Part shown: piece after piece, positions 1-64,000 of the stretch
Position numbering within the stretch: the first letter of the stretch is position 1
How the letters are laid out: every line of letters starts with the position of its first letter
Notes under the pieces: model-generated
The model's database searches: none
Seen by the model: only the letters and a program-made list of their open reading frames with translations
Told to the model about the DNA's origin: nothing
Made by a program: the position numbers and the translations under genes
IMG/VR virus record: IMGVR_UViG_3300020122_000238
Span: 211,301-275,300 of that record
Reading direction: 5' to 3' (one strand)
Length of the DNA stretch: 64,000 bases

Positions 1-18
1 CCCAGTATAATTTTCCTC

Positions 19-65
19 GCATGGGGATCTATACAAGGCTCCCCACCTTGTATAGATCCCCATGC
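19..65. repeat. 20-bp perfect inverted repeat carrying two divergent start codons
   Basis: Arms 19-38 and 46-65 (GCATGGGGATCTATACAAGG / CCTTGTATAGATCCCCATGC), 7-nt loop. Each arm contains TTGTA-N9-ATG; the minus-strand ORF runs off the left edge. Confidence 0.9.
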
Positions 66-268
66 CCATCGAACTCTCTCCCCAGCTCATGAACACCCTC
101 GCCGGCTTGATCGGTGAAGGCGCTTCCATCGATGACCTGTTCGCCCGTCTGCGGGAGGAAGGGGACATCCCGGAACACGAGTTTCCGGGCATCCTCTGCA
201 AGGTGCTGACGACCACCTTGGCGGAGAACACCAACAACTTCCGCAACCAGCTCGTGAAGTTCCTGTGA
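62..268 (+). CDS. hypothetical protein
   Basis: 68-aa ORF, GC3-rich codons, TTGTA 9 nt upstream, GTGA overlap with next gene. Confidence 0.75.
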   Translation: MPIELSPQLMNTLAGLIGEGASIDDLFARLREEGDIPEHEFPGILCKVLTTTLAENTNNFRNQLVKFL

Positions 269-543
269 ACCTCGAAATTCACGACAACACGACGGATGAG
301 GGGGGCACCTTGATAGGAGTCGCCAGAAATCTGGACTACATGTACCAGGCGGAGCAGTGGGTGATCGACTCCAAGGACGAGAGGCGGGTCGCTCGCTTCG
401 TCCTGTTCTCGGGCCCTATGACGCCGATTCGCGAATGGCGTATGGTCAACGGAGAGCCGAGCGACGTCCCCATCACGCCGGGGACGGTCGCCGATCCCCG
501 AACGTTCGCCCGCGAGACAACGGACCGAACATGTAGAGGTTGA
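265..543 (+). CDS. hypothetical protein
   Basis: 92-aa ORF coupled to previous gene. Confidence 0.7.
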   Translation: MNLEIHDNTTDEGGTLIGVARNLDYMYQAEQWVIDSKDERRVARFVLFSGPMTPIREWRMVNGEPSDVPITPGTVADPRTFARETTDRTCRG

Positions 544-573
544 TCGGCAGCTCCCTCGGACTGTAGGACGGGC
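540..573 (+). promoter_or_regulatory. class A putative promoter TTGATC-N15-CTGTA-N8-ATG (representative copy)
   Basis: TTGATC 540-545, CTGTA 561-565, ATG 574. The same geometry recurs about 15 times in the window. Confidence 0.75.
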
Positions 574-807
574 ATGAACACTGAAGAAATGGTGGACGCC
601 CTATTCGCCAACAAGCCCGTGAAAGTCAGAGTGCCCGAAACGGGCCTGGCGTTCACGATCGCTCCGAAGAGGGGGTCTTTCGGGATCCTGTTCTTCGGGA
701 TCATCCCCGAGGGAAAGAAGCGCGCTCTGAAAACTCATGGGTACATGCTCATGGGGCGGAATGAGATGTGGGCCTGGGTAAACAGTCTTGAGTCCGTGGA
801 GAACTGA
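574..807 (+). CDS. hypothetical protein
   Basis: 77-aa ORF directly after class A motif. Confidence 0.75.
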   Translation: MNTEEMVDALFANKPVKVRVPETGLAFTIAPKRGSFGILFFGIIPEGKKRALKTHGYMLMGRNEMWAWVNSLESVEN

Positions 808-808
808 C

Positions 809-1168
809 ATGTTGAGCACCATTGAACGAGCCATTGCTCTCAGAACGCACTACCGGGAAATCCTGGTCGCTCGCAACGGACACTGGGGTACTTGCTCTGG
901 GTGCCCTCGCGACGAAGATGGTGTCCCACACCCTGGACGCTGTTCGGAGTATTCGCGATCCGATCATCACATTCCGGCCAGCGAAACGCATCGTGGTGAA
1001 GGCGTAAACACGACCGAAGCCATCGCTGCATTGGCTCGGGTTCTTTACGAGCGCGCTCCGAAGCCTGTGAAGACTGGCCACGCGGAAGCCGACGCGAAAG
1101 CGGAATGGCTGGCTGCGTGGGGCTGTGTGGAAGAAGCCGAGAAGAAATTTTATCCTCCTCGTGGTTGA
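809..1168 (+). CDS. hypothetical protein
   Basis: ORF; ATG 809 follows the previous stop. Confidence 0.65.
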   Translation: MLSTIERAIALRTHYREILVARNGHWGTCSGCPRDEDGVPHPGRCSEYSRSDHHIPASETHRGEGVNTTEAIAALARVLYERAPKPVKTGHAEADAKAEWLAAWGCVEEAEKKFYPPRG

Positions 1169-1198
1169 TCGACAGCCACCCCCGACTGTAGGACTCCC

Positions 1199-1561
1199 AT
1201 GACGACCACCAAGTACGACTTCACCAAGCTCACCGCGGACCTCAAGGCTGGCCTCCTCGTGGCCAAGCAGGTTGCGGCGGCCACCCACGACGGCGGCACC
1301 TGTAACTTCGACGCCCCCAAGTTCCACTTCGATCGTTCACCGTCCCCCAAGGTGCGGGCGGAGTTCGAGAAGGCCGCAACGGAAGCGGGGGTTCCCGGCT
1401 ACTGGACGGGGGACACGTTCGGCCGTCACCAAAACCGTCGCTTCGTCTTCGGTCCCGGGTGCGGCGGGCAGGGCCACTCGCGCACGAAGGCCGCGGAAGC
1501 TCTCAAGGATCACCTCGTCGCTGCGGGCTGGGACGTCAGCATGTACTACCAGGCGGACTGA
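1199..1561 (+). CDS. hypothetical protein
   Basis: 120-aa ORF, strong codon bias, class A motif at 1165-1190. Confidence 0.8.
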   Translation: MTTTKYDFTKLTADLKAGLLVAKQVAAATHDGGTCNFDAPKFHFDRSPSPKVRAEFEKAATEAGVPGYWTGDTFGRHQNRRFVFGPGCGGQGHSRTKAAEALKDHLVAAGWDVSMYYQAD

Positions 1562-1563
1562 TC

Positions 1564-1810
1564 ATGGGACGCCTGGTAGTTACCGTGAGGGGAGAATGCG
1601 AGCACCACAAGCGACGCGGACATCTACTGTGATGTCCGCGTCGCTTGTGGTGCAACGATCCTCCGCGTCGAGATGATAGGGGACTACCCCTCCACGGGCG
1701 CCCACATCTACGTGAAGTGCCAAAAATCTCCCGCCGAGCTGTCCGCGGCTATCGACGCTGCGGACGAGATCCCGCAATATTCAATCAGGACGGAAGTAGA
1801 GCGAAAATGA
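1564..1810 (+). pseudogene. small gene apparently split by a +1 frameshift
   Basis: ATG 1564 gives MGRLVVTVRGEC. The +1 frame continues STTSDADIYCDVRVACG...TEVERK and its stop overlaps the PurA-like ATG (ATGA). Confidence 0.5.
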
Positions 1811-3123
1811 GTAACGTAATCCTGATCGCGGGCCTCAACTACGGAGATGAGGGCAAGGGGACGACCGTCGACTACCTCGCTCGGAAGCACGAAGCGCACA
1901 CGGTCGTCCGCTACAACGGCGGAGCCCAAGCAGGCCATTCGGTGGTCCTGGAGGATGATCGGCACCACACCTTCGCCCAGTTCGGGAGCGCCACCTTCGT
2001 CCCTGGGGTGAAGACGCACCTCAGCCGGCACATGCTCATCAACCCGATCTTCATGATGTCTGAGGAGAAGCACCTCCGCACTGTCGGCGTCGAGGATGCC
2101 TTCGAACGGATGACCATCGAACGGGATGCGCTGATCACGACTCCCTACCATGTCGCCGCGAATCGCATCCGGGAGATGGCTCGCTCAAACCGCCACGGAT
2201 CTTGTGGGATGGGAATCGGCGAGACGGTGAGCAGTCACCTGTTCCACCCTCAAGAGGATCTCCGGATTGGGGATCTGGAAGGGCCAATCACCGCGCGATT
2301 GGAGCAGATCCGAGCGCGGTATTTGTGGGAGCTGGCTACTCTGCACATTCCCGAGTGCAAGTTCCGCGACTACGATTGCATCTGCCCGTTCAAGCATGAA
2401 TGGGGCATGCTCTTGAACAAGAGCCTTCTCCCCTTGATTGTGGGGTTGCTCACGGGATTTCTCAAGCTCCCGCTCAAGGTTGTCGATGAGACCTACCTCC
2501 CGCTCATCATGGGGGAAGGGACCACGATCTTCGAGGGTGCTCAGGGTGTCCTCCTTGATCAGGACTACGGGTTCCACCCCTACACGACCTGGTCCGACAC
2601 GACCTTCAGCAACGCCCTCAACCTGATCGAAGGCTTCTCTGGAGACGTAAGGAAGATCGGGATCGTTCGATCCTACATGACCCGGCACGGGGCGGGCCCA
2701 TTCGTCACGGAAGATGTCACCCTCCAGCTCCCCTCCACGAAGGTTGAGCACAACTCGCTCAATCCCTGGCAATCGAATTTCCGGGTGGGGCATTTCGACG
2801 CCTTCGCGACCAATTACGCCCTCAAGGTGATTGGGGGTGTCGACGAGATCGCCATGACACACTGCGATGTGCCAAGTAGTGGTAAAATTTGTGTTGGATA
2901 CAGGGGAGAGTTTACCCCCGAAGTGCTTCAGGATATGCCGCATGTGAAGCATATTCGTGAAGACCTCGACGTTCGTACGGGTATCACAAATGCTCTTTTC
3001 AATGTCTTTCCGGTGTACTTGACCGATGTGGCAGAGAAGGATTTCATCCCCAAAATTGAAGATTTCGTGGGGACTCCCATCACCATCAAGTCGTACGGCC
3101 CCACGGCCAAGGACAAGCGATAA
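1807..3123 (+). CDS. purA: adenylosuccinate synthetase (PurA)-family ligase, divergent
   Basis: Motifs GLNYGDEGKG, RYNGGAQAGH, GSCGMGIGE, FEGAQGVLLD, YMTRHGAGPF, FRVGHFD, THCD, SYGP; start at ATG 1807 (MSNVILIAG). Confidence 0.9.
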   Translation: MSNVILIAGLNYGDEGKGTTVDYLARKHEAHTVVRYNGGAQAGHSVVLEDDRHHTFAQFGSATFVPGVKTHLSRHMLINPIFMMSEEKHLRTVGVEDAFERMTIERDALITTPYHVAANRIREMARSNRHGSCGMGIGETVSSHLFHPQEDLRIGDLEGPITARLEQIRARYLWELATLHIPECKFRDYDCICPFKHEWGMLLNKSLLPLIVGLLTGFLKLPLKVVDETYLPLIMGEGTTIFEGAQGVLLDQDYGFHPYTTWSDTTFSNALNLIEGFSGDVRKIGIVRSYMTRHGAGPFVTEDVTLQLPSTKVEHNSLNPWQSNFRVGHFDAFATNYALKVIGGVDEIAMTHCDVPSSGKICVGYRGEFTPEVLQDMPHVKHIREDLDVRTGITNALFNVFPVYLTDVAEKDFIPKIEDFVGTPITIKSYGPTAKDKR

Positions 3124-4037
3124 TGGACCCCATCAAGATCATCCTCCCGCCCACCAGGCCCAAGCACGCGACGAACGCGTGGGAAGCCCTCATGGCGGAT
3201 GATGATGGTATCCTTGAGGGTGATACCGCGACCTTCACCTTCGACACGAAGGTTGCGGAAGGGGACCTCTGCGACATCTACCGAGGCACCTACAACGGCC
3301 GCCCGGCGGCTTTGAAGGTGTCCCATGGGGTCGACGTCAACGACCTCGTCGAGCATGAGGCGGACGTCATCCGGCACCTCTTCCCCGCAGAAGAGGCGAA
3401 CGTCGGGTTCCTCCGCTACCTCTCCAAGCTCAGCTACTCCTTCCATGACGAACGGGAGGGAAAGCGGATCAACGTCTTCCCCTGGCTCGGAGAACATGTC
3501 TCCGTCGCCGACATCCTGAAGGCGTATCCAGGCGGCATCGAGTACCAAAACATGGTCTGGATGTTCAAGCGTGGACTGGAAGGCCTCGGATACGTTCACG
3601 AAAAGAACGTCATTCACGGTGCGGTCCTCCCCCCGCATCTGCTGATCCATCCGGCCGACCACGGGGCCAAGCTGATCGACTGGTCCTACGCCGTCCTCAA
3701 CGCGGACGCACGACGGAACAAGGTCCGGGCCATGTCCGCACCCTGGAGGTCCTTCTATGCCCCCGAGATTCCCGGGAAAGGGATCCCGACGGCGGCGACG
3801 GATATCTACATGCTGGCCAAGTGCATGGTCGCTCTGCAAGGCGGGGACGTCACCACGGACGCGATGCCGGATACGACCCCAGAGCCCATTCAGAGGTTCT
3901 TGAGGGAGTGCCTGTCTCCCATGCAGCACCTTCGGCCGAACAGCGCATGGGATCTCGTCGAGGAGTTCAACGCGCTTCTTCGCTCCGTGATCGGCCCGCC
4001 GAAATACTTCAAGTTCGAGATGTCCCCCAAGGTGTAA
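3123..4037 (+). CDS. atypical Ser/Thr protein kinase-fold protein
   Basis: AALKV (Lys), VEHEA (Glu), VIHGAVLPPHLLI catalytic-loop variant, LIDWSY, FYAPE, TDIYML; TAATG-coupled to the PurA-like gene. Confidence 0.8.
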   Translation: MDPIKIILPPTRPKHATNAWEALMADDDGILEGDTATFTFDTKVAEGDLCDIYRGTYNGRPAALKVSHGVDVNDLVEHEADVIRHLFPAEEANVGFLRYLSKLSYSFHDEREGKRINVFPWLGEHVSVADILKAYPGGIEYQNMVWMFKRGLEGLGYVHEKNVIHGAVLPPHLLIHPADHGAKLIDWSYAVLNADARRNKVRAMSAPWRSFYAPEIPGKGIPTAATDIYMLAKCMVALQGGDVTTDAMPDTTPEPIQRFLRECLSPMQHLRPNSAWDLVEEFNALLRSVIGPPKYFKFEMSPKV

Positions 4038-4039
4038 TC

Positions 4040-4201
4040 ATGCTGAGTATGCAAAATATCCCGCCCGTCTGTGGGATCGTCATCGTGGTGGTTCTCATCC
4101 TCTCCGCTCTGGGGGTGGAAAATCGCTACTTGGGATACTTCATTATCGGAGCGGCGTTGGCCATGATTCTCGATGTGATCATCATGTGGGCACGTAAATA
4201 A
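4040..4201 (+). CDS. small two-TM membrane protein
   Basis: Two hydrophobic stretches; GGTGTA upstream. Confidence 0.55.
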   Translation: MLSMQNIPPVCGIVIVVVLILSALGVENRYLGYFIIGAALAMILDVIIMWARK

Positions 4202-4232
4202 CGTTCTCCCACTCTGGCCGTAGAGGAGTTCC

Positions 4233-4541
4233 ATGTTCAAATTCAACGGAGGCCGGGGCGCAACGATATGTGACTTCTGCCGGACCATGTTGACCAGCGG
4301 GTCCCGCCAGATTCGACCTTTTCTCACGGTCAAGATGATGGAAGGGTCCGAAGAGCATCTCGCTTTGGTCCACCTGTGTGACGCACAGTGCTTGGCCAAG
4401 AAGATCGACCGCGTGGTCGATCAGACCGAAGCGGGCTGGGGTGACGACCACGACTTCGGAGCTGAGAACCTGCAACTCCTGATCGCCGCCCTCAAAGAGC
4501 AAGGCGTCAGGGAGGCTCGCCGTATCACGCAGCCTCGATAA
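4233..4541 (+). CDS. hypothetical protein (CxxC, HxC)
   Basis: ORF with GGAG Shine-Dalgarno-like element. Confidence 0.65.
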   Translation: MFKFNGGRGATICDFCRTMLTSGSRQIRPFLTVKMMEGSEEHLALVHLCDAQCLAKKIDRVVDQTEAGWGDDHDFGAENLQLLIAALKEQGVREARRITQPR

Positions 4542-4597
4542 ACACAGCACACACCTAAAGTATTGACCTACCTCACGTCATACGTCAATATGTACGT

Positions 4598-5299
4598 ATG
4601 GGACGTCCTGCCACAGACCTGACGGATTTCAGGTCTGGTAAACTAACAGCCACACATCGAGAAGGGAGCACTGCTCAAGGAGCTGCTCTCTGGTTCTGCC
4701 GTTGCGATTGCGGGGAATTCGTACTCGTTCGAGGCACCAAGCTCAAATCAGGACAGATACAATCCTGTGGGTGCGGGATGCGTGAGTACCAAAACAGCCC
4801 AAAAGACTGGGAGATTCACGGTCAGGCGGGCACCCCAAAACGCAAGCCCACATCACTTTACAACACCTGGACCCTGATGCGATCCAGGTGTTGTAAAGTG
4901 AGAAACCCTGACTATCCGTCATATGGCGGGCGGGGGGTACAAGTGTGTGAAAGATGGCTAAATAGCTTCACGGCTTTCCAAGAAGATATGGGGCCGAAGC
5001 CGGGAGCCTCATACACAATCGATCGTATCGATGTCAACGGGAACTACACCCCCGAAAATTGTAGGTGGGCCACACGTAAAGAACAGGCGAGAAACCGCCG
5101 AGATAATGTCTTTGTGTCTTACGAAGGTGAGACGCTGTGCCTCACAAACTGGTCCGAACGTTTCGGGGTTGCAGCTAGAGACATCAAACGAAGGCTGTAC
5201 TTGGGCTGGTCTATTGAGCGAGCCCTGAGAGAACCTTCTCGTATGCTACCCAAGAGGCGACATGGTGACTCCGAAAGAAGTGGGCTGGGGATCGTATAA
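4598..5299 (+). CDS. free-standing HNH homing endonuclease-like protein
   Basis: CRCDCG...SCGC, YGGRGVQVCERW, TIDRIDVNGNYTPENCRWATRKEQARNRR; lower GC than neighbours; paralog of 28305-28940. Confidence 0.85.
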   Translation: MGRPATDLTDFRSGKLTATHREGSTAQGAALWFCRCDCGEFVLVRGTKLKSGQIQSCGCGMREYQNSPKDWEIHGQAGTPKRKPTSLYNTWTLMRSRCCKVRNPDYPSYGGRGVQVCERWLNSFTAFQEDMGPKPGASYTIDRIDVNGNYTPENCRWATRKEQARNRRDNVFVSYEGETLCLTNWSERFGVAARDIKRRLYLGWSIERALREPSRMLPKRRHGDSERSGLGIV

Positions 5300-6389
5300 A
5301 TCCTATGAAGGACCGATTTGGCTCGGTCGCGATACCCCCTACAAGATGCCCGACGCCCCTACAAGTGCGGAGAAAGTGATGACTGTCATCACAAGTACGG
5401 AAGGGGGGTCCTTCTCAGCGATCAACATGTACGACCGCATGGTTATTTCATGCGGCATTTTGCAGTGGGGCGAGGCAGGCCAGTACAGCGTCTCCGATAT
5501 GATCGGGGCCATCGTTGACCAGGCAGGGGGCTTCCCGAAGCCTTTCCAAACCCAGCTCTCCAACGTCGACATCAACTTCGAGAAGAACGCCAAGGGGCGC
5601 TGGAGGTTCTTCTTCCGGGACTTCCGAGGTGAGGTCGACCGTCTCGGAGAGCAGAAGCAGCTCTTCTTGCTCCGCTCGAATGGCCTGAAGGGGACATGGG
5701 ACGAGGGCTCCAAGGAGTACGCCAAGAGCTGGGCAGCGGCTATCGCGAGCACCCTGGCACTCCCCGAGGCGCAGAAGGTCCAGGTTGCCTTCACGGTCCC
5801 GAAACTCTTGAGCTTCATCACGCCCGAGGCCCATGCGATCCTTTGGGAAGGGTCTCTCACGACGGACGCATCCGCCATGTCTTCTGGCTGGATCGGGGCT
5901 CTCCGTTCGGCCTACCTTTCCTTCGCCGCCAATCTCCCCATGGTCGCAAGCAACCAGCTCAAGATCGCGGTCGCGAAGTCAAAGGCTCCGAAGTGGTCCT
6001 CGGACTGGTGCATCGACATCTTGAAGCAGCTCACCTTTGGGCCGCAGATCACGATCTACCCGGTCCGCTACAACGGGATCCGGCCGGTCATTGAGCGGAT
6101 CTACGGTGTGGACCTACCTGACTTCGCTGCGGATCTCCAGGCATGGAGCGCGAAGCTGGGGATCGACCCGACGGATTCGATGCCTCCTTTCCTGACCCCG
6201 AAAGAGATTCAGATGGAGCTGATCGCAGAGGGTTATGACCTCGGGCCGGCGGGAGCTGATGGGCGGATTGGGGTCAAGACCACGGATGCCTTGTTTGCAT
6301 TCCAGGCAATACACGGGCTCAAGGTCGACGGAATCATCGGACCCATGACCCGCAAGGCTCTTCTGGCCGAGTGGCAGCGGCGGAACTAG
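5262..6389 (+). CDS. putative endolysin / peptidoglycan hydrolase with C-terminal PG-binding domain
   Basis: N-terminal TEGG..AIN.YD..S.GILQW lysozyme-like motif; C-terminal GYDLGPAGADGRIG...FQAIHGLKVDGIIGP PG_binding_1-type motif. Confidence 0.7.
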   Translation: MVTPKEVGWGSYKSYEGPIWLGRDTPYKMPDAPTSAEKVMTVITSTEGGSFSAINMYDRMVISCGILQWGEAGQYSVSDMIGAIVDQAGGFPKPFQTQLSNVDINFEKNAKGRWRFFFRDFRGEVDRLGEQKQLFLLRSNGLKGTWDEGSKEYAKSWAAAIASTLALPEAQKVQVAFTVPKLLSFITPEAHAILWEGSLTTDASAMSSGWIGALRSAYLSFAANLPMVASNQLKIAVAKSKAPKWSSDWCIDILKQLTFGPQITIYPVRYNGIRPVIERIYGVDLPDFAADLQAWSAKLGIDPTDSMPPFLTPKEIQMELIAEGYDLGPAGADGRIGVKTTDALFAFQAIHGLKVDGIIGPMTRKALLAEWQRRN

Positions 6390-6449
6390 AGGAGGCGCCA
6401 AGTCGGAAGATGTAGGAGCTTGGGCGCATCCCACATCTTCACACCGACA

Positions 6450-7139
6450 TCAGATCGTCGGGATGGTCATCGACTCGACCGGCTCATCGACGGCCTCCGG
6501 CTTCAAGATGTCCGCGGTCGTGAAGCTCGGGATGTGCGTGCCGAACCAGCGAACAGCAACCCCCATGCGGAGCTGGCTCTCCTTGGAGCCGCCCTCGCAT
6601 GTGCCGCTCGCATAGGCCCGGAGACCCTCCAGCGTGCCAAGACGTGAGCACGAAGCCACCGACGACTTCATCAAGTGATGCGCCGCTCGAAAGCACTTCT
6701 TCCGATCCGCTAGCAGCTCGTCAGCCGTCCACCCAATCTGGACATCGGCTGCATCATCGTAGGGAGAAGCCCAGCGACTCAGGGTCTTGTTCCAGTCCCT
6801 CGTTCGCCCCTTACCCACGTTGATCTGCATCAAGCAGACGCTCTTCCCACCGTCGCCTCGAAGGAGGCCATTGTCCACCTTCGAGGCGAAACGACCCGAC
6901 TCAAAGTAGGCCCCTCCGAGCATTGCCGCAGCCGTGCGAACAAGCCCATGGTCTGGACCTTTTGCCGGGGTGCTGTAGAAAGAAGGCTCGCTCATGACCA
7001 CTTCAGCAAGGTCTTGGGCAGTCTGCTCATACCGTGCCTGGGTTTGCTCGGGAGTTTCGAGACCTCCCCCATATTGGGTGTGACCCGGCGGAGACTTAGT
7101 CACCAAGAACGTCAGGATCCAAGAAACAAGCAACTTCAC
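6450..7139 (-). CDS. secreted lysozyme/transglycosylase-fold protein
   Basis: Signal-peptide-like N-terminus after AGGAGG; FES...GDGGKSVCLMQIN resembles the ES/GLMQI motifs. Confidence 0.55.
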   Translation of the reverse strand: MKLLVSWILTFLVTKSPPGHTQYGGGLETPEQTQARYEQTAQDLAEVVMSEPSFYSTPAKGPDHGLVRTAAAMLGGAYFESGRFASKVDNGLLRGDGGKSVCLMQINVGKGRTRDWNKTLSRWASPYDDAADVQIGWTADELLADRKKCFRAAHHLMKSSVASCSRLGTLEGLRAYASGTCEGGSKESQLRMGVAVRWFGTHIPSFTTADILKPEAVDEPVESMTIPTI

Positions 7140-7224
7140 AATCAACCTCCTGAAAGCCTGACCCAAAAAGGGTAGGGCTGGCCTTTCTACACCAGATAAA
7201 GTCTAAATCAAGAGAAATCGACGT

Positions 7225-7270
7225 AATTATGAGCCTTTTGGGGATCCACACCCCCAAAAGGCTCATAATT
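7225..7270. repeat. 19-bp perfect inverted repeat in divergent intergenic region
   Basis: AATTATGAGCCTTTTGGGG (7225-7243) / CCCCAAAAGGCTCATAATT (7252-7270). Confidence 0.9.
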
Positions 7271-7305
7271 TCTAGAACGCCTACACTTCTGGTGTAGACG
7301 CCCTT

Positions 7306-7821
7306 GTGACCATCGACGCAAAGAAGCTCCGGGCGATTCACGAGATGTTCCTGTGCAAGTCTCCGGACTCGACTCAAGAACTCCTCTACACAGCATACCC
7401 CAAAGCACGAGGTTTCTCCCACAATGAACGGAATCTAGCGGTTCTCGACGCGACCATCATTTTGGGGCTAGCTCAGACGTGGCCGGAAAACGAAGAGGAA
7501 CCGAACCAGGTGTTTTTCTTGGTCCGGTCCGCAGACGAGCTGGTCTGGTGTCTGAAAAGGCTCAAGGAGATCGCCAGAGGCTTCTTCGAGCGCCTCAAGC
7601 AGATGCCCAGTCAGAAGGAGGCCAAGGTGCAAGCGGCAAAGCTCATTGCCTCTTTCTTCAACAACCTTCGTATCGGGATCTCCACTCAGTTTGACGAGCC
7701 CCCGGCAAACTGGGTGTCCTTTAGCTACCTCGCATCCGACCCGGTCCCGACCTGGATGCGAGACAAGCTTATCCCTGTGCCTGTGCAACAGGACATGTTC
7801 GCCGGAGTCGAGGAGCAGTGA
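7306..7821 (+). CDS. hypothetical protein
   Basis: GTG start 9 nt after GGTGTA. Confidence 0.7.
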   Translation: MTIDAKKLRAIHEMFLCKSPDSTQELLYTAYPKARGFSHNERNLAVLDATIILGLAQTWPENEEEPNQVFFLVRSADELVWCLKRLKEIARGFFERLKQMPSQKEAKVQAAKLIASFFNNLRIGISTQFDEPPANWVSFSYLASDPVPTWMRDKLIPVPVQQDMFAGVEEQ

Positions 7822-7913
7822 GTATGTCCAGAGAGTAGACTTTCACGTTTTCCGTCTAGTACGTGATCCAACATACTAGACGATACCCGTCGAAGTCGGT
7901 GTAACCTCTCCCC

Positions 7914-8729
7914 ATGTATGACGATGCCTCGCTGGACGATTACTGGGCCATGTTGCGGCCCCCCGAGCCCATGCCGTCCCCTGTGATCTCCCTTGAGACC
8001 GCTACCGAATGGCTGAAAACCATTGGGGCTCCGAGACATTCTCCCCTCTTGGTAGTCCCTGGTACATCTGTGGAGCGTTGCAGCGTTTTTCGGGCTCTGG
8101 GGAAAGTCGTGGACAGCACCTACTTCGAGTGCGACCTGGAAAACGCCTCCTGGTTAGAGGTGGGTCTCGACACGACCATCGCAGCTCTCGTCTCCTGTCA
8201 GGACCTCGATCTGGAGGGCACCATTCGAACGATGGCTGACACGTCCCATTACCTGGAGCATGACGTGTACCGGATTCTCTGGGAAATTCGGTTCTTGCGT
8301 CGTGAAGATCGGCATCAAGCGGACGAGCTGTTCGATATCTTCCGGCGATTGGTCCGTGACACACAACTTCGAGAACATGAGGTTCGGAGGCTCCGGGACC
8401 TTGGCATCTCGAAGTTCATCTTCTCTTTCCGGGAGAAAGTGGAAGTGCTGTGCTTCCTCCGCACCCTCGCCTCTCAGAACGAAATCCCGAGTCGCCTGGT
8501 TCTTTCTTTCGACGGGTTGGACCAGGCCATACAAGCTGAGAACAAGGGGGTTCTTCGCCAGCTCGTGATGCTCATCTCTGAAGTCCGACGTTGGACGCTA
8601 ATCACCAGTTGCCCGATTGGCATCCTCCTGGGTTTTTCAGCGGCCCGAAGTAATACCGCAAAACTCCGCAAGCTCAATCAGAATCTCACCGCCGAAATGG
8701 AGGCCGGGCTCGCCTGGACCAAGTCATGA
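7914..8729 (+). CDS. hypothetical protein with N-terminal acidic-W tag
   Basis: Begins MYDDASLDDYWAMLRPPEP; GGTGTA 10 nt upstream. Confidence 0.75.
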   Translation: MYDDASLDDYWAMLRPPEPMPSPVISLETATEWLKTIGAPRHSPLLVVPGTSVERCSVFRALGKVVDSTYFECDLENASWLEVGLDTTIAALVSCQDLDLEGTIRTMADTSHYLEHDVYRILWEIRFLRREDRHQADELFDIFRRLVRDTQLREHEVRRLRDLGISKFIFSFREKVEVLCFLRTLASQNEIPSRLVLSFDGLDQAIQAENKGVLRQLVMLISEVRRWTLITSCPIGILLGFSAARSNTAKLRKLNQNLTAEMEAGLAWTKS

Positions 8730-9235
8730 TCCGGATCAATTTCACTTGCGATGTTGTCGAACTCGAACCGCTCAACACTGACGAGTACGACGGCCTGCTC
8801 ATGGTGATCTCCACAGCCACCACCCCGATTGGAGGGAATGACCAGGTGAAACATCAGGATACGGCGACGGGGGAATGGGACGACATCCCTGTTTCTGCGG
8901 GGGCCCGCTCAACAGGGGGGTTGGTCTTCCGGGAGCGGCAAGTCACTCTGCCGGGGAAGTACCTGATCCGCTCCGCGATCCGCAATGGGAAAGAGCCCTT
9001 CAGGACTTTCGACCTCTTCCTCGAACATCTGGGAGACCGAAATGCCCGCCTCACGGTCGAGCCTGGAAGCACCCTTGCGTTCTGGATCATGGGCAACTTC
9101 GACCCGATCTTGATCGGTGCAGAGCGTACGATCATTCACATCGAGAATGGGCAAATCACGTTGATCGACACAGGGAAGCCGAGCGATCAGCGCCGTCCGA
9201 CCGCCTGGGAGAAAATGGACGACGACGACATCTAG
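8726..9235 (+). CDS. hypothetical protein with C-terminal PTAW-acidic tag
   Basis: Ends RRPTAWEKMDDDDI; ATGA-coupled. Confidence 0.8.
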   Translation: MIRINFTCDVVELEPLNTDEYDGLLMVISTATTPIGGNDQVKHQDTATGEWDDIPVSAGARSTGGLVFRERQVTLPGKYLIRSAIRNGKEPFRTFDLFLEHLGDRNARLTVEPGSTLAFWIMGNFDPILIGAERTIIHIENGQITLIDTGKPSDQRRPTAWEKMDDDDI

Positions 9236-9238
9236 CTC

Positions 9239-9859
9239 TTGGTGTCCATAGAAGGGATGCCCCCTCGTCACCATCAACTAGACCCCCAAAGTGGAATGGG
9301 TATGAGCCCTCCGCACTGCCTCGTCTGTCGGGCCAGCTTCAACCCCAACGAGCCGCTCACCTCATGCGACCATATCTCGATCGACGACCTGAAGATCCAG
9401 ACAGTCTACGACATCGACATGGACGAGAAGCCCATCGGCATGGGGCTCTCGGGGGAGTGCTTCAACCTGAAGTGCCCCGACTGCAAGCAGACCTTCATGC
9501 AGCTCCGCAAGTCCATGCACGGGCTCTTCTATGGGTGCCCTTCCTACCCCGCGTGCAAGGGCACTCACGGGGCCAATGCGGACGGCGCTCCGAAGGGCAT
9601 CCCTGGAGACTTCGCGACCCGTCAGGCCCGTATAGCGGTTCACCTGGTCTTCGATCGTATATGGAATCAACCTGGCTCCAACCTGACCCGAATCCAGGCC
9701 TATACCTGGATGGCTTGGGAAATGAGGCTGGGAATCATGGAAGCCCATATCGCACGCTTCGACATTGAAATGTGCGAGAAGCTCGTCTCCCTGGTGAAAA
9801 AACACTTCGGGGTCACGAACGCGTGGGAAGCCATCCTCGACGACTCCATCTGGGATTGA
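9239..9859 (+). CDS. topoisomerase C4 zinc-finger / DUF3268-like protein with C-terminal tag
   Basis: CPDC...FYGCPSYPAC, RQARIAVHLVFDRIW, AYTWM, HIARFD..C; ends TNAWEAILDDSIWD; exact start uncertain. Confidence 0.7.
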   Translation: MVSIEGMPPRHHQLDPQSGMGMSPPHCLVCRASFNPNEPLTSCDHISIDDLKIQTVYDIDMDEKPIGMGLSGECFNLKCPDCKQTFMQLRKSMHGLFYGCPSYPACKGTHGANADGAPKGIPGDFATRQARIAVHLVFDRIWNQPGSNLTRIQAYTWMAWEMRLGIMEAHIARFDIEMCEKLVSLVKKHFGVTNAWEAILDDSIWD

Positions 9860-9883
9860 CGTCGTAAGACGCTACCCCGAAGG

Positions 9884-10108
9884 ATGGGTCCCCCAACAGC
9901 GTTTGCCGGGGGTTCATTTTGCGCCCGCGGACCCATGCGTCTTATCGACGGACCCTACGGCCGGTTCTACGGCTGCAAGCACTGGCCTGACTGTGTGTCT
10001 CGAATTCCGGCCGAGTATGACGGTACGCCGAAGTACCCGAAAAAGAAGCTGCCCCGAAGTCATTCGCGGGGCAGCTTCTTTCGGACGACTTCGACTAGTC
10101 GTTGGTGA
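9884..10108 (+). CDS. possible small C4 zinc-finger fragment
   Basis: MRLIDGPYGRFYGCKHWPDC resembles the upstream finger. Confidence 0.35.
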   Translation: MGPPTAFAGGSFCARGPMRLIDGPYGRFYGCKHWPDCVSRIPAEYDGTPKYPKKKLPRSHSRGSFFRTTSTSRW

Positions 10109-10541
10109 CGGTCTCGACCGTCCAGTAAGGCGGGAGGGGCTCGGCGATCCGAGCGGCCATGGCCTGGACGACGTCCAGGGGAGTTCCGTGCAGGTTCCGA
10201 GCTGCCGCCTTCTCGACAGAGCACTCGATGCGCAGGATGGCCGCCTCGTACCCGAAGGCCGAAGCCGCGAGCATGTAAGGCGCGATCTCGGCAACCGACG
10301 TGTTCGTGTTGTCGACGACGATGAGACTCCAGTCGGCCTCCAACGCAATGAGGAATCTCTTGAAGCACCTTCCGTGCGCTTCCCCGATCTTGGTGGGATC
10401 GAACTCATACTCCCCCGCCTCGTTGACCATGAATTGGTCGGTGGAGACGATGACCGCCTGGTTGACACCCTCGACCAGCTTTTTTGCAATCGTGGACTTC
10501 CCCGATCCCGACAGACCTTGCAAAACGATAACCTTCGGCAT
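10095..10541 (-). CDS. P-loop kinase, AAA_33 / N4BP2-like (polynucleotide-kinase-like)
   Basis: GLSGSGKST, STDQF, IVVDNTN, AARNLHGTP; class A motif upstream on the minus strand. Confidence 0.8.
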   Translation of the reverse strand: MPKVIVLQGLSGSGKSTIAKKLVEGVNQAVIVSTDQFMVNEAGEYEFDPTKIGEAHGRCFKRFLIALEADWSLIVVDNTNTSVAEIAPYMLAASAFGYEAAILRIECSVEKAAARNLHGTPLDVVQAMAARIAEPLPPYWTVETVTND

Positions 10542-10562
10542 GTGTACATCTACACAGGAAGA

Positions 10563-10605
10563 GGGAGGGGGATCAACCATATTTTCCCTGGTTGATCCCC
10601 CTCCC
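10563..10605. promoter_or_regulatory. back-to-back class A promoters forming a 17-bp inverted repeat
   Basis: GGGAGGGGGATCAACCA / TGGTTGATCCCCCTCCC; each TTGATC is 15 nt from (G/T)TGTA upstream of a divergent ATG. Confidence 0.75.
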
Positions 10606-10627
10606 GGTGTTTTTGTAAGACGACCAC

Positions 10628-11953
10628 ATGACGGCCACCCAAATGCACTTTCGGATCGATGGGGACGACTTCACTCGCATCGCCAGGGATTTCTTTCTGG
10701 AGGAGCGCCCTGATGCTGCGTGGCGCTTCATCACGGAAGGCCTGATGGGTGGTGAGCCAGGACAAGCCGAGCACTACGCCAAGCTCATCCTCAACGGAAA
10801 GACCAAGCTCATCGGCAACGAGACCGTGGGGCTGGAGCCGGTCGACGATGACGCGGCTGACTTTCAAAAGCAGGCCCGGTACATCTACGCCGGGCGCATC
10901 CGTAAAGAGGGCCGATGGTGGCGGCCGAGAGCCAAGGTCACGAACTTCGGCCCCGAGGATTGGCCGAAGGGAGCTGTGGCAGGTGATCAAGCCACCACGG
11001 CAGGCAAGGCGCATCTCCACGAGATCGGACGTCAGCGCGTCGCCCACTACGAGCTCAAGGACGAGCGCGTCTTCGATGTCGAAGGGGATTCCCTCATCTT
11101 CGAGCCGTGTGGAGAGCCACCGCATTGGTGGCCGGTTAACCGCACGACCGATGCCGCCCTCAAGGATTTCTTGGCCGCCGGGCGCAAGCTGGAGCTGGAT
11201 GGCTGGTCGCGTCGCTACCAGGTCCGTACCAAGAAGATCACCCCGCCGCCCCTCACGGACGACGAAAAGAGGGCCATTGCTGCCAAGCGGGCCAAGGAAG
11301 ACGAGGAAGATCGGAAGAAGATTGCAGCCTTCTCGATGAAGTGCACCATCATCGGGGCTCAGGTGGTGCTCCAAGCCGGCGAGGACACGTTCGACATGCC
11401 CTTGGAGGACGGGACGACGATCAAGGTCCCGCGGGCTCCGTTCGAAAACTGGGCCCTCCGGAACACGTCGCTGAGCCACCTCGCCCCGGCGTGGCAACCA
11501 ATATCCACGCCGGGGATGAAGATGCCGGGGGACGATGTCTTCCACACGGACTGGGTTCTCGGGGCCCAGCAGACGCTCAAGTCGGCCTATGAGGGCCCGG
11601 TCAAGGATGCCTCCTGGACTGCACGGTTCGATCTGCAACGGAAGCTGGGCAACTGGGAGTGTGGTGTCGTCGTCTCGGGGGAAGATGTGACGGGTGTGGT
11701 CGGCAAGGGCATCCTTGTGCTGTCCGACCTCGACCCCAAGAACCTCGAAGCCGTGATGAAGTCGAAAGCCGTCATCACGCAAGCGGGAGGGAGGCTCGCG
11801 CACCTGGCTCTGGTGGCCATGGAGCACTGCGTCCCGATCCTGCTTGTCCCCGACGCTCTGACCCGATACCCCAAGGGGGCGAAGTTGACCCTCTCGCCGA
11901 AAGACGGGAAGATCCACACGAGGGAGATCGGGGCCATCTACGACTGCGGTTGA
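10628..11953 (+). CDS. protein with C-terminal PEP-utilising enzyme mobile (phospho-His swivel) domain
   Basis: KAVITQAGGRLAHLALVAMEHCVPILLV...GAKLTLSPKDGKI matches the GGxxSHAAIVARE.GIP pattern; N-terminal ~330 aa unknown. Confidence 0.7.
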   Translation: MTATQMHFRIDGDDFTRIARDFFLEERPDAAWRFITEGLMGGEPGQAEHYAKLILNGKTKLIGNETVGLEPVDDDAADFQKQARYIYAGRIRKEGRWWRPRAKVTNFGPEDWPKGAVAGDQATTAGKAHLHEIGRQRVAHYELKDERVFDVEGDSLIFEPCGEPPHWWPVNRTTDAALKDFLAAGRKLELDGWSRRYQVRTKKITPPPLTDDEKRAIAAKRAKEDEEDRKKIAAFSMKCTIIGAQVVLQAGEDTFDMPLEDGTTIKVPRAPFENWALRNTSLSHLAPAWQPISTPGMKMPGDDVFHTDWVLGAQQTLKSAYEGPVKDASWTARFDLQRKLGNWECGVVVSGEDVTGVVGKGILVLSDLDPKNLEAVMKSKAVITQAGGRLAHLALVAMEHCVPILLVPDALTRYPKGAKLTLSPKDGKIHTREIGAIYDCG

Positions 11954-11983
11954 TCCCGGTCGCCCACTTGCTGTAGGTGAAAC

Positions 11984-12223
11984 ATGGACCGTCGAACCAA
12001 CTACGAAGATCGCACCATCCGTCGTCTGACCCGCATCATGTACCCCAAGTACGTGGAGGTCATGAAGAAGGGGGTGGCGCAGGGTGACATCTGGACCCTG
12101 AACGTCTCTGGGAAGAATGTCCTCGCCATCATCGGCGACGGAAACATCACCGTGATGGCGGATGGCGGGGGCTTCCGCCAGGTGGGCACCCCCAAGCGCA
12201 GCAAGTACACCCCCATCTTCTGA
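11984..12223 (+). CDS. hypothetical protein
   Basis: Class A motif at 11950-11975; strong codon bias. Confidence 0.75.
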   Translation: MDRRTNYEDRTIRRLTRIMYPKYVEVMKKGVAQGDIWTLNVSGKNVLAIIGDGNITVMADGGGFRQVGTPKRSKYTPIF

Positions 12224-12227
12224 CCCC

Positions 12228-12443
12228 ATGTCGACCCCTCAGCACCCTTCCCTGGAAGAACGCCTCAGTCTCTCTTGGGCCTCGTGGCTGCACTCGCATG
12301 AGGACGCAACACAGAAGTGCCCGGTGGTCCACTGCGAGCATAACCGCCCGCTTGGGACTATGCCGGGCTCCTCGTGTTGTTGCTCGTGGTGTCAAGGCCC
12401 GCCTTGGCCGATAAAAGAGCCGAATCCTAGTCCGAAGGTGTAA
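12228..12443 (+). CDS. small Cys/His-rich protein
   Basis: CPVVHCEH...CCCSWC; ends in GGTGTAA. Confidence 0.55.
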   Translation: MSTPQHPSLEERLSLSWASWLHSHEDATQKCPVVHCEHNRPLGTMPGSSCCCSWCQGPPWPIKEPNPSPKV

Positions 12444-12446
12444 TCT

Positions 12447-12911
12447 ATGGCGATGAACCCCGACGCCGTAGCCGTGTGGCAAGACTTGAAGACATGGGCG
12501 ATCCCTATCTTCGAGTGGTGCAAGGTGCATCCCTGGGGTGTTCTTACGTTCAACTTGTTCTTCGTCCTCGGGTGTTTCGACTCCTACCGCAGAGGGGCTC
12601 GCAAATACCGGCGTCTGGCAGAAGCTCAACAACTTCGAGACAGCAAACTGATCCGGGGCCTGGAGCAAAATGTGGAAAGTCGCATCCGGCGCCTGGACCA
12701 AGTGCAGCAAGCGCTTGCGGATCTTCGAGCGCAAGTCGCGTTGATTCGACCTGGGGGTGAGACAACGCCTGAACTCTTCCCCGAGATCCCGTCGCCACCC
12801 AAGAAGGCTCCGCGAAAGTCTCGGGCAAAGAAGGTCCCGCCGGAGCCGACCACATGGCACTCAAAGCTCCTCGACGACGGGGATGACATTGGGACGGCCG
12901 AGAAGAAGTAG
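12447..12911 (+). CDS. membrane-anchored coiled-coil protein with C-terminal tag
   Basis: One TM segment, coiled coil, ends EPTTWHSKLLDDGDDIGTAEKK; motif spacing suggests start at 12453. Confidence 0.75.
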   Translation: MAMNPDAVAVWQDLKTWAIPIFEWCKVHPWGVLTFNLFFVLGCFDSYRRGARKYRRLAEAQQLRDSKLIRGLEQNVESRIRRLDQVQQALADLRAQVALIRPGGETTPELFPEIPSPPKKAPRKSRAKKVPPEPTTWHSKLLDDGDDIGTAEKK

Positions 12912-12914
12912 ACG

Positions 12915-13658
12915 ATGCCTACCCCTGACGACGACATCCTCAAAGAGTACTGGGAAGACCTACAGGTTGGGCCGGTCCCGGACCCCACCCTCCCGAGCTT
13001 CTACGGGAAGCATCCTGGAGACCTGGTCATCGGGACATCCAAGGATCGGATCCTTGTTCGGATCCACCCCGACGGCACTCTGACCTATGGCCCGGACTAC
13101 ACGCCGGATGAAGCTGCGGTCGAGTTCTGGACGCAAATGTGCGTTCGTCGTATGGAGTCTGAAGAGCGGGTGATGCACCTCGGAGTCGTCGAGTCGATGC
13201 TCATTCGCATGGGGAACGCCGACCTCAACTACGAGGGCCGACAGAGGCAAGCTCAAGCCGAGGGCGCGACAGACCACGATCGCTTCCAAGCGGAGATGGC
13301 CCGACGCAACCTCGAAGCCATCGTTCACCAGACGATCGAATTCGGACGTGGCCTGGTCGCTCGTCCGGATGCTCCGGCTCCCATCGTGCCTGAACCTGCC
13401 CCCTCGGACGTGGACGGTCCTCCGGTCGATTACGAGCAGTATTCGTCCCCCATCGCGGATCCCCCTCCGACTCCGCGACCCTCGGCGAACCTTCAAGATG
13501 CGTGGAACATGATGAGCAACAGGCTCGAAGAGGCCGCAGCTCGTCGCCCCGTGGAGCACAGGCGAGCCCCTGGGTTTGGCAATGGCGTCGGGCCTTGTGT
13601 GTGTGGCGCTGCCTGGGATTTCAGGCAGCGTCGATGTTCGACCAGGAATTCTGGTTGA
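12915..13658 (+). CDS. hypothetical protein with N-terminal acidic-W tag
   Basis: Begins MPTPDDDILKEYWEDLQVGPVPDP. Confidence 0.75.
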   Translation: MPTPDDDILKEYWEDLQVGPVPDPTLPSFYGKHPGDLVIGTSKDRILVRIHPDGTLTYGPDYTPDEAAVEFWTQMCVRRMESEERVMHLGVVESMLIRMGNADLNYEGRQRQAQAEGATDHDRFQAEMARRNLEAIVHQTIEFGRGLVARPDAPAPIVPEPAPSDVDGPPVDYEQYSSPIADPPPTPRPSANLQDAWNMMSNRLEEAAARRPVEHRRAPGFGNGVGPCVCGAAWDFRQRRCSTRNSG

Positions 13659-13681
13659 GCGGATCAATCGAGTCGAAGATC

Positions 13682-13879
13682 ATGGAATTCGCGAGCATCG
13701 TCACTGAGTACCTCGAACTCGTTGGCTCGTATGCACTGGTCGACGAGTTCGAGGTAAGCCTAGTCACGGTCGAACGTTGGGCGACCGGCATTGCGACCCC
13801 ACACCCGAAGATCCAGGAGCTTGTCACGGCTTGGGTCCTCAAGCAGAAGCCGCTTGCAATTCTCGCTGTCTTGCTGTAG
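13682..13879 (+). CDS. small HTH-like protein
   Basis: EVSLVTVERWATGIATP resembles an XRE helix-turn-helix. Confidence 0.45.
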   Translation: MEFASIVTEYLELVGSYALVDEFEVSLVTVERWATGIATPHPKIQELVTAWVLKQKPLAILAVLL

Positions 13880-13917
13880 GCTGGTTTCTCTGGATCGGTC
13901 GTGGTGAGTGGGCATGG

Positions 13918-13950
13918 AAGCCCGGGAAGTTTTGACTTCCCGGGCTTTTT
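13918..13950. terminator. bidirectional intrinsic terminator
   Basis: 13-bp stem AAGCCCGGGAAGT/ACTTCCCGGGCTT plus T-run, between convergent genes. Confidence 0.8.
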
Positions 13951-14694
13951 TCATTGGCCAACGCCAGGCAGACGCACAAGTTTCAGGGCCCCGTTGTGGC
14001 TAACGAGAGGCGCCAGCTCGGGACTCCGGAACACGTCGAACAGGTGCATATCCTGACCGTCGACCGTGCAGCCCAACGAGACAAGGGTGACCGTCTGGCT
14101 GTAGTCCGTGTGCGCCATGTTGTGTCGCCACCCACAACCCTGAATGACGCGGACGAAGCGCCCCTTGGAGTCCTTCGAAAGAGAGACATTGGCTTCCCCT
14201 CGGATGCCCTTGTACCCCACGCCCTCGAAGTGCCAGCCGTAGTTCTCGACGAAGCCCGGGTGCGAGAGAATGGCGTTGTCGAGGACCCAGTGCTTGCCGA
14301 CGTTGCACACGAGGCCCTCAGGGTTCCCTTGCGCAGCGAGAGCCGTGTCAATCCGGCCGCTATGGGCGAGCATTGCAGCCGTTGAAGAATTGAACGGCTG
14401 AATCGAAGGCCCGAGAGTAACAACTTTCTGCGTCCAGATGAGATCCGCCAGCTTCGGGGTGAGTAGAGAACAGCCAAGAAGATCCGCGAGGTGCTGCTCC
14501 GTTTCGGCGGAAGCGTTGATCCGCACGCCCTCGATTTTGAGCGCATCCGAGAAGACCTGGAACTCGGCGTGGTGATCGCCATGGTCGGAGGTGACCGTGG
14601 ACCACAAGATAGGGTCAAAGGTCCCTTCTGCGACGAGTGCTCGGATTGCTTGTTCGCGAGCAGGGCCAGCGGACGGGGGAAGGTTCAGGCTCAT
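13951..14694 (-). CDS. hypothetical, enzyme-like (GKHWV, NYGWH, H...DYSQ)
   Basis: 247-aa ORF with clustered His/Trp/Asp motifs; family not assigned. Confidence 0.7.
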   Translation of the reverse strand: MSLNLPPSAGPAREQAIRALVAEGTFDPILWSTVTSDHGDHHAEFQVFSDALKIEGVRINASAETEQHLADLLGCSLLTPKLADLIWTQKVVTLGPSIQPFNSSTAAMLAHSGRIDTALAAQGNPEGLVCNVGKHWVLDNAILSHPGFVENYGWHFEGVGYKGIRGEANVSLSKDSKGRFVRVIQGCGWRHNMAHTDYSQTVTLVSLGCTVDGQDMHLFDVFRSPELAPLVSHNGALKLVRLPGVGQ

Positions 14695-14727
14695 ACTGAG
14701 GATCTTCCTAAAAAAACCCTATACACG

Positions 14728-15765
14728 ATGGCCATGATCGGACTCCGGGTGCCTCCCGAAACTGCTCAACTCCTGAAGCAGATCGACCTCAAGGGATTTG
14801 GGGTCCCCGAGCCTATGGATCAAGCGCACATCACGCTGCTCCATTTGGGGGATGATGTTCCGATTGAGTCTCTGACCGAGGCAATTCGGGTGTTGTACAC
14901 AGTGGCCTCGAAGACCAGACCATTTGCTGTGCAGACGAGCCGAGCGACAACCTTCCCGCCCCAAGATGGGAAGAAGACTCCCATGATTGCTCAGGTGGAC
15001 TCCAATGCCCTCCACGACTTCCACCGAGCCCTACAAGAAGCCTTCGAGGCTGCCGGGATCGACTTCTCGAAGAAGTGGCCCGAGTTCAAGCCTCATGTGA
15101 CTTTGGGGTATTCTAAAGACCCTTTGGTCGATGCAGACCACGTATTCGATGAGACTTTCCCTACGGTCGAGTGGGGCGCCCATGAAGCTGTGCTTTTTGG
15201 GGGTGACAAAGGAAAACAGACCATGATGGTAACAACCCCCTTCTCTCTGAGCCCCTTTCGCCAGGCTGTCCGACAGGCCATGTTCCGAGCTGCCAACCGG
15301 CCCTACGAACACGACCAGGAGGCTCAAAGCGAGAAGAAGGAGCTTCTTAAGAAGCTCGAATTGCTTTCCCAAGCAGCCTATGCTTCGGGAGACAACGCAA
15401 TGGCGTCCTTCGCAGAAAGTCTGGGGATGCAACTCGAACGAGCGGACACAGCCTGGAACTTCAGTCTCCCCCAAGAACGGAAACTCCGGGAAGGCCTACA
15501 ACAGTACCATCACCTGATGTCTCACCCGGCTGAGCTTGATCGACTGTTTGAAGAGAAGAACCGAGCCCCTCAAGTCAGCCCCGCGGAGCAGACGAGAAAC
15601 CTTCGGATCCGAATCAACCAGCTCCTCGATGCCGCGAAGCAAGATGGGGACAACTGGGTGATCAGTTTCGCAACCAATATCGGGAACATGGTGCGAAACA
15701 ACCGACAGCTATCTCCCGCTCAAAGCAACGCGCTGGAGAAAGCATTCAAGAAGTACCGTCTTTGA
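14728..15765 (+). CDS. 2H phosphoesterase (2'-5' RNA ligase/LigT-like) with helical C-terminal extension
   Basis: Two HxT motifs: AHITLLHLG and PHVTLGY. Confidence 0.8.
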   Translation: MAMIGLRVPPETAQLLKQIDLKGFGVPEPMDQAHITLLHLGDDVPIESLTEAIRVLYTVASKTRPFAVQTSRATTFPPQDGKKTPMIAQVDSNALHDFHRALQEAFEAAGIDFSKKWPEFKPHVTLGYSKDPLVDADHVFDETFPTVEWGAHEAVLFGGDKGKQTMMVTTPFSLSPFRQAVRQAMFRAANRPYEHDQEAQSEKKELLKKLELLSQAAYASGDNAMASFAESLGMQLERADTAWNFSLPQERKLREGLQQYHHLMSHPAELDRLFEEKNRAPQVSPAEQTRNLRIRINQLLDAAKQDGDNWVISFATNIGNMVRNNRQLSPAQSNALEKAFKKYRL

Positions 15766-16135
15766 GATTCGAGCCCCAGTAAATGACGTCATTCTGAGAG
15801 TACGACCTCGCGTGCCCCATTTCTTCGAGCCACGCGAGACCGTGCCGTAGAAGGGCAGAGGAGACCCCCGACGTCTTCCGCCACGCTTCGAGTTGGGGCC
15901 ACGTCCGAGGCTCCGACAAGTACTTGGAGATGGGGGCAGTCCACCCCACCCAACAGGGGTCCGTGAGAGTTGGAGCCCGCACATCCGAGAGCCGATGGTC
16001 GAACTTGTTCCTGGGAACCCCAGGAACAAGTTCGGGTTTTTTGGTGCGGGAGGGTCTCTTCACAGACGGGACTTTTGCTGCGGGGGCCACGTTGGAAACA
16101 GGGAACCCCAAGTCGTCTTCTGTCTCTTGCCACAT
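15746..16135 (-). CDS. hypothetical protein
   Basis: GGTGTA 9 nt upstream on the minus strand. Confidence 0.65.
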   Translation of the reverse strand: MWQETEDDLGFPVSNVAPAAKVPSVKRPSRTKKPELVPGVPRNKFDHRLSDVRAPTLTDPCWVGWTAPISKYLSEPRTWPQLEAWRKTSGVSSALLRHGLAWLEEMGHARSYSQNDVIYWGSNLKDGTS

Positions 16136-16198
16136 CCCCGTCCCTACACCGACATTTTTATCGTTGCAGGATTACCCAAAGAATCGTAGGAAATAGGT

Positions 16199-17008
16199 AT
16201 GGCCACCGTAATCGCCCAATGCAAGAGCTGTCATCAGATGATCTATTGGGAGGACCACATCGCCGGAGCGTGTTCCTGCCCTGAAGGCTCCTTGCGTCAG
16301 CTTCTCGCGCAGAAGCAACGTCGGCCGGCAACAATGGCTCGAACCGCGAGCCAAGCTCCAGTTCGTCAACAACTTCCGGACCTTACCCCCGAGATGCTCC
16401 TATCGAGCAGTGCCCTCCGAGAAATGCGAGCGGCCGAGGGCCACACGCATCGGATGCCTGCTCCTCGGCCTCCCCGAAATGAGGACAGGAACGCCTATCG
16501 GCGTGAGTATGCCGCCTCCTTCGACTCCGAGGATGAGCCCGCTGAAGACCCGGCGGCGTCCCTGGGGAGCCTGGAGGACATCTGGGGAGGGGCTGTGGCG
16601 AGGGATACCGGACGGCGAGGGAGCCTCGACATCGACTTCTCGACCGGGGAGCTGGATTACGAACCGCCTGTGCAGCAAGCACGGCCTTCGGGCATGGGAG
16701 CCGCCAGCCTTCCTCGCTTCAATGTCACCCGTCCTCCGGTGGATCAGACCGCGTTCCGCCGAGAGCTGGTCGGGGCCAACATGCGTGAGATCGGCCGGAC
16801 CCGAAACGGGCAGGTGATCTTCTCCGATCGGAGCACCCGCTCGGTTGATGAGCCCGCGCCTCGCCCCAGCTTCATCGAGCACACCTCCAGGACGGTGCCT
16901 GCCTCGCAAGCAAACGCCAGAACGGCCGCGATTCGAGCCGCGGAGCATGCGAAGCTCCCGACGGCGTTCGAGGTTCTACAGAGGCCCTTCCTCGAAGACG
17001 ACGACTGA
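16199..17008 (+). CDS. hypothetical protein (N-terminal Cys cluster, disordered) with C-terminal tag variant
   Basis: CKSC...CSC; ends LPTAFEVLQRPFLEDDD. Confidence 0.75.
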   Translation: MATVIAQCKSCHQMIYWEDHIAGACSCPEGSLRQLLAQKQRRPATMARTASQAPVRQQLPDLTPEMLLSSSALREMRAAEGHTHRMPAPRPPRNEDRNAYRREYAASFDSEDEPAEDPAASLGSLEDIWGGAVARDTGRRGSLDIDFSTGELDYEPPVQQARPSGMGAASLPRFNVTRPPVDQTAFRRELVGANMREIGRTRNGQVIFSDRSTRSVDEPAPRPSFIEHTSRTVPASQANARTAAIRAAEHAKLPTAFEVLQRPFLEDDD

Positions 17009-17049
17009 TTTGGGGTCGTCTTGGGAGTCCCTTGGTGTACTCTCAAGGA

Positions 17050-17440
17050 ATGGACCTCGAAGCATTCTCAAGCCCGCAATGAGGACGAGCGCCTGGAAAT
17101 GCAAGTCATCCTCGTGGGGCAAAAGGGGTCTGTCCCCGAGACGGTCAAAGACATCATTCAGGTTGTCCCGGACTTGTTCGAGATGACCATCGAACAAGTC
17201 CGTGATCATCTGGCTCATGTCCAGCCTCAGATCCCCACGTTCATCATCTTGCCCGAAGTGGCAGAGGAGCTGCTGGGGTTGAATCTGACGCAGATATACG
17301 CCTGTGTGACACAGGCGGTTCTGGACCTCAAGCTCACCCCGAACGAGCCCAACGAGCCCAACGAGCTGGTCCGTGGCGTCAGGGACATGTCCGCGGAGCT
17401 GGTCCGCCTGCATCGCAATCGTCTCTTCCCGGCCAAATAG
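17050..17440 (+). CDS. hypothetical protein (possible +1 frameshift near start, or start at 17099)
   Basis: GGTGTA-N10-ATG 17050 is out of frame with the long ORF; there is an in-frame ATG at 17099. Confidence 0.6.
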
Positions 17441-17477
17441 GCTCAGGACAGCCATGGGGCGGTGTAGTCCCGCCTCC

Positions 17478-17915
17478 ATGCTAGACATTTCTTCTCCCGA
17501 GTCCTTCATCAAGGGTCTCGAAGTCCTCAACACCCTCCGAGACCTCGTCGTCGACAATTCCACGAAGAAGGGCTTTCGAGCCCAGCTCATGTTGGGCTTG
17601 ACGGCAGCTCAGATCGCGGGCCCGATCGGCACCCTCATCCGAGCTGCCGTGATGACGATGAACGAAGTCGGCGAGCTGGCCGAGTTCTGGGAGTCGTTCC
17701 GGGATGGAACTCTCTTCTCGGAATGCGATAAGGCCGAGAAGATGCGCTTGATGGGGCTACCCGTTCTCACGAGTGCCGAAGAAGAAGTCGCGGACTCCTT
17801 CATTCGGAATCTCGATCGGGCAGAAGCCTTCAACGTTGATGTGGCGAAGGCGGTCGCCGTGAAGATGCTGATGAACGCAGGGCGCGCGCATCTTCACGGC
17901 GGAAAATTGGCATAG
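17478..17915 (+). CDS. hypothetical protein
   Basis: GGTGTA 11 nt upstream. Confidence 0.75.
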   Translation: MLDISSPESFIKGLEVLNTLRDLVVDNSTKKGFRAQLMLGLTAAQIAGPIGTLIRAAVMTMNEVGELAEFWESFRDGTLFSECDKAEKMRLMGLPVLTSAEEEVADSFIRNLDRAEAFNVDVAKAVAVKMLMNAGRAHLHGGKLA

Positions 17916-17946
17916 TTGGAGGAAGTGCTTGTAAAGCGTCTCAGGT

Positions 17947-18565
17947 ATGACACTGAGCGACGAAGCACGACAACAAAAAATTAGAGCCAAAGCTGAAGGA
18001 CGAGCTTGGAGGGAAGCCAACCCCAAGCTCGTCCTTCAGGGTATCCGGCGGTGTGCCCGATGTGGTTATATCGGGCAGCAAGAAACAGATTTCATTGCTG
18101 ATGCTCGGTGTCAAGGGGGCTACCGAAATGTGCCGAAAGTGTATTCGGGAATCTTCAGTCAAGTATCGTGAGACAAATCACGACGAGCTTCGCGAACGAT
18201 TCAAGAAGTGGCACCAAGCGAACATGGAAACATACCGAGCTAGCAAAAGAGCGTCTAACAAGAAACATGCGGTAAAGATCGCAGTGCAGAAGCGATCCGC
18301 TCGTCTCAAGCGGAATTATGGCCTCACGCTTGAGGATTACGAACACATGCTAGCGGAACAGGGGGGTGCATGTGCGATCTGTCACGACACTCCAAACGGG
18401 CGTTGGACGAAATTGAATATCGACCATTGCCACATAACCGGAAAAGTCCGGGGCCTTCTTTGCGTCAACTGTAACCGGGCTCTGGGGTATCTCAAGGATG
18501 ACCCCTCTAGGGCGATCCGTTGTGCAGAGTATCTTCAAATTAGCAAAGAAGGGAAGCTTCCCTGA
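17947..18565 (+). pseudogene. endonuclease VII-like HNH gene, apparently frameshifted near 18127
   Basis: C-terminal CAIC..IDHCHITGKVRGLLCVNCNRALG in 18053-18565; N-terminal CARC part in another frame (17947-18171). Intact counterpart at 39079-39633. Confidence 0.7.
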
Positions 18566-18578
18566 TGGACACTATTCC

Positions 18579-18634
18579 CCCGCGGATCCCGATCCCAAGC
18601 CGTACTAGTACGGCTTGGGATCGGGATCCGCGGG
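18579..18634. repeat. 56-bp perfect palindrome between convergent genes
   Basis: CCCGCGGATCCCGATCCCAAGCCGTACT|AGTACGGCTTGGGATCGGGATCCGCGGG, no loop. Confidence 0.95.
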
Positions 18635-18642
18635 AAGCGGGC

Positions 18643-19203
18643 CTAGAAGCAGGTCCCCTCGCTGAACCATCCGCCGGCTTTGTTCTGGGCCGTGCAGATG
18701 CTTCCGTGCTTGCAGTAGCCGAGATCCGCCGGGTTACCCGAGCAGAGAAGCTTCCTCATCGGGTCATCCCACTTCCCCTGGAAGAGATTGTACCCGTTGG
18801 GAGAAGTATTCCCCGACCCGTCGCACCCAAGCACCGTGATGTACCCACCCTCAGGAGCCGGCACAGCACAGACGACAGGGACATGGGGCAAGCAGACTCC
18901 ATCGAGACAGACTCCGTCGGGGCACAGATCCCCATCTGTCGCACAGAACCCGCCCCCCGAAGACGAAGACGAAGACGAAGACGCCGAAACGGATGTTGAC
19001 GAGCTGGTCTCGCCCGTCCCTCCGGCCGTACCCATCTCACCCCCAGCTCCGCCGAGTCCAGGCATCCCCCCCATGCCGCCCATGCCGCCCGTACCCGAAG
19101 AGCCGGCGTTCGTTGCGGTCGTGCTGCCGCCAGATCCCGAAGGGTCAGGGGTGGAAGCACAGCCAGTCAAAACCAAGATTCCCAAGAGAACGATGTTCTT
19201 CAT
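18643..19203 (-). CDS. Cys-rich lipoprotein with Ser/Gly/Thr linker
   Basis: Lipobox-like LVLTGC, GSGGSTT...GGMGG linker, C-x6-C..GVC.DGVC. Confidence 0.75.
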   Translation of the reverse strand: MKNIVLLGILVLTGCASTPDPSGSGGSTTATNAGSSGTGGMGGMGGMPGLGGAGGEMGTAGGTGETSSSTSVSASSSSSSSSGGGFCATDGDLCPDGVCLDGVCLPHVPVVCAVPAPEGGYITVLGCDGSGNTSPNGYNLFQGKWDDPMRKLLCSGNPADLGYCKHGSICTAQNKAGGWFSEGTCF

Positions 19204-19263
19204 GTTTTTGGGGTACACCGAAGCCAGGGTCTTACTTCCCTGGTTTCGATGTACGGGGGATCC

Positions 19264-19809
19264 TTAGTTCGTCGAGTTGGCGAGGTAACAGGTCCCGCGC
19301 ATCATGAAGAACGGCCCCCCATTGGGGTACACGACCGTCACCGCGCAGGAGTCGCCGTTGTCGCAGAACCCGATCTCCTCGACCTTGCCCGTGCAGAGCT
19401 GAAGAGCCGCCGCCCAGTCCTCGTTGGTGGGCACATCGGGCAGCGGACCATCCGTCTTGTAGATGGTGACCCCGTGCGGGGGAAAGCCGACTGCGTCGAT
19501 CCCATCCTTGCCGTCGCAGCCCTTCACGAAGAGGGAGGGCTTGGCCGGGTCCTTGTCCACGATCTGACAGGTGACCGGGATGCGCTCGACGCACTCACCC
19601 TGGAAGCAGATGCCCGTGGTGGGTCCGCCGCCTTCCAAGGGGCAGACGGTTCCGTTTTCCCCACAGAGGTTCGGTTTGCCGCCCGTACCGGAGCTGGATG
19701 AAGTCGTCGTCGTCGAGCTGGATGCGTCGGACCACGGAGCAGTATCGTCCGTGCCGCAGCCGCAGCCGAAGATGAAACCAGAGAAAATGATCAAAATGGT
19801 GTGCTTCAT
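19264..19809 (-). CDS. Cys-rich lipoprotein, paralog of 18643-19203
   Basis: FIFGC lipobox-like, shared VxGCDG and LCxG..(L/I)GxC..G..C motifs; class A motif upstream. Confidence 0.75.
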   Translation of the reverse strand: MKHTILIIFSGFIFGCGCGTDDTAPWSDASSSTTTTSSSSGTGGKPNLCGENGTVCPLEGGGPTTGICFQGECVERIPVTCQIVDKDPAKPSLFVKGCDGKDGIDAVGFPPHGVTIYKTDGPLPDVPTNEDWAAALQLCTGKVEEIGFCDNGDSCAVTVVYPNGGPFFMMRGTCYLANSTN

Positions 19810-19864
19810 GTCGCCTCTATAGTCCGACCTGGATTCGGATCAACTGGTGTAAGTAAAAAAAGAT

Positions 19865-20347
19865 ATGCCTAAGCTCGACAAGAAACTCCGCCTGGAAGTC
19901 GCACAGACCGTGCTCGATGGGGGGTCCGTCCTCTTCCTCACTCCGAACTCAGAAATGAATGACCGGGTTGCGGACCTCTTCAGGAAGGCATTCGTGGAGA
20001 ACGCCATGGATGTCACAGGCTGCGCGGAACTCACCGCCCGCAAGCTCATGAAGCCCGAAGGCGCAAATCCGAGCTATGTCCAGCTCGCGAAAGGCCCCGG
20101 GCATGCCTTCTTCCACCCGAACCAGGACATGACCGCCGACGAAGAGATCGGGAACCCCACCTTCGTCTACTGGCCGACCGAGGGCGGGGACTACCAGAAG
20201 GTGCCCTATAACACATGGAAGCGAGAGCGTCGGGCTCACCTCTGGCGGCCGGTTCACCTGAAGGGACAGCTCCTTTGGGAAGACACGCCGGCTGTGATTG
20301 CGGGCCCGTCGAATGCGTGGGCCAAGATCCTGGAGGATGACCTGTGA
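19865..20347 (+). CDS. hypothetical protein with C-terminal tag
   Basis: Ends GPSNAWAKILEDDL; GGTGTA upstream. Confidence 0.8.
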   Translation: MPKLDKKLRLEVAQTVLDGGSVLFLTPNSEMNDRVADLFRKAFVENAMDVTGCAELTARKLMKPEGANPSYVQLAKGPGHAFFHPNQDMTADEEIGNPTFVYWPTEGGDYQKVPYNTWKRERRAHLWRPVHLKGQLLWEDTPAVIAGPSNAWAKILEDDL

Positions 20348-20580
20348 CCCCAAGCGAGATGAAGCTGGCGGGCATTCTCCTGGAGATGGCGGCCGACGAG
20401 TTCGGCAATCACAGCTGCAACGACTTCAAGTTGCCACCGATGCCGGAGACAGCCGTGCTCACCCTCCTCACGGAGTACTACGCCCCGGATCCGATCCCTG
20501 AGCTTCAGAGCCCCATCCTCAACGACGCCATCCTCATGTCGATGATGGCCAAGAAGCTCCTGGTGGATGCCGGGCCATGA
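20344..20580 (+). CDS. hypothetical protein
   Basis: Coupled ORF. Confidence 0.7.
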   Translation: MTPSEMKLAGILLEMAADEFGNHSCNDFKLPPMPETAVLTLLTEYYAPDPIPELQSPILNDAILMSMMAKKLLVDAGP

Positions 20581-21002
20581 GCACGACGGCATGGGACCTG
20601 ATCCTGAACGATTTCGATGAAATCGAAGACCGGATCACGGCGGCCTGCCTCGCCTGCAAAGCCCGAGGGATTGTTGTCCAGTCTGGCGACTGGGGCGTCA
20701 CCTATGACGAAGACACCCACAAGTGGGTCCAGGGTACACCTTGGCGGGAGAGCACCTCTCTCCCTGTGAATCTCCTCGGCGCCTTGTTGCTCATCGAGAA
20801 CCCTTTCCCCGAGATGTACGTGTACGAGAACCGCACATGTTACGCGCCCACCGACACGGTGAGTAGACTTTTGGGCGTTGGGATCGCCTGGACTCTCTCA
20901 TTCTTCGCGGGGTGGGATGCAGCTCGGTTCCCCTCTTCGGGAGTCAGGACCGCCTATGACTTCGGGCAGCGGTTGGCAACAGAGATTTCATGTCCTCTGT
21001 GA
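20577..21002 (+). CDS. hypothetical protein with TAW-acidic tag at N-terminus
   Basis: Begins MSTTAWDLILNDFDE. Confidence 0.7.
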   Translation: MSTTAWDLILNDFDEIEDRITAACLACKARGIVVQSGDWGVTYDEDTHKWVQGTPWRESTSLPVNLLGALLLIENPFPEMYVYENRTCYAPTDTVSRLLGVGIAWTLSFFAGWDAARFPSSGVRTAYDFGQRLATEISCPL

Positions 21003-21045
21003 AATCTCTGAATGTCCGGGATAATTTCTGGTGTACTACGAGAAT

Positions 21046-21369
21046 ATGACCGACCCCACTTCGATTCCGACCGCAACCGCAACTGCAACTGCAACCCCGA
21101 AGCGCATCAAGCGCCCGACCAAGAAGACCTCGGCGAAGAAAACCGCCAAGAAGGTGGCCAAGAAGACCGTGGACACCACCATCAACGCCGTGGCTGCGTG
21201 GGCGACCACCAAGGCCAAGGCCAAGAAGGGTGACCGTGCCATGTTCGAGGCTGCCGCTGGCTTCCTCAACCAGCTCGCCAGCGCTCAGGCGGCGCTCCTC
21301 GCGAACCTCAGCCCCAGCGTGCTGAAGGCCGTCAAGGATCGCCTCGCTGCACTCCCGTACGGAAAGTGA
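21046..21369 (+). CDS. Ala/Lys-rich histone-H1-like protein
   Basis: KKTSAKKTAKKVAKK; extreme codon bias; GGTGTA-N10-ATG; strong terminator follows. Confidence 0.75.
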   Translation: MTDPTSIPTATATATATPKRIKRPTKKTSAKKTAKKVAKKTVDTTINAVAAWATTKAKAKKGDRAMFEAAAGFLNQLASAQAALLANLSPSVLKAVKDRLAALPYGK

Positions 21370-21373
21370 ACGC

Positions 21374-21415
21374 AAAAAAGCCCCCGGAGCAGCACGCTGC
21401 TCCGGGGGCTTTTTT
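21374..21415. terminator. bidirectional intrinsic terminator
   Basis: AAAAAAGCCCCCGGAGCAGC / GCTGCTCCGGGGGCTTTTTT, 20 bp, between convergent genes. Confidence 0.9.
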
Positions 21416-21419
21416 CATT

Positions 21420-22283
21420 TCAGCCCGCCTTCTTCCAGCCGTCTTCCGTCAACGTGACCCTGAACGTCCCCTTCGGGTTGTCCTTCGAGGTCCCGTTGTC
21501 ACGCTCGTTCAGCCAGAACCGGATGCCCAGCCCCGGCTTCTGGTGAAGAAGCCACACGAAGCAGACCCCGCCGCCATTCTCCAGCTCGCGAGAGACGACC
21601 ATCGGACGACCGTCGCGGTGGACCAGGATGCGCTCATCCGCGTCCTTGATGCGACGGAGGTTGTTGACCGTGCAGTTCGAGTTACGCGTGCAACCCGCCC
21701 GCTTCGCCGAGTGAATGACCGCCGTGCCGACGATCGTGTAGTACTTGCCAGCGATCTGGCAGGGAACCGTCTCGATGAAGGGGTGCTTCAACCCCTTCGA
21801 GAAACGATCCGCCGCCTCCTCCAGAGCCACCTGAAGGCCATCCTTCGGGGGAGCCGGAGCAGGCTCGTTCAGGTCCTCCAGAAGGAGGTCCATGTCCGCC
21901 GGATCGAGCGCGAGATTCACACCCGGGTTCGAGGGAGGAGTCTTGTCCTCCTCCTTCTTCCCCTGGAGGAAGTTCTGGAGAGCCTCTTCCGTCTTGGACT
22001 GGACAGGACGGAAGAGATTCCGGAGTGCCTCTTCCATCTTGTCCACGACAGGAGGAAGCTGCATCGCCATCGGAGGCTGCGGGAAGAGCCTGGATAGAAT
22101 CGTCCAGGCGTGGCGGTTCGTCTCCGCCGGGTACTGCTTGCCCATCGGCTCCAACATCAGCAGCTCCAGGAACTTGGTCCGCACAGCGTCCGCCTTGTCG
22201 GGCCGGAGAGCACCCTCCGAGACGAGAACCGTCGTGAGGGTCTGGAGTAGAAACGAGTTCGAGCCTTCCTTGATCTTCGCCAT
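21420..22283 (-). CDS. hypothetical protein
   Basis: ORF from MAKIKEGS; GC3-rich. Confidence 0.75.
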   Translation of the reverse strand: MAKIKEGSNSFLLQTLTTVLVSEGALRPDKADAVRTKFLELLMLEPMGKQYPAETNRHAWTILSRLFPQPPMAMQLPPVVDKMEEALRNLFRPVQSKTEEALQNFLQGKKEEDKTPPSNPGVNLALDPADMDLLLEDLNEPAPAPPKDGLQVALEEAADRFSKGLKHPFIETVPCQIAGKYYTIVGTAVIHSAKRAGCTRNSNCTVNNLRRIKDADERILVHRDGRPMVVSRELENGGGVCFVWLLHQKPGLGIRFWLNERDNGTSKDNPKGTFRVTLTEDGWKKAG

Positions 22284-22409
22284 GACACACCTCTGTGTGA
22301 GTGTTTCGACCCTCGATCCCCCACTGAGGACTTCGAGGGAGGCCGAGACTCCTCTGAGCCCCGGTCGTATACCCACTCTACACCAGAGATATCGTGTCTC
22401 AGACGGAAA

Positions 22410-22709
22410 TCAGAAGTCTTCGTCTTCTTTTAGCAACCGCTCATGCCACGTCCGAATTTTTTGAGCCCGAAGTCTGGCGAGGGGGCTAGGAAACAGAACA
22501 TCATACCCACGCAACTCACTCCGGAATGGCCCTCTGTAGCCTTCTTTGAAGATGACACGAATTCTAAATGAGTCCCTCGTAAAAATGGACTCCAACACGG
22601 CTTCAACCATCGAATCAGAACGGAAAAGAGAGACAATATGACGGAAACGAGTTTTCTCCTCAATCGTGAAGGTAGGGAACTCCAAGTCCCAAACGACTTG
22701 ATTAGACAT
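22410..22709 (-). CDS. hypothetical protein (AT-rich) with C-terminal tag
   Basis: Ends IRTWHERLLKEDEDF. Confidence 0.7.
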   Translation of the reverse strand: MSNQVVWDLEFPTFTIEEKTRFRHIVSLFRSDSMVEAVLESIFTRDSFRIRVIFKEGYRGPFRSELRGYDVLFPSPLARLRAQKIRTWHERLLKEDEDF

Positions 22710-22710
22710 A

Positions 22711-23106
22711 TCAGTCCTCCAGGATGGCATCCCAAACCGTGGGACCCTTCAAAGAATGAAACTGGTTGATAAAGTTTACCCATGAAGTAATTCGGAATTG
22801 TCTTGAATCATCGTGACTATAAGACAGCCAGCCATTTTTGATGGTCATAACGGAGACCATGTTTTTAAAATGTGTGGGATCCTTGTCTACAAAAACGGCG
22901 TCATGGTGTACCCAATGAGGAACGGGGGTGCCTTCATATTTCGGATGGAAAGGCGACCAAAAACGCTCAACTCTCTCAAGAGAAGTACATCCTGGTCGAC
23001 TCTCCCCCACGGCCAAAAGCCAGAGCCCATTGTCCGAGAAAGCCACGACCTCCGCCCAATACCCGGGCCCCTCAAGTTCCAACCAATCCCCAATTTCGTA
23101 GGCCAT
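22711..23106 (-). CDS. hypothetical protein (AT-rich) with C-terminal tag
   Basis: GGTGTA-N9-ATG; ends GPTVWDAILED. Confidence 0.7.
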   Translation of the reverse strand: MAYEIGDWLELEGPGYWAEVVAFSDNGLWLLAVGESRPGCTSLERVERFWSPFHPKYEGTPVPHWVHHDAVFVDKDPTHFKNMVSVMTIKNGWLSYSHDDSRQFRITSWVNFINQFHSLKGPTVWDAILED

Positions 23107-23121
23107 ACAAGAGATTACACC

Positions 23122-23448
23122 ATGAAGTGGAACGTCGACAAAGCCCTGACCGACTTGGCGAAGTGGGCGAGCGATCGGGACACCTTGGCGGGCATCTCGC
23201 AGGTCTACGTGGACGCTTCGAGGGCGACAGAGGTTGGGGTGCATCCGACCCCGCCCGAGACGAAGAAGGGGGTCGTCTACGTCTGGAAGGTGTACCTGCT
23301 CGCCGGGATGAACATCCACAGTTTCTACGGCCGGACGATTCAGGAGGCCTACCACAAGGCTCGCCGGATGCTTCGGCCCCCGGTCGGCAAGTCGACCAAG
23401 AAGAAGGTTGATCGGTTCAAACGTCGGCGTGTAGGACACGAGCAATGA
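23122..23448 (+). CDS. hypothetical protein
   Basis: ORF from MKWNVDKA. Confidence 0.7.
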   Translation: MKWNVDKALTDLAKWASDRDTLAGISQVYVDASRATEVGVHPTPPETKKGVVYVWKVYLLAGMNIHSFYGRTIQEAYHKARRMLRPPVGKSTKKKVDRFKRRRVGHEQ

Positions 23449-23690
23449 GCACAGTAGAATCCAAAGAGCCTGCCTGCTTCGCCATTTCGTTGGCAGTCAG
23501 TTCCTACATCGTTACCACGGCGGTCCGATCAGGAGGGACCGTGGTGTATGTCACAAAAAGTGTGGGAACTCACGCTCATCACAAGTACATCGGGACCTTC
23601 GGAGCTGAGGATGAAACTCCGGAGATGGAGCATCTCCGAGGCTACCGAGATTTACTGCTCGACACTGTCAAGAGGATGTTCGTGAAATGA
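23445..23690 (+). CDS. hypothetical protein
   Basis: ATGA-coupled. Confidence 0.65.
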   Translation: MSTVESKEPACFAISLAVSSYIVTTAVRSGGTVVYVTKSVGTHAHHKYIGTFGAEDETPEMEHLRGYRDLLLDTVKRMFVK

Positions 23691-23965
23691 AAGAAAAAAA
23701 GCCCCCCATCTCTCTGAAGGCTGTCCGCAAGGTGTGCAGCTTGCCGGGGAACAAGGCAAGCGTCGCCTGGTGGGATGACACGCTTCACGTCTGGTGGTAC
23801 AAGCCTTTGAGCATCGAAGCCGCACAGGGGCGCCTGAACAAGCTTCTGGACGACAAGGATGTGCATGACGGGCGTTGCCCCTACGCCCTGAGCCCCAAGC
23901 CGGGGGCTCGTCCCGCCCTCACGGTCGACGACGTGTACACGCCTCCGAAGCACATCCTGGAGTAA
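23687..23965 (+). CDS. hypothetical protein
   Basis: ATGA-coupled. Confidence 0.65.
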   Translation: MKEKKPPISLKAVRKVCSLPGNKASVAWWDDTLHVWWYKPLSIEAAQGRLNKLLDDKDVHDGRCPYALSPKPGARPALTVDDVYTPPKHILE

Positions 23966-23969
23966 GAAT

Positions 23970-24350
23970 TTTGGGTACGCGAGCCTGAATCCCTATATGG
24001 TCAAGACTCGCGTACGTCGTCCGGTGGACCTTCCCAGTAATGGGTGAGCTACGATGCTCTTGAGCCATTCGACCGCGGAATCAACAGCGGGCAAACCCGG
24101 CGGGCGTGGTGGAAAGCCACGCCATTTTCTCTAGAACTCCTCGTCGAGCCTCTCCCACCCCGTGAGATACGGGAGTTTCGGTGGGGTGAGTGGCGGGGTT
24201 CAGGATTGGAGCAAGGCTCCACAAGAATCGAACCTACCCCGATTGGGAAGTAGGTTGCTATCTCCTTCGAACAACGCGTGCAGATGTAGAAGTGCTTTGC
24301 CCAAAGCCCAATCGCACCGGACTCAACCTGAGTCCGGTGCGATTGGGGGC
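23970..24350. ncRNA. candidate structured non-coding RNA (class unknown)
   Basis: Largest gap between convergent operons, with at least 8 hairpins including a 19-bp stem at 24307-24347. Confidence 0.35.
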
Positions 24351-24367
24351 AAAAGAGGTGCCCAGCG

Positions 24368-24733
24368 TTATACGTCGTCGCCATCAAGATGCTCCCAAAC
24401 CGTGGGGTTGGTCTCTGGCAGCTTCGGTTGAGCTTGCGCCATCGGGGGCAGAGTTGTTCTCAGAACGAGGCTCAGAAGCTCTGAATCACCCCGCGGTCGA
24501 GCTTGTGCCTGAAGCTGGGCTCGTAGCTCCCTGCGTTCTCGGATGATCCTCTCCAGGACCTCGACGGAGTTCTCGTCGCTGTCTTCCGCGTACCTTTGCA
24601 GACGTTCCGTGAGCTGCTTGAGGAGGACTGCATCTTCAGACTCCGTGTGAACGTAGGCAAGGAGCTTGCCTACGCCAATTGCTATCGCAATGAGCAGCAC
24701 CGCGAGACCAAGGGTAACAATGAAAGCGATCAT
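24368..24733 (-). CDS. membrane-anchored coiled-coil protein with C-terminal tag
   Basis: N-terminal TM, coiled coil, ends NPTVWEHLDGDDV. Confidence 0.8.
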   Translation of the reverse strand: MIAFIVTLGLAVLLIAIAIGVGKLLAYVHTESEDAVLLKQLTERLQRYAEDSDENSVEVLERIIRERRELRAQLQAQARPRGDSELLSLVLRTTLPPMAQAQPKLPETNPTVWEHLDGDDV

Positions 24734-25122
24734 CCGATCTCCTCTTCATCCGAGAGCAAGGCCGCAGCTCCCGCCGGTTGCGGGGGAGGAGTAGGTTCTT
24801 CAAACACATCTCCTCCCGCCCAGACCACTTCACCCCCACGAGTACAAATATAGCCAAAGCAAGAGGCCTTAAGCCCCCTCACGATTTCCCGAGTGTCATC
24901 GAGAACCTGACTGTGAGGTGGCGTCTCGTTGCCATCCTTGAAGGTTGTCCCTGTCCCCCCCACAGTCAGAGACAGGAGAGCAGAGTACTTGGTGTTCTGC
25001 GAGAGCTTCTTGGTTGATGCGAGGGCGCCCACTGTATACCCTTTGGCCACCAATCCCGCAATAATGCGAGGGATGTGCATCTCGGATATGAGGGTCACCC
25101 AAAGTCGACACGTAGCTTCCAT
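24730..25122 (-). CDS. hypothetical protein, acidic C-terminus
   Basis: Ends PPPQPAGAAALLSDEEEIG. Confidence 0.7.
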   Translation of the reverse strand: MEATCRLWVTLISEMHIPRIIAGLVAKGYTVGALASTKKLSQNTKYSALLSLTVGGTGTTFKDGNETPPHSQVLDDTREIVRGLKASCFGYICTRGGEVVWAGGDVFEEPTPPPQPAGAAALLSDEEEIG

Positions 25123-25136
25123 GACGTCTCCAAAAA

Positions 25137-25174
25137 AAGGAAGGTCTGTCCCGCTTTCGGGACAGACCTTCCTT
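25137..25174 (-). terminator. intrinsic terminator
   Basis: 17-bp stem followed by T-run on the minus strand. Confidence 0.8.
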
Positions 25175-25198
25175 ACACCTCAACCAGAGCGAACCTGC

Positions 25199-26365
25199 TT
25201 ACCAGTCGGAGCCGCCGCCGCTGGAGTCCGAGCTGGACGATGAGTCCGAGCTGGACGATGAGTCCGAGCTGCTTCCTCCGCGGTCCGAGGGCGGAGAAGT
25301 CGAGGAGACCCAGTTCGAGGACCCGCCACCCGCATCGTAGCTCGAAGAACCTCCCGAGCTGGGCTCGTAGCTCGGCGTGGGCGTGTAGCTGTGACGTTGG
25401 ATCGGAACCTCACGCTCGATGTACACGTCCCGCTCGACGACGCGACCCCGATCCCGATGCAAGGCATCTCCGATGAGCATGCCCGTGAGCAGGTCGTTGC
25501 CATTCGAGCCGTAGTGGCCACCGTACCCGCCGTTGTTGTTGATGACCGTCGTGGAACTCGATGCAGCGGCAGCCGCGGGAGCCGGCTGGATGTAGGTGGG
25601 AGCCGCGACCCGGCGAGGAATGGGGGTGCTCGCCACGTTGTAGTCACCTCGGCCGATGCCACCCGTCCTCGCCCTGGCGGCCCCTGCTGAGGCGCTGGCT
25701 GTCGCCGTGGACTTCCGGATACCCTCGGCCCACGCACCTTCCTCGATGTTCCGCGAGCGCATTTCCTGAGCTTCCTCGCGGGTTTCGTTCAACACGGCCT
25801 GGTAGCGGGCCTGATCCGCCTGCGACTTGCGGTACAGGTAGATGGCGAACCAGACGAGCGAGCCGACACCGAGGAGGATGAGAGCCCAGCCACCGACACC
25901 GAGGCCTTCATGCACGACGATCGGGGGCGGGGGAGCGAGAGTCCCGCTGGTCGTCCTGGTCGACACATCGGCACGGGCTCCGATGGCCGTGAGTCCGCCC
26001 ACCCAGTTCTTCTCGCGAAAGGCCGGATTGCCCGCGGCGAAGATGGAGTCCTGATCGAGGGCCTTCACCGGGACGCCGACCCCGAACCGAACGATCGTCG
26101 AGTGATGGTCCGGATCGAGCGCGATGACGATGACGTTGGGCGAGTCCACCCAGGCTTTGGCCGCGCTGACGAGCGCTTCCTTGGCGGGCGAAACCCGGAT
26201 GAGGACATGGGTCTCGAAGGACCAGCTCGACCCTCTGGCCTGGAGGTTCGCGACATCAGCCGACGAAAGCAGATGCGCCTCATCGTTGACGACGACATGT
26301 CCAGCCATGGCGGACAAGGTCCAGAAGAAGACGGCGAATGCGAGGGAAATGCTGTGTTTTTTCAT
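25199..26365 (-). CDS. TPM (DUF477-like) domain membrane protein with Gly/Ser-rich tail
   Basis: Signal peptide, VNDEAHLLS.AD motif, TM, GGSSSYDAGGG...GGGSDW tail. Confidence 0.7.
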   Translation of the reverse strand: MKKHSISLAFAVFFWTLSAMAGHVVVNDEAHLLSSADVANLQARGSSWSFETHVLIRVSPAKEALVSAAKAWVDSPNVIVIALDPDHHSTIVRFGVGVPVKALDQDSIFAAGNPAFREKNWVGGLTAIGARADVSTRTTSGTLAPPPPIVVHEGLGVGGWALILLGVGSLVWFAIYLYRKSQADQARYQAVLNETREEAQEMRSRNIEEGAWAEGIRKSTATASASAGAARARTGGIGRGDYNVASTPIPRRVAAPTYIQPAPAAAAASSSTTVINNNGGYGGHYGSNGNDLLTGMLIGDALHRDRGRVVERDVYIEREVPIQRHSYTPTPSYEPSSGGSSSYDAGGGSSNWVSSTSPPSDRGGSSSDSSSSSDSSSSSDSSGGGSDW

Positions 26366-26379
26366 GTCTTCTCTTCAAT

Positions 26380-27486
26380 CTACACCAGCTTGAGATCAAC
26401 CGAAGCGCGTTCAAGAGAGTCGAACGATGCCCTCAAATCCCCGACACCACCACGGTAGGCGAGAGCGTAAGGGGTAGGGTTGTCCCCAGCGGCATCCGTC
26501 AGTTTTTTGGAAACGGCGTGCCCGATCAGACCTTCCAAGATGATCATGGCACCCACACCCCCATTTCGGATCTTATGCGCGAGGTTGGATGATATCTTGT
26601 GCCCGCCGTTGTCGGTGGGATACCATTCGGCCTCGATGTTGAAGCGCTCCCGAATCGTCCGGAGCTTCTCGTCTTTGACGATGCCCCCGATGATGACGAG
26701 CGGCTTGTTTTGAAGCCGGGCCCTGAGCGTGGGCCATTCCCCAGGGGTGACTGTCTTCGCGAGGATCACATCTTCTTCCCCCTCGAAGGCGGCGAGCTTC
26801 TCCCTGGATTCGCGGGCGATCCTATCCCAGTCGTCGTTATGATCCTTCGCGAGTCCTCGTACGTAGTTGTGGGGGCAGTTGTCCCCACGGACCTTGGAGA
26901 GCAGGGGGATCGAGCGTTCGACCTGCCAGAACAGGTGATGGGTTGAGGGCAGCCGCGTCAACATCTGGCGCACCTCAGCCGTGAGAGCCTGCACGTAGGT
27001 TTGGATCTGAGCAGGGGGTTTCTTCCGAAGATCTGACGTGGCGAAATCCTCGATCTCATCGAGGATCCTCTGTGCACTATGTGCGAGAGGATCTTCCTCG
27101 ACTGCCGGGTCTTCGTGCGGGGGTGCCTGGGGTGGGAGGACCACCTTGACAGGAGGCACCTCTACCACCTTGACAGGGACAGGCGAGGCTTTCAGCTCTT
27201 GCGGGGGAGCTTGAAACGGAACCGCACCGATCAACTCCAGAAGGCTTGTCAACGCATCGCATAGTTTGAGACGCTCTGCATCGATGATTGAAGGCGCTGG
27301 AGTGGACGCTTCCTGTTTGATGGCCGCGAGCATGGCGGCGATCGTTCGTTGTTCCGCATCCTCTCTGTGCGCGACCTCGAAGGAGGTGAGTCGTTCGCGG
27401 AGACATGCGACCATGTCAGATATCGGCCGCACCTCGGCTTCGACGCTGAGAGCACAGGCATTGTATAGTAAATTGGGCAGTTCCAT
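26380..27486 (-). CDS. protein with C-terminal DUF2325-like alpha/beta domain
   Basis: PLVIIGG...EWY...AMIILEGLIGHAVS...GGVGDL; start uncertain. Confidence 0.6.
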   Translation of the reverse strand: MELPNLLYNACALSVEAEVRPISDMVACLRERLTSFEVAHREDAEQRTIAAMLAAIKQEASTPAPSIIDAERLKLCDALTSLLELIGAVPFQAPPQELKASPVPVKVVEVPPVKVVLPPQAPPHEDPAVEEDPLAHSAQRILDEIEDFATSDLRKKPPAQIQTYVQALTAEVRQMLTRLPSTHHLFWQVERSIPLLSKVRGDNCPHNYVRGLAKDHNDDWDRIARESREKLAAFEGEEDVILAKTVTPGEWPTLRARLQNKPLVIIGGIVKDEKLRTIRERFNIEAEWYPTDNGGHKISSNLAHKIRNGGVGAMIILEGLIGHAVSKKLTDAAGDNPTPYALAYRGGVGDLRASFDSLERASVDLKLV

Positions 27487-27635
27487 TGTTTCCCGAGTTA
27501 CCTTTGAAAGGTGTACAATGTAGGCAAAAATGGCCTCGTTGAGGTTCTCCCTTCTATACACCGGGGAGCCCTGGGGGTAAAACAGGGCTCCCCGCACGTC
27601 GACCTAGAATACAAATTGCCGGTGTATAGGCCAAC

Positions 27636-28025
27636 ATGTCCGACGACGACTTGGAAGAATACTGGGAGGTCAGTGTCCTCCCTCCCCGCCCTCCTGGTCT
27701 TCTCCAACCTTTGGGCCCTCCGGAAGGATCTGGAGGGCCTCTCTATATTTTTGGAAAGGCCTCTGTGCTCTATTTGGAGGTAGGGGCCGCAAATTGCGAG
27801 CGCTTTGGAGACCGGCAACCCATTACGATGACCCCCGTATCTGACACAGGGGGCACGCAATGGCGACTCAGCCCGGAATTCCGATTTACACGATCAGCAC
27901 TCATCTCAAGGTTCGATCTTTGGGATAATCCAAGCGGCGGGCGCAAGCTATACACCTCTGACTTCGAGCCTCTCAACGTTGGCCCTGAGTATACATTCAC
28001 CTTCCACCTGAATATTAAAATTTGA
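27636..28025 (+). CDS. N-tagged protein with degenerate tail-fibre-like domain (paralog of 33924)
   Basis: MSDDDLEEYWEVSVLPPRPP; LWDNPSGGRKLY. Confidence 0.7.
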   Translation: MSDDDLEEYWEVSVLPPRPPGLLQPLGPPEGSGGPLYIFGKASVLYLEVGAANCERFGDRQPITMTPVSDTGGTQWRLSPEFRFTRSALISRFDLWDNPSGGRKLYTSDFEPLNVGPEYTFTFHLNIKI

Positions 28026-28026
28026 C

Positions 28027-28308
28027 ATGCCTACCGATCGCCAAACCCTCGTCGCTGTTCTATCGCTCCCTCCGGGCAAGCTATCCCCGCGAGAGAAGAC
28101 CATCTTCACGCAGTGGCTCGATACTCTCGACGCTGGAGTCATCGCCCTGACCAAGGGGCAGCGAAAGTGGGTGGATGATGTCTTCGTGAAAAATGAGCTA
28201 GACAAGGGGGAGCGGCCTCCCCCCAAGCCGCTGAAGGGGCGCATCAAGAATGAGCAGCCCCTCGACAAGATGCCCCGACCTCTGCGTCCCCCGGGGCGAT
28301 CGAAATGA
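28027..28308 (+). CDS. hypothetical protein
   Basis: 93-aa ORF. Confidence 0.7.
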   Translation: MPTDRQTLVAVLSLPPGKLSPREKTIFTQWLDTLDAGVIALTKGQRKWVDDVFVKNELDKGERPPPKPLKGRIKNEQPLDKMPRPLRPPGRSK

Positions 28309-28940
28309 GCGGTACCCATGAAAATCTCATGGGGCAGGTCTTCGGTCGCCTCACGGTAATCGCGGGCCCGACCCATAAACGTGGGCGCACAGCCTGGATG
28401 TGTCTGTGCTCATGCAGCAAACGAAACTCTTTTATCGTTTGCTCGAAAGAGTTGAAGATGGGGCAGTCCACCTCATGCGGTTGCATCAAGGATGAGCTTC
28501 ATCGCGTCCGCCTCGCAACACATGGGATGTCCGAAACCCCTGAATACCGTGCCTGGCAGCTCATCAAGAACAGATGTGGAAACCCCAAGGCAAGAGAGTA
28601 CCTCTACTACGGGGGACGGGGAATCAAGCTATACGACGCCTGGCAGACCTCCTTTGTGCTATTCCACACACATCTTGGGCCAAGACCCTCACCCCTACAT
28701 TCTGTGGATCGGCATCCCGACATGAATGGGGACTATGCACCTGGTAACGTTCGATGGGCAACCTCCAAAGAGCAGAACAGAAATCGTAGAAACAACGTAC
28801 TAATCGTAGTTGGCGGGCGCACAATAACGTTGGCACAGGCTGCCGAAGAAGCTGGCCTCCCTTACGGTCTGGTGTATCGAAGATTCGTCAGAGATAAATT
28901 TACACCTGAATTGACTCTCAAACCTCCTGGACGAAAATGA
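28305..28940 (+). CDS. free-standing HNH homing endonuclease-like protein
   Basis: CLCSC...SCGC, YYGGRGI, SVDRHPDMNGDYAPGNVRWATSKEQNRNRR. Confidence 0.85.
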   Translation: MSGTHENLMGQVFGRLTVIAGPTHKRGRTAWMCLCSCSKRNSFIVCSKELKMGQSTSCGCIKDELHRVRLATHGMSETPEYRAWQLIKNRCGNPKAREYLYYGGRGIKLYDAWQTSFVLFHTHLGPRPSPLHSVDRHPDMNGDYAPGNVRWATSKEQNRNRRNNVLIVVGGRTITLAQAAEEAGLPYGLVYRRFVRDKFTPELTLKPPGRK

Positions 28941-29497
28941 AACGCTGGGATCCTGACATCGAGGATTACATCGACGAGACGAATGGCGAGGAGCCGGATA
29001 TCGAAGACGATATCCGCTTCAAGCTCGATATGGTCGAGATGATCCGTACCGAGTTGGGAGACAAGAAAGCAGCTTTGGCTCAAACCACGCTGAAGATCCC
29101 CGAGCTGGACTATTCTATGTCCTTCCACGTCGGGATGTGGCTGCGCCATGCTGAAGACGAAGTAACCAGAGTTCGTCTCGAAATATTGGAGGTTCGAGAC
29201 GAAACCTGTCTCGTCTACTGCGTCGGGTGGGAGGAGCCGACTGAGAAAACAAAGAAGATACTCTGTTGGTATAGAATATCTGAACCCCCCTCGACGGCTC
29301 TGCCATCTTGGGTGAAGCCGGGTGCGTACTTCGGCAGCAATTCTCGCAACAGATGGTGCATTCTTACCATCAAAGAGGGCATGTTCACAGCGAAGCGTAC
29401 ACGCGATCAGTACTTCGCCACCTGGACATCAGAGGACCTGTTCGACGAGTGCCGTCCCATCCTCACGGCATGGGAACAGCTCGACGACTTGGGATAG
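28937..29497 (+). CDS. hypothetical protein with C-terminal tag
   Basis: Ends ILTAWEQLDDLG. Confidence 0.75.
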   Translation: MKRWDPDIEDYIDETNGEEPDIEDDIRFKLDMVEMIRTELGDKKAALAQTTLKIPELDYSMSFHVGMWLRHAEDEVTRVRLEILEVRDETCLVYCVGWEEPTEKTKKILCWYRISEPPSTALPSWVKPGAYFGSNSRNRWCILTIKEGMFTAKRTRDQYFATWTSEDLFDECRPILTAWEQLDDLG

Positions 29498-29499
29498 CT

Positions 29500-29805
29500 A
29501 TGGCTCGTTTCTGTACACACTTTTCCGATATCGACTGCTGTGATGTCCCTTGTTCAAGGCAAGGCTGTGGACACGAATGCTCGTACCACGAAGAGAAGTT
29601 GTGCATTGGCGTGGGTTGTACCTGCACAGCCTTCGACAACACCCCCGTTGTCCGAGATCACCATGCTGAGGACCTCAGCTTCATCCTGGAGCTGAGGACT
29701 GCGACCCCCGAGAAGCTCCGCGAGCTTGAGATCAACCTGCACTTTGGGGGTCCACAGTGGCAGCGCATCGCAGTTGAACGAGAAGTCTCAAAAAGATCGG
29801 TGTAG
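29500..29805 (+). CDS. Cys-rich hypothetical protein
   Basis: CGHECSYH...C...CTCTAF. Confidence 0.65.
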   Translation: MARFCTHFSDIDCCDVPCSRQGCGHECSYHEEKLCIGVGCTCTAFDNTPVVRDHHAEDLSFILELRTATPEKLRELEINLHFGGPQWQRIAVEREVSKRSV

Positions 29806-29814
29806 TCGCTCGGG

Positions 29815-30387
29815 ATGTTGACGAAGAAGATCCTGACGGCGACGAAGCATTACCTGAGCAAGACCCCCGAAGAGAACCGCGCCTATGGCCTGGTTACGGA
29901 TGGGAAGATCAACCCCGGCACCTTCCGCTTCATGCCGGTGCTGGCGTGGCTTCGCAAGAAGCCCGAGAGGAGCAGGATTGTCCTCTCGGGCTTCTTGCTG
30001 CGCATGACGGAAGGTGCTTTCGTGGGAGGCCTCGACTGGTCCATCCCGCTGAACCCGGAAACCGAGAACGACGCCGCGAACCTTCTCTCGTCCTTCGGGT
30101 GGGACAATCGAGTGTGGCCTTCAGACCCGGGCTGGCCCGACGATCTGCCGGATGAGGAACACACGCTGCACGGGATGCTCAAGAAGAAGGGCATCTTGGA
30201 GACGCTCACGTTCCCGCCGAAGGAATCGGGCAACAGGGTGATGACGCTTCATGTGCTGAAGGTGTCGAACCCCTTCCCGCTGCCGATCCTGGTTGCTGAT
30301 GAAGACCGTCAGGAGGTGGCCCCCGAGATGCTCTCGAAACTTCGAGAGCTGGTCGCCGACCCGAGCTGCTTCTCGCTGTCCTCCTAG
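29815..30387 (+). CDS. hypothetical protein
   Basis: GGTGTA-N10-ATG. Confidence 0.75.
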   Translation: MLTKKILTATKHYLSKTPEENRAYGLVTDGKINPGTFRFMPVLAWLRKKPERSRIVLSGFLLRMTEGAFVGGLDWSIPLNPETENDAANLLSSFGWDNRVWPSDPGWPDDLPDEEHTLHGMLKKKGILETLTFPPKESGNRVMTLHVLKVSNPFPLPILVADEDRQEVAPEMLSKLRELVADPSCFSLSS

Positions 30388-30977
30388 TCGTCCGCGAGAA
30401 GGTGCCCCCACGCGTTGTCAGGTCTACCTTTGGGCCCTCTCGTCCGAAGCAACCTGACAATGGGGAGATCGGCTGCCGCAGCCAGGGAATCATCCAGCTC
30501 CCTGGTTGCGATGGAGCACTGGTCGATGTGGTGCGCGGGATTTGAGATGTCCCGCACCGTGATGAGCCACACCCCCTTCTTCTTCTGAATGTAGACCCCA
30601 GCCCGCCAGGTGTTCATGACCTTCGTGTTGGGGTCTTGGGCTCCCGTGGCGACATCGAATGGCTCTGGGATCAAAGCCATCGTGTTCTCCGTCTCACGGT
30701 AGAGATGTTTCCCGAAGGGCCGTCGCGTGTACTCCGTGCTGATCTGGTTCAGCGGAATTTGAGTCTCATGGCAGACAGTATCCCACCGCGTAAGAATTCC
30801 CCCAGGCACGAGAGTGGTGATTGGCCCTGTAGTTCTTGACCCGTGGGGGGTCGTCAGGTCAGGCCGCCAGGTCACGATCCCATCAACCTCGGAGGTCTTC
30901 AGCGATCGAATCACAACATGACCGGGGCACATGTCCCCCAAAATCATGACAGGCTTCTGCATCAGGACAAGGATCAT
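30384..30977 (-). CDS. hypothetical protein with C-terminal tag
   Basis: Ends PDNAWGHLLADD; GGTGTA-N10-ATG. Confidence 0.7.
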   Translation of the reverse strand: MILVLMQKPVMILGDMCPGHVVIRSLKTSEVDGIVTWRPDLTTPHGSRTTGPITTLVPGGILTRWDTVCHETQIPLNQISTEYTRRPFGKHLYRETENTMALIPEPFDVATGAQDPNTKVMNTWRAGVYIQKKKGVWLITVRDISNPAHHIDQCSIATRELDDSLAAAADLPIVRLLRTRGPKGRPDNAWGHLLADD

Positions 30978-30987
30978 CTTGAGGATC

Positions 30988-31001
30988 TACACCGCGGTGT
31001 A
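30988..31001. promoter_or_regulatory. palindromic bidirectional class B element TACACC-GC-GGTGTA
   Basis: Exactly 10 nt from ATG 30977 (-) and from ATG 31012 (+). Confidence 0.8.
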
Positions 31002-31011
31002 CTCTAGCGAC

Positions 31012-31731
31012 ATGGGATCGACCCCCAAAAAGACCCCTGTGAAGTACCACTCCTGGTGGACCGAGAAAGCCGTACCTCATCGGAACATGTTGATGGTGAG
31101 GTACGACTACGGGCACTCCAGGGTCGATAGATCCTTGTACGGATGTCTGGTCGTCGGAGACGACCAGACGCTCCTCTGGCTCAGCAGTGAGGAGATCCGG
31201 GAAAAGTGGAAGCCCTTCCGCGTACCCTTCTCGGCAGTTATTCCTCTGGGGGTGTGGCCCCAGTGGGTGACTCGACGAGATGTCCAATGGCACACAGCGC
31301 CAGACCATCCTCGGCGAATGACCATCGTCTCGTACAAGCCCAAGAGCTTCTGGCTTGCAACCACCACCGTGGTCGAGCCCTTCGAGGGCCCAAGATTCCA
31401 AGTCTACAGAGCAACGCAGAGTTTCAAGGTTGATCACGAGATGGTGCAATACGGGGACCATCTCACCCTCGATAGAGACTACAACGTGTGGACCGTGCGT
31501 AAGAAGAGCATCGCTCGGTTCTGCAACCGGGAGATCACAGCCTTCCTTGCTATGCAATACCTCATCCCCGTGATTCAACCGAGCGGGATGCCCTTCGATT
31601 GGAGCATTCAGAAGTTCACCACACGCTTCTGGAGTCTCCACACTTTCGCTCAGAACCATCGGCCTCTGATGCCCTCAAAACCGACCGCTTGGGACGTTGT
31701 GATGGCCGACGAATTCGAGGAAATGGTGTAG
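31012..31731 (+). CDS. hypothetical protein with C-terminal tag
   Basis: Ends KPTAWDVVMADEFEEMV. Confidence 0.75.
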   Translation: MGSTPKKTPVKYHSWWTEKAVPHRNMLMVRYDYGHSRVDRSLYGCLVVGDDQTLLWLSSEEIREKWKPFRVPFSAVIPLGVWPQWVTRRDVQWHTAPDHPRRMTIVSYKPKSFWLATTTVVEPFEGPRFQVYRATQSFKVDHEMVQYGDHLTLDRDYNVWTVRKKSIARFCNREITAFLAMQYLIPVIQPSGMPFDWSIQKFTTRFWSLHTFAQNHRPLMPSKPTAWDVVMADEFEEMV

Positions 31732-31740
31732 GTATAGCCC

Positions 31741-32286
31741 ATGGGAATCCTCGATCGTGTTGTGCGTCGCGTCTGTGAAAAAGTCTCCAAGTGGGCCCCT
31801 TCGTGGCGCATGATCACCCGAGGTGACAACGAGCCCTACCTGAAGAGGTACTACTTCTTCAGGCGTGAATGGGTTCTGGAATGGTTCGAGACTCAGGGTT
31901 GGGAGACCCCGAGGTTCGTGGCCAAGATCCCCTCGCTCTACCTTCACCATTTCGTGGCGGGGGATGATGAGGTCGAGCTGCACAACCATCCCTTCAAGAA
32001 GAGCCTCGCCCTCGTTCTGACGGGCGGGTATCACGAGGAACGTAAGGTGGGGAACGAGGTCCACAGCCGGATCGTCCCGCCCTGGTCCTTCAACCTCATC
32101 GACGCCAATACCTTCCACAAGGTGGAACTCCTCGACAAGGAGAAGGGCGCCTGGACCATCTTCCTTTCGGGAGAGCGTACCCAGCGCTGGGGTTTTTGGC
32201 ATCCGGAGACGTTCGAGTACGTCGACTGGGAAAACCATGTGGACGCCCGCCCCAACCCCGAGGCAAGGCTTCACCATGCCCCCTAG
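31741..32286 (+). CDS. cupin-like phage protein
   Basis: LYLHHF...LHNHPF...LTGGYHEE...FHKVEL...WTIF. Confidence 0.65.
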   Translation: MGILDRVVRRVCEKVSKWAPSWRMITRGDNEPYLKRYYFFRREWVLEWFETQGWETPRFVAKIPSLYLHHFVAGDDEVELHNHPFKKSLALVLTGGYHEERKVGNEVHSRIVPPWSFNLIDANTFHKVELLDKEKGAWTIFLSGERTQRWGFWHPETFEYVDWENHVDARPNPEARLHHAP

Positions 32287-32608
32287 AATGTGGGCTGGGG
32301 GGCCCCTCTACCCTGACTGGTTGGTCATCAACCAACTCGTTGAGACGACGGCAAGACACCCAGGGATACGACAACAATCAGTCATTACCAGGATCACTGA
32401 CGGGTTGGTGTACGTCCGATCAAATACCGGCATCGGAGATATTTGGTATCGAGCAGAGCACTTCGTGGACGAATGGCGGGTGCTTCATACCCCCCTGAAG
32501 AACGATCTCGCTCCCGAGGACTACAGGTGGGAGCCCAAGCCTGTCGAGCCCCCCAAGCCCGCTCCGACGTGGCATGAGCTCCTCATTGACGATGACTTCG
32601 ACATCTAG
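32276..32608 (+). CDS. hypothetical protein with C-terminal tag
   Basis: Ends APTWHELLIDDDFDI. Confidence 0.75.
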   Translation: MPPRMWAGGPLYPDWLVINQLVETTARHPGIRQQSVITRITDGLVYVRSNTGIGDIWYRAEHFVDEWRVLHTPLKNDLAPEDYRWEPKPVEPPKPAPTWHELLIDDDFDI

Positions 32609-32633
32609 TCGAAGTCATCGTCAATGAGGAGCT
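32577..32633. repeat. 26-bp perfect inverted repeat encoding the same C-terminal peptide in two convergent genes
   Basis: AGCTCCTCATTGACGATGACTTCGAC-ATCTA-GTCGAAGTCATCGTCAATGAGGAGCT. Confidence 0.95.
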
Positions 32634-33321
32634 GCTCCCAGGCAGTGGGCCAGAAGATGTGGACCCTGGGGGTGGCCGGAGGGGGAGGGGGCTGCGTCGG
32701 CACCCCGGGAAGGTACCTCCCCATCAGAGAGGGGGTCTCGGTCGGATCGAACTCCGGGACTTCAACTCGACGTCGCATGTTTTCCAAAGCCCGCGTGTTG
32801 AAGACCATGTCCCCAACGTGTTCGTGAGCCGTTAACCCCTCGCCGGAAATCCGATCCATGGCGTCGAAGACCCGCTGGTCCTCTTCCTCTCGAAGACGCT
32901 CTTGCGCGAACATCTCTCGTGTCCTCACAACATCCTGCCACACAGTATTAGGGGCAACCTGCACGAAGGAGGGCGTAAACTCCTCTCGGAAAACCGAGTA
33001 CCTGGGGTCAGGAGAGGGTTCTCCAATCCCGTAGACGTTGCGGAACGTTTCTTGGGAGACGCACAGATCCACGTGGACCATACGCTCCATGATCTCCATT
33101 TCCTCCGATAGGTTGAGGGATGAGGGCAGCAAAGGAAGCAACTGTATGGGGGGTGCCGGTAGGATGGGGAGCGCCGGTAGGACCGGTAGGATGGGGAGCG
33201 CCGGTAGGACCGGTAGGAGCCCCATCCTCCTGATCACTTCATTCGCACGCTCACGTATGTCTTGGAGCACCAGATGCTCCAGAACTCGCCGGATGAGAGG
33301 GACACCATCACGAGGGGGCAT
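32605..33321 (-). CDS. hypothetical protein with Pro/Leu repeat and C-terminal tag
   Basis: Ends WPTAWEQLLIDDDFD; GGTGTA-N9-ATG. Confidence 0.75.
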   Translation of the reverse strand: MPPRDGVPLIRRVLEHLVLQDIRERANEVIRRMGLLPVLPALPILPVLPALPILPAPPIQLLPLLPSSLNLSEEMEIMERMVHVDLCVSQETFRNVYGIGEPSPDPRYSVFREEFTPSFVQVAPNTVWQDVVRTREMFAQERLREEEDQRVFDAMDRISGEGLTAHEHVGDMVFNTRALENMRRRVEVPEFDPTETPSLMGRYLPGVPTQPPPPPATPRVHIFWPTAWEQLLIDDDFD

Positions 33322-33362
33322 GGAGAGCCCTACACCACCTTTCCGCGGTGTAGGGCAGGAAG

Positions 33363-33836
33363 ATGGCTGACGAAGATCCGGATGATTTGAGCGCGGACTG
33401 GAAACTGATCGGAGGACCTCCGCCTCCTCCCGAAGAACCCCCTCCGATCAGTGCAACCGAAGCCATCGAGCGCATGGTGATGGCTTCGGTTCAGTACTTG
33501 GCCATCCTATCGGCAAGGGTGGAAAAGTCCCCATCCATCACCATACAGGTGCATCACAAGAAGGACGCAGAGGGGCAAATCGTCACGACCTGGTCTGCCC
33601 AATACCGCTCCGAGTCGAACCCAGCCATCAGCCTGGTCCCCAGTACGCAGTTCCCCACCATCGACGAAGCCGTTGAGAGCTTGCATAGCAACATGGCTAC
33701 CATGCTCTCGAATCAGTTGAGAGCATGGCAAAAAGAGGCGGCCTCGCACCAACAGCAGATGGAGGAGAAGTTCAAGATCGCTTCCTCCATCGCTACGATC
33801 TTGGGGAATTTAGGGGTTCCGCAGACGAAAGTCTAG
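33363..33836 (+). CDS. hypothetical protein with N-terminal acidic-W tag
   Basis: MADEDPDDLSADWKLIGGPPPPP; GGTGTA-N10-ATG. Confidence 0.75.
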   Translation: MADEDPDDLSADWKLIGGPPPPPEEPPPISATEAIERMVMASVQYLAILSARVEKSPSITIQVHHKKDAEGQIVTTWSAQYRSESNPAISLVPSTQFPTIDEAVESLHSNMATMLSNQLRAWQKEAASHQQQMEEKFKIASSIATILGNLGVPQTKV

Positions 33837-33923
33837 CCTTACAGGCTACGTCTGTGTTACCCTCGCCTCGAAACCCTGCCAGATCAGCGCGATCTAGGGC
33901 AAAGCCGGTGTATAGGAGTACTC

Positions 33924-34349
33924 ATGAGCGAAGACCTGTATGATTTGGACAGCTATTGGGAGTTGAGGGTTCTACCTCCTCGGCCTCCCGAACCTGAGAT
34001 CGAAGCAGCGCCAGAACCCATTCAAGAACTCACTTTCACTCCGAGGGGAGTGTACTTGGGCCTATTCACAGCCCTACCCCAAGACACCAATGAGGGTGTG
34101 GAGCTTACCGATACCAGATACGCTCGCGCATCTGTGAATCCCAGATTCACATCAAACAGTAGGGGGGAATCGGTAGCTGAGATCACACACCGATTCCCCC
34201 CTATGAGCACTCCCGTGGTTGTGATGGGTGGGGGTCTTTGGGATGCCCCTGTGGGGGGCAATCTCCTCTACTTTTCAAGCCTAGCCGTGAATCTCCGCGT
34301 CGACCTCGGAATGAACGCGGAGATTCACCTCACCGTCTCTGCTGACTAG
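33924..34349 (+). CDS. N-tagged protein with phage tail-fibre-like domain
   Basis: MSEDLYDLDSYWELRVLPPRPP; YLGLFTA.P...E...YAR...GLWDAPVGGNLLY. Confidence 0.7.
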   Translation: MSEDLYDLDSYWELRVLPPRPPEPEIEAAPEPIQELTFTPRGVYLGLFTALPQDTNEGVELTDTRYARASVNPRFTSNSRGESVAEITHRFPPMSTPVVVMGGGLWDAPVGGNLLYFSSLAVNLRVDLGMNAEIHLTVSAD

Positions 34350-34735
34350 AGCTGTACCTTCACCTGAGCGTAAGCGAGCGCATCGGCCCAGCCCTCTTCG
34401 GAGGCGGGAAAGCGAGCGGAAGGACCCGGGGCCTCCGTGGCGTCACGAGAAGCCTTCTTAGGGTCTCGGAAGTGCGGGTCGATGGTCCGCCAGCGCATCG
34501 CATTCAGAGACGAGACGCCCAGATAGACGAGGACCTTCACCCCCTCGTAACTGCATGTCTTGCAGTTGGGGTAGGACACCTTGATGACGAGGTGCCGTCC
34601 AACCGCAACTGCGTCCACGATTGTGTAGTTCTTGGCGTCGGGTGTCTTGGGCACGGAGGAGTAGCTTTCGTAGGGGTCTCTGTAGTCCTTGTGGCTGCTA
34701 CAGCTCGGGTCATTGGCGCTGTGTCGACAGGTCAT
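34346..34735 (-). CDS. hypothetical protein
   Basis: 129-aa ORF. Confidence 0.7.
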   Translation of the reverse strand: MTCRHSANDPSCSSHKDYRDPYESYSSVPKTPDAKNYTIVDAVAVGRHLVIKVSYPNCKTCSYEGVKVLVYLGVSSLNAMRWRTIDPHFRDPKKASRDATEAPGPSARFPASEEGWADALAYAQVKVQL

Positions 34736-34759
34736 GGGCTCTCTTCAAGGGTAAGACGT

Positions 34760-34999
34760 TTAGACGTAACGTGGATCCCGCAAGTACGGAAACAGCTCTT
34801 GCATCGAACCAGGCTTGGCCGGAGGGAACCCTTCACCATCCGGCACCCCCAGCATCTTGCTGAAGTTCGGCTCGCCCGTTTCAGCCGCCATATCATTCAG
34901 GGTATCGGCGAAAGACGCTGCCAGATCCTCCGGAAGATCGGGGTTGGCGTCGATGGCCTTTTGTTCTGCGGGCGTCCAGTTCGTCGTCTTCATCGTCAC
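34760..34999 (-). CDS. hypothetical protein
   Basis: Coupled to upstream gene. Confidence 0.6.
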   Translation of the reverse strand: MTMKTTNWTPAEQKAIDANPDLPEDLAASFADTLNDMAAETGEPNFSKMLGVPDGEGFPPAKPGSMQELFPYLRDPRYV

Positions 35000-36129
35000 T
35001 TCGCCGTGTTGCGCAGCTCGGTCGAGCTGATGTCCCAGCGGCCCGGGACGTCCTTGAACAGAAAGACAAGGATGTCGACGACATCCTTGTGGGCGTAGAT
35101 GATGTCACTGCCCGTCTTGTACTCACCCTTGACGAGCCGACCGAGCACGTAAAAGCGCGTGCAGTGGGCCGAGAACTCCTCCAGCAAGGGCGCGACTTCG
35201 ATGCCCCACTTGGGGTCGAGCATCGTCGCCAGGGTGTCCGCCCCGAGCACGAAGGCAGCACCCGGGAAGGCCTTCGCCTTGTCGAGGAAGAGCGGGTCGT
35301 TCTCCGACAAGAGGTAGTTACGCCCTCGCATCCCAGCCACCCGTTGCAACAGCTCCGGGACCGTGACAGGCGTCTTGTGGACCGGGTTGATGGTGGTCAT
35401 GTGGACCAACGTCTGGTAGAACCTGTAGGCGAGAAGATGCGCTTCCCGGCCCCCCTTCTCGTGCCCATCATGGAAGGGATTGAAGCTCCCCGGGTAGATA
35501 AGGGTCGTCAGGGGGTTGATGTCCGCAGCCGTTCCGCGCGTCCCATCCGCCTTGAAGTAGGGGTGAGCGAAGAGACGAGCCCGCGCTTTGTCCATGGCCT
35601 CGATGGGCTCGAACTTCACCCCGAGGATGTCGGGGTCGACCGGGAGGCCCATCGCTCGCGAGAGGATGTTCAACCCCATCGAATCGGCGATCATCCCGTC
35701 CACCGTGCGCTGCTCCCAGCCCACTCCTTTGGGGATGACAGCGGAGGCGATGTAGCAGCCCCCATCACCGAAGGCCGCGACGAAGATCCGGTGATCTCCC
35801 CGGTGCTCCCGAGTCGAAGCGACCGAAGCAGCGAGGCCAATCCCGATTGCCTTCGAGCCAGGCTTCACGGCCCGGAGGTACGCGGTCATGGCGAGGTCGA
35901 GCGCGATGTTCTCGTCGCAGTACTTCTCGGGGATGAATCCGAGATGGCGCGCGGTGGCCTCGGGCTCGTACGGGAAGCACGCTTCGATGAAGAAGTTAGA
36001 AATGCCCGGAGGAGCCCAGAGGCGGGACTGGACCCCTGCTCCGGCCCCCGTGGCGATGACGACGACCCGTGGAGCGTCAGCCCCAAGGTCGCGGAGGATT
36101 TCGATGTTGCGTGTGGTGTTGGTGCTCAT
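34996..36129 (-). CDS. CinA-like domain fused to NMN adenylyltransferase-like (HxGH) domain
   Basis: ATGAG...PPGISNFFIEACFPY; YPGSFNPFHDGH; FLDKA...FVLGADT; ISSTELR; class A motif upstream. Confidence 0.75.
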   Translation of the reverse strand: MSTNTTRNIEILRDLGADAPRVVVIATGAGAGVQSRLWAPPGISNFFIEACFPYEPEATARHLGFIPEKYCDENIALDLAMTAYLRAVKPGSKAIGIGLAASVASTREHRGDHRIFVAAFGDGGCYIASAVIPKGVGWEQRTVDGMIADSMGLNILSRAMGLPVDPDILGVKFEPIEAMDKARARLFAHPYFKADGTRGTAADINPLTTLIYPGSFNPFHDGHEKGGREAHLLAYRFYQTLVHMTTINPVHKTPVTVPELLQRVAGMRGRNYLLSENDPLFLDKAKAFPGAAFVLGADTLATMLDPKWGIEVAPLLEEFSAHCTRFYVLGRLVKGEYKTGSDIIYAHKDVVDILVFLFKDVPGRWDISSTELRNTAK

Positions 36130-36283
36130 GTTGTCGGCTCTACAAGACGAGAAAGCCACGGATCAACCAGGATTCTCTTCGGGGTTGTGGGTCCCCACAG
36201 AGATCGGACCAGTGGCGTCGATGTAGCATAGCCTAACCTTCCAGGGCTTCCTTCTCCCGAAGGACATGGTGCTTTGGGGCACC

Positions 36284-36562
36284 TTAAAAATCGTCGTCTT
36301 CCAAGAGGAAGGCCACATGTGGGGGAGGCAGAAGCCGTAACCGACTCACGAGCACGCCTGCATGTGTCGTCTCCCCATACTGAAGATCCAGGGGGCATAC
36401 AGTGACCCACCCCTTCTGGAAATGATACCCGGGAGTGGAGTTGTCGCGCACTCCCGAAATCAATCGAACTTTTCTCCCCTGCCAACTATAACCCAAGCGA
36501 CCTTCGACGATGTATATCTCGGGAGAAAAGTTGGCACGTGGTTGAGGACAGTCTTCGCTCAT
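36284..36562 (-). CDS. hypothetical protein with degenerate C-terminal tag
   Basis: Ends PPPHVAFLLEDDDF; ATGA-coupled. Confidence 0.65.
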   Translation of the reverse strand: MSEDCPQPRANFSPEIYIVEGRLGYSWQGRKVRLISGVRDNSTPGYHFQKGWVTVCPLDLQYGETTHAGVLVSRLRLLPPPHVAFLLEDDDF

Positions 36563-36783
36563 TTGCGGTGGAAGACCTTGATCTCCCCCTCGGTCTCTTC
36601 GACGGAAGCCAGCATTTGCAGGGCTTCTTGGGCGGTTCGGACCTTCTCCCGAGTGCTGTAGGTGAAGGCCCAAGATCGTACGTCAACCCATCCGTCGGTA
36701 TCCCCCGCCCACCAATACCTCCGAGCCCAGCGATTGGCGGCAGAGGTATCAACACGCACATCTCGACGGATGATGTAGAGCAT
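36559..36783 (-). CDS. hypothetical protein
   Basis: 74-aa ORF. Confidence 0.65.
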   Translation of the reverse strand: MLYIIRRDVRVDTSAANRWARRYWWAGDTDGWVDVRSWAFTYSTREKVRTAQEALQMLASVEETEGEIKVFHRK

Positions 36784-36786
36784 GGA

Positions 36787-37878
36787 CTACTTCGCAGCCG
36801 GCTCGTCGCGCACAGCCCAGCCGATGGCCGGACGCACGATGAGGCTCTCCTCGTTCTGTGATACGCCAACGAAGCCCCCGAGGAACTCCATCTCGAACTT
36901 CGCGTCGTAGTAGAGCCAGGTGAACGGGACCTTCGAGAGACCGAGCGAGAAATCGGAGGGGTTGGGCCCTCCGCACATGTCCCCGATGCCCCGGGACCAC
37001 TTGTCGAGCGCGCGGTTCTTCCCGCGCGTGAGGTACGGGAAGAGCACGTTGATCCAACCCGTCACGTACGGCCCGCCGCTACCCCCGCCCTCATGGTAGA
37101 AGCTCTCCCAGAACTTGGGGTCGGCCTTACCTTCGGCCGACTCGATGACCTTGTCCAACACGGGGAGCAGCGCGTCAATCCACCACCCAAGGTCGTACTC
37201 CGCGAGGACCGCTGCCCGCGCCTTGACCCGACGCCAGTCTTCCACGGTGCCGAGCAGGGTGATCTCCGGGATGCCGCATGCCGTCCGCATGCCGTATGTG
37301 AAGTAGGCGCTCATGGCGTCCATGAGGACAATCTCGGAGGCCGCCTTCTCGATCAGGCCGGTCGTCGAGAAGTCCGCAACGATGAGGTCACGGGTCTTGC
37401 CGATGTGCTGGGCGAGCTGGTCAGAGAACTCACCGAAGGCTCCCGGCCAATCATTATCGGCGGAGCCCTTCACGAAGAAGTCCCGCACGACCTCGATGTG
37501 CTCCTTCCCCTCGTGCTTGACGAAGCGGCTCCGGAGCTTCTCCGCATTCTCATTGACATGGGCCGCGAAGCCCTGCGCGATGCAGAGCCAGAAGTCGTCC
37601 GGGCTCAGGGCGAACGGGTAGTGGTGATCGAAGGCGATGTGGACAGCCGAGATGAAGGGGTTGATGCTGACGGTGTCCCCTTTTCTCTCCGACTTGCGGG
37701 TTCCGATGAGGGTCTCCGAGCTGGAGGCCGCTGCTTCGGGGGGAGCACCCCCAACGAGCCGGTGAATGGCTTCACCAACGGCAATACCGGCATCATAGGG
37801 CCGGTATTTGTTTTTGATCTGGGTGTACGGAGCTTCCGCGAGGGCGATCTTTTTGATCGTGGCTTTGAAGGTCTGCAT
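36787..37878 (-). CDS. DUF4419 family protein
   Basis: NPFISAVHIAFDHHYPFALSPDDFWLCIAQG, FVKHEGK, CGIPEITLLGTVEDW; GGTGTA-N10-ATG. Confidence 0.8.
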   Translation of the reverse strand: MQTFKATIKKIALAEAPYTQIKNKYRPYDAGIAVGEAIHRLVGGAPPEAAASSSETLIGTRKSERKGDTVSINPFISAVHIAFDHHYPFALSPDDFWLCIAQGFAAHVNENAEKLRSRFVKHEGKEHIEVVRDFFVKGSADNDWPGAFGEFSDQLAQHIGKTRDLIVADFSTTGLIEKAASEIVLMDAMSAYFTYGMRTACGIPEITLLGTVEDWRRVKARAAVLAEYDLGWWIDALLPVLDKVIESAEGKADPKFWESFYHEGGGSGGPYVTGWINVLFPYLTRGKNRALDKWSRGIGDMCGGPNPSDFSLGLSKVPFTWLYYDAKFEMEFLGGFVGVSQNEESLIVRPAIGWAVRDEPAAK

Positions 37879-37904
37879 GAGGACCTCTTACACCAAGACG
37901 ACCC

Positions 37905-38234
37905 TCAAGAGAGGAAGAAAAAGTCCACCCTTTTGCCCTCGAACTCCCAAACCTCGACGATCTTCTCATCCTGAGACCCCAAGCTCCGCCACCTCGCCTG
38001 GACGATGTCCTTGTCGTAGAGCTTCTTCAGCCCAGCGCCTCGAAGGATCTGTTCCACCCAGAGCTTGTCCTGATCAGCGGACGACGCCGGGTAGACGATC
38101 AGATCCATGTCTTTGGTGCTCGACCCCTTGATCAAAACACTCCCCGTCAAGCCGAGATAGTACCTCGGCTTGAGAAGCTCGGAAAGCGTGAGAATGAAGG
38201 TCAGGCCGGAATCTCGATCCCAGGTGATAGGCAT
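37905..38234 (-). CDS. minimal nucleotidyltransferase (Pol-beta fold)-like protein
   Basis: LTGSV...KDMDLIV and GKRVDFFF match the hGS..DxD..D pattern. Confidence 0.55.
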   Translation of the reverse strand: MPITWDRDSGLTFILTLSELLKPRYYLGLTGSVLIKGSSTKDMDLIVYPASSADQDKLWVEQILRGAGLKKLYDKDIVQARWRSLGSQDEKIVEVWEFEGKRVDFFFLS

Positions 38235-38245
38235 CCCCAGGGGCT

Positions 38246-38272
38246 ACACCAACCAGGTCAGAGCGATTCCGT
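38246..38272 (-). pseudogene. relic original 3' end of the DUF3307 gene (GIALTWLV*)
   Basis: gga atc gct ctg acc tgg ttg gtg tag encodes the same peptide as the current DUF3307 terminus. Confidence 0.75.
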
Positions 38273-39070
38273 CTCAAGCCACCAAAAATGAGGCAAGTAC
38301 TCTGCGGGTACGAATGGAGATTGACGTCCAGCCACTCGCATAGGTTGGAAATTCACCAGAAGGCGAAGCAAGGTTTCGAACTCCCAAGGTTCTGGTGTTT
38401 TGGGGTCCTTGAGCCATTCTTCAATGAAACCGCGCTGCTCGTATCGAAATCTGGACAGAAAAACTCTTGTCTCAAGAAGTTTGTGCGCCGCGACCATCTG
38501 ATCATAGGCAAGAGCATCCAGTCGAGCCTGCATCTCTACAGAGATGCAGGCTTCCGGCACTCGAAGTCGGAAGCGTTCGGGAACAACAGTTTGAGGGTTC
38601 CAGTCTTCAAGACCCAAGGATGCTCGAAGTTCATTGATATAGGACAGCAGAGAAGAAGACAGACGAAACAATTCTCGTGTCCCCTCCACATAGATCCAGT
38701 CCGACGAAAACCGACTGTGGAGGAGTTTTTCGTCCTCCATGTCTCCTGTTACCCATGCCAGAAGCTCAATCTTGCGCGTCGATGACGACTGTATATTGTT
38801 CAGTCGTTGATGTATGTTGGTGGCAAATCCAATCTTTACCACGTCCGCATCAAGTCGAACAATGTATACCCCTGTAGCTTTTGGCCGAGGGTAAATAGGC
38901 GCGTCCAACTGTGCGGGCATCAATGTGTGCATGGCCCTGCGCCAATAAAAAAGACATGCTGCACATGTGAAGGATACCCAATATCCGTGCCCCTCATGCA
39001 CCTCAACGGTCGTTGAGGTGCATGAGGGGCACGGAGGGGTAAGCGCGGGCGGGAAGAAAACAAGAACCAC
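38258..39070 (-). CDS. GIY-YIG superfamily (T5orf172/MUG113-like) protein with N-terminal zinc ribbon
   Basis: CPSC...CAAC; GVYIV...VKIGFATNIHQRL...EKLLHSRF...ELF; AT-richer. Confidence 0.75.
   Translation of the reverse strand: MVLVFFPPALTPPCPSCTSTTVEVHEGHGYWVSFTCAACLFYWRRAMHTLMPAQLDAPIYPRPKATGVYIVRLDADVVKIGFATNIHQRLNNIQSSSTRKIELLAWVTGDMEDEKLLHSRFSSDWIYVEGTRELFRLSSSLLSYINELRASLGLEDWNPQTVVPERFRLRVPEACISVEMQARLDALAYDQMVAAHKLLETRVFLSRFRYEQRGFIEEWLKDPKTPEPWEFETLLRLLVNFQPMRVAGRQSPFVPAEYLPHFWWLETESL
38984..39035. repeat. 25-bp perfect inverted repeat inside the 5' coding region of the GIY-YIG gene
   Basis: TCCGTGCCCCTCATGCACCTCAACG-GT-CGTTGAGGTGCATGAGGGGCACGGA. Confidence 0.95.
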
Positions 39071-39078
39071 GAGGACAC

Positions 39079-39633
39079 CTACACCAAGGCTGCCCTCAAA
39101 TATCCGGTGGCAGTCTCCAGACGCTCCAAAGTGTCCCCCAGCAAACCAAGCGCCAGATTGCAGCTATGACAGAGAAGACCCCGGACCTTGCCCGTTGTGT
39201 GGCAGTGGTCGACGGCCCAAGAGGAGTTGTCCTTCTGTCCAGGTTTGTCTGCTCGGCAAATGGCACAACGTCCGCCTTGAGCTTCAAGCATCCTGGCGTA
39301 GTCGTCAGGGGTCAAGCCCTTCTTCTTGAGTCGTGAAACCCACGACTTGTAAGTGTTTTCGTTGCGATGCCCCTTCCGATACTCTTGGGCCTCAACGAGG
39401 TGCTCAGAATGGTACTTGCGCATCCGAGCCCGACGAGCATCAGAATTCTCGTGGTATCTGCGGTTGTTGTCCGAGATGCGCTTCTCGTGGTGCTTCCTGA
39501 AGTCGGCCTTCGATTGGAGGCGACGACAAGGCGGGCACCTCGATTGCGGCTTCATCACGCCGCGTTTCTTGATGAGACCGAAGACTTCCAACGGGAATGG
39601 GAGGGTACAGCCGGGGCAGATTTTCTCTTCCAT
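39079..39633 (-). CDS. endonuclease VII-like HNH protein
   Basis: CPGC...CPPC; QGGRCAIC...VDHCHTTGKVRGLLCHSCNLALG. Confidence 0.85.
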   Translation of the reverse strand: MEEKICPGCTLPFPLEVFGLIKKRGVMKPQSRCPPCRRLQSKADFRKHHEKRISDNNRRYHENSDARRARMRKYHSEHLVEAQEYRKGHRNENTYKSWVSRLKKKGLTPDDYARMLEAQGGRCAICRADKPGQKDNSSWAVDHCHTTGKVRGLLCHSCNLALGLLGDTLERLETATGYLRAALV

Positions 39634-39684
39634 TCTGACAAGCGGCTCGTATTAATGAGAAACCACGCCAGAATGATGAGAAAC

Positions 39685-40230
39685 CTAAAGCCAGGTCAAC
39701 GCGATGCCATTACAAATCAAATGGCAAGTATTATCACAAATGATGAGGAGCCAGACGGAGAGCCACATCGGCCGGTCCTTGTGGTAGCCCGTCCCGACGC
39801 AGTCCGACCACATATAGTTGCGGACCATGGGCTTCTCGCTGGGGATATCCGAAGGGTCCATGTGCGTGCAAGTGCCGCATTTACGACAGGCTTTGATACC
39901 GCTGGGAGGAGCATCATGCTCTGTGAGGCTCACGCAGACCGCACAGAAGGTATCCCGTCGGTAGGTCGGAGCAAGCCACTTCGGAGCGAGGAAGTTTTTC
40001 GCCCAACAGACGTAGCGGGCGAGCCGGAAGCGGTCGATGAGGAAGTGGGTGAGGATGATGAACGCGAGCGCAGGGAGCGAACGCGTGATGAAGAGGAACG
40101 GTAGGCTGTAGCTCAGCGCATGAGCCGCAGCCGGAACCGAACTCTTCGTTTTTTCTTGAGCTTGCCAATCACTTTGTAAAAGGTAGTCCCCCACCAAGTG
40201 ACAAAGAAGCGCATCAGCAGTTAGAAACAT
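39685..40230 (-). CDS. DUF3307 family membrane protein with inserted CxxC...CxxC
   Basis: HLVGDYLLQSDW, AHALSY, THFLIDRF, DNTCH. Confidence 0.8.
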   Translation of the reverse strand: MFLTADALLCHLVGDYLLQSDWQAQEKTKSSVPAAAHALSYSLPFLFITRSLPALAFIILTHFLIDRFRLARYVCWAKNFLAPKWLAPTYRRDTFCAVCVSLTEHDAPPSGIKACRKCGTCTHMDPSDIPSEKPMVRNYMWSDCVGTGYHKDRPMWLSVWLLIICDNTCHLICNGIALTWL

Positions 40231-40726
40231 TTTCTATCCTTTGATGGGGGCAAGTACCCCCAAATCGAGTCGACCAATTGCAGTTCATGCAGAGCACCGT
40301 ATACCCTTCCTGGGGCCATCCCTTGTTTCGTAGGTCCCGGTAGGTATTCGATCCCCCTCCCACCTGTTTGCGATGGGAGGCCCCGTCCCTATTCAAATGC
40401 TCCAGGGTCAAAAACTCTTCGCACTCCTCACCGCAGCACTTACAGGAGCCCCCATAAGCAGCAATCATCTCTCGCTTCAAACGGAGAAATGACGCGTGAC
40501 TGCTCTGTCGAGCTTCCTCTGGGTGCTCTTTTCTGAAGCGCAGTTGGGCTGCGTTATTTCTTTCGCGTTTTTTGGGGTCTGACAGGTATGTCTGCCTATA
40601 GACAGCCTGCTTTGTCTTGAAACAGGCTTTACACCAAGGTTGACGGCCATCCTTGGACCCCTTACGAGGCGGGAAAGTATCCGTGGGGAAGGGATCTCCA
40701 CAGGTGCGGCAGTTTTTGAGAGGCAT
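40214..40726 (-). CDS. HNH endonuclease-like protein
   Basis: CRTC...CKAC; CKCCG...LTLEH...VLCMNCN; AT-rich. Confidence 0.75.
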   Translation of the reverse strand: MPLKNCRTCGDPFPTDTFPPRKGSKDGRQPWCKACFKTKQAVYRQTYLSDPKKRERNNAAQLRFRKEHPEEARQSSHASFLRLKREMIAAYGGSCKCCGEECEEFLTLEHLNRDGASHRKQVGGGSNTYRDLRNKGWPQEGYTVLCMNCNWSTRFGGTCPHQRIENVSNC

Positions 40727-40763
40727 GTCTACAAACAGACAGCCGTATAATTGGAGTACCGCA

Positions 40764-40796
40764 ATCTCCGATGAGTTGAGCGGCAGTAAAAATCAT
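40764..40796 (-). pseudogene. relic original 5' end of the DUF3307 gene (MIFTAAQLIGD)
   Basis: Preceded by GGTGTA-N10; resembles the current start MFLTADALLCHLVGD. Confidence 0.6.
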
Positions 40797-40842
40797 ACCG
40801 CTCAACTACACCAGCTACGAGACAATCAGAGGGAAGCCCCGT

Positions 40843-41823
40843 TCAGTCCTCCCAGAGAGAATTGTCCCAGAGCTTCACATTCATCTCCCAGATCATGTCG
40901 TGACCCTCCAGCCCGGTCAGGTACTTCTCGGGGATGCCCTTGTAGCGGTAGAAAGCCCCCGCGAAGGATCCGGCGATGGCCGCTGTCGTATCCGTGTCTC
41001 CGCCCGCCCGAATGGCCGAGACAATCGCTTCCTCGTAGGTGTCCGTGAGCAGGAAGCAGGCGAACGCAGCCGGCACCGTCTGGAGAACATGGCCCTTGGT
41101 GCCAATCTCCAGAAGGAGAGTGGGCAGATTCACCCTCGGCTCCGTCACCGCTTCCACAGCCAGCCGGTTCAGCAGATCCTTGATCTGCGAAGACCGCAGC
41201 TTGGAAATGACCTCCGTGAAGGCATTCAGCTTGCTGTAGGTACAGTCCCGACGGCACAGGAGAGCAACCATCCCGGCGACGGCAGCGGAGCCTTCCTCGG
41301 CCTCCAGGGAGCGATGGGTGAGCTGGGCATCCCGACGAGCCACAGCCATCCCCTCATCGAGGGGCCGATGGCAGTAGTACATCCCAATCGGGGTCGCCCT
41401 CATCGCGGTCCCGTTGCCCTCGGACCCAACGACTCCGCACGTCTCGGGGTTTCCTTCGCGAGCGAAGGTCTCCAGGGCCTTCTTCGTCGTCCCACCAATG
41501 CCCCGGCAATCCACAGACTGGAACCAGGCGAGGTAAAACTGAGCCACGGTGACAGGGTCAAACCCCCGACGCTTCACCAGAGCCCCTGCGAGCGCGAGCG
41601 ACATCTGAGTGTCGTCCGTCCACTCCCCAGCTTCTTGGTCGTGGAAGCCCCCGCGGGAATCGCGGTACTCCCCCTTCCAGGTGAGAAGGTCCTGGTCGAC
41701 GATGTGGGACTTGCTGAAGGGCTTCTCGAACGGCGCCCCGAGAGCATCCCCAATGGCGAGCCCGACGAGCGGGGCGGGGTAATGCTGCATGATATCCGCC
41801 AATGCTTCCTTCGAAAGAGTCAT
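40843..41823 (-). CDS. ADP-ribosylglycohydrolase (DraG/ARH family)
   Basis: GLAIGDALG, WTDDTQM, GNGTAMR, LTH, GGDTDTTAAIAG. Confidence 0.92.
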   Translation of the reverse strand: MTLSKEALADIMQHYPAPLVGLAIGDALGAPFEKPFSKSHIVDQDLLTWKGEYRDSRGGFHDQEAGEWTDDTQMSLALAGALVKRRGFDPVTVAQFYLAWFQSVDCRGIGGTTKKALETFAREGNPETCGVVGSEGNGTAMRATPIGMYYCHRPLDEGMAVARRDAQLTHRSLEAEEGSAAVAGMVALLCRRDCTYSKLNAFTEVISKLRSSQIKDLLNRLAVEAVTEPRVNLPTLLLEIGTKGHVLQTVPAAFACFLLTDTYEEAIVSAIRAGGDTDTTAAIAGSFAGAFYRYKGIPEKYLTGLEGHDMIWEMNVKLWDNSLWED

Positions 41824-42227
41824 TACAATCCGCTCTCCTGGGGGGTCTTGCGCACACGGGCCTTGGTCATGCTGAGCGCAGCATGACTCACGGTATCCTT
41901 GCCCAAGACCTTGAACTCGTGATCCACGATGAGCAACCCCACCCGGTTGTCCCAGCCGATGGAAAAACGGTAGAGCCAGGCGTCATCGACCTTGAGGATG
42001 GTCTTCAGATGAGTCCAGGCTTGAGCGCTTTTGGCCAGATCGAAAGCCCACAGGACAGCGCCCAGAGCGGTACATCGAACGGGGACATTCTTGTCCAACC
42101 CCGTCCAATCGAACATCGCTCCACGGTCGAGCTGGATCCCTTGAGCTTCGGCCGTGTCGCACGCTTCCCCGATGATCTGGAGGGCCGGCTTCCGAGGCGG
42201 GACATAGAGAACGTTCAGTTCAATCAC
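41823..42227 (-). CDS. hypothetical protein
   Basis: GTG start 11 nt after GGTGTA. Confidence 0.7.
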   Translation of the reverse strand: MIELNVLYVPPRKPALQIIGEACDTAEAQGIQLDRGAMFDWTGLDKNVPVRCTALGAVLWAFDLAKSAQAWTHLKTILKVDDAWLYRFSIGWDNRVGLLIVDHEFKVLGKDTVSHAALSMTKARVRKTPQESGL

Positions 42228-42900
42228 CTTTTGGGTTTACACCGAATTCGGGGGAATCGAGCTGGTCCCAAGATGTTGGACGTCGATTGTACTCCGCCTC
42301 AGCCCGACGGCGCTTTTTCTCTTCTCGACGCCGGACCTGGTCATCGGTGAGAGACGGAGTATTTGCAGCTTGAAGCTCGACGCCATCAACCCAAGGGGGG
42401 CGTTGGGGCGTATATTCCTCAAGAACCACGTCAACCGCAAAAGACAGCGTTGCAACCTGTACTTCTCTTGGGGTTCTTTCGGCGGAACCAGCGAAGTTCA
42501 CCTCGAAGGGACCATCTTGCCGTTCTTGCAGGATGGTAAAGGCATCCTGAAATAAAGTGATATCTCTTTCGATGATGGTGTGTGTACCCCCCAAAATGTG
42601 TACTCCAAACCTGTCAATGGAAGAGACCATTGACAGGTTACATACAAGTCCAGCTTGTCGGAGCTGTCGGCTGGCTTCAAAAGGAGAAATAGGCACTACT
42701 ACTTCCGACACTGGAGCAGGCTGCGGCGGAGGAGACCAACCATGGGGCTTGCGAATCACCCGCGTGAGCACCCCGTTCTGCTCTGAGAAGGCCTGGCTGC
42801 TTTGAATCGCCTCGTGCTCATGCACAGAAGCGAGAGACGGAAGGTCAACCCACCCGGCACGGGCCGCACGAGACTGGACGCAGTAGAAGCGAGAAGGCAT
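42220..42900 (-). CDS. hypothetical protein with near-C-terminal tag
   Basis: RRPTSWDQLDSPEF; GGTGTA-N10-ATG. Confidence 0.75.
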   Translation of the reverse strand: MPSRFYCVQSRAARAGWVDLPSLASVHEHEAIQSSQAFSEQNGVLTRVIRKPHGWSPPPQPAPVSEVVVPISPFEASRQLRQAGLVCNLSMVSSIDRFGVHILGGTHTIIERDITLFQDAFTILQERQDGPFEVNFAGSAERTPREVQVATLSFAVDVVLEEYTPQRPPWVDGVELQAANTPSLTDDQVRRREEKKRRRAEAEYNRRPTSWDQLDSPEFGVNPKGD

Positions 42901-42909
42901 ACCCCGCTT

Positions 42910-43245
42910 CTACACCGCGGGGTATGTCGACCTTTTGGGTATCTCGACCCCCACCCGGGCCGTGGAGATCAAAACAGCAACAAGAGCCTCCCGTTGATTC
43001 GGTGTGAGGCTCGTGGGGTCGATCTCGACGGGCCCCGATTCAATGCTTCGTTCCGCCAGCGTCAGAATGTCGAGCGTCGGAAGAGCCTTGATCAGCTTCC
43101 CCCATCGAGACACAGCAAGCCGGCGACGGTCGTGCTCCACTTCCCACAAGTAAGGAGCTGAAAGACCCATAATCTTCCCAAGCCCCCTGAGACTCAATCC
43201 CACAGCTTGACGTTGCTCACGAATGAGGCTTCCGACTGTTTGCAT
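42910..43245 (-). CDS. XRE-family helix-turn-helix regulator
   Basis: LIREQRQAVGLSLRGLGKIMGLSAPYLWEVEHDRR. Confidence 0.8.
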   Translation of the reverse strand: MQTVGSLIREQRQAVGLSLRGLGKIMGLSAPYLWEVEHDRRRLAVSRWGKLIKALPTLDILTLAERSIESGPVEIDPTSLTPNQREALVAVLISTARVGVEIPKRSTYPAV

Positions 43246-43257
43246 ACGCGCTAACTA

Positions 43258-43431
43258 CTACACCGAAGGTTTGGGCAGCTTCGTCTTGGGGGTGCCGACC
43301 ATCTTGACGCCCCTCGCCGGGCTCGTCTTCCCCGCGCAAGAGGAGCAAAGAGGGACCGTGGTGCCCCCTTTGGTGGTGTATGCGGGGGCTCCGCAGTTGA
43401 GGCACTTGTCACCCTGAGTCGTGGTAGTCAT
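43258..43431 (-). CDS. small zinc-ribbon protein (57 aa, not in ORF track)
   Basis: MTTTTQGDKCLNCG...PLCSSC...; ends in GGTGTAG. Confidence 0.55.
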   Translation of the reverse strand: MTTTTQGDKCLNCGAPAYTTKGGTTVPLCSSCAGKTSPARGVKMVGTPKTKLPKPSV

Positions 43432-43455
43432 GTCGAGAGGTCTACCACAAATTCT

Positions 43456-44289
43456 TCAGGGGATGCTCAGATCAACGCCCGCGGCCAGAGCCAGGCGTCG
43501 GAGGGTCTCCCGTACCTGCTTGCGATACTTCGGGTTGAAGCTCCTACGCATGGCGTCCGTGTAGACTTGCCGGAGGTAGACAGGGTTCCCCACCACCGCA
43601 TTGGAAGCCTGGAAATCCGCGATTCCAGCCGACATGAGGAGGTCATAGTCGGGGTTGTCTTCGTAGACGGGCGTGACCTCGGGGAATGCTTTCAGCAGTT
43701 CCGTGTACATGCTCTCCAAGGTCAACCCCCAGGTGAGCTGGTACACCTTCCCCGTGGGAGGCACCACCAACAGGAAGTTGTGCTCCCTGTTGTAGGGAGG
43801 GCAAACCCCCTCCCAGCAATACCAATCCGATTCGCCTCCCCACTCGTGCCAGGCTTCCCGGGTATCCCATCGAGCGATCCACCCATAGCGACACTTGCGA
43901 AGATCTCCAATCACCCGATACTTGGCGTCGAAGCCCTCGACGTGTTTGAGCCACTCCTCTGCCGCAATATGCGCTTCGCGGCCCCCGAAGATATCGACCT
44001 CTTTCAAGTCCTTGATGTTCTGAGGCGGACCATGATCGCGCCCTTGGCGGTCGGCCTGGATCACTCTCCCGAGCATGTGTTGAAACGACAGAGCGTATTC
44101 CTTCGCCTCCTCGAAGGAGGCGAAGGGGAGCTGGGTGTTGAGCGGGATCATGCCGAACCCGACGTCATAGCCGCCAGGCTCAGCATGCGGGTGACAACGA
44201 GCATCATTCCCAGAGGCCGTTCGCCCCTTGCACCGCCAAATGTGTACGTGACAGGACGCTTCTTCTTCGGCGGTCAAGGGGGTTGCCAT
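43456..44289 (-). CDS. hypothetical protein
   Basis: 277-aa ORF. Confidence 0.7.
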   Translation of the reverse strand: MATPLTAEEEASCHVHIWRCKGRTASGNDARCHPHAEPGGYDVGFGMIPLNTQLPFASFEEAKEYALSFQHMLGRVIQADRQGRDHGPPQNIKDLKEVDIFGGREAHIAAEEWLKHVEGFDAKYRVIGDLRKCRYGWIARWDTREAWHEWGGESDWYCWEGVCPPYNREHNFLLVVPPTGKVYQLTWGLTLESMYTELLKAFPEVTPVYEDNPDYDLLMSAGIADFQASNAVVGNPVYLRQVYTDAMRRSFNPKYRKQVRETLRRLALAAGVDLSIP

Positions 44290-44297
44290 TGGGAGAC

Positions 44298-45140
44298 CTA
44301 CTGCGCTTCGACGGCCCAGCTCGTTCCGGGGACGACGCGCTCGAACAGGTTGGTGTTCTGCCCCTCGTAGCCGAGACGAGCGAAGTTCCGGATGGGGAAG
44401 TACCAGTCCCCATTGCGCATGGTCCGCATGGTCTTCACCCCTGCCACGCGAGCCGCGAGATAGGGCTGGACGCTGCGGTCCATGCTCCGGTCCGTATAGT
44501 AGACCGGGCTCGCTTGAGACATCGCGCGAAGCCCCGTCCCGACGATGAGGGAGTGGTCCGTGGCCACGTCGGCATTGAGATTCGGGGGACGACCGTCGTG
44601 CCCATCCAGACCCGGGAGGAAGAGATTCGCGGTGTCAGTCGGCGTGTACCACCAGAGGAGGGGCTCCGCGCTCACATGCCCGCTCCAGCAACACAGAGCG
44701 AACTGCGAGTAGGGGTAGAGCCTGGCGTAGGCGTCGAAGATGGCCTGGTTGATCTTCGGCCGCTTGGCCATGGGCACGAACCCGAGCGCGGACGGGATGG
44801 CGCTCGCATCTTCCGCGAGGACGACCGTGTAGGACCCGCTGTCGAAGACCTGGATCCCCTTGAGACCATCGGACCCCAGCGAGCGCGTGTCGCTCCGCGT
44901 CTTGGGGGTGATGGCTTCCACCATATCCTTGAGGCAGTTCGGAGCCGAGCGCGTGTCGATGATGTTCTCTGGGCCCATCGGGGTCTTCGAGGGGATCGGC
45001 AAAAGCATCGCATTCGGCCCGACGCTCACAGCCATGTTGCTGTAGCCGAGCGTGTGCATCACCCCGCCCTTGGGGTCAGGCAGCTCGGCAGTGTAGAGGA
45101 TGGTCTTTGAGAGGGTGGCGGGAGCGAGGGTGCAACACAT
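44298..45140 (-). CDS. conserved hypothetical protein
   Basis: MCCTLAPA...GPNAMLLP...CCW...PLLWWY.P...PGLDGHDG; very GC3-rich. Confidence 0.75.
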   Translation of the reverse strand: MCCTLAPATLSKTILYTAELPDPKGGVMHTLGYSNMAVSVGPNAMLLPIPSKTPMGPENIIDTRSAPNCLKDMVEAITPKTRSDTRSLGSDGLKGIQVFDSGSYTVVLAEDASAIPSALGFVPMAKRPKINQAIFDAYARLYPYSQFALCCWSGHVSAEPLLWWYTPTDTANLFLPGLDGHDGRPPNLNADVATDHSLIVGTGLRAMSQASPVYYTDRSMDRSVQPYLAARVAGVKTMRTMRNGDWYFPIRNFARLGYEGQNTNLFERVVPGTSWAVEAQ

Positions 45141-45163
45141 GGAGATTCGATACTTTCGAGGGT

Positions 45164-45946
45164 TCAGATCAGACGAAGAGAGGGAATCGTCCGCTCTTCC
45201 TGAGAGACGATGTTTTCTTCTTGGGCCTTCTTGAGGAAGCTCAGAGTCGGAGTGAAGGTCTTCTCCAGCTCCCGACGAGAGTTGTTGAGTGAGGTGATCT
45301 TGGACAGGAGGTCGCTCTGGGTCGTGATGGTCACCGCGTCGACCTTGTACCCCTTCTGCGCTTCTTGAGCGAGGAGCCGAAAGCTTGCAGAGATCGCCCG
45401 ACAGTCCCCGAGGTCTCGCCGAATCGCCTTGAAGTAGAAGTCGTTGCTGATGGCCGTGGTGACGAACGCGACGATCATGCTGACGATCACGATCCAGAGG
45501 CGGTAGTTTTCGGGGCCCCATCCGTGATGGGCAAGGATGCCGATGACGGGGACGAAGCTCACGAGCAACCCGTAGAAGATCCACATGCGGGTCTGCTTCT
45601 CCGAATCGTGTTTCGTGAGCTGGTCGTCGTGCATCATCATCGACGCGGTCGCCTTGATCCCGCAGTCTGTCTCCATCTCGAAACAGAACTGTTGGAAGGC
45701 CTCGCGGTCCTTCAGCTCAGGCGGAACGTTCGCCGCCACACGAGCCGCCTCTTTGGCTCGTGCGGCCTCTTCCTGCTTCTGGACTGCGGACTGTGAGGCG
45801 ACCAGCTCCGCGTACCGATCGTCGGCCTCCTGCTTGACGTTGAGGACAAGATTCACGTCGAGATCCTGGAGCAGCTTGTGGAAGCTGCTCCGCGCCTCTT
45901 GGACGAGAGAGGCGCAGCGGTCTTCGAGGCTCTTGGGTGTGGGCAT
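45164..45946 (-). CDS. coiled-coil two-TM membrane protein
   Basis: N-terminal coiled coil, two TM helices, helical C-terminus; GGTGTA-N10-ATG. Confidence 0.75.
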   Translation of the reverse strand: MPTPKSLEDRCASLVQEARSSFHKLLQDLDVNLVLNVKQEADDRYAELVASQSAVQKQEEAARAKEAARVAANVPPELKDREAFQQFCFEMETDCGIKATASMMMHDDQLTKHDSEKQTRMWIFYGLLVSFVPVIGILAHHGWGPENYRLWIVIVSMIVAFVTTAISNDFYFKAIRRDLGDCRAISASFRLLAQEAQKGYKVDAVTITTQSDLLSKITSLNNSRRELEKTFTPTLSFLKKAQEENIVSQEERTIPSLRLI

Positions 45947-45955
45947 GGGGGACCT

Positions 45956-46189
45956 TTACACCACAAAGCCACGATACTCGATCGCGTCCAGCTTGGGGGT
46001 GCCTTCTCCGCGAAGGATGAGCCCTACCTCATCCTTCGGTCTCGGGTAGCGGGGGAAGTCGATGCCGACGAGCTGCCAGGACCGATCCCCTTGATGCAAG
46101 AAATCTCCCACTCTGATGGGGGTCTCGGGCAACCCCTTGATGAGAGCGATCATCCGGTCCTTGGTGTGGAAAATCGCGAAGATGTTCAA
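45956..46189 (-). CDS. hypothetical protein
   Basis: Coupled ORF. Confidence 0.65.
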   Translation of the reverse strand: MNIFAIFHTKDRMIALIKGLPETPIRVGDFLHQGDRSWQLVGIDFPRYPRPKDEVGLILRGEGTPKLDAIEYRGFVV

Positions 46190-46881
46190 AATTCATCCTC
46201 CCCCAAAAGCGCGCGGCCCAACGTCGAGAGATGGGGGCCGAAGGGCTTCGCCGGGGCCAGCTCATTTCTGGATTCGACCCTGGAGTCCAGAGTTCTCGAA
46301 AAGACGTAGCAGAGCCGGGGGTGGCTGAGTTGTCGAAGAGCCTGTTGCAAGTCTTTGGCTGCTCGGGGCGCAAGGTGCATGTCCTCGAACGCGAAGACGA
46401 ACAGGGGGTTCTCGTTTCGCAAACCACCCGCGATGAACTCCGTAGCCTCATTGACGTATTCGTACCAGACCGAGTGTCTATCCGTGGCGGCCCACCTCGG
46501 CGGTTCGAGTTCAAACAGTACGCTCACGTACTGCCGCCAGGCGTTCTGCACTCGCTCCGAGCTGTTCTCGTTCCACCCCATAGTCCGAAATCGACTCAAA
46601 ACGACAGCATTCAACGCCGACATCAGGTAGAAAGGCAGGGAGGTGGTGTTTCGAGTAACTTCGTTGATCTCGAAGTTATCCCAGACTCGCACAGGGATGA
46701 TGTTGTGGTACAGGCACTCGTTCAACAGCTCGCCGATAGTACAGGCGCCATGGAGATCCAGGGTGATCGGTTGTCCCCGTCCCCTCAGATCCACGAAGTC
46801 TTGTCGTCTGTGGGACTCGTTGCGCCAAGGACGGTCGAGCTGACGAAGAGCATCATGAAGTTGCTGGGGTCTGATTTCCAC
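46186..46881 (-). CDS. hypothetical protein with degenerate C-terminal tag
   Basis: Ends LSTLGRALLGEDEF; GGTGTA-N10-GTG. Confidence 0.7.
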   Translation of the reverse strand: MEIRPQQLHDALRQLDRPWRNESHRRQDFVDLRGRGQPITLDLHGACTIGELLNECLYHNIIPVRVWDNFEINEVTRNTTSLPFYLMSALNAVVLSRFRTMGWNENSSERVQNAWRQYVSVLFELEPPRWAATDRHSVWYEYVNEATEFIAGGLRNENPLFVFAFEDMHLAPRAAKDLQQALRQLSHPRLCYVFSRTLDSRVESRNELAPAKPFGPHLSTLGRALLGEDEF

Positions 46882-46890
46882 AAGGGGGGC

Positions 46891-47298
46891 TTACACCGGG
46901 TCGTTGATCCCCAACGCGGCCCTCTCTGCCGAATCGAGCTTGGCGAGTGCTCTCTGACGCACCTGCTCCACGGACATGATGCGAGGCAGCACAATGACCG
47001 GCTCCCCGATCTTGATGATGTGCCCGACCATTCCCTCATCCAACAAAACGCGGACCGAACGGACAAATCCCGTACCCCCAGCCACACCTCTGCCCCGCGC
47101 AAATTCCAGCGCCGTGCTCTCATCTTCGGTGACGCAAATGTGGTAGGTCCCCTGGGTTGCGGGGGTACGGCATCCACGTACCTCGAAGGCGTCGATGATA
47201 CGCACAAGATGTGGGAGCGGAGGAGGGGGGGGCAGAATGGTCATGGAGGATGGGGGGGAGACCTCTGTCTCTCGGTCTGAATAATCTTCGTCCAACAT
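46891..47298 (-). CDS. hypothetical protein
   Basis: GGGAGGA Shine-Dalgarno; acidic then Pro-rich N-terminus. Confidence 0.7.
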   Translation of the reverse strand: MLDEDYSDRETEVSPPSSMTILPPPPPLPHLVRIIDAFEVRGCRTPATQGTYHICVTEDESTALEFARGRGVAGGTGFVRSVRVLLDEGMVGHIIKIGEPVIVLPRIMSVEQVRQRALAKLDSAERAALGINDPV

Positions 47299-47391
47299 AA
47301 ATCCTCCCTGTACCCTACACCCAAGACAGAAAATCCTGGACGTCGAATTTCTAACACAGCCAAAAAGTCTGGCATGGTGTAAAATAAACCC

Positions 47392-48135
47392 ATGAGCGTC
47401 AACGACATTTACAGGGACTACCTTCGAGCGGCTTCCAGGACCAACGAAACCGTCTACCTCCGCAAGGTATATGCGTGGTTGACTGTGGGCCTGATGCTCA
47501 CATCCGGCGCGGCTTGGTACTCCTTGACGGGCTTTGGTGAGAGGCTCCTGGTTCAGGGCGACAAGCAGGCGATGGTCCCGAACCTCGTCGCCGACATGGA
47601 GGCGCATCCCTTCATGGCCATCGGGATGTTCTTCGCCCTCGGCCTCGGAGCCATGATCTTCAGCCGTACGAAGGGGCTGAACGCGGTGCTCTTCTTCAGC
47701 TTCTCGGCGTTCTCGGGGGCCTTTATCGGGCCGTCACTCTTCATCGCCCAGCTCTCCGCGAGCCACGGCCACACGCTCAGCCCGAATCCCATCCTCCATG
47801 CTGGGGTGCTCACCGTGAGTGCCTTCGTCGGGCTCACCACCTACGTCTTGACGACGCGGAAGGACTTCTCCGCCTGGGGGGGCTTCTTGATGTCTGGGCT
47901 CTTCGTTCTCATCGCGGCTGGCATCCTTGGGCTCTTCGTCCAGGCTGAGGTCTTCCACCTGGCCGTTGCAAGCGCGGGTGTCTTCATCTTCCTCGGGTAC
48001 ATCCTCTATGACACGTCGAAGATTCTCCTGAAGTCGGACTACAGCGATCCGATCGGGGACGCGTTGAACCTCTACCTGGACGTCCTCAACCTCTTCCTGA
48101 ACTTGCTGCGGATCTTCGCCTCGTCCAAGGACTGA
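47392..48135 (+). CDS. Bax inhibitor-1 / YccA family membrane protein
   Basis: YLRKVY, seven TM segments, RKDFS, YILYDTSKI, ALNLYLDVLNLFLNLLRIF. Confidence 0.9.
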   Translation: MSVNDIYRDYLRAASRTNETVYLRKVYAWLTVGLMLTSGAAWYSLTGFGERLLVQGDKQAMVPNLVADMEAHPFMAIGMFFALGLGAMIFSRTKGLNAVLFFSFSAFSGAFIGPSLFIAQLSASHGHTLSPNPILHAGVLTVSAFVGLTTYVLTTRKDFSAWGGFLMSGLFVLIAAGILGLFVQAEVFHLAVASAGVFIFLGYILYDTSKILLKSDYSDPIGDALNLYLDVLNLFLNLLRIFASSKD

Positions 48136-48138
48136 GTC

Positions 48139-48613
48139 ATGGAAGACGTCGACCTGGACTCCGATTGGGCCGTTTTGAAGGGAGAGCCGGACAGGCTCTC
48201 CCTTCGTGGCGACAGGCGATTGGGACAAGCCCAGCGCGATCTGGCTCGTCGAGTGTACAGGCAGTACTAAAGAGTGCTGGCACATCGCGAACCCCAAGCT
48301 GGTATGGGTCGAGTCCAGCCCTCTCTTGGACACGCCCAAAAACGCGGAGTACATTCGCCGATACCATCTCGGGGGTGTGCAAACCACAACAGGGCGTTGT
48401 AGCAAGGATTCAGCTACGTTCACTATGGCAGAGGCGCACACCCTGATTCGCCGGAGTCGAGTCGGGCATCTGAATCGTATCAAAGAAGAGATCAAGACGG
48501 TTGAGATCGAGCAGGAAAGAGCGCTGCTCTTTCTGGAGTGGGCTCGCAATCGAGCCCGCGAGATCGTCGATGACCTCGAAGGTAACCCGTACCGCTCTTC
48601 CCCACCTCCCTAA
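48139..48613 (+). pseudogene. N-tagged hypothetical gene with apparent +1 frameshift near 48197
   Basis: MEDVDLDSDWAVLKGEPDRL; +1 frame continues PFVATGDWDKP... to 48613. Confidence 0.55.
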
Positions 48614-49248
48614 TCGTACGACTGTCGAGACTTCACCCGCATACTGGCTTCCCAGGCCAGATGAAGCGCCAAGAGGCTAATGTTCAACGCGAACATAAGG
48701 CCCATAGCCGCGGGCCAATTCGCAAAGTAATACCCCCCAAGCACCGCGGTTTCCGCTGACAGGTATGCCATAATGGCCTGTTCGGTGAGCCCCAACCAGC
48801 ACTTCCCTCTCCAGAGTGCCCGGCCGATATAGAACCAGCCCACGCCTATGCTGACGGCCTGGACCACTGCATATACCCAGAAGCTCGCTGAGTAGGGATA
48901 TCCGAGAGCGATTGCCAGAGTGACCCATAGGCACACTTCTGGTGTAATCCAACTCCACTTCTTTCGGATCGTGCGTATGACAGTCACGCAGAGCCCGACT
49001 GGGAGCGAGAGGAACGAGACCTCGTCGAGAATGAACATCAGGCCTCGATGGGGTCTCGTCATTTCGAGAGGGACCCTACCAAAATCAACGAGGGCCACCC
49101 AGAGGGCGTAGTACGCGAGAGGTTTATGGAAAGGCGCCTTCTTGGCGTGACTGAACGCCAAGAAGGCGACCCCCCCTTGCATGGCATACCCCACCCAAGC
49201 GAGCCACGTAAGGGGCATGAAAGTATCAGGTCTTGGGAACGGGAGCAC
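48610..49248 (-). CDS. multi-pass membrane protein
   Basis: About 7 hydrophobic segments. Confidence 0.75.
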   Translation of the reverse strand: MLPFPRPDTFMPLTWLAWVGYAMQGGVAFLAFSHAKKAPFHKPLAYYALWVALVDFGRVPLEMTRPHRGLMFILDEVSFLSLPVGLCVTVIRTIRKKWSWITPEVCLWVTLAIALGYPYSASFWVYAVVQAVSIGVGWFYIGRALWRGKCWLGLTEQAIMAYLSAETAVLGGYYFANWPAAMGLMFALNISLLALHLAWEASMRVKSRQSYD

Positions 49249-49429
49249 CCAGAACGGCGGGGTCGATCAGCTCGATCGCCTTCGTAGCGACCGCTCGCCA
49301 CGCGTTCTTGGTGCTAACGTCGAGCTTTTCCCACGTGATGTACGTGGTTTCTCCACGTGTGGCAAGCGACGTCTTCCAGAGTTCTTCAGCGACACGATCG
49401 GGCGGCGGGGGCGGGGATGTAAAACCCAT
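49226..49429 (-). CDS. hypothetical protein
   Basis: 67-aa ORF from MGFTSPPP. Confidence 0.55.
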   Translation of the reverse strand: MGFTSPPPPPDRVAEELWKTSLATRGETTYITWEKLDVSTKNAWRAVATKAIELIDPAVLGAPVPKT

Positions 49430-49578
49430 GGTTGATCTCCTCCTAGAGATGACTCTCAGGAATAATAAGAGAAACCCCACAGGAAAACCCTTACGCTCTG
49501 GGGACAGCACGATTATTACCGTGTCGGTGGAATACACGCGGCGGTTGATCGGGAGCAGTTGGGGGTGTACTAGGAACC

Positions 49579-49896
49579 ATGCCCAACCATTTCGAAACCT
49601 GCATGTCCGACGCCATCGCTTCCCTGCGGAATCTCAGCCGAGACGCGAAGGAGACCAAACCCATCCTCGCCTGTCAGGCAGGGCTGATCTCCTACATGCT
49701 GATGGCCGCCGACTACCCGTTCTGCATCGCGGCGGCCATTCACTCCGGGCTGGACACCCTGGCGCCGTACGAGGAGTTCATGGTGGAAGGCGACCCGATG
49801 ATCGAACGAGAGCGCCCGACCGAGCTGACCAACATCGCGTGCCACGCTGTCACCGCGCTCCTCCGCCTCGCAGACACCCTCACCAAGATCGATTGA
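49579..49896 (+). CDS. hypothetical protein
   Basis: TTGATC and GGTGTA upstream. Confidence 0.75.
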   Translation: MPNHFETCMSDAIASLRNLSRDAKETKPILACQAGLISYMLMAADYPFCIAAAIHSGLDTLAPYEEFMVEGDPMIERERPTELTNIACHAVTALLRLADTLTKID

Positions 49897-49907
49897 TAGG
49901 AGACCCC

Positions 49908-50195
49908 ATGCTTCACCTGCACACCGAAAAAGCTCTTGCTGTTGCACGCACGGAGCTGGGCAAGCTCTTCGCTTCGACGAAGAACTACGGAGCTTCTGTC
50001 TTCGCACGACGGGTTGGGCTCCTTGCGACCGACCTGGAACGGGCGGGGAGCTTCGGGCACGTCAACGAACTTCCGTTACTCGTCGATCGTGGGCTCGATC
50101 TCATGACCGGATTCATGGGTAAGTCGTTCATGACGGAGAACACTCTCGGGCTCTCCAAAGAAGAGTTCGACATCTTGTTTGGAGGATGGCATTGA
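49908..50195 (+). CDS. hypothetical protein
   Basis: AGGAG Shine-Dalgarno. Confidence 0.7.
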   Translation: MLHLHTEKALAVARTELGKLFASTKNYGASVFARRVGLLATDLERAGSFGHVNELPLLVDRGLDLMTGFMGKSFMTENTLGLSKEEFDILFGGWH

Positions 50196-50295
50196 TGGGC
50201 AGACCTACCAGGCTGCTCGTGCCCTCATGCTCCTTGCCGACGAACTCATCACGCTCTGAGGTTGATCCCGGCTTCGGCGTACCTGTAGTACCCCC

Positions 50296-50661
50296 ATGAA
50301 GCACTACTGGAAGTTCCCCGCCGACCTACCCGAAGACGCTGCGGAAGGTATCGCAACGTGCCAACACTGTGGCGCTCTAATGAAGGTCGACGTTGGGCCT
50401 CAAGGCGGATCACGGTCGCACTACAGGTGGTCCCTCGACGCTGATTGGGGAGCGAAGAAGCTGGGGAACTGCCCCGGATCGGCGAAGATCAAGATTTCCC
50501 TCGTTCGTATCGGTCAAGCCTACATTAGGGGGATCGTGGAGACCAAGGGGGAGCGCTACGGCTACGAGATGAACAACGTGGCTCGCTGCGATGTGATCAT
50601 CACCCCGTGGGACATTCGAGCCAAGTGGGAGAAGTACCCCACAAATTTCACCAAGCTGTGA
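50296..50661 (+). CDS. hypothetical protein (CxxC)
   Basis: Class A motif at 50262-50287. Confidence 0.7.
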   Translation: MKHYWKFPADLPEDAAEGIATCQHCGALMKVDVGPQGGSRSHYRWSLDADWGAKKLGNCPGSAKIKISLVRIGQAYIRGIVETKGERYGYEMNNVARCDVIITPWDIRAKWEKYPTNFTKL

Positions 50662-50664
50662 GAG

Positions 50665-50847
50665 ATGATGGGACGCTTCAGCACCATCCTGGAGGCCCAA
50701 GTTCTGGGTCATACCCTATGGTGCACCCACTGGGAGCTTGGCCTGGTTGACGTCGCGGTCTTCAAGAAGGGGCACATCCTCTGGCGACCCTTCGGAGACG
50801 TCAAACCACGCACAGCGTGGTTTGTGCTCGACAACGACGACTTCTAA
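50665..50847 (+). CDS. small protein with C-terminal tag
   Basis: Ends PRTAWFVLDNDDF. Confidence 0.65.
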   Translation: MMGRFSTILEAQVLGHTLWCTHWELGLVDVAVFKKGHILWRPFGDVKPRTAWFVLDNDDF

Positions 50848-51266
50848 CGACGAAAGCGATCCCCCAAAGAAAACGTCAGGGGGATCGCTTTCGTCGTTTT
50901 GCCTCGGTCCCCACGCGGGGGTTTCGCCGTGTACCCCGGAACGAGCTTCGCCCGCTCTTGCCCCAGAATGCTCAAGAGGTTCCTGCGAACGTGCTCCTCG
51001 GAGTCCTCGGGGTGAACCACAAGCACAGGGATGTTGGGATGCTTCTTCTTGAACTCTTGGGCCCGCTTCCAGCTCGACTTGACTTGAACCTTCAGGATGC
51101 CGGCGTCGAGGACCACCACGAGGTCAATTCCTTGGTGGTCCTCTTCTTGTGTTGCACGCCGTACTGAATGCACCCATGATGGCATCCTGTTGGGACACAC
51201 CTCAAAACAGAGCGACGCGAGAAGCTCTGCCGTCTCGCCCATGACCTGTCCCGCACGTCCTGTCAT
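50844..51266 (-). CDS. PD-(D/E)XK nuclease-like protein
   Basis: GETAE...DHQGIDLVV...KVQVKSS; GGTGTA-N11-ATG. Confidence 0.6.
   Translation of the reverse strand: MTGRAGQVMGETAELLASLCFEVCPNRMPSWVHSVRRATQEEDHQGIDLVVVLDAGILKVQVKSSWKRAQEFKKKHPNIPVLVVHPEDSEEHVRRNLLSILGQERAKLVPGYTAKPPRGDRGKTTKAIPLTFSLGDRFRR
50846..50898. repeat. 20-bp inverted repeat at convergent junction (terminator-like)
   Basis: AACGACGAAAGCGATCCCCC / GGGGGATCGCTTTCGTCGTT, 13-nt loop. Confidence 0.85.
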
Positions 51267-51319
51267 CCTCTTGCCACTACACCAGTTGATCCGCGGCCCC
51301 CCAACCTTGTAGAAAAGCC

Positions 51320-52039
51320 ATGCCTTCCGATGAAGAGTACAGCCGTGAAGATTGGATGCGAGGCGTACCCCCACCTGGAACGGCCCCCGTTGTGCCTCCT
51401 GTGACCACGTACACATACGGAGTTGGCCTTGGGGATGAGAACCAGCTCATTCCGTTCCTGGTTCGTACTGGAAGACCCACACCCGGTGACGTGGTCGAGG
51501 TCCTCGAACAGCACGATATGGAAGGGAAGGCCTCGGAAGCTGCCGCCCAAAGGAACGCGCTCCTCAAGAAGTACCGATGGGCTCTCGCCGAAGTCCGACA
51601 AGACCAAACCGACAAGCACAAGTCCCGGGCAAGCCTGGCTCTGGAGCAACAGCGGTCTGAGGAGGCCCGGCGTCTGGAGGAAGAACGCTGGCAGAAGCAA
51701 CAAGCCGAACGACAGATCCAGCTCAGAGCGGCTCGGAAGCTGGAGATTGGCCGTGTGGCTGCTCACTCGGATGGGCAGTCGATCCACATGGCCATCTTGC
51801 TGGACGTTGAAGACGAGTGCCTTGCGCTCTTCTTGACCTCTAGGCCGGGCTGGGCTCGTCAGTATCGGGAGATGACGGCAGATGAGCGGGCTCTCTGTGG
51901 GATGAGCGCCCGGAACAGGACCACCTATCTGGCCCCGGTCATTCGTCCTTGGGACACGTTCTCGATGACCCCCAAGCAGTTTCCAGAGTCGCGAGTCATC
52001 GAGCTGCGCGAGGAATTCAAGCGAGAATATGCCGACTGA
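51320..52039 (+). CDS. hypothetical coiled-coil protein
   Basis: Class A motif at 51286-51311. Confidence 0.75.
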   Translation: MPSDEEYSREDWMRGVPPPGTAPVVPPVTTYTYGVGLGDENQLIPFLVRTGRPTPGDVVEVLEQHDMEGKASEAAAQRNALLKKYRWALAEVRQDQTDKHKSRASLALEQQRSEEARRLEEERWQKQQAERQIQLRAARKLEIGRVAAHSDGQSIHMAILLDVEDECLALFLTSRPGWARQYREMTADERALCGMSARNRTTYLAPVIRPWDTFSMTPKQFPESRVIELREEFKREYAD

Positions 52040-52567
52040 TCAGCGGCACTCAGGAGATCCGAACGACCCGTCCGAGTTGCAGCACGATGTACAGGTCATG
52101 CCCTCGGGGCAGAAGATCTGATCGTCGTCCGCGCAGTAGGACCCGCCCTGGCACGTCGTGCTGTAGTAGTCCGAGCAGACCGCGGGAGGGGGCTGGCCGT
52201 CGTCCACGCAGGCGTAGAAATCGTCAAAGCAGGCGATGATCATCGCCACCTTGCAGTCCGTGTCGGGGACTTGTTGGGGGCTCTGGCAGAAGTTCGAGCC
52301 GCACTCCGGCTGGGCACAGATGCAGGACAGAGCAGCATCGAAGACACCCTGCGAGGCCTCACAAAGCACCCGCGGAGGCCCAAAGTCCTCGCCAATGGTG
52401 CCGAGCACGCCCGCGCAGAAGTCGCACTCGACAGGGGCTCCCCCTGTCCCTCCCGTACCGCCCATGCCTCCCGAGCAGAGAGCCTGGGAGTGCTCTGCTA
52501 CAGGTTCGATCGAGCTACAAGAGGCGAGGATACCGACGAGAATTGAGATGGAAATGAGCTTGTTCAT
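52040..52567 (-). CDS. Cys-rich lipoprotein
   Basis: ILASC lipobox-like, GGMGGTGGTGG, about 14 Cys. Confidence 0.75.
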   Translation of the reverse strand: MNKLISISILVGILASCSSIEPVAEHSQALCSGGMGGTGGTGGAPVECDFCAGVLGTIGEDFGPPRVLCEASQGVFDAALSCICAQPECGSNFCQSPQQVPDTDCKVAMIIACFDDFYACVDDGQPPPAVCSDYYSTTCQGGSYCADDDQIFCPEGMTCTSCCNSDGSFGSPECR

Positions 52568-52631
52568 ACCCCAAGTCCTGTATAAAAAGAACTGCGGCCC
52601 CCAGTAGGGCTCTTATGATCCTCTCTGAGTG

Positions 52632-53348
52632 ATGTACTCCTACGACCGACGGGCTAACGTGAAGATGTCTCCCTGGATCTGGAAGCTGTTCGACAAGATC
52701 GCCCAAGTACGCAAATCGAAGATCGACGAGTGGGTGAAAGAGGCGGCCGAGAGCGTCTACACGGGCGAAGACCTCGTTCGAGACAACCCGAACGACTCGG
52801 ATGAGGAGCTGGCGAAACGGGCCATGTCGTCCCTGGAAATCAATTGGGACGACATCATCAAGGACGAGACCCCTCGCATCGCCAAGTGGGTCAACCACGT
52901 CCTCTCGCAGGTCAGTGGCTCTCTTGCCCTCGACGATGACTCCTACGCGGACATCAACGTTGACGGTAAAACGTTGACGGTCGAGACGCAGGCTACTGGG
53001 GCCATGTACGAATACGACCCCAACGACTACCTCTCTCGAACCGAAGTGCCTGCCCTGAGCGACATGCACAACAAGGAAATCGAAGCGAAGTTTGAATCTA
53101 CAGGGGCCGATGTCGATGTTCGGTGGTCCCTGGAGAAGCACGCCACCTACGACGCAGACGAAGTGATCTACAAGATCAAGCTCAAATGGGCATACGACTC
53201 GAAAGAGCTGAGCCTGAAGTATGGGGCAGCGACGTTCGAGCACGCGTTCAAGGCCAAGCTGCCGGAGTTCCGGGCGGAGGTCGCGGCGAACCCGCGATCG
53301 CCTACTCCGGTGGGACCCGCTGTGAAGACACGCCGTCGTGGTCGTTAG
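52632..53348 (+). CDS. acidic hypothetical protein
   Basis: 239-aa ORF, GC3-rich. Confidence 0.75.
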   Translation: MYSYDRRANVKMSPWIWKLFDKIAQVRKSKIDEWVKEAAESVYTGEDLVRDNPNDSDEELAKRAMSSLEINWDDIIKDETPRIAKWVNHVLSQVSGSLALDDDSYADINVDGKTLTVETQATGAMYEYDPNDYLSRTEVPALSDMHNKEIEAKFESTGADVDVRWSLEKHATYDADEVIYKIKLKWAYDSKELSLKYGAATFEHAFKAKLPEFRAEVAANPRSPTPVGPAVKTRRRGR

Positions 53349-53575
53349 GCCATCCCCTGGATCCCATGAGCGTCCAAGTAGTCGAGACGCTCAACAGCTC
53401 GTGTAGCCGTTCGCTTGACGATTTCGGCCGAGCTAGGGTCCGAGAGAATCTCTTGAAATATGACTCGAAGCCTCGCTCGTCCCTTCGGCGAGGCCTGAGC
53501 TTCATAAACGAGCCGACTGATATCCTCCAAGACAGTCATCAGAACTTCTCCGGATGGGGGTCCCAAGATGGCCAT
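53345..53575 (-). CDS. hypothetical protein
   Basis: 76-aa ORF. Confidence 0.55.
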   Translation of the reverse strand: MAILGPPSGEVLMTVLEDISRLVYEAQASPKGRARLRVIFQEILSDPSSAEIVKRTATRAVERLDYLDAHGIQGMA

Positions 53576-53964
53576 TCGCTATCGTAGGGGCGAGAGGGTG
53601 CTTCGTAGCCAGTCTCCCATCGAGTCATGGCCTCTCGGAAGACTTCTTCGTCAACGCCCTCCTCAGGGATCCAGAGCATCCATATGCGAAGACGTTCTTG
53701 AGCTTTGTGGGACATCGTTTTCCACTTCGCGGGAGTCCCCGCACAACCGTTGGGGGGCAAGCGGTCGATTGGCTTCGGGGTGAAGGGTCCTTGAATGACT
53801 CCCGCGACCCAAACGATATGCCGTCGACAATTGAGGCAAACGAAGAGGTGCTTGGTTGTCCACTGATAGGTCTTCTCTCGCAAGAATTGCCACTTGTGGG
53901 GGTCGCCAATCAGCTCCTCGGGCTTGTGCTCGGGCAATTGATCATCGTCCAAATCGTCAGTCAT
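53539..53964 (-). CDS. hypothetical protein (CLNC)
   Basis: ATGA-coupled to upstream small ORF. Confidence 0.6.
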   Translation of the reverse strand: MTDDLDDDQLPEHKPEELIGDPHKWQFLREKTYQWTTKHLFVCLNCRRHIVWVAGVIQGPFTPKPIDRLPPNGCAGTPAKWKTMSHKAQERLRIWMLWIPEEGVDEEVFREAMTRWETGYEAPSRPYDSEWPSWDPHPEKF

Positions 53965-54137
53965 AGAGTTGGCACGTAGATGAATCGTTTGAACTGCACG
54001 CACCACTTGCAGACCCAGAGAGCGCCGCTCTTGACCCAACCCTCTTTCGGTTGATGTCCTGGAGCCGTGCTAGCCCCTGTGGGGGCAAAGCGACGCTTCT
54101 TCTTGCAGACAGGGCACTTCTTGCTGAAGGAACCCAT
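53961..54137 (-). CDS. small zinc-ribbon protein (58 aa, not in ORF track)
   Basis: KCPVC...VCKWC. Confidence 0.5.
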   Translation of the reverse strand: MGSFSKKCPVCKKKRRFAPTGASTAPGHQPKEGWVKSGALWVCKWCVQFKRFIYVPTL

Positions 54138-54226
54138 GGGATCAATCTCTATGTACCTTGATCCACGTGAGATGAATTTTGATCCACGTGTGTTGAATTT
54201 TAACCCACCTTTTACACATGCTAACC

Positions 54227-54793
54227 TCAGCTTCTTCTCGGCAAGCCCATAGACTCCAGGACCTTAAACGCAGACTCTTTGCTCGGATCCTTCCGAAGAA
54301 GGAAGCGGGGACGATACTTCCCGTCGGGCCATTTCACGAGTTCGGTCCAGACGTCGACATGCCTGGCGAACATCTCGCTCTTCAAGTTCGTGTAGAGGAC
54401 CACCTGTCTACCTTCATCTCCCGTCCACGTGTGCAGAGGAAGCATCACGAAGTAGACACCACCCTTGAAGTGGTCGTAGACCCCCGCGACCACTTGCTGC
54501 GACCGAAGACTGTGGGCCCATCCCTCAGCACAACAGATGAGGAGGAGACGAATTTCCTCTTCATTTTTGACAGGCGGGGGAGGCACGAACGTTTCCCAGT
54601 TGGGGTTCAGCCATCCTGCGAAAGTAGCTCCCTGCGGAGGGAGCCCGCGATTCTCACCATGAGCAGCGGACCACTGATTGAACATGAGACCCACAGCCAT
54701 TTCGATGCCGTTGTGACCCATGCACTGGGTGTTCCCCTCATACCAGAGATCGACGATGCGTTTCCAGACGTTACGGATGCCGGGGGTTGCCAT
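54227..54793 (-). CDS. hypothetical protein
   Basis: GGTGTA-N9-ATG. Confidence 0.7.
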   Translation of the reverse strand: MATPGIRNVWKRIVDLWYEGNTQCMGHNGIEMAVGLMFNQWSAAHGENRGLPPQGATFAGWLNPNWETFVPPPPVKNEEEIRLLLICCAEGWAHSLRSQQVVAGVYDHFKGGVYFVMLPLHTWTGDEGRQVVLYTNLKSEMFARHVDVWTELVKWPDGKYRPRFLLRKDPSKESAFKVLESMGLPRRS

Positions 54794-54886
54794 GAGTAAG
54801 TAATACACCGGAGGGCATTTTTAGTCTCCTTGTATCGAACGTCTAACTAGAAGGTACACCTTCAACTTCGTCCCACAGGAGACTAC

Positions 54887-55288
54887 ATGAAAGGTTATGT
54901 ATACCCTTCAAATGCAACACCCCTCACTGATTCGCAATTAGCAGTAGTTGCTCTTGCATCTGACCGGTCACTCAAAGTGACCGTTGTAAGTGGGGGTGGA
55001 GGATCAACAGCAGCCACCACGGTTACCACGAGCGAAGTTACAGTGGATACCAGCTCGGCAGCCCTGAGCGGAGTCTACCCTCTTGGCGTTCAGTTGTACG
55101 CTGACGATACAAACACCGTGACCATCTTTCTTGGAGGAGAAGCGGTTACTACTTCTGGGGCTACCCGAGGGATGCCTTTGGCCCCTGGTAGTTTCTACAC
55201 ACCTCCTGACAGTATACAAGATCTCAGCAAACTCTTTGCTGTAGCTGCCTCAAATTCACAAAAACTTGTCATCCTGGGAGTCGTCTGA
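54887..55288 (+). CDS. possible virion-associated small protein
   Basis: AGGAG Shine-Dalgarno; Thr/Ser/Val-rich; AT-richer codons. Confidence 0.6.
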   Translation: MKGYVYPSNATPLTDSQLAVVALASDRSLKVTVVSGGGGSTAATTVTTSEVTVDTSSAALSGVYPLGVQLYADDTNTVTIFLGGEAVTTSGATRGMPLAPGSFYTPPDSIQDLSKLFAVAASNSQKLVILGVV

Positions 55289-56727
55289 TGAGCAACGGAA
55301 CTCTCAACCGAATCGTCCCCACCCTCCTCATCGCTGACCGTGCCGCACTGGCGGCACTCGTCGGCTATTCCAACGGCGAGATCGTCAGTACGATCTCGCC
55401 GCCTGCAACATGGCGGTTCCGCGTCACCCTGGCTTCGTCTCCTGATCCTCGGCGTGAGGTACGGGCCGGGGACGACTCTGGTACCTGGTTCAGGCATCTC
55501 GCTATCGGCGAGCCCGGAGGGAACACAATCCCCGAATGGTACATCAATGCCGACCTTGGCTCTGACGACAACCCAAGCGGCTCGGACGACAACCCACTCG
55601 CGAGCATTCAGGAAATGCTCTACCGTCTGGGGCAGCAACCGATCGACGGCTACAGTCCGTTCTTGTCTGACGTGGGTGGAATCGTCTACGTCTACCTGAA
55701 CGGCACCTTCTTCGATCCGCTTACGATAGACGTGAGTTTCGTGAACGATGGTGGGCTCGCCTTCGTCGGTAATCGTACTGTCCTCACGTCCCATACCATC
55801 TCGGCGGTCACCCCTTGGAACTCGGCAACAGGTGTCATCGGGTCCTACACGGTCTCTGGGACGGCACTGTCAACGAACGCCGCTGGGAAGTTCATGCGGA
55901 TTAGCGGAGGCGCCAGGCAGGGCAACAAGGCGCCCATCGCCAAGGTCATCACTGGGGGCGTCGGGGGTAGCTTCAGGGCCAACTGGGCCGATCAAGCCAC
56001 CAATGGCGGTGTCATTGAACCTCAAGTTGGAGACCCCGTCGACATCATCTATTGTACGGTCATTGCAGCGGATATCAGAATTCGTAGTGGTGTGGCCGGT
56101 ACTAATGGTGGGACGGTATACTTCGAGGCGTGTGAGCTGGGTATCGTGGGCCAAAACCACAGCGTCGTGGTCGAGTCTGGACAGGCCAGTTTCACCGCGT
56201 GCGTGGTCCACGGGCTCGACTTCTACGAGGGAGTGGTGAGCGGCTTGCTCAATACCTGCCTCGTGAACGAGTGCAGGTCGTACAGCTTTGTTGACGCTGC
56301 TGGAACCACATTCAAGTCCATCGGCGGCACTCCACTCTCGGCTCGTGGAGGAGGCATCATCAGAGTGTCAACACGATGTCTCGTGCAAGGTGGCGGTATA
56401 TCGGTCGGGCACGTGCAAGAGGGACCGGGGCACATCCGCTGCTTGAGTCCCATCGCCTGTGCCGACTACACCCCAAGCGCGGCCCTTGTCATGGCCGGGT
56501 CGTCCATCGTCCTCGATGACGTGCTGACAGCCCGAGACGCAGCTCCCGCGCCACTCGCGGTGCAAGTCATGTCGGGGGGTCAGTTTTTTTACGCTTCCAC
56601 CAAGGCTCCGGTCATCGTCGGAACCAACCCGACGAATGACTACAAGATTGGGGGCACATTCAAGGCAAAAGGTGCCATCCCCTACTTTGAAGTTCTCAAC
56701 GGTGCTGTTGTCGCGGTCAACCAGTAG
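55288..56727 (+). CDS. tail-fibre / beta-helix-like structural protein (putative)
   Basis: WYINADLGSDDN..G...PLASI motif; Gly/Val/Ser-rich. Confidence 0.5.
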   Translation: MSNGTLNRIVPTLLIADRAALAALVGYSNGEIVSTISPPATWRFRVTLASSPDPRREVRAGDDSGTWFRHLAIGEPGGNTIPEWYINADLGSDDNPSGSDDNPLASIQEMLYRLGQQPIDGYSPFLSDVGGIVYVYLNGTFFDPLTIDVSFVNDGGLAFVGNRTVLTSHTISAVTPWNSATGVIGSYTVSGTALSTNAAGKFMRISGGARQGNKAPIAKVITGGVGGSFRANWADQATNGGVIEPQVGDPVDIIYCTVIAADIRIRSGVAGTNGGTVYFEACELGIVGQNHSVVVESGQASFTACVVHGLDFYEGVVSGLLNTCLVNECRSYSFVDAAGTTFKSIGGTPLSARGGGIIRVSTRCLVQGGGISVGHVQEGPGHIRCLSPIACADYTPSAALVMAGSSIVLDDVLTARDAAPAPLAVQVMSGGQFFYASTKAPVIVGTNPTNDYKIGGTFKAKGAIPYFEVLNGAVVAVNQ

Positions 56728-56880
56728 AGGGGCGGGAGAGGCACGAACGTTTCCCAGTTGGGGGTTACCATATGTCGGATAGGTCCTTGTCAAGGCGCTC
56801 CCAGGCTGTAGAACCACGCAGCTCTTGGTGTATAGTTTCTTTCGGTTGATCCCGAGCGTGTATTCCCCTGTAGGACCCCC

Positions 56881-57336
56881 ATGGCTCCCCCCGAAACCAG
56901 GAAATGGTGCGCCACTCGCGACCCCCACCCGAACGTGGCGGGCTGCCACGAGATGCACGGCTACTATACGGGAGATCAGTGCCCCGTGTGCTTCGAGGAT
57001 GCCTACGAAGCACAGCTCGCGGGCAACGATGACTACCGAAGGCGGCTCGCTCTGGACGGCTTCAGCTTCCGGCCGACCACCGACTACTGGTACCCCTGTT
57101 TCGATCGGGGCCTGGTTGGAATCTACATCACGGAACCCACCTCGAAAAGTCTCGCCGAACGATCCTCGAAATATGTGACCTATGTGGAAGGGGCCTGCAT
57201 GATCGTCGTCATGGGTGGGGACGACGACTCCTACACCCTCCAAGCGGCCTCCTACGAGGAGGCCGTCGCTATCGTCCGGGGGCTCCCGTTCATCATCTCG
57301 AAGGATGATCTCAAAGCCCGAGGCTTTCGGCCGTGA
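56881..57336 (+). CDS. hypothetical protein
   Basis: Class A motif with 16-nt spacer. Confidence 0.7.
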   Translation: MAPPETRKWCATRDPHPNVAGCHEMHGYYTGDQCPVCFEDAYEAQLAGNDDYRRRLALDGFSFRPTTDYWYPCFDRGLVGIYITEPTSKSLAERSSKYVTYVEGACMIVVMGGDDDSYTLQAASYEEAVAIVRGLPFIISKDDLKARGFRP

Positions 57337-57423
57337 TTCTGGACAGAGGGACCTTCGCAAAGAGATCGACGAGCCGGAGTTCCGCTCGGTCCCTGCCGGC
57401 TGAAGTCGGTGTAGAAACGCGGG

Positions 57424-57893
57424 ATGCCCCATCCCAAAGCTATTCATTCCGAAAACATCCTCGAATCCGCCTACTTCAACATCAGTGATGGAGGGTTGAA
57501 GATCAGCCTCATCGAGGACAACTGGACGCGGGAAGCTTTGATCTTCGCCGAGCGAAAGCCGGACTGATCGGCTTCGAGTACAAGCAGGTCGGCTCGGAGA
57601 CCAGGTACAACCGGAGCTGGATCTTCGAGGTGAAGATGTCCAACTCCGGGGAGACGACCACCTTCCGCTTCCCGATTGCCAGCCCTGTGGTCGTCTCCTG
57701 GACCATCGACGCGCTGAAGCGCGTCCTCGCCCGGATGCTGGTCCCTGAAATCAGGCCCACCGATGGTGTGGAGTTACCCTTCCGGGATCTGCGGTATGCG
57801 GATGTTTCCCGTATCGACGGACAAGACGCTCCCCCCCGCCCTCTTCCGGAAAAGGAAGCGTACACCCCCGGCTCCGAGGACATCAAGCAATAA
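57424..57893 (+). pseudogene. hypothetical gene with apparent -1 frameshift near 57543
   Basis: GGTGTA-N10-ATG 57424 ORF stops at 57567; the -1 frame is open 57489-57893. Confidence 0.55.
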
Positions 57894-57910
57894 ACCTCTC
57901 GGGTGCGGCC

Positions 57911-58834
57911 TTGGTTATGGATGATCTACGCCCGACGGGAACTGTCGAGGTCAAGTGCTCGCACTCTGGCTGCAATACCTATTGGTGGATCGATTGCCTC
58001 GATCCCAGGCTGCCTGACGGCCCATTCCTGTGTGGGTCAACCCACGAGGATGACCGCCAGAAACAAATCGACAGCCTTCAACCGCTCTTCGGGATTCGTT
58101 GGGGTCAACGGGTCTATCGTGGAGAACGCTCAGACGGTCTACCCAGCGTGGGTGGCTATGGGGGCGAACCCGCGGGTTCTGTGCTCTTCAACGACAAGTG
58201 GGGCGTCAAGAAGGGGAGCCTGGATTACGAAGACGTCACGAGCCTCGACAACCCCCTGACGATTCCCGAGCACATCAACTGGGATGACCTCGGCCCCTAT
58301 CTCAAGGACATGAATCAGGATCTTGAGACGTTCCCGCACATGGGAGGCAAGGTATACATCGGCCAAGCAGACGGCTCCCTCAAGGCCACGAATCTCGTCC
58401 TACATCAATGCACAAAGTGTGGGAGGGTCGCACATCTCAACGAAGCTCACCCTCGGGCTCTGACGGGGCCTGCCACTTGCGATGATGAGTATTCGTGGGA
58501 CGAGACGAGCCCGTGTCCGACCAAGGATGGCATTGCGCTGGCTCTCGATGACTTGTTGACGGCGTACCATGGCAAAGAGACCATCTGGACCATGTGGACG
58601 GGATGCGACACGAGCGCCCGGAATGCCGTCAACCACTACGATCAGGGTATCATCCTCATCAGAAAGCTCGTCGAGCCCTTCCCTGTCTTCGCGCTTCTCC
58701 GCTACTCCAGCCCCTACGAGATCCTCAGCCTCGTCAAGAGCCTGAAGTTCACCCGGCTTGTCGAGATCCCCATGCTTGCATCCACGCCCCCCGAGTTCTC
58801 CAGCCGGGCCTTGACGGCGCTCGACTTCGTTTGA
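57911..58834 (+). CDS. hypothetical protein with several CxxC motifs
   Basis: 307-aa ORF. Confidence 0.75.
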   Translation: MVMDDLRPTGTVEVKCSHSGCNTYWWIDCLDPRLPDGPFLCGSTHEDDRQKQIDSLQPLFGIRWGQRVYRGERSDGLPSVGGYGGEPAGSVLFNDKWGVKKGSLDYEDVTSLDNPLTIPEHINWDDLGPYLKDMNQDLETFPHMGGKVYIGQADGSLKATNLVLHQCTKCGRVAHLNEAHPRALTGPATCDDEYSWDETSPCPTKDGIALALDDLLTAYHGKETIWTMWTGCDTSARNAVNHYDQGIILIRKLVEPFPVFALLRYSSPYEILSLVKSLKFTRLVEIPMLASTPPEFSSRALTALDFV

Positions 58835-58868
58835 GCTTTTGGGGGTCCGTGGTGTAAGGTTGGGGGTC

Positions 58869-59156
58869 ATGTCTGAAACGACCCCCACGAGCTGCACACA
58901 CGACTGGAAGATCCAGCCGGACGCCTCCGACCGTAGGGTGACCCGCTACCAGTGCGCGACATGCCAGCGCTGGGGCTACCGGATGTGGACCGCGAAAGAG
59001 AACGGGCGAATACAGCTCTACACATCGCCGACCCCCGTCGCCTCCTGGTACAAGCTCCCCGAGTCGCCTCCTCGCCCCGCCAAGAAGAGGATCAACCCTG
59101 AGGAAGTCGTCGAGACTTTCGTGCCAGATTTCGAACGTTGGCGAAATCCGAGTTGA
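58869..59156 (+). CDS. hypothetical protein (CxH..CxxC)
   Basis: TTGAGC-N15-GTGTA upstream. Confidence 0.7.
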   Translation: MSETTPTSCTHDWKIQPDASDRRVTRYQCATCQRWGYRMWTAKENGRIQLYTSPTPVASWYKLPESPPRPAKKRINPEEVVETFVPDFERWRNPS

Positions 59157-59186
59157 TCCGCTTCGTCCTCGCCTTGTAGGATACTC

Positions 59187-59474
59187 ATGCCTTCCAAGAC
59201 AACCAAGACCGTCTCTGTTTTATCTGACGTCAAGATCAAAAGCAGAGGTCGGTTCGAGTACGTGTCCAAGCACGGGACCAGAACTAGCGCGCGCTTCGAT
59301 CTTTTTCTCATCCGTGAGGCGTGGGACCAGGACTGCGACTTCGAGGACCTCGCCGATGGTTATGGTGTGGGTAAGGGCACACAGGGCGACTGGAGCGCGA
59401 TCCGTGACTCGTCGCCCGCAGCCATCGACCGGATGTTGCAGAAGGCCATCAATTTTCTCTTTCCGAACGCGTAG
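59187..59474 (+). CDS. hypothetical protein
   Basis: Class A motif. Confidence 0.7.
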   Translation: MPSKTTKTVSVLSDVKIKSRGRFEYVSKHGTRTSARFDLFLIREAWDQDCDFEDLADGYGVGKGTQGDWSAIRDSSPAAIDRMLQKAINFLFPNA

Positions 59475-59508
59475 TTGATCGGCTGTGTCTTATGGCTGTA
59501 GGAGGTTC

Positions 59509-59808
59509 ATGAAAGAACCCCTCAGCAACATCGGCCACGTCTGCGAAGCCCACGCCGCCAAGGGCGGACGGTTCAGCTCGCATGCCCCCGAAAGCTTCGT
59601 CGGCAAGTACATCAAGATGAACTTCGTCGGTAAGACCGACGAAGGCGTCTCCAGGAACGAGCACATGTGGGTGCTTGTTGCGAGCGTGGAGAACGGCCTC
59701 TTGAAGGGCACGCTCAACAACGACCCCGTCTACGATCACGGCGGCCTGGTGTATGGCTCGATCGTCCAGGGGATCACGCTCGCCCAGATCGAGGAAGTCT
59801 GTGATTGA
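59509..59808 (+). CDS. DUF2314-like protein
   Basis: EHMWVLV...LKGTLNNDP; class A motif. Confidence 0.6.
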   Translation: MKEPLSNIGHVCEAHAAKGGRFSSHAPESFVGKYIKMNFVGKTDEGVSRNEHMWVLVASVENGLLKGTLNNDPVYDHGGLVYGSIVQGITLAQIEEVCD

Positions 59809-60362
59809 GCATCAGTGGGTTCTGGTCGACTACCGGGAAATCTGGAGAAAGCAACTCGATCAGGCCCGAGTAATCGAACTAGCCCAAAGCGCACTACCAG
59901 ATCCACGTCTCCTGGCGCGATCTGGAGAATCAGATCAGCAAGGACTCGGGTCTACCGATCAACATGGAGCCCGACTATCAGCGCGACCACGTCTGGACGC
60001 CGGAGCAGAAAACGGCCTTCGTCGAGTACGCCCTCATGGGTGGTGAGTCCTCGATGGACATCACCACCAACTGTCCCGGATGGATGACCGGTTACGAAGG
60101 CCCCTACGAGCTGGTGGACGGCCTTCAGCGCGTGTCTGCGGCCCTTGGCTTCATGCGGAACGAAGTCCCGGCGTTCGGGAAGCTTTACTCGGAGTTCGAT
60201 GGCAAGCTCAGCTACGCCTCGGGGCCATCGTTCAACTGGCGCGTGATGAACCTTGCGACCCGCGCCGAAGTTCTCAAGCTGTACCTCCTCATCAATGCGG
60301 GCGGGGTGGTCCACTCGGCGGAAGAGATCGCCCGCGTCAAAAAGATCCTGGAGACGGCCTAG
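59801..60362 (+). pseudogene. DUF262 (ParB-like) protein, apparent +1 frameshift at ~59882
   Basis: PDYQRDHVWT..Q, ELVDGLQR, INAGGVVH. The in-frame region upstream of ATG 59964 (HYQIHVSWRDLE) has no start and joins the GTG 59801 frame at cta-g-ccc. Confidence 0.7.
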
Positions 60363-60403
60363 TTGGTTGATCCGTGAAGCGCTTGACCTGTATGAAGGGG
60401 ACT

Positions 60404-60652
60404 ATGTATATCGCAATCGAAGCTGGTTGGCTGGTCATCGAGTTCGGCGAATCCTCGATGGGGACGTTCGCTCTCGACGACGTGGAAGGAGCGGCAACGT
60501 TCCTGGCTGCACACAAGGACCGCAACGACGGGGGCGCACTCTACTCGTCGTCGTGTGATGCTCCCGAGCTGTTCGGGGCCTCCCAGGGATGGAAGTTCGA
60601 GCCCCACATGGATCGCGTGATCGCGCGGGCCATGGTCCTCATCGAGGGTTGA
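60404..60652 (+). CDS. hypothetical protein
   Basis: Class A motif at 60367-60392. Confidence 0.7.
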   Translation: MYIAIEAGWLVIEFGESSMGTFALDDVEGAATFLAAHKDRNDGGALYSSSCDAPELFGASQGWKFEPHMDRVIARAMVLIEG

Positions 60653-60747
60653 TCCGTATGCCCCTCAACATCGCCCCGCTGTGGAGGTTGAATTGACGGA
60701 AGAAGTATCGCGGTTGATCCGTACGACCCTCGCGCTGTAGTCCCATC

Positions 60748-61002
60748 ATGAATACCGCCTACCGAAACACCCTCCTCGCGGAATGCCTCGAAGGAGCCCG
60801 CAAGCACATCGCCGAGTTCAACGCAGGCGGAGGGCACATCTCCTTCTCGGGTCTACGCGGAGCTGTGTCCTCCTGGGGTGGCGGCCTGAACGAAGAAGAC
60901 CGTGCCGTCATCACCAACACGCTCGCCAGCGAACTCGTCACCTCTGGCTTTGATCTTCGCGTGAGCGTCATGAACCCCAAGGTCTGGACCCCCAAGAGCT
61001 GA
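60748..61002 (+). CDS. hypothetical protein
   Basis: Class A motif at 60714-60739. Confidence 0.7.
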   Translation: MNTAYRNTLLAECLEGARKHIAEFNAGGGHISFSGLRGAVSSWGGGLNEEDRAVITNTLASELVTSGFDLRVSVMNPKVWTPKS

Positions 61003-61005
61003 ACC

Positions 61006-61377
61006 ATGCTTCGAGGAACCGTGAAGCTTCGTACCTGGCACTTCGAGAACGCCGTCGTTGCGGCCATTCTGCTCTGTGTGTGGGTCGTGACCGGCATGAA
61101 GCCCATCGAGCTGTTCGGCTCTGTGGCCGTCTTCTGCGGCCACGTCTGCACGTCGATGGGCGACCGGATGACCGAGAAGGACGCCGCTCGGGAGAAGCCC
61201 TCGGTCCCCTGCGCCCGGCACTTCTGGTACTTCTTCGTGGTGAAGGAGCTGTGCTGGCTCACGTACTTCGCTCTGAAGGGCGCCTGGAGTGCTCTCGCTG
61301 GAGTGGGGATCGCGCTGGGGTACATCGCCTGGAGGAAGTTCTGGCGGCGCTACCACCCCATGAGCATGGAGTCCTGA
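61006..61377 (+). CDS. membrane protein
   Basis: Four hydrophobic segments. Confidence 0.7.
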   Translation: MLRGTVKLRTWHFENAVVAAILLCVWVVTGMKPIELFGSVAVFCGHVCTSMGDRMTEKDAAREKPSVPCARHFWYFFVVKELCWLTYFALKGAWSALAGVGIALGYIAWRKFWRRYHPMSMES

Positions 61378-61381
61378 AACT

Positions 61382-61588
61382 ATGAAACAAAGCGAAGTCA
61401 CTCAACAACAATTTGCTGAATGGTCGTTCGAACGAGACCAAAGCATCGGGATCTACCCCGGGCGCACCTCTTTGGCCGACCTTCCCGAGGACGAGCAGAA
61501 TCAGTACCAAGAGGAAGCTGCCTACTACCTCAACGAGCACCCGAAAGATGATTGGCCAAAGGACATCATGGTGAGGTTGGAGCCCTGA
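61382..61588 (+). CDS. hypothetical acidic protein
   Basis: 68-aa ORF. Confidence 0.6.
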   Translation: MKQSEVTQQQFAEWSFERDQSIGIYPGRTSLADLPEDEQNQYQEEAAYYLNEHPKDDWPKDIMVRLEP

Positions 61589-61611
61589 TTCACCTGTGGC
61601 AGGTCTTGTGT

Positions 61612-61872
61612 ATGAAAGTCCAAGACCTTCTCAACCTGCTCTCGGGTGTGGACCCCTCCCTGGACATCTGCATCAGCACAGGTCCTGGGGGAGGGGACAC
61701 GTACACCATTGCCTACTTCTCAGCAGTCAAGATTCAGACACCCGTCAAGGACGTCCAAGCCGATGCCACTTGGCGTAGGGTCGACTGCTTCATCCTCGCG
61801 GCGACCCAAGGCGAGCTGCTCCCGGTCTACGTACCCGCACCTCTAATACAATCGAACCCCTGCGACTGTTGA
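61612..61872 (+). CDS. hypothetical protein
   Basis: ORF from MKVQDLL. Confidence 0.6.
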   Translation: MKVQDLLNLLSGVDPSLDICISTGPGGGDTYTIAYFSAVKIQTPVKDVQADATWRRVDCFILAATQGELLPVYVPAPLIQSNPCDC

Positions 61873-61873
61873 C

Positions 61874-62239
61874 ATGCTGATCCAGAGCGAAGGCACCATC
61901 GAAATCAGCATTTCGCTCGACGGGATGTTCCGCTTGGTGTTGCTTGTTGACCCCGAGATCACCGCCCTTGCGAGGGCTCTGGTGCCTCCCAGCGTTCGGC
62001 TCAACAAGCAGAAGTTCGCACCCCATATCACGGTCGTGCGAAGTACACAAGGGATCCTCTCCTTCCGATCCATGTCCCTGGCAGGGAAGACCGTCCCCTT
62101 CGAGTACGACCCCGAGGTGCATGTCGGAGAGGTCTACTACTGGCTCAATGTCTACTCCCCCCAGCTCCAAGAAATCCGAGTAAGGCTGGGGCTGAGTCCC
62201 TCGGACTGGTACACGAGGCCGTCATGTGGGGCGCTCTAA
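61874..62239 (+). CDS. possible half 2H-phosphoesterase-like protein
   Basis: Single PHITVV motif. Confidence 0.45.
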   Translation: MLIQSEGTIEISISLDGMFRLVLLVDPEITALARALVPPSVRLNKQKFAPHITVVRSTQGILSFRSMSLAGKTVPFEYDPEVHVGEVYYWLNVYSPQLQEIRVRLGLSPSDWYTRPSCGAL

Positions 62240-62369
62240 GGGTTCAATACCCCCTTTGGACGTGCCCCTATCACGCTGGGAACCAGCCGCTGGATGCTCT
62301 CAGCGCCTTCCGTCATGGCTTCTGTACGCCCATGGAAAAGGGCCTTTGCCGCAAGATCCAGGATTGACC

Positions 62370-62714
62370 ATGCAAGACAAAGCCGCTCTCCTCGCCCGCG
62401 CTGCTCAAGTTCGCGAAATGCTCATCGAAGAGCTGGCTCATTTCGGAAGCACCTTGGTGGAATGCTCCAACCGAGAGTACGTCGTGGCGCACTACAAAAT
62501 CTTGAACCGAGAAATGGGCGTGCTGCACTTCGGGGCCACTCGCGATGATGCGGAGGCCGCTCTCTGCGAGCTGGGATGGACAACCCTGGTCCACAGGTAT
62601 CAAGGCAGCTATCGCACCTGGTACGTCTGCCCTGACGACGGAAAGCCCCTTCTCCTCAACGAGGCCATGGAGCGCATCCTGTTGGGATCGATCCACATCG
62701 ACATCCCGGTGTAA
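62370..62714 (+). CDS. hypothetical protein
   Basis: ORF from MQDKAALL; ends GGTGTAA. Confidence 0.7.
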   Translation: MQDKAALLARAAQVREMLIEELAHFGSTLVECSNREYVVAHYKILNREMGVLHFGATRDDAEAALCELGWTTLVHRYQGSYRTWYVCPDDGKPLLLNEAMERILLGSIHIDIPV

Positions 62715-62722
62715 GGGTTGAT

Positions 62723-63034
62723 ATGCCCACCGACCTCGTTCTTGCTCAGAAAATCCTCGATTTCGTGAATGCCGAGTGCGGCAACTCGTTCCTGACACTG
62801 AAGGACATTCAGAGCATCGCCAAAGACGAGCCTGTCTTAGCCGCGTGTAAGTACTGGCAGTTCTTGCGGCTGATCCTCGAAGAGGGCGCCGTCAACTTCG
62901 GCTTCCTCAACCAGCACATCTTCATGCGTCGCCAGTACAAAGCCCTTCTGGCGAAGATCGAGCGATGGGACGCCTGGGGAGATGAGAACCTCCCCGGCTA
63001 CGATGGTGCTCACACCTACTTCCTCGGTTTCTAA
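62723..63034 (+). CDS. hypothetical protein
   Basis: TCGATC-N15-GTGTA upstream. Confidence 0.7.
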   Translation: MPTDLVLAQKILDFVNAECGNSFLTLKDIQSIAKDEPVLAACKYWQFLRLILEEGAVNFGFLNQHIFMRRQYKALLAKIERWDAWGDENLPGYDGAHTYFLGF

Positions 63035-63036
63035 CC

Positions 63037-63327
63037 ATGAGCCCGTACCGCGCTTCCCCACCTCTCCCCACTCAAGACCCCAAGCCTTTCAAGAGAAGCT
63101 GGAGAGCCAGGCTTCGACGCTTTTTGCGCCACTTCGCGGGGGCCTACAAGGGGAGCTTCCTCGCTCGCTACCCGGTGCGCTGCCCCGAGTGTGGGAAGCG
63201 AAGCTGGGACCCCCACGAGGAGCGTAAGACCCCCTACAAGCACCAAATGCGATGGGCTCGGGTTGTGATGAACGCCTACCGCTGCGGGCACCGTGGGACC
63301 CTCTCGTGTACGGTCAACTTCAGCTAG
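63037..63327 (+). CDS. basic zinc-ribbon protein
   Basis: CPECG...CGH...C. Confidence 0.6.
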   Translation: MSPYRASPPLPTQDPKPFKRSWRARLRRFLRHFAGAYKGSFLARYPVRCPECGKRSWDPHEERKTPYKHQMRWARVVMNAYRCGHRGTLSCTVNFS

Positions 63328-63343
63328 CGGTGTAAAAAGGGCC

Positions 63344-63622
63344 ATGCCGAAAGAAATCGGAGTATATCGAGCATCCCCTATGAAGGCGCACGTCTGGGAC
63401 ACTGAGTACGTGGACGGCGGAGCCGTCGGGGATGGGTACTTTTACCGCTGTCAGGGCTGTGGAGCTTCAGGCGGCCCTGTGTGGGACGAATCCAAGCCCA
63501 AACCCACCAACTGGACGTTTCTCGCAGGAACGGGACTTCAGCTCGATCCTCATGATTGTGAGGCGGCAAGAGCACAGATCAAAAACTATCGGGCAGACGT
63601 TGAAAAGGAATGGGCTCGCTGA
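63344..63622 (+). CDS. hypothetical protein (CQGC)
   Basis: GGTGTA-N9-ATG. Confidence 0.65.
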   Translation: MPKEIGVYRASPMKAHVWDTEYVDGGAVGDGYFYRCQGCGASGGPVWDESKPKPTNWTFLAGTGLQLDPHDCEAARAQIKNYRADVEKEWAR

Positions 63623-63658
63623 TACGGCCCCCTCCGACGTTGAACCCCGATAGAGACG

Positions 63659-63719
63659 TCGAAGACGACCTATGAGTCAGGTGCCACGGAATGGCACCTG
63701 ACTCATAGGTCGTCTTCGA
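63659..63719. repeat. 28-bp perfect inverted repeat at convergent junction
   Basis: TCGAAGACGACCTATGAGTCAGGTGCCA-CGGAA-TGGCACCTGACTCATAGGTCGTCTTCGA. Confidence 0.95.
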
Positions 63720-64000
63720 GAAGAACCACCCAGCACGGTTTCCCCTCAGAAGTGCTTCTGAGGGGTTCCTTCCCGAGGATCTGCCGCACCTCTTCGAGAT
63801 AGCTTTTGATCGCTGGTTTATGATCCGTGAAGTGAGGGGTGTTGTAATGAGACCTGAAGGCGCCCACCGTCCATGCCAGGACGACATCCCCTCGATACGC
63901 TCCATTGAGCAACTGTCGAGGGTCTTTCCACGGCAGCCATTCTCCAGGGTGTAGTTGCACACCAGCTCGAAGTGCGTCGAACCACGCTTGAAGCGACGTG
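63703..64000 (-). CDS. 5'-partial hypothetical protein with C-terminal tag
   Basis: Frame open to window edge; ends KPCWVVLLEDDL. Confidence 0.7.
   Translation of the reverse strand, partial: TSLQAWFDALRAGVQLHPGEWLPWKDPRQLLNGAYRGDVVLAWTVGAFRSHYNTPHFTDHKPAIKSYLEEVRQILGKEPLRSTSEGKPCWVVLLEDDL

What the first reader, a model, noticed from the sequence alone, without database searches (positions are those of the whole stretch)
7291..63344. Class B element GGTGTA 9-12 nt before about 30 start codons, often doubling as the upstream stop
Seen before starts at 7306, 7914, 12453, 16135, 17050, 17478, 19865, 21046, 23106, 27636, 29815, 30977, 31012, 31741, 33321, 33363, 33924, 37878, 38234, 39070, 42227, 42900, 45946, 46881, 47392, 51266, 54793, 57424, 58869, 62723 and 63344; the modal spacer is 10 nt. 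Many upstream genes end in Val-stop because GTG TAG/TAA lies within the element. At 30988-31001 it is a palindrome serving two divergent genes at 10 nt each. There is usually no -35 element, but degenerate ones occur (TTGAGC 58831, TCGATC 62688). Inference: a -10-only promoter analogous to T4 late promoters, or an extended -10 version of class A in which GG replaces the -35. An unusual translation-initiation signal is the alternative. Many tagged genes are class B, suggesting a co-expressed cohort.
Basis: partly seen in the sequence, partly recalled or inferred. Interest (0 to 1): 0.68.

Follow-up and report, generated by a model that had tools for sequence, protein, structure and literature searches.

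The report
Start-locked GGTGTA promoter of huge phages
About a third of the genes in this stretch of an uncultured huge phage carry the exact word GGTGTA ten bases before their start codon; it is most likely a one-box promoter that starts the messenger RNA at the start codon itself (leaderless mRNA), a known way of expressing genes used here with a new consensus and on an unusual scale.

Summary
GGTGTA occurs 67 times in the window against 12 expected. All 31 listed starts check out, and I found about 4 more.

- **Source and spacing.** The window is the end of a 275-kb fragment of a huge phage of roughly 470 kb. Across the contig the gap from motif to ATG peaks sharply at 10 nt.
- **Conservation.** The motif (consensus Y-GGTGTA, no -35 box) is found in all ten relatives tested that have at least 56% identity in the baseplate protein. 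It is absent in more distant kin.
- **Evidence for a -10-type promoter that makes leaderless mRNAs:**
  - The TA sits at -12/-11 from the ATG.
  - In a 48%-GC relative the motif extends to GGTG-TAATAT.
  - Motif genes lack the canonical Shine-Dalgarno signal that the other genes carry.
  - Motif genes are enriched at the heads of transcription units, including divergent pairs only 34 and 41 nt apart.
  - Orthologues keep the motif while the flanks diverge.
  - A divergent phage sigma factor is found in the same genomes as the motif.
- **Limits.** No transcript 5' ends could be examined, so the promoter reading is inferred, at about 0.6. An RNA-level start-associated translation signal remains the main rival.
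- **T4 comparison.** The motif genes are non-structural, so the T4 late-promoter analogy does not fit.
- **Verdict.** A new variant of a known kind.

The parts
4031..4036 (+). GGTGTA, 12-nt spacer, ATG 4049 (50 aa; doubtful gene). Its TAA closes the kinase-like ORF 3123-4037.
7291..7296 (+). GGTGTA, 9-nt spacer, GTG 7306 (171 aa)
7898..7903 (+). GGTGTA, 10-nt spacer, ATG 7914 (271 aa)
12437..12442 (+). GGTGTA, 10-nt spacer, ATG 12453 (152 aa). Its TAA closes an upstream ORF.
16145..16150 (-). GGTGTA, 9-nt spacer, ATG 16135 (129 aa); leading gene of a divergent pair
17034..17039 (+). GGTGTA, 10-nt spacer, ATG 17050. This ATG opens only a 10-codon ORF; the longer ORF here is in another frame.
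17461..17466 (+). GGTGTA, 11-nt spacer, ATG 17478 (145 aa)
19214..19219 (-).
19846..19851 (+). GGTGTA, 13-nt spacer, ATG 19865 (160 aa); leading gene of a divergent pair
21030..21035 (+). GGTGTA, 10-nt spacer, ATG 21046 (107 aa)
23116..23121 (-). GGTGTA, 9-nt spacer, ATG 23106 (131 aa)
27621..27626 (+). GGTGTA, 9-nt spacer, ATG 27636 (129 aa)
29799..29804 (+). GGTGTA, 10-nt spacer, ATG 29815 (190 aa). Its TAG closes an upstream open frame of 173 codons.
30988..30993 (-). GGTGTA (left arm of the palindrome), 10-nt spacer, ATG 30977 (197 aa)
30996..31001 (+). GGTGTA (right arm of the palindrome), 10-nt spacer, ATG 31012 (239 aa)
31725..31730 (+). GGTGTA, 10-nt spacer, ATG 31741 (181 aa). Its TAG closes an upstream open frame of 269 codons.
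33331..33336 (-). GGTGTA, 9-nt spacer, ATG 33321 (238 aa); divergent pair with 41 nt between starts
33347..33352 (+). GGTGTA, 10-nt spacer, ATG 33363 (157 aa); partner in the same divergent pair
33907..33912 (+). GGTGTA, 11-nt spacer, ATG 33924 (141 aa)
37889..37894 (-). GGTGTA, 10-nt spacer, ATG 37878 (363 aa, DUF4419). The orthologue in G002 also carries the motif.
38245..38250 (-). GGTGTA, 10-nt spacer, ATG 38234 (109 aa). The orthologue in G002 also carries the motif.
39080..39085 (-). GGTGTA, 9-nt spacer, GTG 39070 (270 aa). Its TAG closes an upstream ORF.
40807..40812 (-). GGTGTA, 10-nt spacer, ATG 40796 (44 aa; doubtful gene)
42238..42243 (-). GGTGTA, 10-nt spacer, GTG 42227 (134 aa). 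Its TAA closes an upstream ORF.
42911..42916 (-). GGTGTA, 10-nt spacer, ATG 42900 (226 aa). Its TAG closes an upstream ORF.
45957..45962 (-). GGTGTA, 10-nt spacer, ATG 45946 (260 aa). Its TAA closes an upstream ORF.
46892..46897 (-). GGTGTA, 10-nt spacer, GTG 46881 (231 aa). Its TAA closes an upstream ORF.
47376..47381 (+). GGTGTA, 10-nt spacer, ATG 47392 (247 aa, Bax1-I family); leading gene of a divergent pair
49564..49569 (+). A TTGATC box lies 15 nt before the TGTA.
51278..51283 (-). GGTGTA, 11-nt spacer, ATG 51266 (140 aa)
54804..54809 (-). GGTGTA, 10-nt spacer, ATG 54793 (188 aa)
57408..57413 (+). GGTGTA, 10-nt spacer, ATG 57424 (47 aa)
58851..58856 (+). GGTGTA, 12-nt spacer, ATG 58869 (95 aa). 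TTGAGC lies 16 nt before the TGTA.
62708..62713 (+). GGTGTA, 9-nt spacer, ATG 62723 (103 aa). TCGATC lies 16 nt before the TGTA.
63329..63334 (+). GGTGTA, 9-nt spacer, ATG 63344 (92 aa)

Best explanation
Y-GGTGTA is a single-box promoter without a -35 element. Its last two bases, TA, are the first two bases of a -10 hexamer. The hexamer is placed so that RNA polymerase starts at, or within a few bases of, the A of the start codon. The gene is then expressed from a leaderless mRNA that needs no Shine-Dalgarno sequence.

The preceding GGTG acts as an upstream extension of the -10 element and makes a -35 box dispensable. The motif heads short transcription units of non-structural genes. The genes that follow in a unit use ordinary Shine-Dalgarno sites.

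The factor that reads the motif is probably a phage-encoded divergent sigma factor found in every relative that has the motif. The host's own sigma is the alternative.

**Shown:** the motif, its position, its conservation, the lack of SD, and its enrichment at unit heads.

**Inferred:** that it is read on DNA by RNA polymerase, where the transcript starts, and which sigma reads it.
For: 1. **Geometry.** With the modal 10-nt spacer, the TA lies at -12/-11 from the A of the ATG. That is the position of the 'TA-like' -10 signal that marks leaderless genes in bacteria (PMC3160421). In Deinococcus radiodurans a -10 motif next to the ORF was shown by experiment to be a sufficient promoter, with a spacing requirement (PMC12340547).
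2. **A -10 hexamer appears in a lower-GC relative.** In G012 (48% GC) the logo continues after GGTG as T A A(0.57) T(0.57) A(0.52) T(0.41), that is TAATAT.
3. **No SD on motif genes.** Genes without the motif have a canonical SD core (GGAG/GAGG/AGGA) peaking 5-8 nt before the start in G000, 6-10 nt in G002 and 6-7 nt in G012. Class B genes have little or none.
4. **Enrichment where a promoter is needed.**
   - Leading genes of divergent pairs: G012 18/80 against 30/457, odds ratio 4.1, p = 4e-5. G000, classes A and B together, 24/58 against 69/292, p = 0.009.
   - Codirectional genes with more than 15 nt to the upstream gene: A or B in 55 of 158, against 14 of 134 for tighter gaps.
   - Two divergent pairs have only 34 and 41 nt between the start codons and a motif on each side, which leaves no room for other promoters between them.
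5. **Purifying selection.** 12 of 22 class B genes keep the motif in their G002 orthologue (median 49% aa identity over all 139 orthologue pairs), against 6 of 116 other genes (p = 1e-7). Spacer and flanks are not conserved.
6. **Clade-wide signal.** GGTGTA-N10-ATG occurs 9-51 times per relative genome in ten relatives, against 1-5 for the reversed control.
7. **ATG bias.** ATG is the start in 95% of class A+B genes against 79% of strong-SD genes (p = 0.006); in G002, 87% against 69% (p = 2e-5).
8. **A second element that behaves as a promoter is start-locked too.** Class A is a bipartite element (TTGATC-N16-TGTAG), also at a fixed distance from the ATG. Its -35-like box changes to TGGATC in G002 while the spacing stays the same.
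9. **A co-distributed sigma factor.**
   - A divergent sigma-70-family protein (alignment A1) scores 29.6 bits against Pfam Sigma70_r2 in the G003 member. Its best fold matches are almost all sigma domain 2, Z 8.1-6.0.
   - It is present in 9 of 9 motif-bearing relatives tested and in 0 of 5 records without the motif.
   - Its gene sits behind a class A element in G001 and G002.
10. **Phage precedent.** Thermus phage phiYS40 makes most of its middle and late mRNAs leaderless (PMC3594737).
Against: - No transcript 5' end was seen.
- In the GC-rich genomes the hexamer lacks the T at its sixth position (22% T in G000), which is a key contact for sigma-70-type -10 recognition.
- TG sits at -14/-13, not at the -15/-14 of the classical extended -10.
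- The motif is almost always exact (44 exact copies against an excess of about 25 one-mismatch copies at the 10-nt spacer). That is more typical of a specific protein site than of a -10 box.
- Almost no copies sit further upstream with an SD-bearing leader, although SD works in this system. So the motif is tied to the start codon more tightly than a promoter needs to be.
- Upstream ORFs almost never read through the motif (no gaps between -8 and +8). A pure DNA signal does not obviously require this.
- Class A and class B place TGTA 2 nt apart relative to the ATG.
- The motif is not avoided inside genes more than other TA-containing hexamers.
- There is no association with upstream hairpins or terminators.
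- The co-occurrence with the sigma factor is confounded by phylogeny.
Confidence: 0.6

Rival explanations
1. The motif works on the RNA. It would be a start-associated translation signal, independent of Shine-Dalgarno pairing, read by the ribosome or by a phage-encoded factor. This would resemble the start-associated sequences (SAS) of cluster K mycobacteriophages. Transcripts would start further upstream.
For: - The motif is strictly tied to the start codon, with almost no copies elsewhere.
- Upstream ORFs stop in or before the motif and never run through it.
- There is an ATG bias, and the motif is restricted to non-structural genes.
- All four traits are also reported for SAS, whose function is still unknown (PMC3203893).
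- The near-exact conservation of six or seven bases fits a specific binding partner.
Against: - Only GGUG could pair with the conserved 16S 3' end (established knowledge of the anti-SD). It ends 12 nt before the ATG, while the SD-led genes of this genome imply it should end about 2-5 nt before it.
- The flank is pyrimidine-rich, not GGA.
- The spacer next to the ATG is G+C-rich.
- The TAATAT extension in G012 looks like a -10 box.
- The divergent pairs with 34-41 nt between starts would need both promoters to lie inside each other's coding sequence.
- The enrichment at unit heads has no obvious reason under this model.
Confidence: 0.2
2. The motif is the operator of a phage DNA-binding regulator (repressor or activator). 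It would sit over the core of otherwise unrecognised promoters and give a co-regulated cohort.
For: - The conservation is exact and asymmetric over 7 bp.
- The phage encodes a conserved 236-aa protein with a sigma region-4-type helix-turn-helix domain.
- The cohort of genes is conserved between phages.
Against: - No other promoter element is detectable around the sites.
- The element's TA and its extension match a -10 box in the right place.
- A 6-7 bp asymmetric site is short for a dimeric regulator.
Confidence: 0.08
3. The motif is an RNA processing site. A phage or host endoribonuclease would cut polycistronic RNA at GGUGUA and release mRNAs with a very short leader.
For: - Upstream ORFs always end at or before the TAR of the motif. 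A cut there would require this, so that the upstream message keeps its stop codon.
- The motif genes lack SD.
Against: - The same rule holds for class A, where upstream ORFs stop at the TGA of TTGATC, 30 nt before the ATG. Class A has the two-box geometry of a promoter.
- Leading genes of divergent pairs carry the motif although nothing upstream needs processing.
- No conserved structure or Rfam family is present.
Confidence: 0.05

Closest known systems
[quoted passage not shown]
   Same: - A -10-type element with its first T about 12 nt before the start codon.
- No SD on these genes and an ordinary SD on the others.
- The -10 box alone is sufficient, and a -35 box at the right spacing strengthens it. 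That parallels class B and class A here.
   Different: - The consensus there is TANNNT. Here it is Y-GGTG-TA, with an invariant 4-nt upstream extension, and in GC-rich members no T at the sixth position.
- Here it is a phage signal shared by a phage clade spanning 45-64% GC, possibly read by a phage sigma factor.
- TSS not mapped here.
Thermus phage phiYS40 middle and late genes (leaderless mRNAs; PMC3594737 citing the primary work)
   Same: A large phage that expresses a large share of its genes as leaderless mRNAs.
   Different: - In phiYS40 the class is middle and late. Here the block around the only recognised tail gene is nearly free of the motif.
- The promoter consensus differs.
- The phiYS40 result rests on mapped 5' ends; this one does not.
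Phage T4 late promoters (TATAAATA, read by the gp55 sigma; established knowledge)
   Same: A single -10-region box without a -35 element, many copies per genome, read by a phage-encoded sigma-like factor. It often overlaps the stop codon of the upstream gene.
   Different: - The sequence differs.
- T4 late transcripts have leaders of variable length with SD sites.
- T4 late genes are structural; the genes here are not.
- I did not look for a gp55 homologue.
Start-associated sequences (SAS) of cluster K mycobacteriophages (PMC3203893)
   Same: - A short asymmetric repeat just before many start codons, restricted to non-structural genes.
- ATG strongly preferred.
- The upstream stop codon is sometimes inside the repeat.
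- Conserved across related phages.
- Function unproven.
   Different: SAS is 13 bp, contains the SD core AGGAG and lies 3-7 bp from the start. The motif here has no SD core and lies 10 nt away, at -10-box distance.
Classical extended -10 promoters (TGnTATAAT; established knowledge)
   Same: An upstream extension of the -10 hexamer that contains TG and makes the -35 box dispensable.
   Different: TG abuts the hexamer (-14/-13) with no intervening base, and two further G residues are invariant.

Membership tests
TA-led (leaderless) -10 signal | TA of the -10 hexamer about 12/11 nt before the translation start | tested here: met
   The spacer mode of 10 nt puts T at -12 and A at -11. The same holds in G002 and G012.
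TA-led (leaderless) -10 signal | TANNNT consensus (T at the sixth position) | tested here: inconclusive
   G000: T 22% against 21% background, so not met. G012: T 41% against about 26% background, with A-T-A before it, so partly met.
TA-led (leaderless) -10 signal | No Shine-Dalgarno on these genes while other genes have one | tested here: met
   The SD-core peak 5-8 nt before the start is present in non-motif genes and absent or weak in class B, in three genomes.
TA-led (leaderless) -10 signal | Transcript 5' end at the start codon | not testable with these tools
No transcript contigs were found.
TA-led (leaderless) -10 signal | Sits at the head of transcription units | tested here: met
   Enriched at leading genes of divergent pairs and at codirectional genes with more than 15 nt to the upstream gene.
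Classical extended -10 promoter | TG at -15/-14, one base before the hexamer | tested here: not met
   TG is at -14/-13 and directly abuts the TA.
T4-type late promoter | TATAAATA box before late (structural) genes | tested here: not met
   The sequence differs. The motif genes are replication, repair and accessory genes, and the block around the only recognised tail gene is nearly free of the motif.
Shine-Dalgarno / ribosome-binding site | Complementarity to the 16S 3' end at SD distance | tested here: not met
   Only GGUG can pair, and it ends 12 nt before the ATG. The canonical SD cores of the same genome end 5-8 nt before the start. The anti-SD sequence is taken from established knowledge; the host 16S is unknown.
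Mycobacteriophage SAS | 13-bp repeat containing AGGAG, 3-7 bp before the start | tested here: not met
   The motif has 6-7 conserved bases, no SD core and a 9-12 nt spacer.
Sigma-70 family (protein family A1 of the relatives) | Sigma region 2 fold and sequence signature | tested here: inconclusive
   - Pfam Sigma70_r2 at 29.6 bits (cut-off 24) in the G003 member only.
- Weak TIGR02937 matches in the G001, G002 and G003 members.
- The model has pLDDT 59.
- Foldseek found nothing significant.
- In VIA-align all of the top 16 matches are sigma domain 2, Z 8.1-6.0, which is the middling range.

The most novel reading that the evidence does not exclude
A sigma factor specific to this clade of huge phages reads Y-GGTGTA as a complete one-box promoter. 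It thereby launches about a fifth of the phage's genes as leaderless mRNAs. This would be a phage-encoded programme that links a private promoter code to SD-independent translation. It would sit downstream of an earlier class of bipartite, also leaderless, promoters (class A) that drive the sigma gene itself.
Probability: 0.3. Interest if true: 0.7.

Novelty: new variant of a known kind. Interest (0 to 1): 0.55.

Why it matters
- **Gene calling.** If the reading is right, one in five genes of a widespread clade of uncultured 300-530 kb phages can be given an exact start codon, and probably a transcription start, from sequence alone. That would improve gene calling in these genomes; at one locus (46881) the source's gene call starts elsewhere than the motif-linked start.
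- **Regulatory map.** It gives a testable scheme: class A, then the sigma factor, then class B.
- **Biology.** Leaderless expression would be a major strategy of huge phages, not a peculiarity of Thermus phages.
- **Experiments.** It offers a compact promoter and sigma pair for study.
- **If the rival is right.** It would be a new translation signal independent of Shine-Dalgarno pairing.

Tried and rejected
**Tests of the motif that gave nothing**
- Terminator or hairpin just upstream of the motif. A strict hairpin-plus-T-run search found 1 of 64 sites, and the folding energy of the 45 nt upstream was no lower than in controls.
- A -35 box. TTG near the canonical position is not significant in three genomes. 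Class A boxes at N16 before class B are at chance level.
- Avoidance of the motif inside genes, sense and antisense, as a test of DNA-level against RNA-level function. The raw depletion disappears in G000 when compared with other TA-containing hexamers. It is only modest for the antisense word in G002 and G012. Inconclusive.
- C at -1 as a sign of a start site. It is general to all gene classes.

**Host and relatives**
- Megablast against phage records found nothing.
- The PurA-like protein found no relative in bacterial genomes.
- DUF4419 found no viral relatives.
- The host remains unknown. The nearest cultured kin is an Acidobacteriota phage, and it lacks the motif.

**Expression data**

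**Other**
- Rfam: no family in the window.
- Literature search for the word GGTGTA with phage and promoter: nothing relevant.
- Profile searches against PDB sequences with both sigma-like families: no match.
- Foldseek on the sigma-like model: nothing significant.

Full report
**What the window is.**
- The window is the last 64 kb of a single 275,300-bp viral contig (58.4% G+C, no N).
- The collection classes the contig as linear and about 58% complete, so the phage genome should be roughly 470 kb.
- It encodes no tRNA.
- Megablast finds no near relative among deposited phages.
- By protein, its baseplate wedge is 36% identical to that of an uncultured 485-kb phage (LR745208.1). It is 29% identical to that of the Acidobacteriota jumbo phage Tunturi_5 (PMC11924767).
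- In IMG/VR it belongs to a large set of contigs of 300-530 kb: 42 loci, with baseplate identity from 97% down to 30%.
- The host is unknown.

- GGTGTA occurs 67 times in the window against 12.1 expected.
- Over the whole contig, the distance from the motif to the next ATG has a needle-sharp peak at 10 nt (44 cases). The shoulders are at 9 (11 cases), 11 (7) and 12 (7), over a background of about 0-6 per offset.
A few qualifications are given in the observation check. The most notable is that the ATG at 17050 opens only a ten-codon frame.
- A k-mer scan upstream of naively called genes, run without looking for the motif in particular, puts GGTGTA and its overlapping words at the top, at 16-32 times expectation (GGTGTA itself 25 times).
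- The logo is Y-GGTGTA (C or T before it in 65 of 69 sites). It carries no information further upstream and no T at the sixth position of a would-be -10 hexamer.
- Most functional copies are exact: 44 exact, against an excess of about 25 one-mismatch copies at the 10-nt offset.

- The same contig holds a bipartite element, (G)GTTGATC, 16 nt, TGTAG(G/A), then the ATG. TGTA lies 8 nt before the ATG.
- The window has 13 exact copies of TTGATC-N16-TGTA against 0.08 expected.
- In relative G002 (529 kb, rated complete, 64% G+C) the first box is GATGGATC instead. The 16-nt spacing, the TGTAG and the distance to the ATG are unchanged.
- Two boxes at a fixed distance with an unconserved spacer, one of them changing between phages, is what a promoter read by a two-domain protein looks like.
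- Because the ATG follows 8 nt after TGTA, class A genes must also have essentially no leader.
- Relative G012 has class B but no class A.

**How the other genes start.**
- I called genes with a self-trained dicodon model: 352 in this contig, 736 in G002 and 538 in G012. These calls are rough, especially the starts.
- Genes without either element show a clear peak of canonical Shine-Dalgarno cores (GGAG, GAGG, AGGA, AAGG). The peak lies 5-8 nt before the start in this contig, 6-10 nt in G002 and 6-7 nt in G012.
- Class B genes show little or none.
- So the host ribosome uses the ordinary anti-SD. GGTG, the only part of the motif that could pair with it, ends 12 nt before the ATG, whereas the SD-led genes imply it should end about 2-5 nt before it.
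- This makes an rRNA-pairing ribosome-binding site unlikely.

**Where the motif sits.**
- Class A or B is found at 24 of 58 leading genes of divergent pairs, against 69 of 292 codirectional genes (p = 0.009). Spurious small ORFs dilute this effect.
- In the lower-GC G012, where gene calls are cleaner, class B is at 18 of 80 leading genes against 30 of 457 (odds ratio 4.1, p = 4e-5).
- Along the contig the pattern is typically one A or B gene followed by SD-led or tightly coupled genes.
- Two divergent pairs have a motif on each side and only 34 and 41 nt between the two start codons. Each gene of such a pair needs its own promoter, and nothing else conserved is there.
- Upstream ORFs never read through either element. 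For class B the smallest gaps are 8-12 nt, where the stop is the TAA/TAG made by the motif's TA and the next base. For class A they are 30 nt, where the stop is the TGA inside TTGATC. Non-motif genes commonly overlap by 1-4 nt.
- I read this as promoter-plus-gene modules packed stop-to-box. It is also what an RNA-level signal or a processing site would predict, so it does not decide between the models.

**Conservation.**
- GGTGTA-N10-ATG occurs 9-51 times per genome in ten relatives with at least 56% baseplate identity (45-64% G+C). The reversed control gives 1-5.
- The pattern is at control level in three more distant contigs, in LR745208.1 and in Tunturi_5.
- Among 139 reciprocal-best orthologue pairs between this contig and G002 (median 49% identity), 12 of 22 class B genes are class B in G002 too, against 6 of 116 other genes (p = 1e-7). 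Only the six bases and the ATG are conserved, not the spacer or flanks.
- In G012 (48% G+C) the logo continues past GGTG as TAATAT, a recognisable -10 hexamer, preceded by a T-rich stretch.
- This extension is the most direct sequence evidence that the TA of the motif is the start of a -10 box whose remaining positions have been relaxed in the GC-rich genomes.

**Which genes.**
- Class B precedes an NAD-dependent DNA ligase, an SbcD-like phosphoesterase, an SNF2 helicase, two AAA ATPases (one ClpX-like), a DHH phosphoesterase, a transglycosylase, a Bax1-I-family membrane protein, DUF4419 and many small ORFs.
- The block around the only recognised tail gene (the baseplate wedge; about 100-135 kb of the contig) has almost none.
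- The comparison with T4 late promoters therefore fails on gene class.

**A candidate reader of the motif.**
- Pfam Sigma70_r2, T7-type RNA polymerase and the beta-subunit domain find nothing in this contig.
- A broader sigma model finds a conserved 236-aa protein with a sigma region-4 helix-turn-helix at contig 23072-23782 (Sigma70_r4, 49.8 bits).
- It also finds, in the relatives, a family of about 300-aa proteins (alignment A1). The G003 member passes Pfam Sigma70_r2 at 29.6 bits.
- The predicted structure of the member from the 97%-identical sibling contig is of modest quality (pLDDT 59).
- Foldseek finds nothing significant with it.
- The exhaustive structural aligner returns sigma domain 2 for every one of its top 16 matches (Z 8.1-6.0, about 80 residues, rmsd about 3 A). 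These Z values are in the range the tool calls middling, so I treat it as a probable, not proven, sigma factor.
- Family A1 is present in all nine motif-bearing relatives examined and in none of five records without the motif. This fits but is confounded by descent.
- It is not on this contig, presumably because 42% of the genome is missing.
- Its gene follows a class A element in the sibling contig (leaderless layout). It also does in G002, where the ATG lies 22 nt after TGTA and follows an SD-like GAGGGA.
- That G002 case shows class A working at a distance from the ATG, as a promoter should.
- It suggests, but does not show, a cascade: class A, then sigma, then class B.

**Comparison with what is known.**
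- A -10-like signal whose first T lies about 12 nt before the start codon is the accepted mark of leaderless genes in bacteria (PMC3160421).
- In Deinococcus radiodurans such a motif was shown by mutation to be the promoter, sufficient alone, dependent on spacing, and strengthened by a -35 box 17 bp upstream (PMC12340547).
- Thermus phage phiYS40 makes most middle and late mRNAs leaderless (PMC3594737).
- PhiKZ, by contrast, has no leaderless transcript (PMC8244752).
- The present element differs from these in four ways. Its consensus has an invariant GGTG abutting TA. It is nearly always exact. It belongs to a phage clade, not to a bacterial phylum. It is used on a large scale (64 of 352 genes here, 143 of 736 in G002).
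- Phenomenologically it also resembles the start-associated sequences of cluster K mycobacteriophages in several traits: non-structural genes, ATG bias and embedded upstream stops. The function of SAS is unknown and thought to be translational (PMC3203893).
- The ATG bias I found therefore cannot be taken as specific to leaderless mRNAs.

**Verdict.**
- The finding is real, strongly non-random, conserved and under selection.
- The best reading is a one-box promoter that yields leaderless mRNAs (about 0.6).
- An RNA-level start-associated signal is the main rival (about 0.2).
- The decisive datum, the 5' ends of the transcripts, could not be obtained here.
- Several indirect tests were uninformative: upstream hairpins, a -35 box, and motif avoidance inside genes.

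Noticed in passing
window 540-565, 1165-1190, 10551-10576(-), 10592-10617, 11950-11975, 23408-23433, 36141-36166(-), 50262-50287, 51286-51311, 59153-59178, 59475-59500, 60367-60392, 60714-60739: Class A element: TTGATC, 16 nt, TGTA, usually followed by G(G/A) and an ATG 8 nt after TGTA. There are 13 exact copies against 0.08 expected. In relative G002 the first box is TGGATC at the same spacing; relative G012 lacks the class. Upstream ORFs end at the TGA inside TTGATC (gap of exactly 30 nt in 6 cases).
   Followed up: partly
window 17034-17082: The GGTGTA at 17034 is followed at 10 nt by an ATG that opens only ten codons. The stop overlaps another ATG (ATGA), and the 139-aa ORF here is in a different frame. 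This could be a mini-ORF, a frameshift in the assembly or a miscalled gene. A GC-rich hairpin lies just upstream.
   Followed up: partly
window 47298-47321 (- strand): A GGTGTA lies 20 nt before the ATG at 47298, with an SD-like GGGAGGA in between. It is the leading gene of a divergent pair. This is a rare case of the motif with a leader.
   Followed up: no
contig 23072-23782 (outside the window; L086:1369-2079): A 236-aa protein whose N-terminal half is a sigma-70 region-4 helix-turn-helix (Pfam Sigma70_r4, 49.8 bits), with a weaker second match behind it and no region 2. It is conserved at about 60% identity in G002 and G012. It could be a -35-box reader or a regulator.
   Followed up: partly
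L111:1164-2072(-) in the 97%-identical sibling contig; orthologues at L112:300-1481, L114:771-1640 and L109:16078-17067: A divergent sigma-70-like family with an insertion of about 100 residues in domain 2. It is present in all motif-bearing relatives tested and absent from this incomplete contig. Its gene is preceded by a class A element. A second sigma-like family lies next to it in G003 and G012 (L114:1667-2494, L109:15244-16056).
   Followed up: partly
L013 (Tunturi_5), about 27560-27600, 28625-28670, 28945-28990 (- strand): The Acidobacteriota phage Tunturi_5 has its own repeated promoter-like element: CATCTTT, about 13 nt, TGTAGGTTGA. It is followed by a leader of about 14-19 nt with an SD. 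So TGTAGG recurs as a -10-region word in a distant relative, but there it comes with a normal leader.
   Followed up: no
G011 (relative, 51% G+C), many sites listed: In this relative the motif is very often the longer word GGTGTATATAC, about ten copies with identical first 11 bases. This could reflect recent spread of a promoter cassette or a stricter consensus.
   Followed up: no
window 1807-3123, 3123-4037, 5262-6389, 14491-15765, 47392-48135: Auxiliary genes: adenylosuccinate synthetase-like; a weak protein-kinase-like domain; a protein with a peptidoglycan-binding domain; a 2',5'-RNA-ligase/LigT-type phosphoesterase with a weak Acb1 (anti-CBASS) match; and a Bax1-I-family membrane protein.
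   Followed up: no
contig 29680-33072 (outside the window; L002:9680-13072): A 1130-aa protein interrupted by an intein with a LAGLIDADG endonuclease domain. The host protein was not identified.
   Followed up: no
whole contig: There are no tRNA genes in 275 kb, while the distant jumbo relative Tunturi_5 is reported to carry 43.
   Followed up: no

Follow-up and report, generated by a model that had tools for sequence, protein, structure and literature searches.

Several described systems rely on a short terminal peptide that is shared by otherwise unrelated proteins or that serves as a docking site. In T4 and RB69, gp43, gp33, and gp55 have C-termini that bind the sliding clamp gp45; bacterial QL[SD]LF motifs and the PIP box likewise mediate docking of unrelated proteins to one hub through a short hydrophobic/acidic peptide in a flexible N- or C-terminal region. 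The C-terminal tip of SSB (D-D-D-I/L-P-F) and the acidic tails of T7 gp2.5 and gp4 are docking peptides in which an acidic run on a disordered linker ends in a hydrophobic or aromatic residue. Bacterial microcompartment (BMC) encapsulation peptides, encapsulin cargo-loading peptides, the T4 capsid targeting sequence, and the pyrenoid Rubisco-binding motif mark cohorts of unrelated proteins for one destination. Here, we analyzed a 64,000-nucleotide stretch (the window; positions 211,301 to 275,300 of IMG/VR record IMGVR_UViG_3300020122_000238) of the 275-kb contig of an uncultured soil jumbo phage. About one in five genes in this arm of the genome ends, or in two cases begins, with the same short acidic tryptophan-leucine peptide, predicted to be helical and conserved across a clade of related phages. 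No description of this peptide was found in the literature.

Terminal enrichment of a shared acidic peptide

The observation made in the initial annotation, that a common C-terminal tag is present on about 15 to 20 unrelated proteins, was confirmed and extended. All 16 termini and 3 weaker cases that it listed are present in the sequence at the stated coordinates, and we added two N-terminal copies, two copies in frameshifted carriers, and at least two copies upstream of the window. The consensus derived from 40 tags is [P/R]-[T/N]-A-W-[E/D]-[R/K]-[L/I]-L-[E/D]-D-D-[D/F]. A strict regular expression, W..[LIVM].{0,3}[DE][DE], gave 23 hits in six frames, 13 of which lie within 16 residues of a stop after an open reading frame (ORF) of at least 50 amino acids. 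Within ORFs of at least 66 amino acids, 12 hits were terminal and 7 internal, although terminal positions account for only 12% of all positions (binomial P = 2e-7). Shuffling of the last 40 residues of each ORF gave a mean of 0.58 hits and a maximum of 5, compared to 12 observed. A position-specific scoring matrix built from the tags gave 20 hits in the window, 16 of them terminal and acidic, whereas the controls gave 4 hits with 0 terminal in 197 kb of Virus Rctr197k (G+C, 63%) and 5 hits with 0 terminal in 224 kb of other loci.

The claim that codons differ between copies also held. Among 513 identical-residue positions between tag pairs, 241 share the codon, compared to 222 expected from codon usage, consistent with selection on the peptide and not on a DNA repeat. 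The exception is the convergent pair at 32570/32640, which forms a palindrome with 33-nt arms. The carriers are otherwise dissimilar, with no BLASTP hit between tag-less bodies better than E = 0.03. In contrast to the suggestion that the label is phage-wide, the tag is concentrated in the last ~80 kb of the contig and is rare in the adjacent 35 kb, in an analysis that covered about 100 kb of the 275-kb genome.

Carriers of the tag and their relatives

The carriers include a Ser/Thr kinase, several Top1-type zinc-ribbon proteins, two coiled-coil proteins predicted to be membrane anchored, and many ORFans. The tag was retained in all eight carrier families for which more distant orthologues (27 to 60% identity) were available. 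Gene 8726-9235, predicted to encode an all-beta protein, ends with the tag PTAWEKMDDDDI at 9197..9232 (+). The tag is conserved in eight orthologues at 26 to 78% identity, and 4 of the 14 invariant columns lie inside the 13-residue tag. AlphaFold modeled the tail as a helix at residues 160 to 165 (pLDDT ~51) after a low-confidence linker, off an all-beta domain at pLDDT 80 to 95. The Zn_ribbon_Top1 + DUF3268 protein 9302-9859 carries TNAWEAILDDSIWD at 9815..9856 (+). Homologues of this protein, the one carrier with a Pfam domain, keep a tag at 44 to 83% identity, while those at 43% or less lack it and end at the domain. A small second zinc-ribbon gene (about 9860-10098) carries a tag variant, PKSFAGQLLSDDFD, at 10054..10095 (+). 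In the window this variant is out of frame with the N-terminal part because of a C4 versus C5 run, but the gene is intact in the relative L002 (L numbers denote sequences of related phages).

Gene 12447-12911 encodes a hydrophobic segment followed by a coiled coil and carries PTTWHSKLLDDGDD, followed by 7 more residues, at 12846..12908 (+); the orthologue in L019 keeps the tag. Gene 16199-17008 carries a variant, PTAFEVLQRPFLEDDD, at 16958..17005 (+), with Phe in place of Trp, and this substitution is conserved in the L019 orthologue, which ends with a PTSF...DNDEF variant. The tag SNAWAKILEDDL of gene 19865-20347, at 20309..20344 (+), is kept by orthologues in L019 and L021. Of the two N-terminal copies, TNAWEALMADDD at 3171..3206 (+) occupies residues 17 to 28 of the Ser/Thr kinase 3123-4037 and is conserved as ADAWGAILDDS in the 45%-identical L019 kinase, with a helix at residues 17 to 24 in a low-confidence model. 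The other, MSTTAWDLILNDFDEIED at 20583..20630 (+), lies at the start of gene 20577-21002 and is supported by the window sequence alone.

On the minus strand, gene 22410-22709 carries IRTWHERLLKEDEDF at 22413..22457 (-), and gene 22711-23106 (probable start) carries PTVWDAILED at 22714..22743 (-), with the L019 orthologue ending PSVWDHLLNDEAPSDF. A frameshifted small CxxC gene (about 24134-24387) carries LTGWERLDEEF at 24134..24166 (-) and is intact in the relative L005 at 11270-11626. Gene 24368-24733, with a predicted N-terminal transmembrane helix and a coiled coil, carries PTVWEHLDGDDV at 24371..24406 (-), and this tag is identical in an orthologue that is only 48% identical overall. Three variants lack an aromatic residue, corresponding to the weaker cases in the initial annotation. 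The first, AGAAALLSDEEEIG of gene 24730-25122 at 24733..24774 (-), is identical in a 38% orthologue and is conserved in L005 and L019, the latter ending ATILDDRDEFE. The second, HVAFLLEDDDF at 36287..36319 (-), belongs to a probable gene, 36284-36562, that was not called by JGI. The third is the weak variant STLGRALLGEDEF of gene 46186-46794 at 46189..46227 (-).

Other tags are LTAWEQLDDLG of gene 28937-29497 at 29462..29494 (+), DNAWGHLLADD of gene 30384-30977 at 30387..30419 (-), PTAWDVVMADEFEEMV of gene 30979-31731 at 31681..31728 (+), PTSWDQLDSPEF followed by 7 more residues on gene 42220-42900 at 42223..42279 (-), and RTAWFVLDNDDF of the 59-amino-acid gene 50668-50847 at 50809..50844 (+). 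Gene 32237-32608 carries APTWHELLIDDDFDI at 32561..32605 (+), and its last 11 codons form one arm of the palindrome with the convergent neighbor 32605-33321, which carries PTAWEQLLIDDDFD at 32608..32649 (-); the L005 orthologue of 32237-32608 keeps a different tag, PTWHEHLDDEDDFD. Two further cases are less certain, since 56765-57013(-) and 63703-63960(-) were not called as genes by JGI. The former ORF carries a possible tag, STAWERLDKDLSDIW, at 56768..56812 (-) and is overlapped by a promoter-like site on the other strand. In the latter, KPCWVVLLEDDL at 63706..63741 (-) belongs to a probable gene, 63703-63912, whose last codons are overlapped by a perfect hairpin with 28-nt arms.

A putative docking motif and alternative readings

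With moderate confidence, we interpret the tag as a clade-specific short linear docking motif. In this view, it would be a prenucleated amphipathic helix with a Thr/Asn-x-x-Glu/Asp capping box (Thr/Asn at -2 and Glu/Asp at +1, following established helix N-capping rules), a binding face of Trp at position 0 and Leu/Ile at +3 and +4, and an acidic run that often ends in a hydrophobic residue. The motif hangs on a flexible Pro/Lys/Arg-rich tether at a protein terminus; linkers are enriched in Pro (14% versus 7%) and in Lys plus Arg (20% versus 11%). Its likely role would be to bring a cohort of otherwise unrelated, early-like accessory proteins to one common site, a hydrophobic groove with a basic rim on a hub protein of the phage or its host. 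A DNA metabolism or transcription hub, or a phage-built scaffold or compartment tethered by the membrane carriers, are only candidates. Our analysis establishes the motif, its terminal enrichment, its conservation, its modular presence or absence, and its placement on a tether, while binding itself, the sharing of one partner by all carriers, and the nature of that partner are inferences, and no receptor was identified. Lineage-wide variants, namely, Thr-Arg-Trp in three tags of the relative L026 and Tyr for Trp in both tags of the relative L011, might suggest that all tags in a genome track one partner, but these partly involve paralogues, and the evidence is weak. The carriers are also almost all ORFans, which offers no functional theme against which this reading could be checked.

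The interpretation given in the initial annotation was partly supported. Selection on the peptide, unrelated carriers, the anatomy of a docking motif on a flexible tether, and the lack of a prior description all held, and the existence of nontagged homologues in other phages, which had been proposed as a test, was borne out by the DUF3268 zinc-ribbon family. Its central claim of one common receptor is plausible but remains an inference. The phage-wide distribution was not supported, and a degron that needs a free C-terminus and a capsid or ejection route were disfavored, as follows.

It is possible, although unlikely, that the tag is a timing degron recognized by a host or phage AAA+ protease or adaptor so that a cohort of early proteins is removed together. 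The placement is terminal, exposed, and flexible, the carriers sit in an ORFan-rich, early-like arm, and adaptor-mediated delivery would tolerate either terminus. However, the same motif occurs at the N-terminus of the kinase, where it is conserved, and between 6 and 27 residues follow the Trp, so a free-carboxylate signal of the ssrA, Tsp, or PDZ type does not fit. An acidic, Trp-centered helix is not known to resemble any degron class, and no protease or adaptor gene was seen in the window.

A capsid or ejection-route signal, docking cargo to the scaffold or capsid interior so that the proteins are injected with the DNA, is doubtful. Shared packaging peptides have precedents in the T4 capsid targeting sequence and encapsulin cargo-loading peptides, and many carriers are small. 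However, two carriers are bitopic membrane proteins with a predicted N-terminal transmembrane helix and positive-inside residues that place the tag in the cytoplasm, others are putative DNA-binding zinc ribbons and a kinase with an N-terminal copy, and no structural genes lie nearby. Equally doubtful is an intramolecular acidic tail that acts as a DNA mimic or autoinhibitor, as in SSB, T7 gp2.5, or Hfq, with each tail folding back on its own protein. Several carriers are Top1-type zinc-ribbon (ssDNA-binding type) proteins followed by a linker and an acidic tip, which copies SSB architecture, but the same Trp-x-x-Leu-Leu face is conserved on unrelated folds, AlphaFold does not dock the tail on its own domain, and carriers include membrane and all-beta proteins with no DNA-binding signature. 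A translated nucleic acid element (terminator, recombination site, or RNA motif) or a chance or compositional artifact is largely refuted, since although two tags overlap long hairpins (32570-32640 and 63659-63719), most have none, codons differ as expected from codon usage, the peptide is conserved while the DNA diverges in orthologues, and controls of similar G+C have no terminal copies.

Comparison with described terminal peptides

Sliding-clamp-binding tails are the closest phage precedent for the logic of the tag, in that a short peptide at either terminus is shared by unrelated proteins. One possible carrier in L026 is an RNase HII, an enzyme that carries a C-terminal PIP box in archaea. 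However, the tag has no conserved Gln, its core is Trp-x-x-Leu-Leu followed by Asp-Asp-Asp, its ~20 carriers are mostly ORFans and not replication proteins, and no clamp gene was seen in the sequence available. The acidic run and hydrophobic end recall the SSB tip, and some tags in related phages end in EDDPF, DKDPF, or DKDLF. In comparison, in SSB one tail binds many partners, whereas here many proteins carry one tail; the upstream Trp-x-x-Leu-Leu helix is essential to the motif, the end residue is variable, N-terminal copies exist, and the carriers are not OB-fold SSBs.

Compartment-targeting peptides are similar in that one short, usually helical peptide on a linker, at either terminus, marks a cohort of unrelated proteins, which for the pyrenoid motif includes membrane proteins. 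Their sequences are unrelated to the tag, no shell, encapsulin, or scaffold gene lies in the window, and the membrane-anchored carriers argue against enclosure in a capsid. Eukaryotic acidic-hydrophobic motifs, such as LIR ([W/F/Y]-x-x-[L/I/V]) and the p53-type activation helices that bind MDM2 or RPA70N, also have a Trp-x-x-Leu core with flanking acidic residues and a helix that forms on binding to a groove with a basic rim. In this prokaryotic virus, however, the acidic residues follow the core and do not precede it, and there is no Atg8 or MDM2 counterpart, so that the likeness is one of chemistry only.

Terminal enrichment of the peptide and its genomic setting

The 64-kb window lies at the end of a 275,300-bp contig (IMGVR_UViG_3300020122_000238), with window base 1 at about contig base 211,301, and has a G+C content of 58%. 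The only public sequencing run that holds part of it is a soil metagenome. No near relative was found among GenBank phages, and the close relatives are two IMG/VR contigs of 350 kb and 128 kb. A scan of genome contigs returned no relatives in cellular genomes and no clue to the host, and no tRNAs were found in the window. Recognizable genes include a PurA/PurZ-like adenylosuccinate synthetase, a Ser/Thr kinase, a peptidoglycan-binding lysin, a 2H phosphoesterase, two endonuclease VII genes (18101-18565 and 39079-39633, minus strand), an ADP-ribosylglycohydrolase (40843-41823, minus strand), a Bax-inhibitor-1/YccA-family membrane protein (47392-48135; Pfam E = 1e-44), and DUF4419, with a weak GmrSD_N hit at 59964-60362; almost everything else is ORFan. 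The synthetase (1645-3123, JGI start 1807; phrog_1211; 40% identity to cluster-C mycobacteriophage genes) lies directly upstream of the kinase, and the phage may make 2-aminoadenine DNA. The Bax-inhibitor-1 family modulates the FtsH protease in E. coli. The C terminus of the ADP-ribosylglycohydrolase (LWDNSLWED) is a doubtful relative of the tag.

The initial annotation described a shared acidic, tryptophan-containing peptide at the ends of otherwise dissimilar proteins, and this observation held: all of the termini that it listed are present in the sequence. A strict regular expression (Trp, two residues, an aliphatic residue, up to three residues, and two acidic residues) matched 23 times in the six-frame translation, and 13 of these matches lie within 16 residues of a stop at the end of an ORF of at least 50 aa. 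Within ORFs of 66 aa or more, 12 of 19 matches fall in the last 16 residues, which make up 12% of positions (P = 2e-7), whereas shuffling the last 40 residues of every ORF gave 0.58 matches on average and never more than 5. A weight matrix made from the tags found 20 sites in the window, 16 of them terminal with an acidic run. In comparison, the same matrix found 4 sites, none terminal, in the 197-kb Virus Rctr197k (G+C 63%), which shares a 39%-identical homologue of gene 10628-11953, and 5 sites, none terminal, in 224 kb of other retrieved loci. Rctr197k was first considered a relative that might carry the tag; it has none and was used as a negative control.

The initial annotation had also inferred, from codons that differ between most copies, that selection acts on the peptide and not on a DNA repeat, and this is supported. 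At 513 positions where two tags share a residue, 241 use the same codon, while codon usage alone predicts 222. The single exception is the convergent gene pair ending at 32608 (plus strand) and 32605 (minus strand), whose last 11 codons form the two arms of a palindrome (32570-32640; 33-nt arms at 91%, 5-nt loop). In L005, a related locus, the same two genes end in different tags and there is no palindrome, so the window copy looks like a local gene conversion or a bidirectional terminator that grew into both reading frames. A second hairpin (63659-63719; 28-nt arms at 100%, 5-nt loop) also overlaps the last codons of a tagged gene. Carrier gene 32605-33321 additionally contains a perfect 27-nt tandem duplication (33156-33209), which encodes its repeated Leu-Pro-rich segment.

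By BLASTP the carriers are unrelated, as the initial annotation had proposed; with the tags removed, no pair scored better than E = 0.03. Pfam recognized only the Top1-type zinc ribbon plus DUF3268 in 9302-9859, and PHROGs recognized the same gene and nothing else among the tag carriers.

Sequence features, conservation, and distribution

We compiled 40 tags from the window and from related loci. Numbered from the Trp as position 0, they show Pro/Arg at -3, Thr/Asn at -2, Ala at -1, an invariant Trp at 0, Glu/Asp at +1, Arg/Lys at +2, Leu/Ile at +3, and Leu at +4, followed by Glu/Asp-Asp-Asp. A hydrophobic residue often lies near the end, and between 6 and 27 residues follow the Trp. Thr/Asn at -2 with Glu/Asp at +1 is the classical helix capping box, and Trp at 0 and Leu at +3 and +4 would lie on one helical face. 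The 15 residues before the tag are enriched in Pro (14%, versus 7% in the protein bodies) and in Lys+Arg (20% versus 11%). An AlphaFold model of the protein of the tagged gene starting at 8726, built from 8 orthologues, has a predicted all-beta domain (pLDDT 80 to 95), a linker at about 58, and a six-residue helix exactly on Ala-Trp-Glu-Lys-Met-Asp at about 51, which is not packed on the domain. This is the anatomy of a short linear motif on a tether. A Foldseek search of this model against PDB gave nothing below E = 0.02, only generic Ig-like sandwiches.

The tag is not strictly C-terminal. The kinase (3123-4037) carries it at residues 17 to 28, and it occupies the same place in the 45%-identical kinase of locus L019, a 144-kb contig syntenic with window 1.6-25 kb. 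A model of the kinase from 3 sequences reached only pLDDT 48 and is not usable beyond a hint of a helix at the tag. Gene 20577-21002 also begins with the motif. So a free C-terminal carboxylate is not part of the signal.

Orthologues in the close relatives keep the tags, and in the more diverged ones (48%, 38%, and 49% identity) the tag is the best-conserved stretch. A metagenome scan seeded with the zinc-ribbon family returned 27 loci. Loci with a homologue at 44% identity or more (L019 together with L020-L027) all have tags, on that gene and on its neighbors, and locus L010, found separately, behaves the same way. Loci with more distant homologues have neither tags nor tagged neighbors, and there the zinc-ribbon protein stops at the end of DUF3268. 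All eight window carrier families that have an orthologue in these more distant phages keep the tag. In the 8726 family, at 26 to 36% identity between clades, 4 of the 14 invariant columns lie in the tag. In L019 the zinc-ribbon gene (10442-10798) reads through its tag (GPSAWTHLEEDPF) into about 100 further residues, making the tag internal, which may reflect a lost stop codon or a fusion. Two lineages show genome-wide variants: three tags in L026 read Thr-Arg-Trp, and both tags in locus L011 have Tyr for Trp. This is what would be expected if all tags in a genome follow one partner, although some of these genes are paralogues and the evidence is weak.

Three carriers have a single-base frameshift just upstream of the tag (window ~10045-10060 and ~24170-24200, minus strand, and L005 ~1990). 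We considered programmed frameshifting but rejected it as unsupported, since these are single-base differences in C-runs of the Pro-rich linker relative to orthologues that are intact in each case, and our way of detecting them is biased toward this position; they may be assembly errors, strain variants, or decaying genes. The Ser/Gly/Asp-rich tail of 25199-26365 (minus strand), which ends in Asp-Trp and is conserved in L019, was likewise considered as a related signal and rejected. This protein, with a signal peptide and a transmembrane helix, heads an operon whose last three genes carry tags; it looks like a TPM/YgcG-type protein, a family that typically has such tails, although Pfam gave no hit. 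An untagged conserved protein (7306-7821), with orthologues in L019, L021, L024, L010, and L011, has a near-C-terminal motif, Pro-x-Trp-Leu/Met-Arg-x-Lys-Leu-Leu/Ile, a basic counterpart of the tag without the acidic run.

JGI called roughly 120 genes in the window, and 20 to 24 of them carry the tag or a variant. In the 35 kb upstream (contig 176-211 kb) only about two strong copies and two weak ones were found. Within the sequence examined, which excludes the remaining ~175 kb of the contig, the tag therefore marks one ORFan-rich, two-stranded arm next to the contig end and not the whole phage. A promoter-like motif, GTTGATC-N16/17-TGTAG, occurs 12 times in the window against 0 expected (539-566, 1164-1191, 10550-10577 on the minus strand, 11949-11976, 23407-23434, 36140-36167 on the minus strand, 50261-50288, 51285-51312, 56845-56873, 59152-59179, 59474-59501, and 60713-60740). 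Where the downstream sequence was inspected, it ends roughly 5 to 10 nt before an ATG or GTG start codon, which suggests a phage promoter class with leaderless or nearly leaderless transcripts; most genes directly downstream are untagged.

Possible roles of the tag

The carriers offer some indication of function. Two of them (24368-24733 and 12447-12911) have an N-terminal hydrophobic helix followed by basic residues, then a coiled coil, and then the tag, which should therefore face the cytoplasm. This architecture recalls the phi29 membrane organizer p16.7. At least three families of Top1-type zinc ribbons carry the tag, and in L026 an RNase HII ends in a weak version of it. A kinase with the motif at its N terminus fits the idea of docking an enzyme to its target. 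Together this favors recruitment to a common hub, and the zinc ribbons and RNase HII give a faint hint toward DNA metabolism.

The tag is most likely a docking motif for one partner, a reading that we hold with moderate confidence. The sequences themselves establish a real, conserved, clade-specific terminal peptide; that it binds a partner, and that this partner is common to all carriers, is inferred. The interpretation in the initial annotation, a phage-wide address label routing a cohort of proteins to one receptor, is thus partly supported: the docking anatomy fits, whereas the phage-wide distribution does not within the sequence examined. Among the alternatives, which are progressively less likely, a degron of the ssrA type or another C-terminal class would require a nonpolar extreme C terminus recognized through its free carboxylate and functional only at that end, whereas the tags have acidic tails of variable length and a conserved N-terminal copy. 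A capsid-packaging signal is also unlikely, because the membrane carriers argue against enclosure in a capsid. An intramolecular acidic tail ranks lower still; the modeled helix of the 8726 protein is not packed on its own domain. A nucleic-acid element is least likely, given codon sharing close to that predicted from codon usage.

A broader and more tentative possibility, which we consider unlikely but compatible with the evidence, is that the tag is a phage-encoded protein-sorting code. In this view, one terminal peptide would recruit roughly a fifth of the accessory proteome of a clade of soil jumbo phages, including enzymes, DNA-binding proteins, and membrane tethers, to a single hub or to a phage-built compartment or scaffold. 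It would be the first such linear address code described for bacteriophage proteins, comparable to encapsulation peptides or the pyrenoid Rubisco-binding motif.

Considering that jumbo-phage genomes are dominated by ORFans with no handle on function, a conserved label of about 12 residues shared by about 20 of them could be used to fish out a hub that the phage evidently cares about and to assign a whole cohort of unknown proteins to one process in a single step. If the partner is a host machine, the tag would be a compact natural ligand for it; if it is a phage scaffold or compartment, this would show that phages use linear sorting signals, which have not been found for the phage nucleus. The motif could also serve as a portable recruitment tag.

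Comparison with known docking and targeting peptides

The tag was not found in Pfam, PHROGs, or PDB (a PDB profile search gave 0 hits), and full-text literature searches found no description of it. A profile of the tag run against 1.84 billion proteins returned only 6 hits, all translated repeats or repeat proteins with several matches each, and was uninformative. A word-index search restricted to the tail of one protein (P0001) found only the query itself, and an ESM Atlas search with a 30-residue tail gave a best score of 0.54, which is no lead.

In its chemistry the tag resembles the SSB C-terminal tip and eukaryotic acidic-hydrophobic helices. The SSB tip is an extreme C-terminal D-D-D-[I/L]-P-F with a terminal Phe and a free carboxylate, carried by an OB-fold single-stranded-DNA-binding protein. 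In the tags, the last residues vary (I, D, L, V, G, F, and K), 6 to 27 residues follow the Trp, two copies are N-terminal, and no carrier matches an SSB family in Pfam or PHROGs. The [W/F/Y]-x-x-[L/I/V] core of the LIR/AIM motif is present, with Trp in 40 of 40 compiled tags and Leu/Ile/Val at +3 in 35 of 40. However, the acidic residues of the LIR/AIM motif, which binds Atg8/LC3, lie upstream of the core, whereas here the acidic run lies downstream at +5 to +8 and the upstream residues are Pro/Lys/Arg-rich. The T4-type capsid targeting sequence is an N-terminal peptide of about 10 residues on soluble internal head proteins that is removed by the prohead protease; in contrast, the tags are mostly C-terminal and two carriers are predicted membrane proteins.

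In its logic, that of many unrelated proteins carrying one terminal peptide for what would be one hub, the tag is like clamp-binding tails (T4 gp43, gp33, and gp55 on gp45; bacterial QL[SD]LF and PIP motifs) and compartment-targeting peptides. The clamp-binding motifs have a conserved Gln at the first position followed by an aliphatic/aromatic pattern, and no Gln column appears among the 40 tags. Clamp-binding motifs are carried by replication or repair proteins of a genome that encodes or uses a clamp. The carriers include at least three zinc-ribbon families and one RNase HII with a weak tag, but most are ORFans, and the replication module lies outside the sequence examined. No shell or encapsulin gene appears among the Pfam hits for the called genes of the window, with about 175 kb of the genome lying outside the sequence examined. 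With BMC encapsulation peptides and encapsulin cargo-loading peptides the tag shares a short predicted helix on a flexible linker, at either terminus of otherwise unrelated proteins.

Follow-up and report, generated by a model that had tools for sequence, protein, structure and literature searches.

In large myoviruses, the closest described system is the T4 capsid targeting sequence (CTS), a short conserved terminal peptide that is the only feature shared by a hypervariable set of small accessory or anti-defence proteins (PMC3012670). Two motif classes are formally similar. LIR/AIM motifs, a eukaryotic system that binds Atg8-family proteins, consist of a Θ-x-x-Γ core (W/F/Y ... L/I/V) flanked by acidic residues, lie in flexible regions often at protein termini, and recruit many unrelated proteins to one ubiquitin-like receptor (PMC12582063). 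SUMO-interacting motifs carry an acid block on either side of a hydrophobic core, SIMa being core then (D/E/S)3 and SIMr being (D/S/E)3 then core, and they bind one groove in parallel or antiparallel orientation (PMC3395311). Encapsulin cargo-loading peptides and microcompartment encapsulation peptides are short terminal peptides on flexible linkers that, from either terminus, address unrelated cargo to one shell protein. The acidic-Trp motifs of WASP-family proteins (C-terminal) and cortactin (N-terminal) bind Arp2/3, their partners being actin-related proteins, and combine an acidic stretch and one conserved Trp with adjacent proline-rich regions.

Here, we analysed a 64,000-nucleotide window of an uncultured jumbo phage (IMGVR_UViG_3300020122_000238, positions 211,301 to 275,300), together with the rest of its contig (G000, 58% complete) and its clade relatives (designated by G numbers, and Tunturi_5). 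Nine otherwise unrelated proteins begin with a short acidic, tryptophan-containing peptide on a proline-rich tether (N-type). It looks like the N-terminal form of a putative docking tag (C-type when C-terminal) carried by about a tenth of the phage's proteins.

An acid–tryptophan peptide opens nine unrelated proteins

A sequence-only reading had listed six N-termini of this kind, and a seventh gene (20577) with the C-type tag at its N-terminus. This observation is confirmed and extended: all seven translate exactly as listed, and three more members were found, at window 51320 (MPSDEEYSREDW..PPPG), genome 206646 (MAEIDDMWDLL..PSPAPP) and genome 93923(-) (MDDDLESYW..PPRP). The consensus is M-[DE]3-4-L-[DE]2-[YF]-W-x-x-Φ followed by a Pro-rich linker. 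The features within the window are collected in Table 1.

We then examined whether the starts were correctly assigned and whether the motif was enriched, since either point could have overturned the observation. In most of these genes, the ATG is the first start codon after an in-frame stop 1-4 codons upstream. Five of the nine N-type starts, four in the window and genome 93923(-), are marked independently by a GGTGTA element 9-11 nt upstream. This element precedes about 60 gene starts at this spacing, 37 of them at exactly 10 nt. The 6-residue core [DES][LIV][DEKSYQ][DESAV][YFDMW]W has 9 six-frame matches in the genome, of which six (plus 48139) lie within 16 residues of an in-frame ATG that opens an ORF, whereas in the tag-poor or tagless relatives G001, G002 and Tunturi_5, 0 of 3-4 matches do. 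A looser motif hits 9 genes against 1.85 expected (P = 1.4e-4), and 500 composition shuffles gave a mean of 1.4 and a maximum of 7. The motif is therefore specific to gene starts. BLASTP similarity between tagged proteins is confined to the termini, indicating that the bodies are unrelated.

The ORF at window 48139 encodes only 43 aa. Comparison with the intact 164-aa ortholog in G006 (MEDDVDLDSDWAILKGEP...) revealed one extra base near window 48203 in this assembly. The tag is real, but the gene is frameshifted here.

Table 1. Tags, linkers and upstream elements in the 64,000-nt window (window coordinates).
Position	Strand	Feature	Sequence	Gene and remarks
3174..3206	+	C-type core near the N-terminus	NAWEALMADDD	Residues 18-28 of gene 3123-4037
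7897..7903	+	Upstream element	CGGTGTA	10 nt before the ATG at 7914
7914..7991	+	N-type tag plus Pro-rich linker	MYDDASLDDYWAML-RPPEPMPSP	Gene 7914-8729 (271 aa); body resembles AAA_16/KAP/BrxC-like P-loop proteins
9182..9232	+	C-type tag	PTAWEKMDDDDI	Gene 8726-9235
9800..9856	+	C-type tag	NAWEAILDDSIWD	Gene 9239-9859 (DUF3268/Zn-ribbon); tag kept in homologs down to 34% identity
12849..12908	+	C-type tag	PTTWHSKLLDDGDD...	Gene 12447-12911
12915..12998	+	N-type tag plus linker	MPTPDDDILKEYWEDL-QVGPVPDP	Gene 12915-13658; G005 ortholog (39% identity) keeps an N-type tag (MPSEDDKSELEVFW); G001 ortholog has lost the W part
16958..17005	+	C-type variant, F in place of W	PTAFEVLQRPFLEDDD	Gene 16199-17008; G001 homolog has W
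20294..20344	+	C-type tag	NAWAKILEDDL	Gene 19865-20347; G001 ortholog (28% identity) keeps the tag
20577..20621	+	C-type core in C-type orientation at the N-terminus	MSTTAWDLILNDFDE	Gene 20577-21002
22413..22472	-	C-type tag	RTWHERLLKEDEDF	ORF 22410-22730(-); tagged homolog in G005
22714..22758	-	C-type tag	TVWDAILED	ORF 22711-23445(-); coding strand unresolved, a + strand ORF scores better
24371..24421	-	C-type tag	PTVWEHLDGDDV	Gene 24368-24733(-)
27620..27626	+	Upstream element	CGGTGTA	9 nt before the ATG at 27636
27636..27710	+	N-type tag plus linker	MSDDDLEEYWEVSV-LPPRPP	Gene 27636-28025
29447..29494	+	C-type tag	TAWEQLDDLG	Gene 28937-29497
30387..30416	-	C-type tag	NAWGHLLADD	Gene 30384-30977(-)
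31666..31728	+	C-type tag	PTAWDVVMADEFEEMV	Gene 30931-31731
32546..32605	+	C-type tag	PTWHELLIDDDFDI	Gene 32237-32608
32608..32664	-	C-type tag	PTAWEQLLIDDDFD	Gene 32605-33321(-)
33346..33352	+	Upstream element	CGGTGTA	10 nt before the ATG at 33363
33363..33446	+	N-type tag plus linker	MADEDPDDLSADWKLI-GGPPPPPEEPPP	Gene 33363-33836
33906..33912	+	Upstream element	CGGTGTA	11 nt before the ATG at 33924
33924..34004	+	N-type tag plus linker	MSEDLYDLDSYWELRV-LPPRPPEPE	Gene 33924-34349; body (residues 39-131) is a gp80-like small fiber domain (PF23140); paralog of the untagged structural gene at genome 54801-55184
42223..42294	-	C-type-like tag	PTSWDQLDSPEF...	ORF 42220-42900(-); G006 ortholog 66% identical
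48139..48213	+	N-type tag	MEDVDLDSDWAVLKGEP	Frameshifted gene; body continues in the next frame as ORF 48206-48613
50794..50844	+	C-type tag	RTAWFVLDNDDF	Gene 50665-50847
51320..51400	+	N-type tag plus linker	MPSDEEYSREDWMRG-VPPPGTAPVVPP	Gene 51320-52039; G006 ortholog 93% identical
56768..56827	-	C-type-like tag	TAWERLDKDLSDIW	ORF 56765-57013(-); weak coding score; G006 has a matching tag
63706..63756	-	C-type tag	PCWVVLLEDDL	Gene 63703-63960(-)

Relation between the N-type and C-type tags

The sequence-only reading regarded the N-type as the reverse of the C-type tag, and proposed that one receptor groove accepts the peptide from either terminus or that there are two related address systems. 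This interpretation is partly supported. The two tag types are related: N-type tags were found only in genomes rich in C-type tags (G000, G006 and G005), and are absent from G001 (few C-type tags) and from G002 and Tunturi_5 (none). Both sit on unrelated small accessory proteins through Pro-rich linkers, with 31% Pro in N-type and 13.5% in C-type linkers, against 5.7% in the proteome. The acid block does face the free end in each type, as claimed, and at the consensus level the blocks lie on opposite sides of the core.

The backward-reading comparison is not supported as argued. Scoring N-type residues outward from W against the C-type profile did not beat order shuffles (363 of 2000 reach it); this likeness is mostly composition. 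By contrast, the same-direction core W-E-x-L is order-specific (7 of 2000). Moreover, the C-type cores near the N-termini of the 20577 and 3123 genes show that a free C-terminus is not required. No ortholog pair swaps an N-tag for a C-tag. One G005 protein of about 575 aa carries both a weak N-type and a C-type tag, so the two may not be redundant.

Distribution of the tags in the clade

The tag system is accessory. Strict C-tag counts are 24, 15 and 28 in G000, G006 and G005, respectively, against a background of 4-9 in G002, Tunturi_5 and G001, even though the major capsid protein is over 90% identical across the clade. No tagged protein has a homolog in the tagless genomes. The tag is kept in orthologs at 28-40% identity (about 39% for the N-type) while the bodies diverge, indicating that it is under selection.

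In the relatives, we also observed a cluster encoding a ubiquitin-like protein, JAB, ThiF-E1 and vWA, which co-occurs with the tags in the most complete genomes. ThiF is present in G001, G005, G006 and G008, all of which have tags, and absent in G002 and Tunturi_5, which have none. Next to ThiF lies a conserved 86-aa protein ending RPKTPFG[A/S], which is predicted to fold as ββαββ (pLDDT 90.6). Its structure hits are weak, and the named ones are mostly ubiquitin-like/β-grasp domains. This co-occurrence is a lead rather than a result: the cluster is not on the present contig, which is 58% complete, the incomplete contigs G004 (tags but no ThiF) and G009 (ThiF but no tag hits) are discordant, and 36 gene families share the same presence/absence pattern over five genomes.

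A putative docking motif

With moderate confidence, we interpret the N-type peptide as the N-terminal form of a clade-specific short linear docking motif. What the analysis shows is its anatomy: a hydrophobic core W-x-x-Φ, usually preceded by Y or F, with L at W-4; a block of 3-4 acidic residues on the side of the free end; a Pro-rich tether that holds the peptide away from the folded body; and bodies that are unrelated and evolve fast. The C-type tag (P-T-A-W-E-x-L-L-x-D-D-D-Φ-COOH) has the same forward core, with the acid block on the other side. The docking itself, the receptor and the gathering of proteins are inferred. In this view, both forms would dock into one hydrophobic two-pocket site with a basic rim on a shared, phage-encoded receptor, itself accessory rather than part of the core virion. 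Docking would bring together at one place about 35 small, fast-evolving accessory proteins, about 10% of the genes, including an ArdC-like anti-restriction protein in a relative, Zn-ribbon and HTH DNA binders, a degenerate P-loop protein and a fiber-domain paralog. The leading receptor candidate, on co-occurrence alone, is the ubiquitin-like protein/JAB/ThiF-E1/vWA cluster, although the ubiquitin-like protein is net acidic by our count on its sequence.

Both tag types fit the LIR/AIM pattern, but no Atg8-family protein is known here, and the candidate β-grasp protein in the relatives lacks the N-terminal helices of Atg8. SIMa and SIMr are the formal analogue of C-type against N-type. However, the SIM core is aliphatic (I/L/V/M) without the invariant Trp, and there is no SUMO here. 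The T4 CTS is N-terminal only, no sequence likeness to it was established, and its receptor is the core scaffold, whereas here the tag system is absent from a relative with a nearly identical capsid protein. The encapsulin and microcompartment peptides show no sequence likeness and are not acidic-Trp motifs, and no shell other than the capsid is known here. As for the WASP and cortactin motifs, this phage also encodes an actin-like protein, but so do tagless relatives.

Alternative explanations

It is possible, though only tentatively supported, that the N-type binds a different receptor or site from the C-type, the likeness being only a shared taste for acidic and aromatic residues. The flanking conserved positions differ (D-L-[DE]-x-Y-W against P-T-A-W-E-x-L-L), the N-type adds its own conserved [VL][LF]PPRP stretch in three members, and orthologs show no N-to-C swaps. 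G001 keeps C-type tags but has no N-type, and the G005 protein with both tags fits two receptors as well as one. The shared order-specific forward core, the strict co-occurrence of the N-type with abundant C-type tags and the tolerance of C-type cores at N-termini argue against this reading. Capsid or virion targeting remains a live but doubtful rival, in which the tags would load accessory proteins into the prohead or onto the virion for delivery with the DNA, as the T4 CTS does for internal proteins, and may be cut off by the prohead protease. One N-tagged protein is a paralog of a virion fiber-domain protein (PF23140, phrog_240 'head protein'), a gp80-like paralog in phage A1002 has 30 extra N-terminal residues that are missing from the virion map (PMC13730344), the ArdC-like protein carries a C-type tag in G006, and the phage has a head maturation protease of 495 aa. 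However, G002 has a major capsid protein that is 91% identical, yet it has no tags and none of the tagged cohort, making a core capsid receptor unlikely. No protease site is evident, and tagged genes share the GGTGTA-N10-ATG element with ligase, helicase and other non-structural genes, whereas few virion genes have it.

Mimicry of a host hub such as a replisome, RNA polymerase or protease, with tagless relatives infecting other hosts, appears unlikely. Acidic tails ending in a hydrophobic residue recall SSB-type tails, several tagged bodies are nucleic-acid binders (Zn ribbon, KOW, HTH, ArdC-N), and GC content ranges from 53% to 64% across the clade, suggesting different hosts. Nevertheless, the tag consensus is nearly the same in G000 (59% GC) and G005 (64% GC), no host is known, and the tags matched no curated motif family. 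Docking onto the actin-like filament, as the ParR C-terminal helix binds ParM, is very unlikely. The genome encodes a conserved volactin-family protein (PF25216, E = 8.5e-76), and in G000 the next ORF ends in a C-type tag. This adjacency is not conserved, since G006 and G005 have an untagged ORF there and G001 has none, and the actin-like gene is present in every clade member tested, including tagless G002. A complex prediction of the tag with this protein scored 0.00, which the predictor reports as 'no answer'. Finally, three members (27636, 33924 and genome 93923(-)) share a longer module and a similar upstream GGTGTATAGG, suggesting one ancestral cassette. That the motif as a whole is a chance or compositional pattern, or a leftover of one duplicated N-terminal domain, is largely refuted by its enrichment and restriction to gene starts, and is also at odds with the unrelated bodies and its conservation across orthologs in three genomes.

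Genomic context of the tagged genes

The window forms the last 64 kb of a single 275.3-kb contig with about 59% GC, hereafter G000. The contig carries a portal, a head maturation protease, a major head protein, a baseplate-J protein, a family-A DNA polymerase, ribonucleotide reductase, an NAD ligase and an intein-bearing gene, and it is therefore an uncultured jumbo myovirus. CheckV puts it at 58% complete. Its major capsid protein is 90-100% identical to that of at least 586 IMG/VR contigs of up to 529 kb. This 293-aa protein is 92-95% identical between genomes whose other proteins are 40-77% identical, and the contigs that carry it at over 90% identity range from 230 to 530 kb, so the clade is a very large uncultured one with an unusually frozen capsid protein. 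The nearest cultured phage is Tunturiibacter phage Tunturi_5 (48% capsid identity), followed by Bacillus phage G (39%). The intein-bearing gene encodes a 1130-aa protein interrupted by an intein with a LAGLIDADG endonuclease domain.

N-type tags mark the starts of nine genes

All six acidic, tryptophan-containing N-termini listed by the sequence-only reading, as well as the N-terminus of the gene at 20577, translate as described, and its observation is confirmed and enlarged. A six-frame scan added 3 further members, one in the window and two elsewhere in the genome. The aligned consensus is M-x-D-D-D-L-x-x-Y-W-x-x-Φ-...-P-P-x-P-P. The core pattern [DES][LIV][DEKSYQ][DESAV][YFDMW]W occurs 9 times in the six-frame translation. 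Six of these, plus the one at 48139, lie within 16 residues of an in-frame ATG that opens an ORF, whereas none of the 3-4 background matches does so in the tag-poor or tagless relatives G001, G002 and Tunturi_5. A looser definition hits 9 genes against 1.85 expected (P = 1.4e-4), and composition shuffles averaged 1.4. ORFs were called with a crude gene caller of our own, and several minus-strand tagged ORFs remain uncertain. In one such case, a 244-aa minus-strand ORF ending in a perfect C-type tag (TVWDAILED) overlaps a 211-aa plus-strand ORF with the better coding score, leaving the coding strand unresolved.

The ATG of the N-type genes is usually the first start codon after a stop a few codons upstream. 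Moreover, 5 of the 9 N-type starts sit 9-11 nt after GGTGTA. The element, (C)GGTGTA, precedes about 60 genes on both strands at this spacing, 37 of them at exactly 10 nt. These are mostly non-structural and accessory genes, and few are virion genes. No canonical Shine-Dalgarno sequence is visible in the spacer, and the element may be a promoter or start-site element giving very short leaders, or an unusual translation signal. The genome also encodes a conserved 236-aa protein with a sigma-70 region 4 domain, which may be the phage's own sigma-like factor and could relate to the GGTGTA element. A second enriched upstream word, GGTTGATC(C), lies near about 40 genes but at no fixed distance from the start.

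The tagged ORF at 48139 is only 43 aa long in this assembly. Its ortholog in the relative G006 is an intact 164-aa protein with the same tag. Relative to that ortholog, this assembly has one extra base, after which the homologous body continues in a second ORF. It is either a frameshifted gene (a pseudogene) or an assembly error, but it is not a false tag.

Tagged proteins share only their termini

The C-type tag (P-T-A-W-E-x-L-L-x-D-D-D-Φ-COOH) closes about 25 ORFs in this genome, 17 of them in the window. Together with the N-type tags and two N-proximal C-type cores, about 35 of roughly 350 genes are tagged. BLASTP similarity among tagged proteins is confined to the termini. The known bodies are diverse. 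They include a gp80-like fiber domain, which is a paralog of an untagged structural gene, a DUF3268/Zn-ribbon protein, and a protein whose atlas features resemble AAA_16/KAP/BrxC P-loop proteins. In relatives, they include an ArdC-N + M78 anti-restriction-like protein, KOW and an HTH. Linkers next to the tags are Pro-rich, with 31% Pro in N-type and 13.5% in C-type linkers, against 5.7% overall. A search for the tag on the head-module proteins (protease, putative scaffold and portal) found none.

The tags are confined to part of the clade

To assess conservation, five whole relatives were compared. G006 has about 91% nucleotide identity in the core but a different accessory region, and carries about 12 C-type and 4 N-type tags. 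G005 is complete (529 kb, 64% GC) and has about 25 C-type tags with the consensus P-[TS]-[LAV]-W-[ED]-R-[LI]-L-x-[DE]2, as well as an N-type tag on the ortholog of the 12915 gene at 39% identity. G001 has 5 variant C-type tags and no N-type, and its ortholog of the 12915 gene lacks the W part. G002, whose capsid protein is 91% identical, and Tunturi_5 are at background. Being without tags, Tunturi_5 contributed no helpful annotation. Orthologs at 28-40% identity keep their tag type, no N-to-C swap was seen, and none of the tagged proteins has a homolog in the tagless genomes. The tag together with its cohort is therefore an accessory system of part of the clade and is under selection. One G005 protein of about 575 aa carries both labels, starting with a weak N-type motif (MDDLVREWVPLRPGSNP) and ending with a C-type tag (RELWTRLLDDDDVL).

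N-type and C-type tags share a forward core

To examine how the two types relate, their profiles were aligned on W. The C-type has E at +1, L at +3 and +4, D at +5 to +8 and Φ at +9, with A, T and P upstream. The N-type has Y at -1, E at -2/-3, L at -4, D at -5 to -8 and M at -9, and E, x and Φ downstream, followed by Pro. The consensus lines therefore look mirror-like, as the sequence-only reading had argued by reading the N-type tags backwards. However, scoring individual N-tags outward from W against the C-type profile does not beat order shuffles (363 of 2000), so this likeness is not beyond composition. In contrast, the same-direction segment after W does beat them (7 of 2000), because of the shared W-E-x-L. 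We therefore read the two as one forward core with the acid block on whichever side is the free end, and not as retro-peptides. The C-type cores near N-termini show that the free carboxylate is dispensable. Furthermore, three N-type members share a longer module (..YW....[VL][LF]PPRP) and a similar upstream GGTGTATAGG, suggesting that a promoter-plus-tag cassette has moved between genes.

Search for the receptor

The contig encodes an actin homolog of the volactin family (PF25216, E = 8.5e-76), and in G000 the next ORF is tagged, which looks like a parM-parR layout. The gene is a core gene of the clade at 66-100% identity, and some database homologs contain inteins. In the ParR-ParM type of system the adaptor's terminal helix binds the actin-like protein. 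However, the adjacency expected of a ParR-type adaptor tail is not conserved, as the neighbouring ORF is tagged only in G000 and is replaced or absent in G006, G005 and G001. The actin-like gene is also present in all clade members tested, including tagless G002. A complex prediction with two copies of the actin-like protein, a C-tag and an N-tag scored 0.00, a value that by the method's own account is no evidence either way. We rejected the actin-like protein as the favoured receptor.

Presence/absence profiling of gene families gave 23 candidates from G000 and 36 from G005, too many to single one out, and many of them are HNH endonucleases or are themselves tagged proteins. Of two small candidates, an atlas lookup of the product of genome 6653-7087 was uninformative, while 34934-35359 was assessed by inspection only. 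HNH-type homing endonuclease-like genes are scattered in the accessory region, and their presence varies among relatives. A seven-helix membrane protein that looks like a BAX-inhibitor/YccA-type protein by sequence features is conserved in the tag-bearing relatives and was not found in G002.

The profiling did expose a ubiquitin-like conjugation-type cluster in G005. It comprises a 708-aa basic vWA protein, a 365-aa protein with an acidic tail, a weak Prok-JAB match, a conserved 86-aa protein and a ThiF-type E1 (E = 5e-26). The 86-aa protein is 48-62% identical in G001, G006, G008 and G009 (the last two being further relatives), always beside ThiF, and ends in an invariant RPKTPFG[A/S]. In G005 a C-tagged Zn-ribbon ORF is inserted between the ubiquitin-like protein and the E1, and in G006 an HNH endonuclease sits there instead. 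The 86-aa protein is predicted to fold as ββαββ with a pLDDT of 90.6, its weak structure hits are mostly ubiquitin-like and other β-grasp domains, and it belongs to a large unannotated family. ThiF is present in G001, G005, G006 and G008, all with tags, and absent in G002 and Tunturi_5, which have none. Incomplete contigs are discordant, since G000 and G004 (another relative) have tags only and G009 has ThiF only.

Comparison with known docking motifs

Both tag types fit the LIR/AIM pattern Θ-x-x-Γ, in which W/F/Y is followed by L/I/V at +3, with acidic flanks (PMC12582063), the C-type consensus being W-E-x-L-L and the N-type W-[EA]-x-[LIV]. Acid blocks of 3-4 residues flank the core. The tags are terminal and adjoin Pro-rich linkers, from which a flexible, accessible position is inferred. 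LIR/AIM motifs bind the two hydrophobic pockets of an Atg8-family ubiquitin-like protein by β-augmentation. The C/N pair parallels SIMa/SIMr, which bind one groove in either orientation (PMC3395311). The SIM core is aliphatic, (ILVM)-x-(ILVM)2, with an acid block after it in SIMa and before it in SIMr. Here, too, the acid block lies on either side of the core, although the core is centred on Trp rather than being purely aliphatic, so the PROSITE-style patterns quoted in that paper are not literally matched. As in the T4 capsid targeting sequence, a conserved N-terminal peptide is shared by otherwise diverse small proteins. In the T4 type, the tagged proteins are found inside the capsid and the tag is removed by the prohead protease at a consensus site. 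No recurrent cleavage-like motif was seen after the tags in the alignments, although a head maturation protease gene exists. When 10 tag peptides were scanned against Pfam at E up to 10, 0 families matched. We read the tag as a terminal docking motif, a known kind of device, and it differs from SIMs in its Trp-centred core.

Interpretation

The presence of the tags, their distribution and their conservation come directly from the sequences, whereas the receptor, any binding to it and therefore the function are inferred. The proposal of the sequence-only reading, that one groove accepts the peptide from either terminus or that two related address systems exist, is partly supported. On present evidence, the ubiquitin-like cluster is our leading candidate partner, although the link is only a co-occurrence plus an analogy and the cluster is not on this contig. 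In its boldest form, which we consider unlikely but not excluded, the tags would be LIR/SIM-like motifs docking non-covalently onto the phage-encoded 86-aa predicted β-grasp protein. A clade of soil jumbo phages would then run a ubiquitin-like protein-recruitment network for about a tenth of its proteome, and the C-type and N-type tags would be the two orientations of one motif, as in SIMa/SIMr.

Capsid targeting as in T4 (PMC3012670) fits the logic of a conserved tag on hypervariable cargo that may be anti-defence. It also fits the fiber-domain paralog, which may be compared with the unseen 30 N-terminal residues of A1002 gp41 (PMC13730344). However, a relative with a nearly identical capsid protein lacks the whole system, and tagged genes share the GGTGTA element with non-structural genes. 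Two separate receptors, a host hub or the actin-like filament remain possible, while chance is excluded.

A shared address label on about 10% of a jumbo phage's proteins would give a handle on dozens of hypothetical accessory genes at once, since whatever binds the tag defines where and when they act. If the receptor is the phage's own ubiquitin-like system, or the capsid, the tag would also be a ready-made tool for recruiting or packaging foreign proteins, and the N/C pair would be a natural test case for bidirectional motif recognition in a prokaryotic virus.

Coordinates of the tagged genes and of other features discussed in the text
Feature	Sequence	Position	Position in locus
(C)GGTGTA elements, examples	window	7897-7903, 27620-27626, 33346-33352, 33906-33912	
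Added N-type member	window	51320	
Added N-type member	genome	206646(+)	
Added N-type member	genome	93923(-)	
Tagged gene split by one extra base	window	48139-48270 and 48206-48613; extra base near 48203 (48196-48210)	
N-proximal C-type core	window	20577	
N-proximal C-type core, residues 18-28	window	3123-4037	
Tagged gp80-like fiber-domain protein	window	33924	
Tagged AAA_16/KAP/BrxC-like protein	window	7914	
Opposed ORFs, minus-strand one C-tagged	window	22711-23448	
HNH-type homing endonuclease-like genes	window	18053-18565, 28305-28940, 39079-39633(-)	
Seven-helix membrane protein	window	47392-48135	
Small receptor candidates	genome	6653-7087, 34934-35359	
Sigma-70 region 4 protein	G000 genome	23072-23782	L002:3072-3782
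Intein-bearing protein	G000 genome	29680-33072	L002:9680-13072
Major capsid protein	G000 genome	45652-46533	L003:5652-6533
Volactin-family actin homolog	G000 genome	63784-64821	L004:3784-4821
Ubiquitin-like conjugation-type cluster	G005	150.7-155.9 kb	L174 (G005:140001-160000) 10747-15904; also L213-L216
Protein with both N-type and C-type tags	G005	98227-99950(-)	spans L171 and L172
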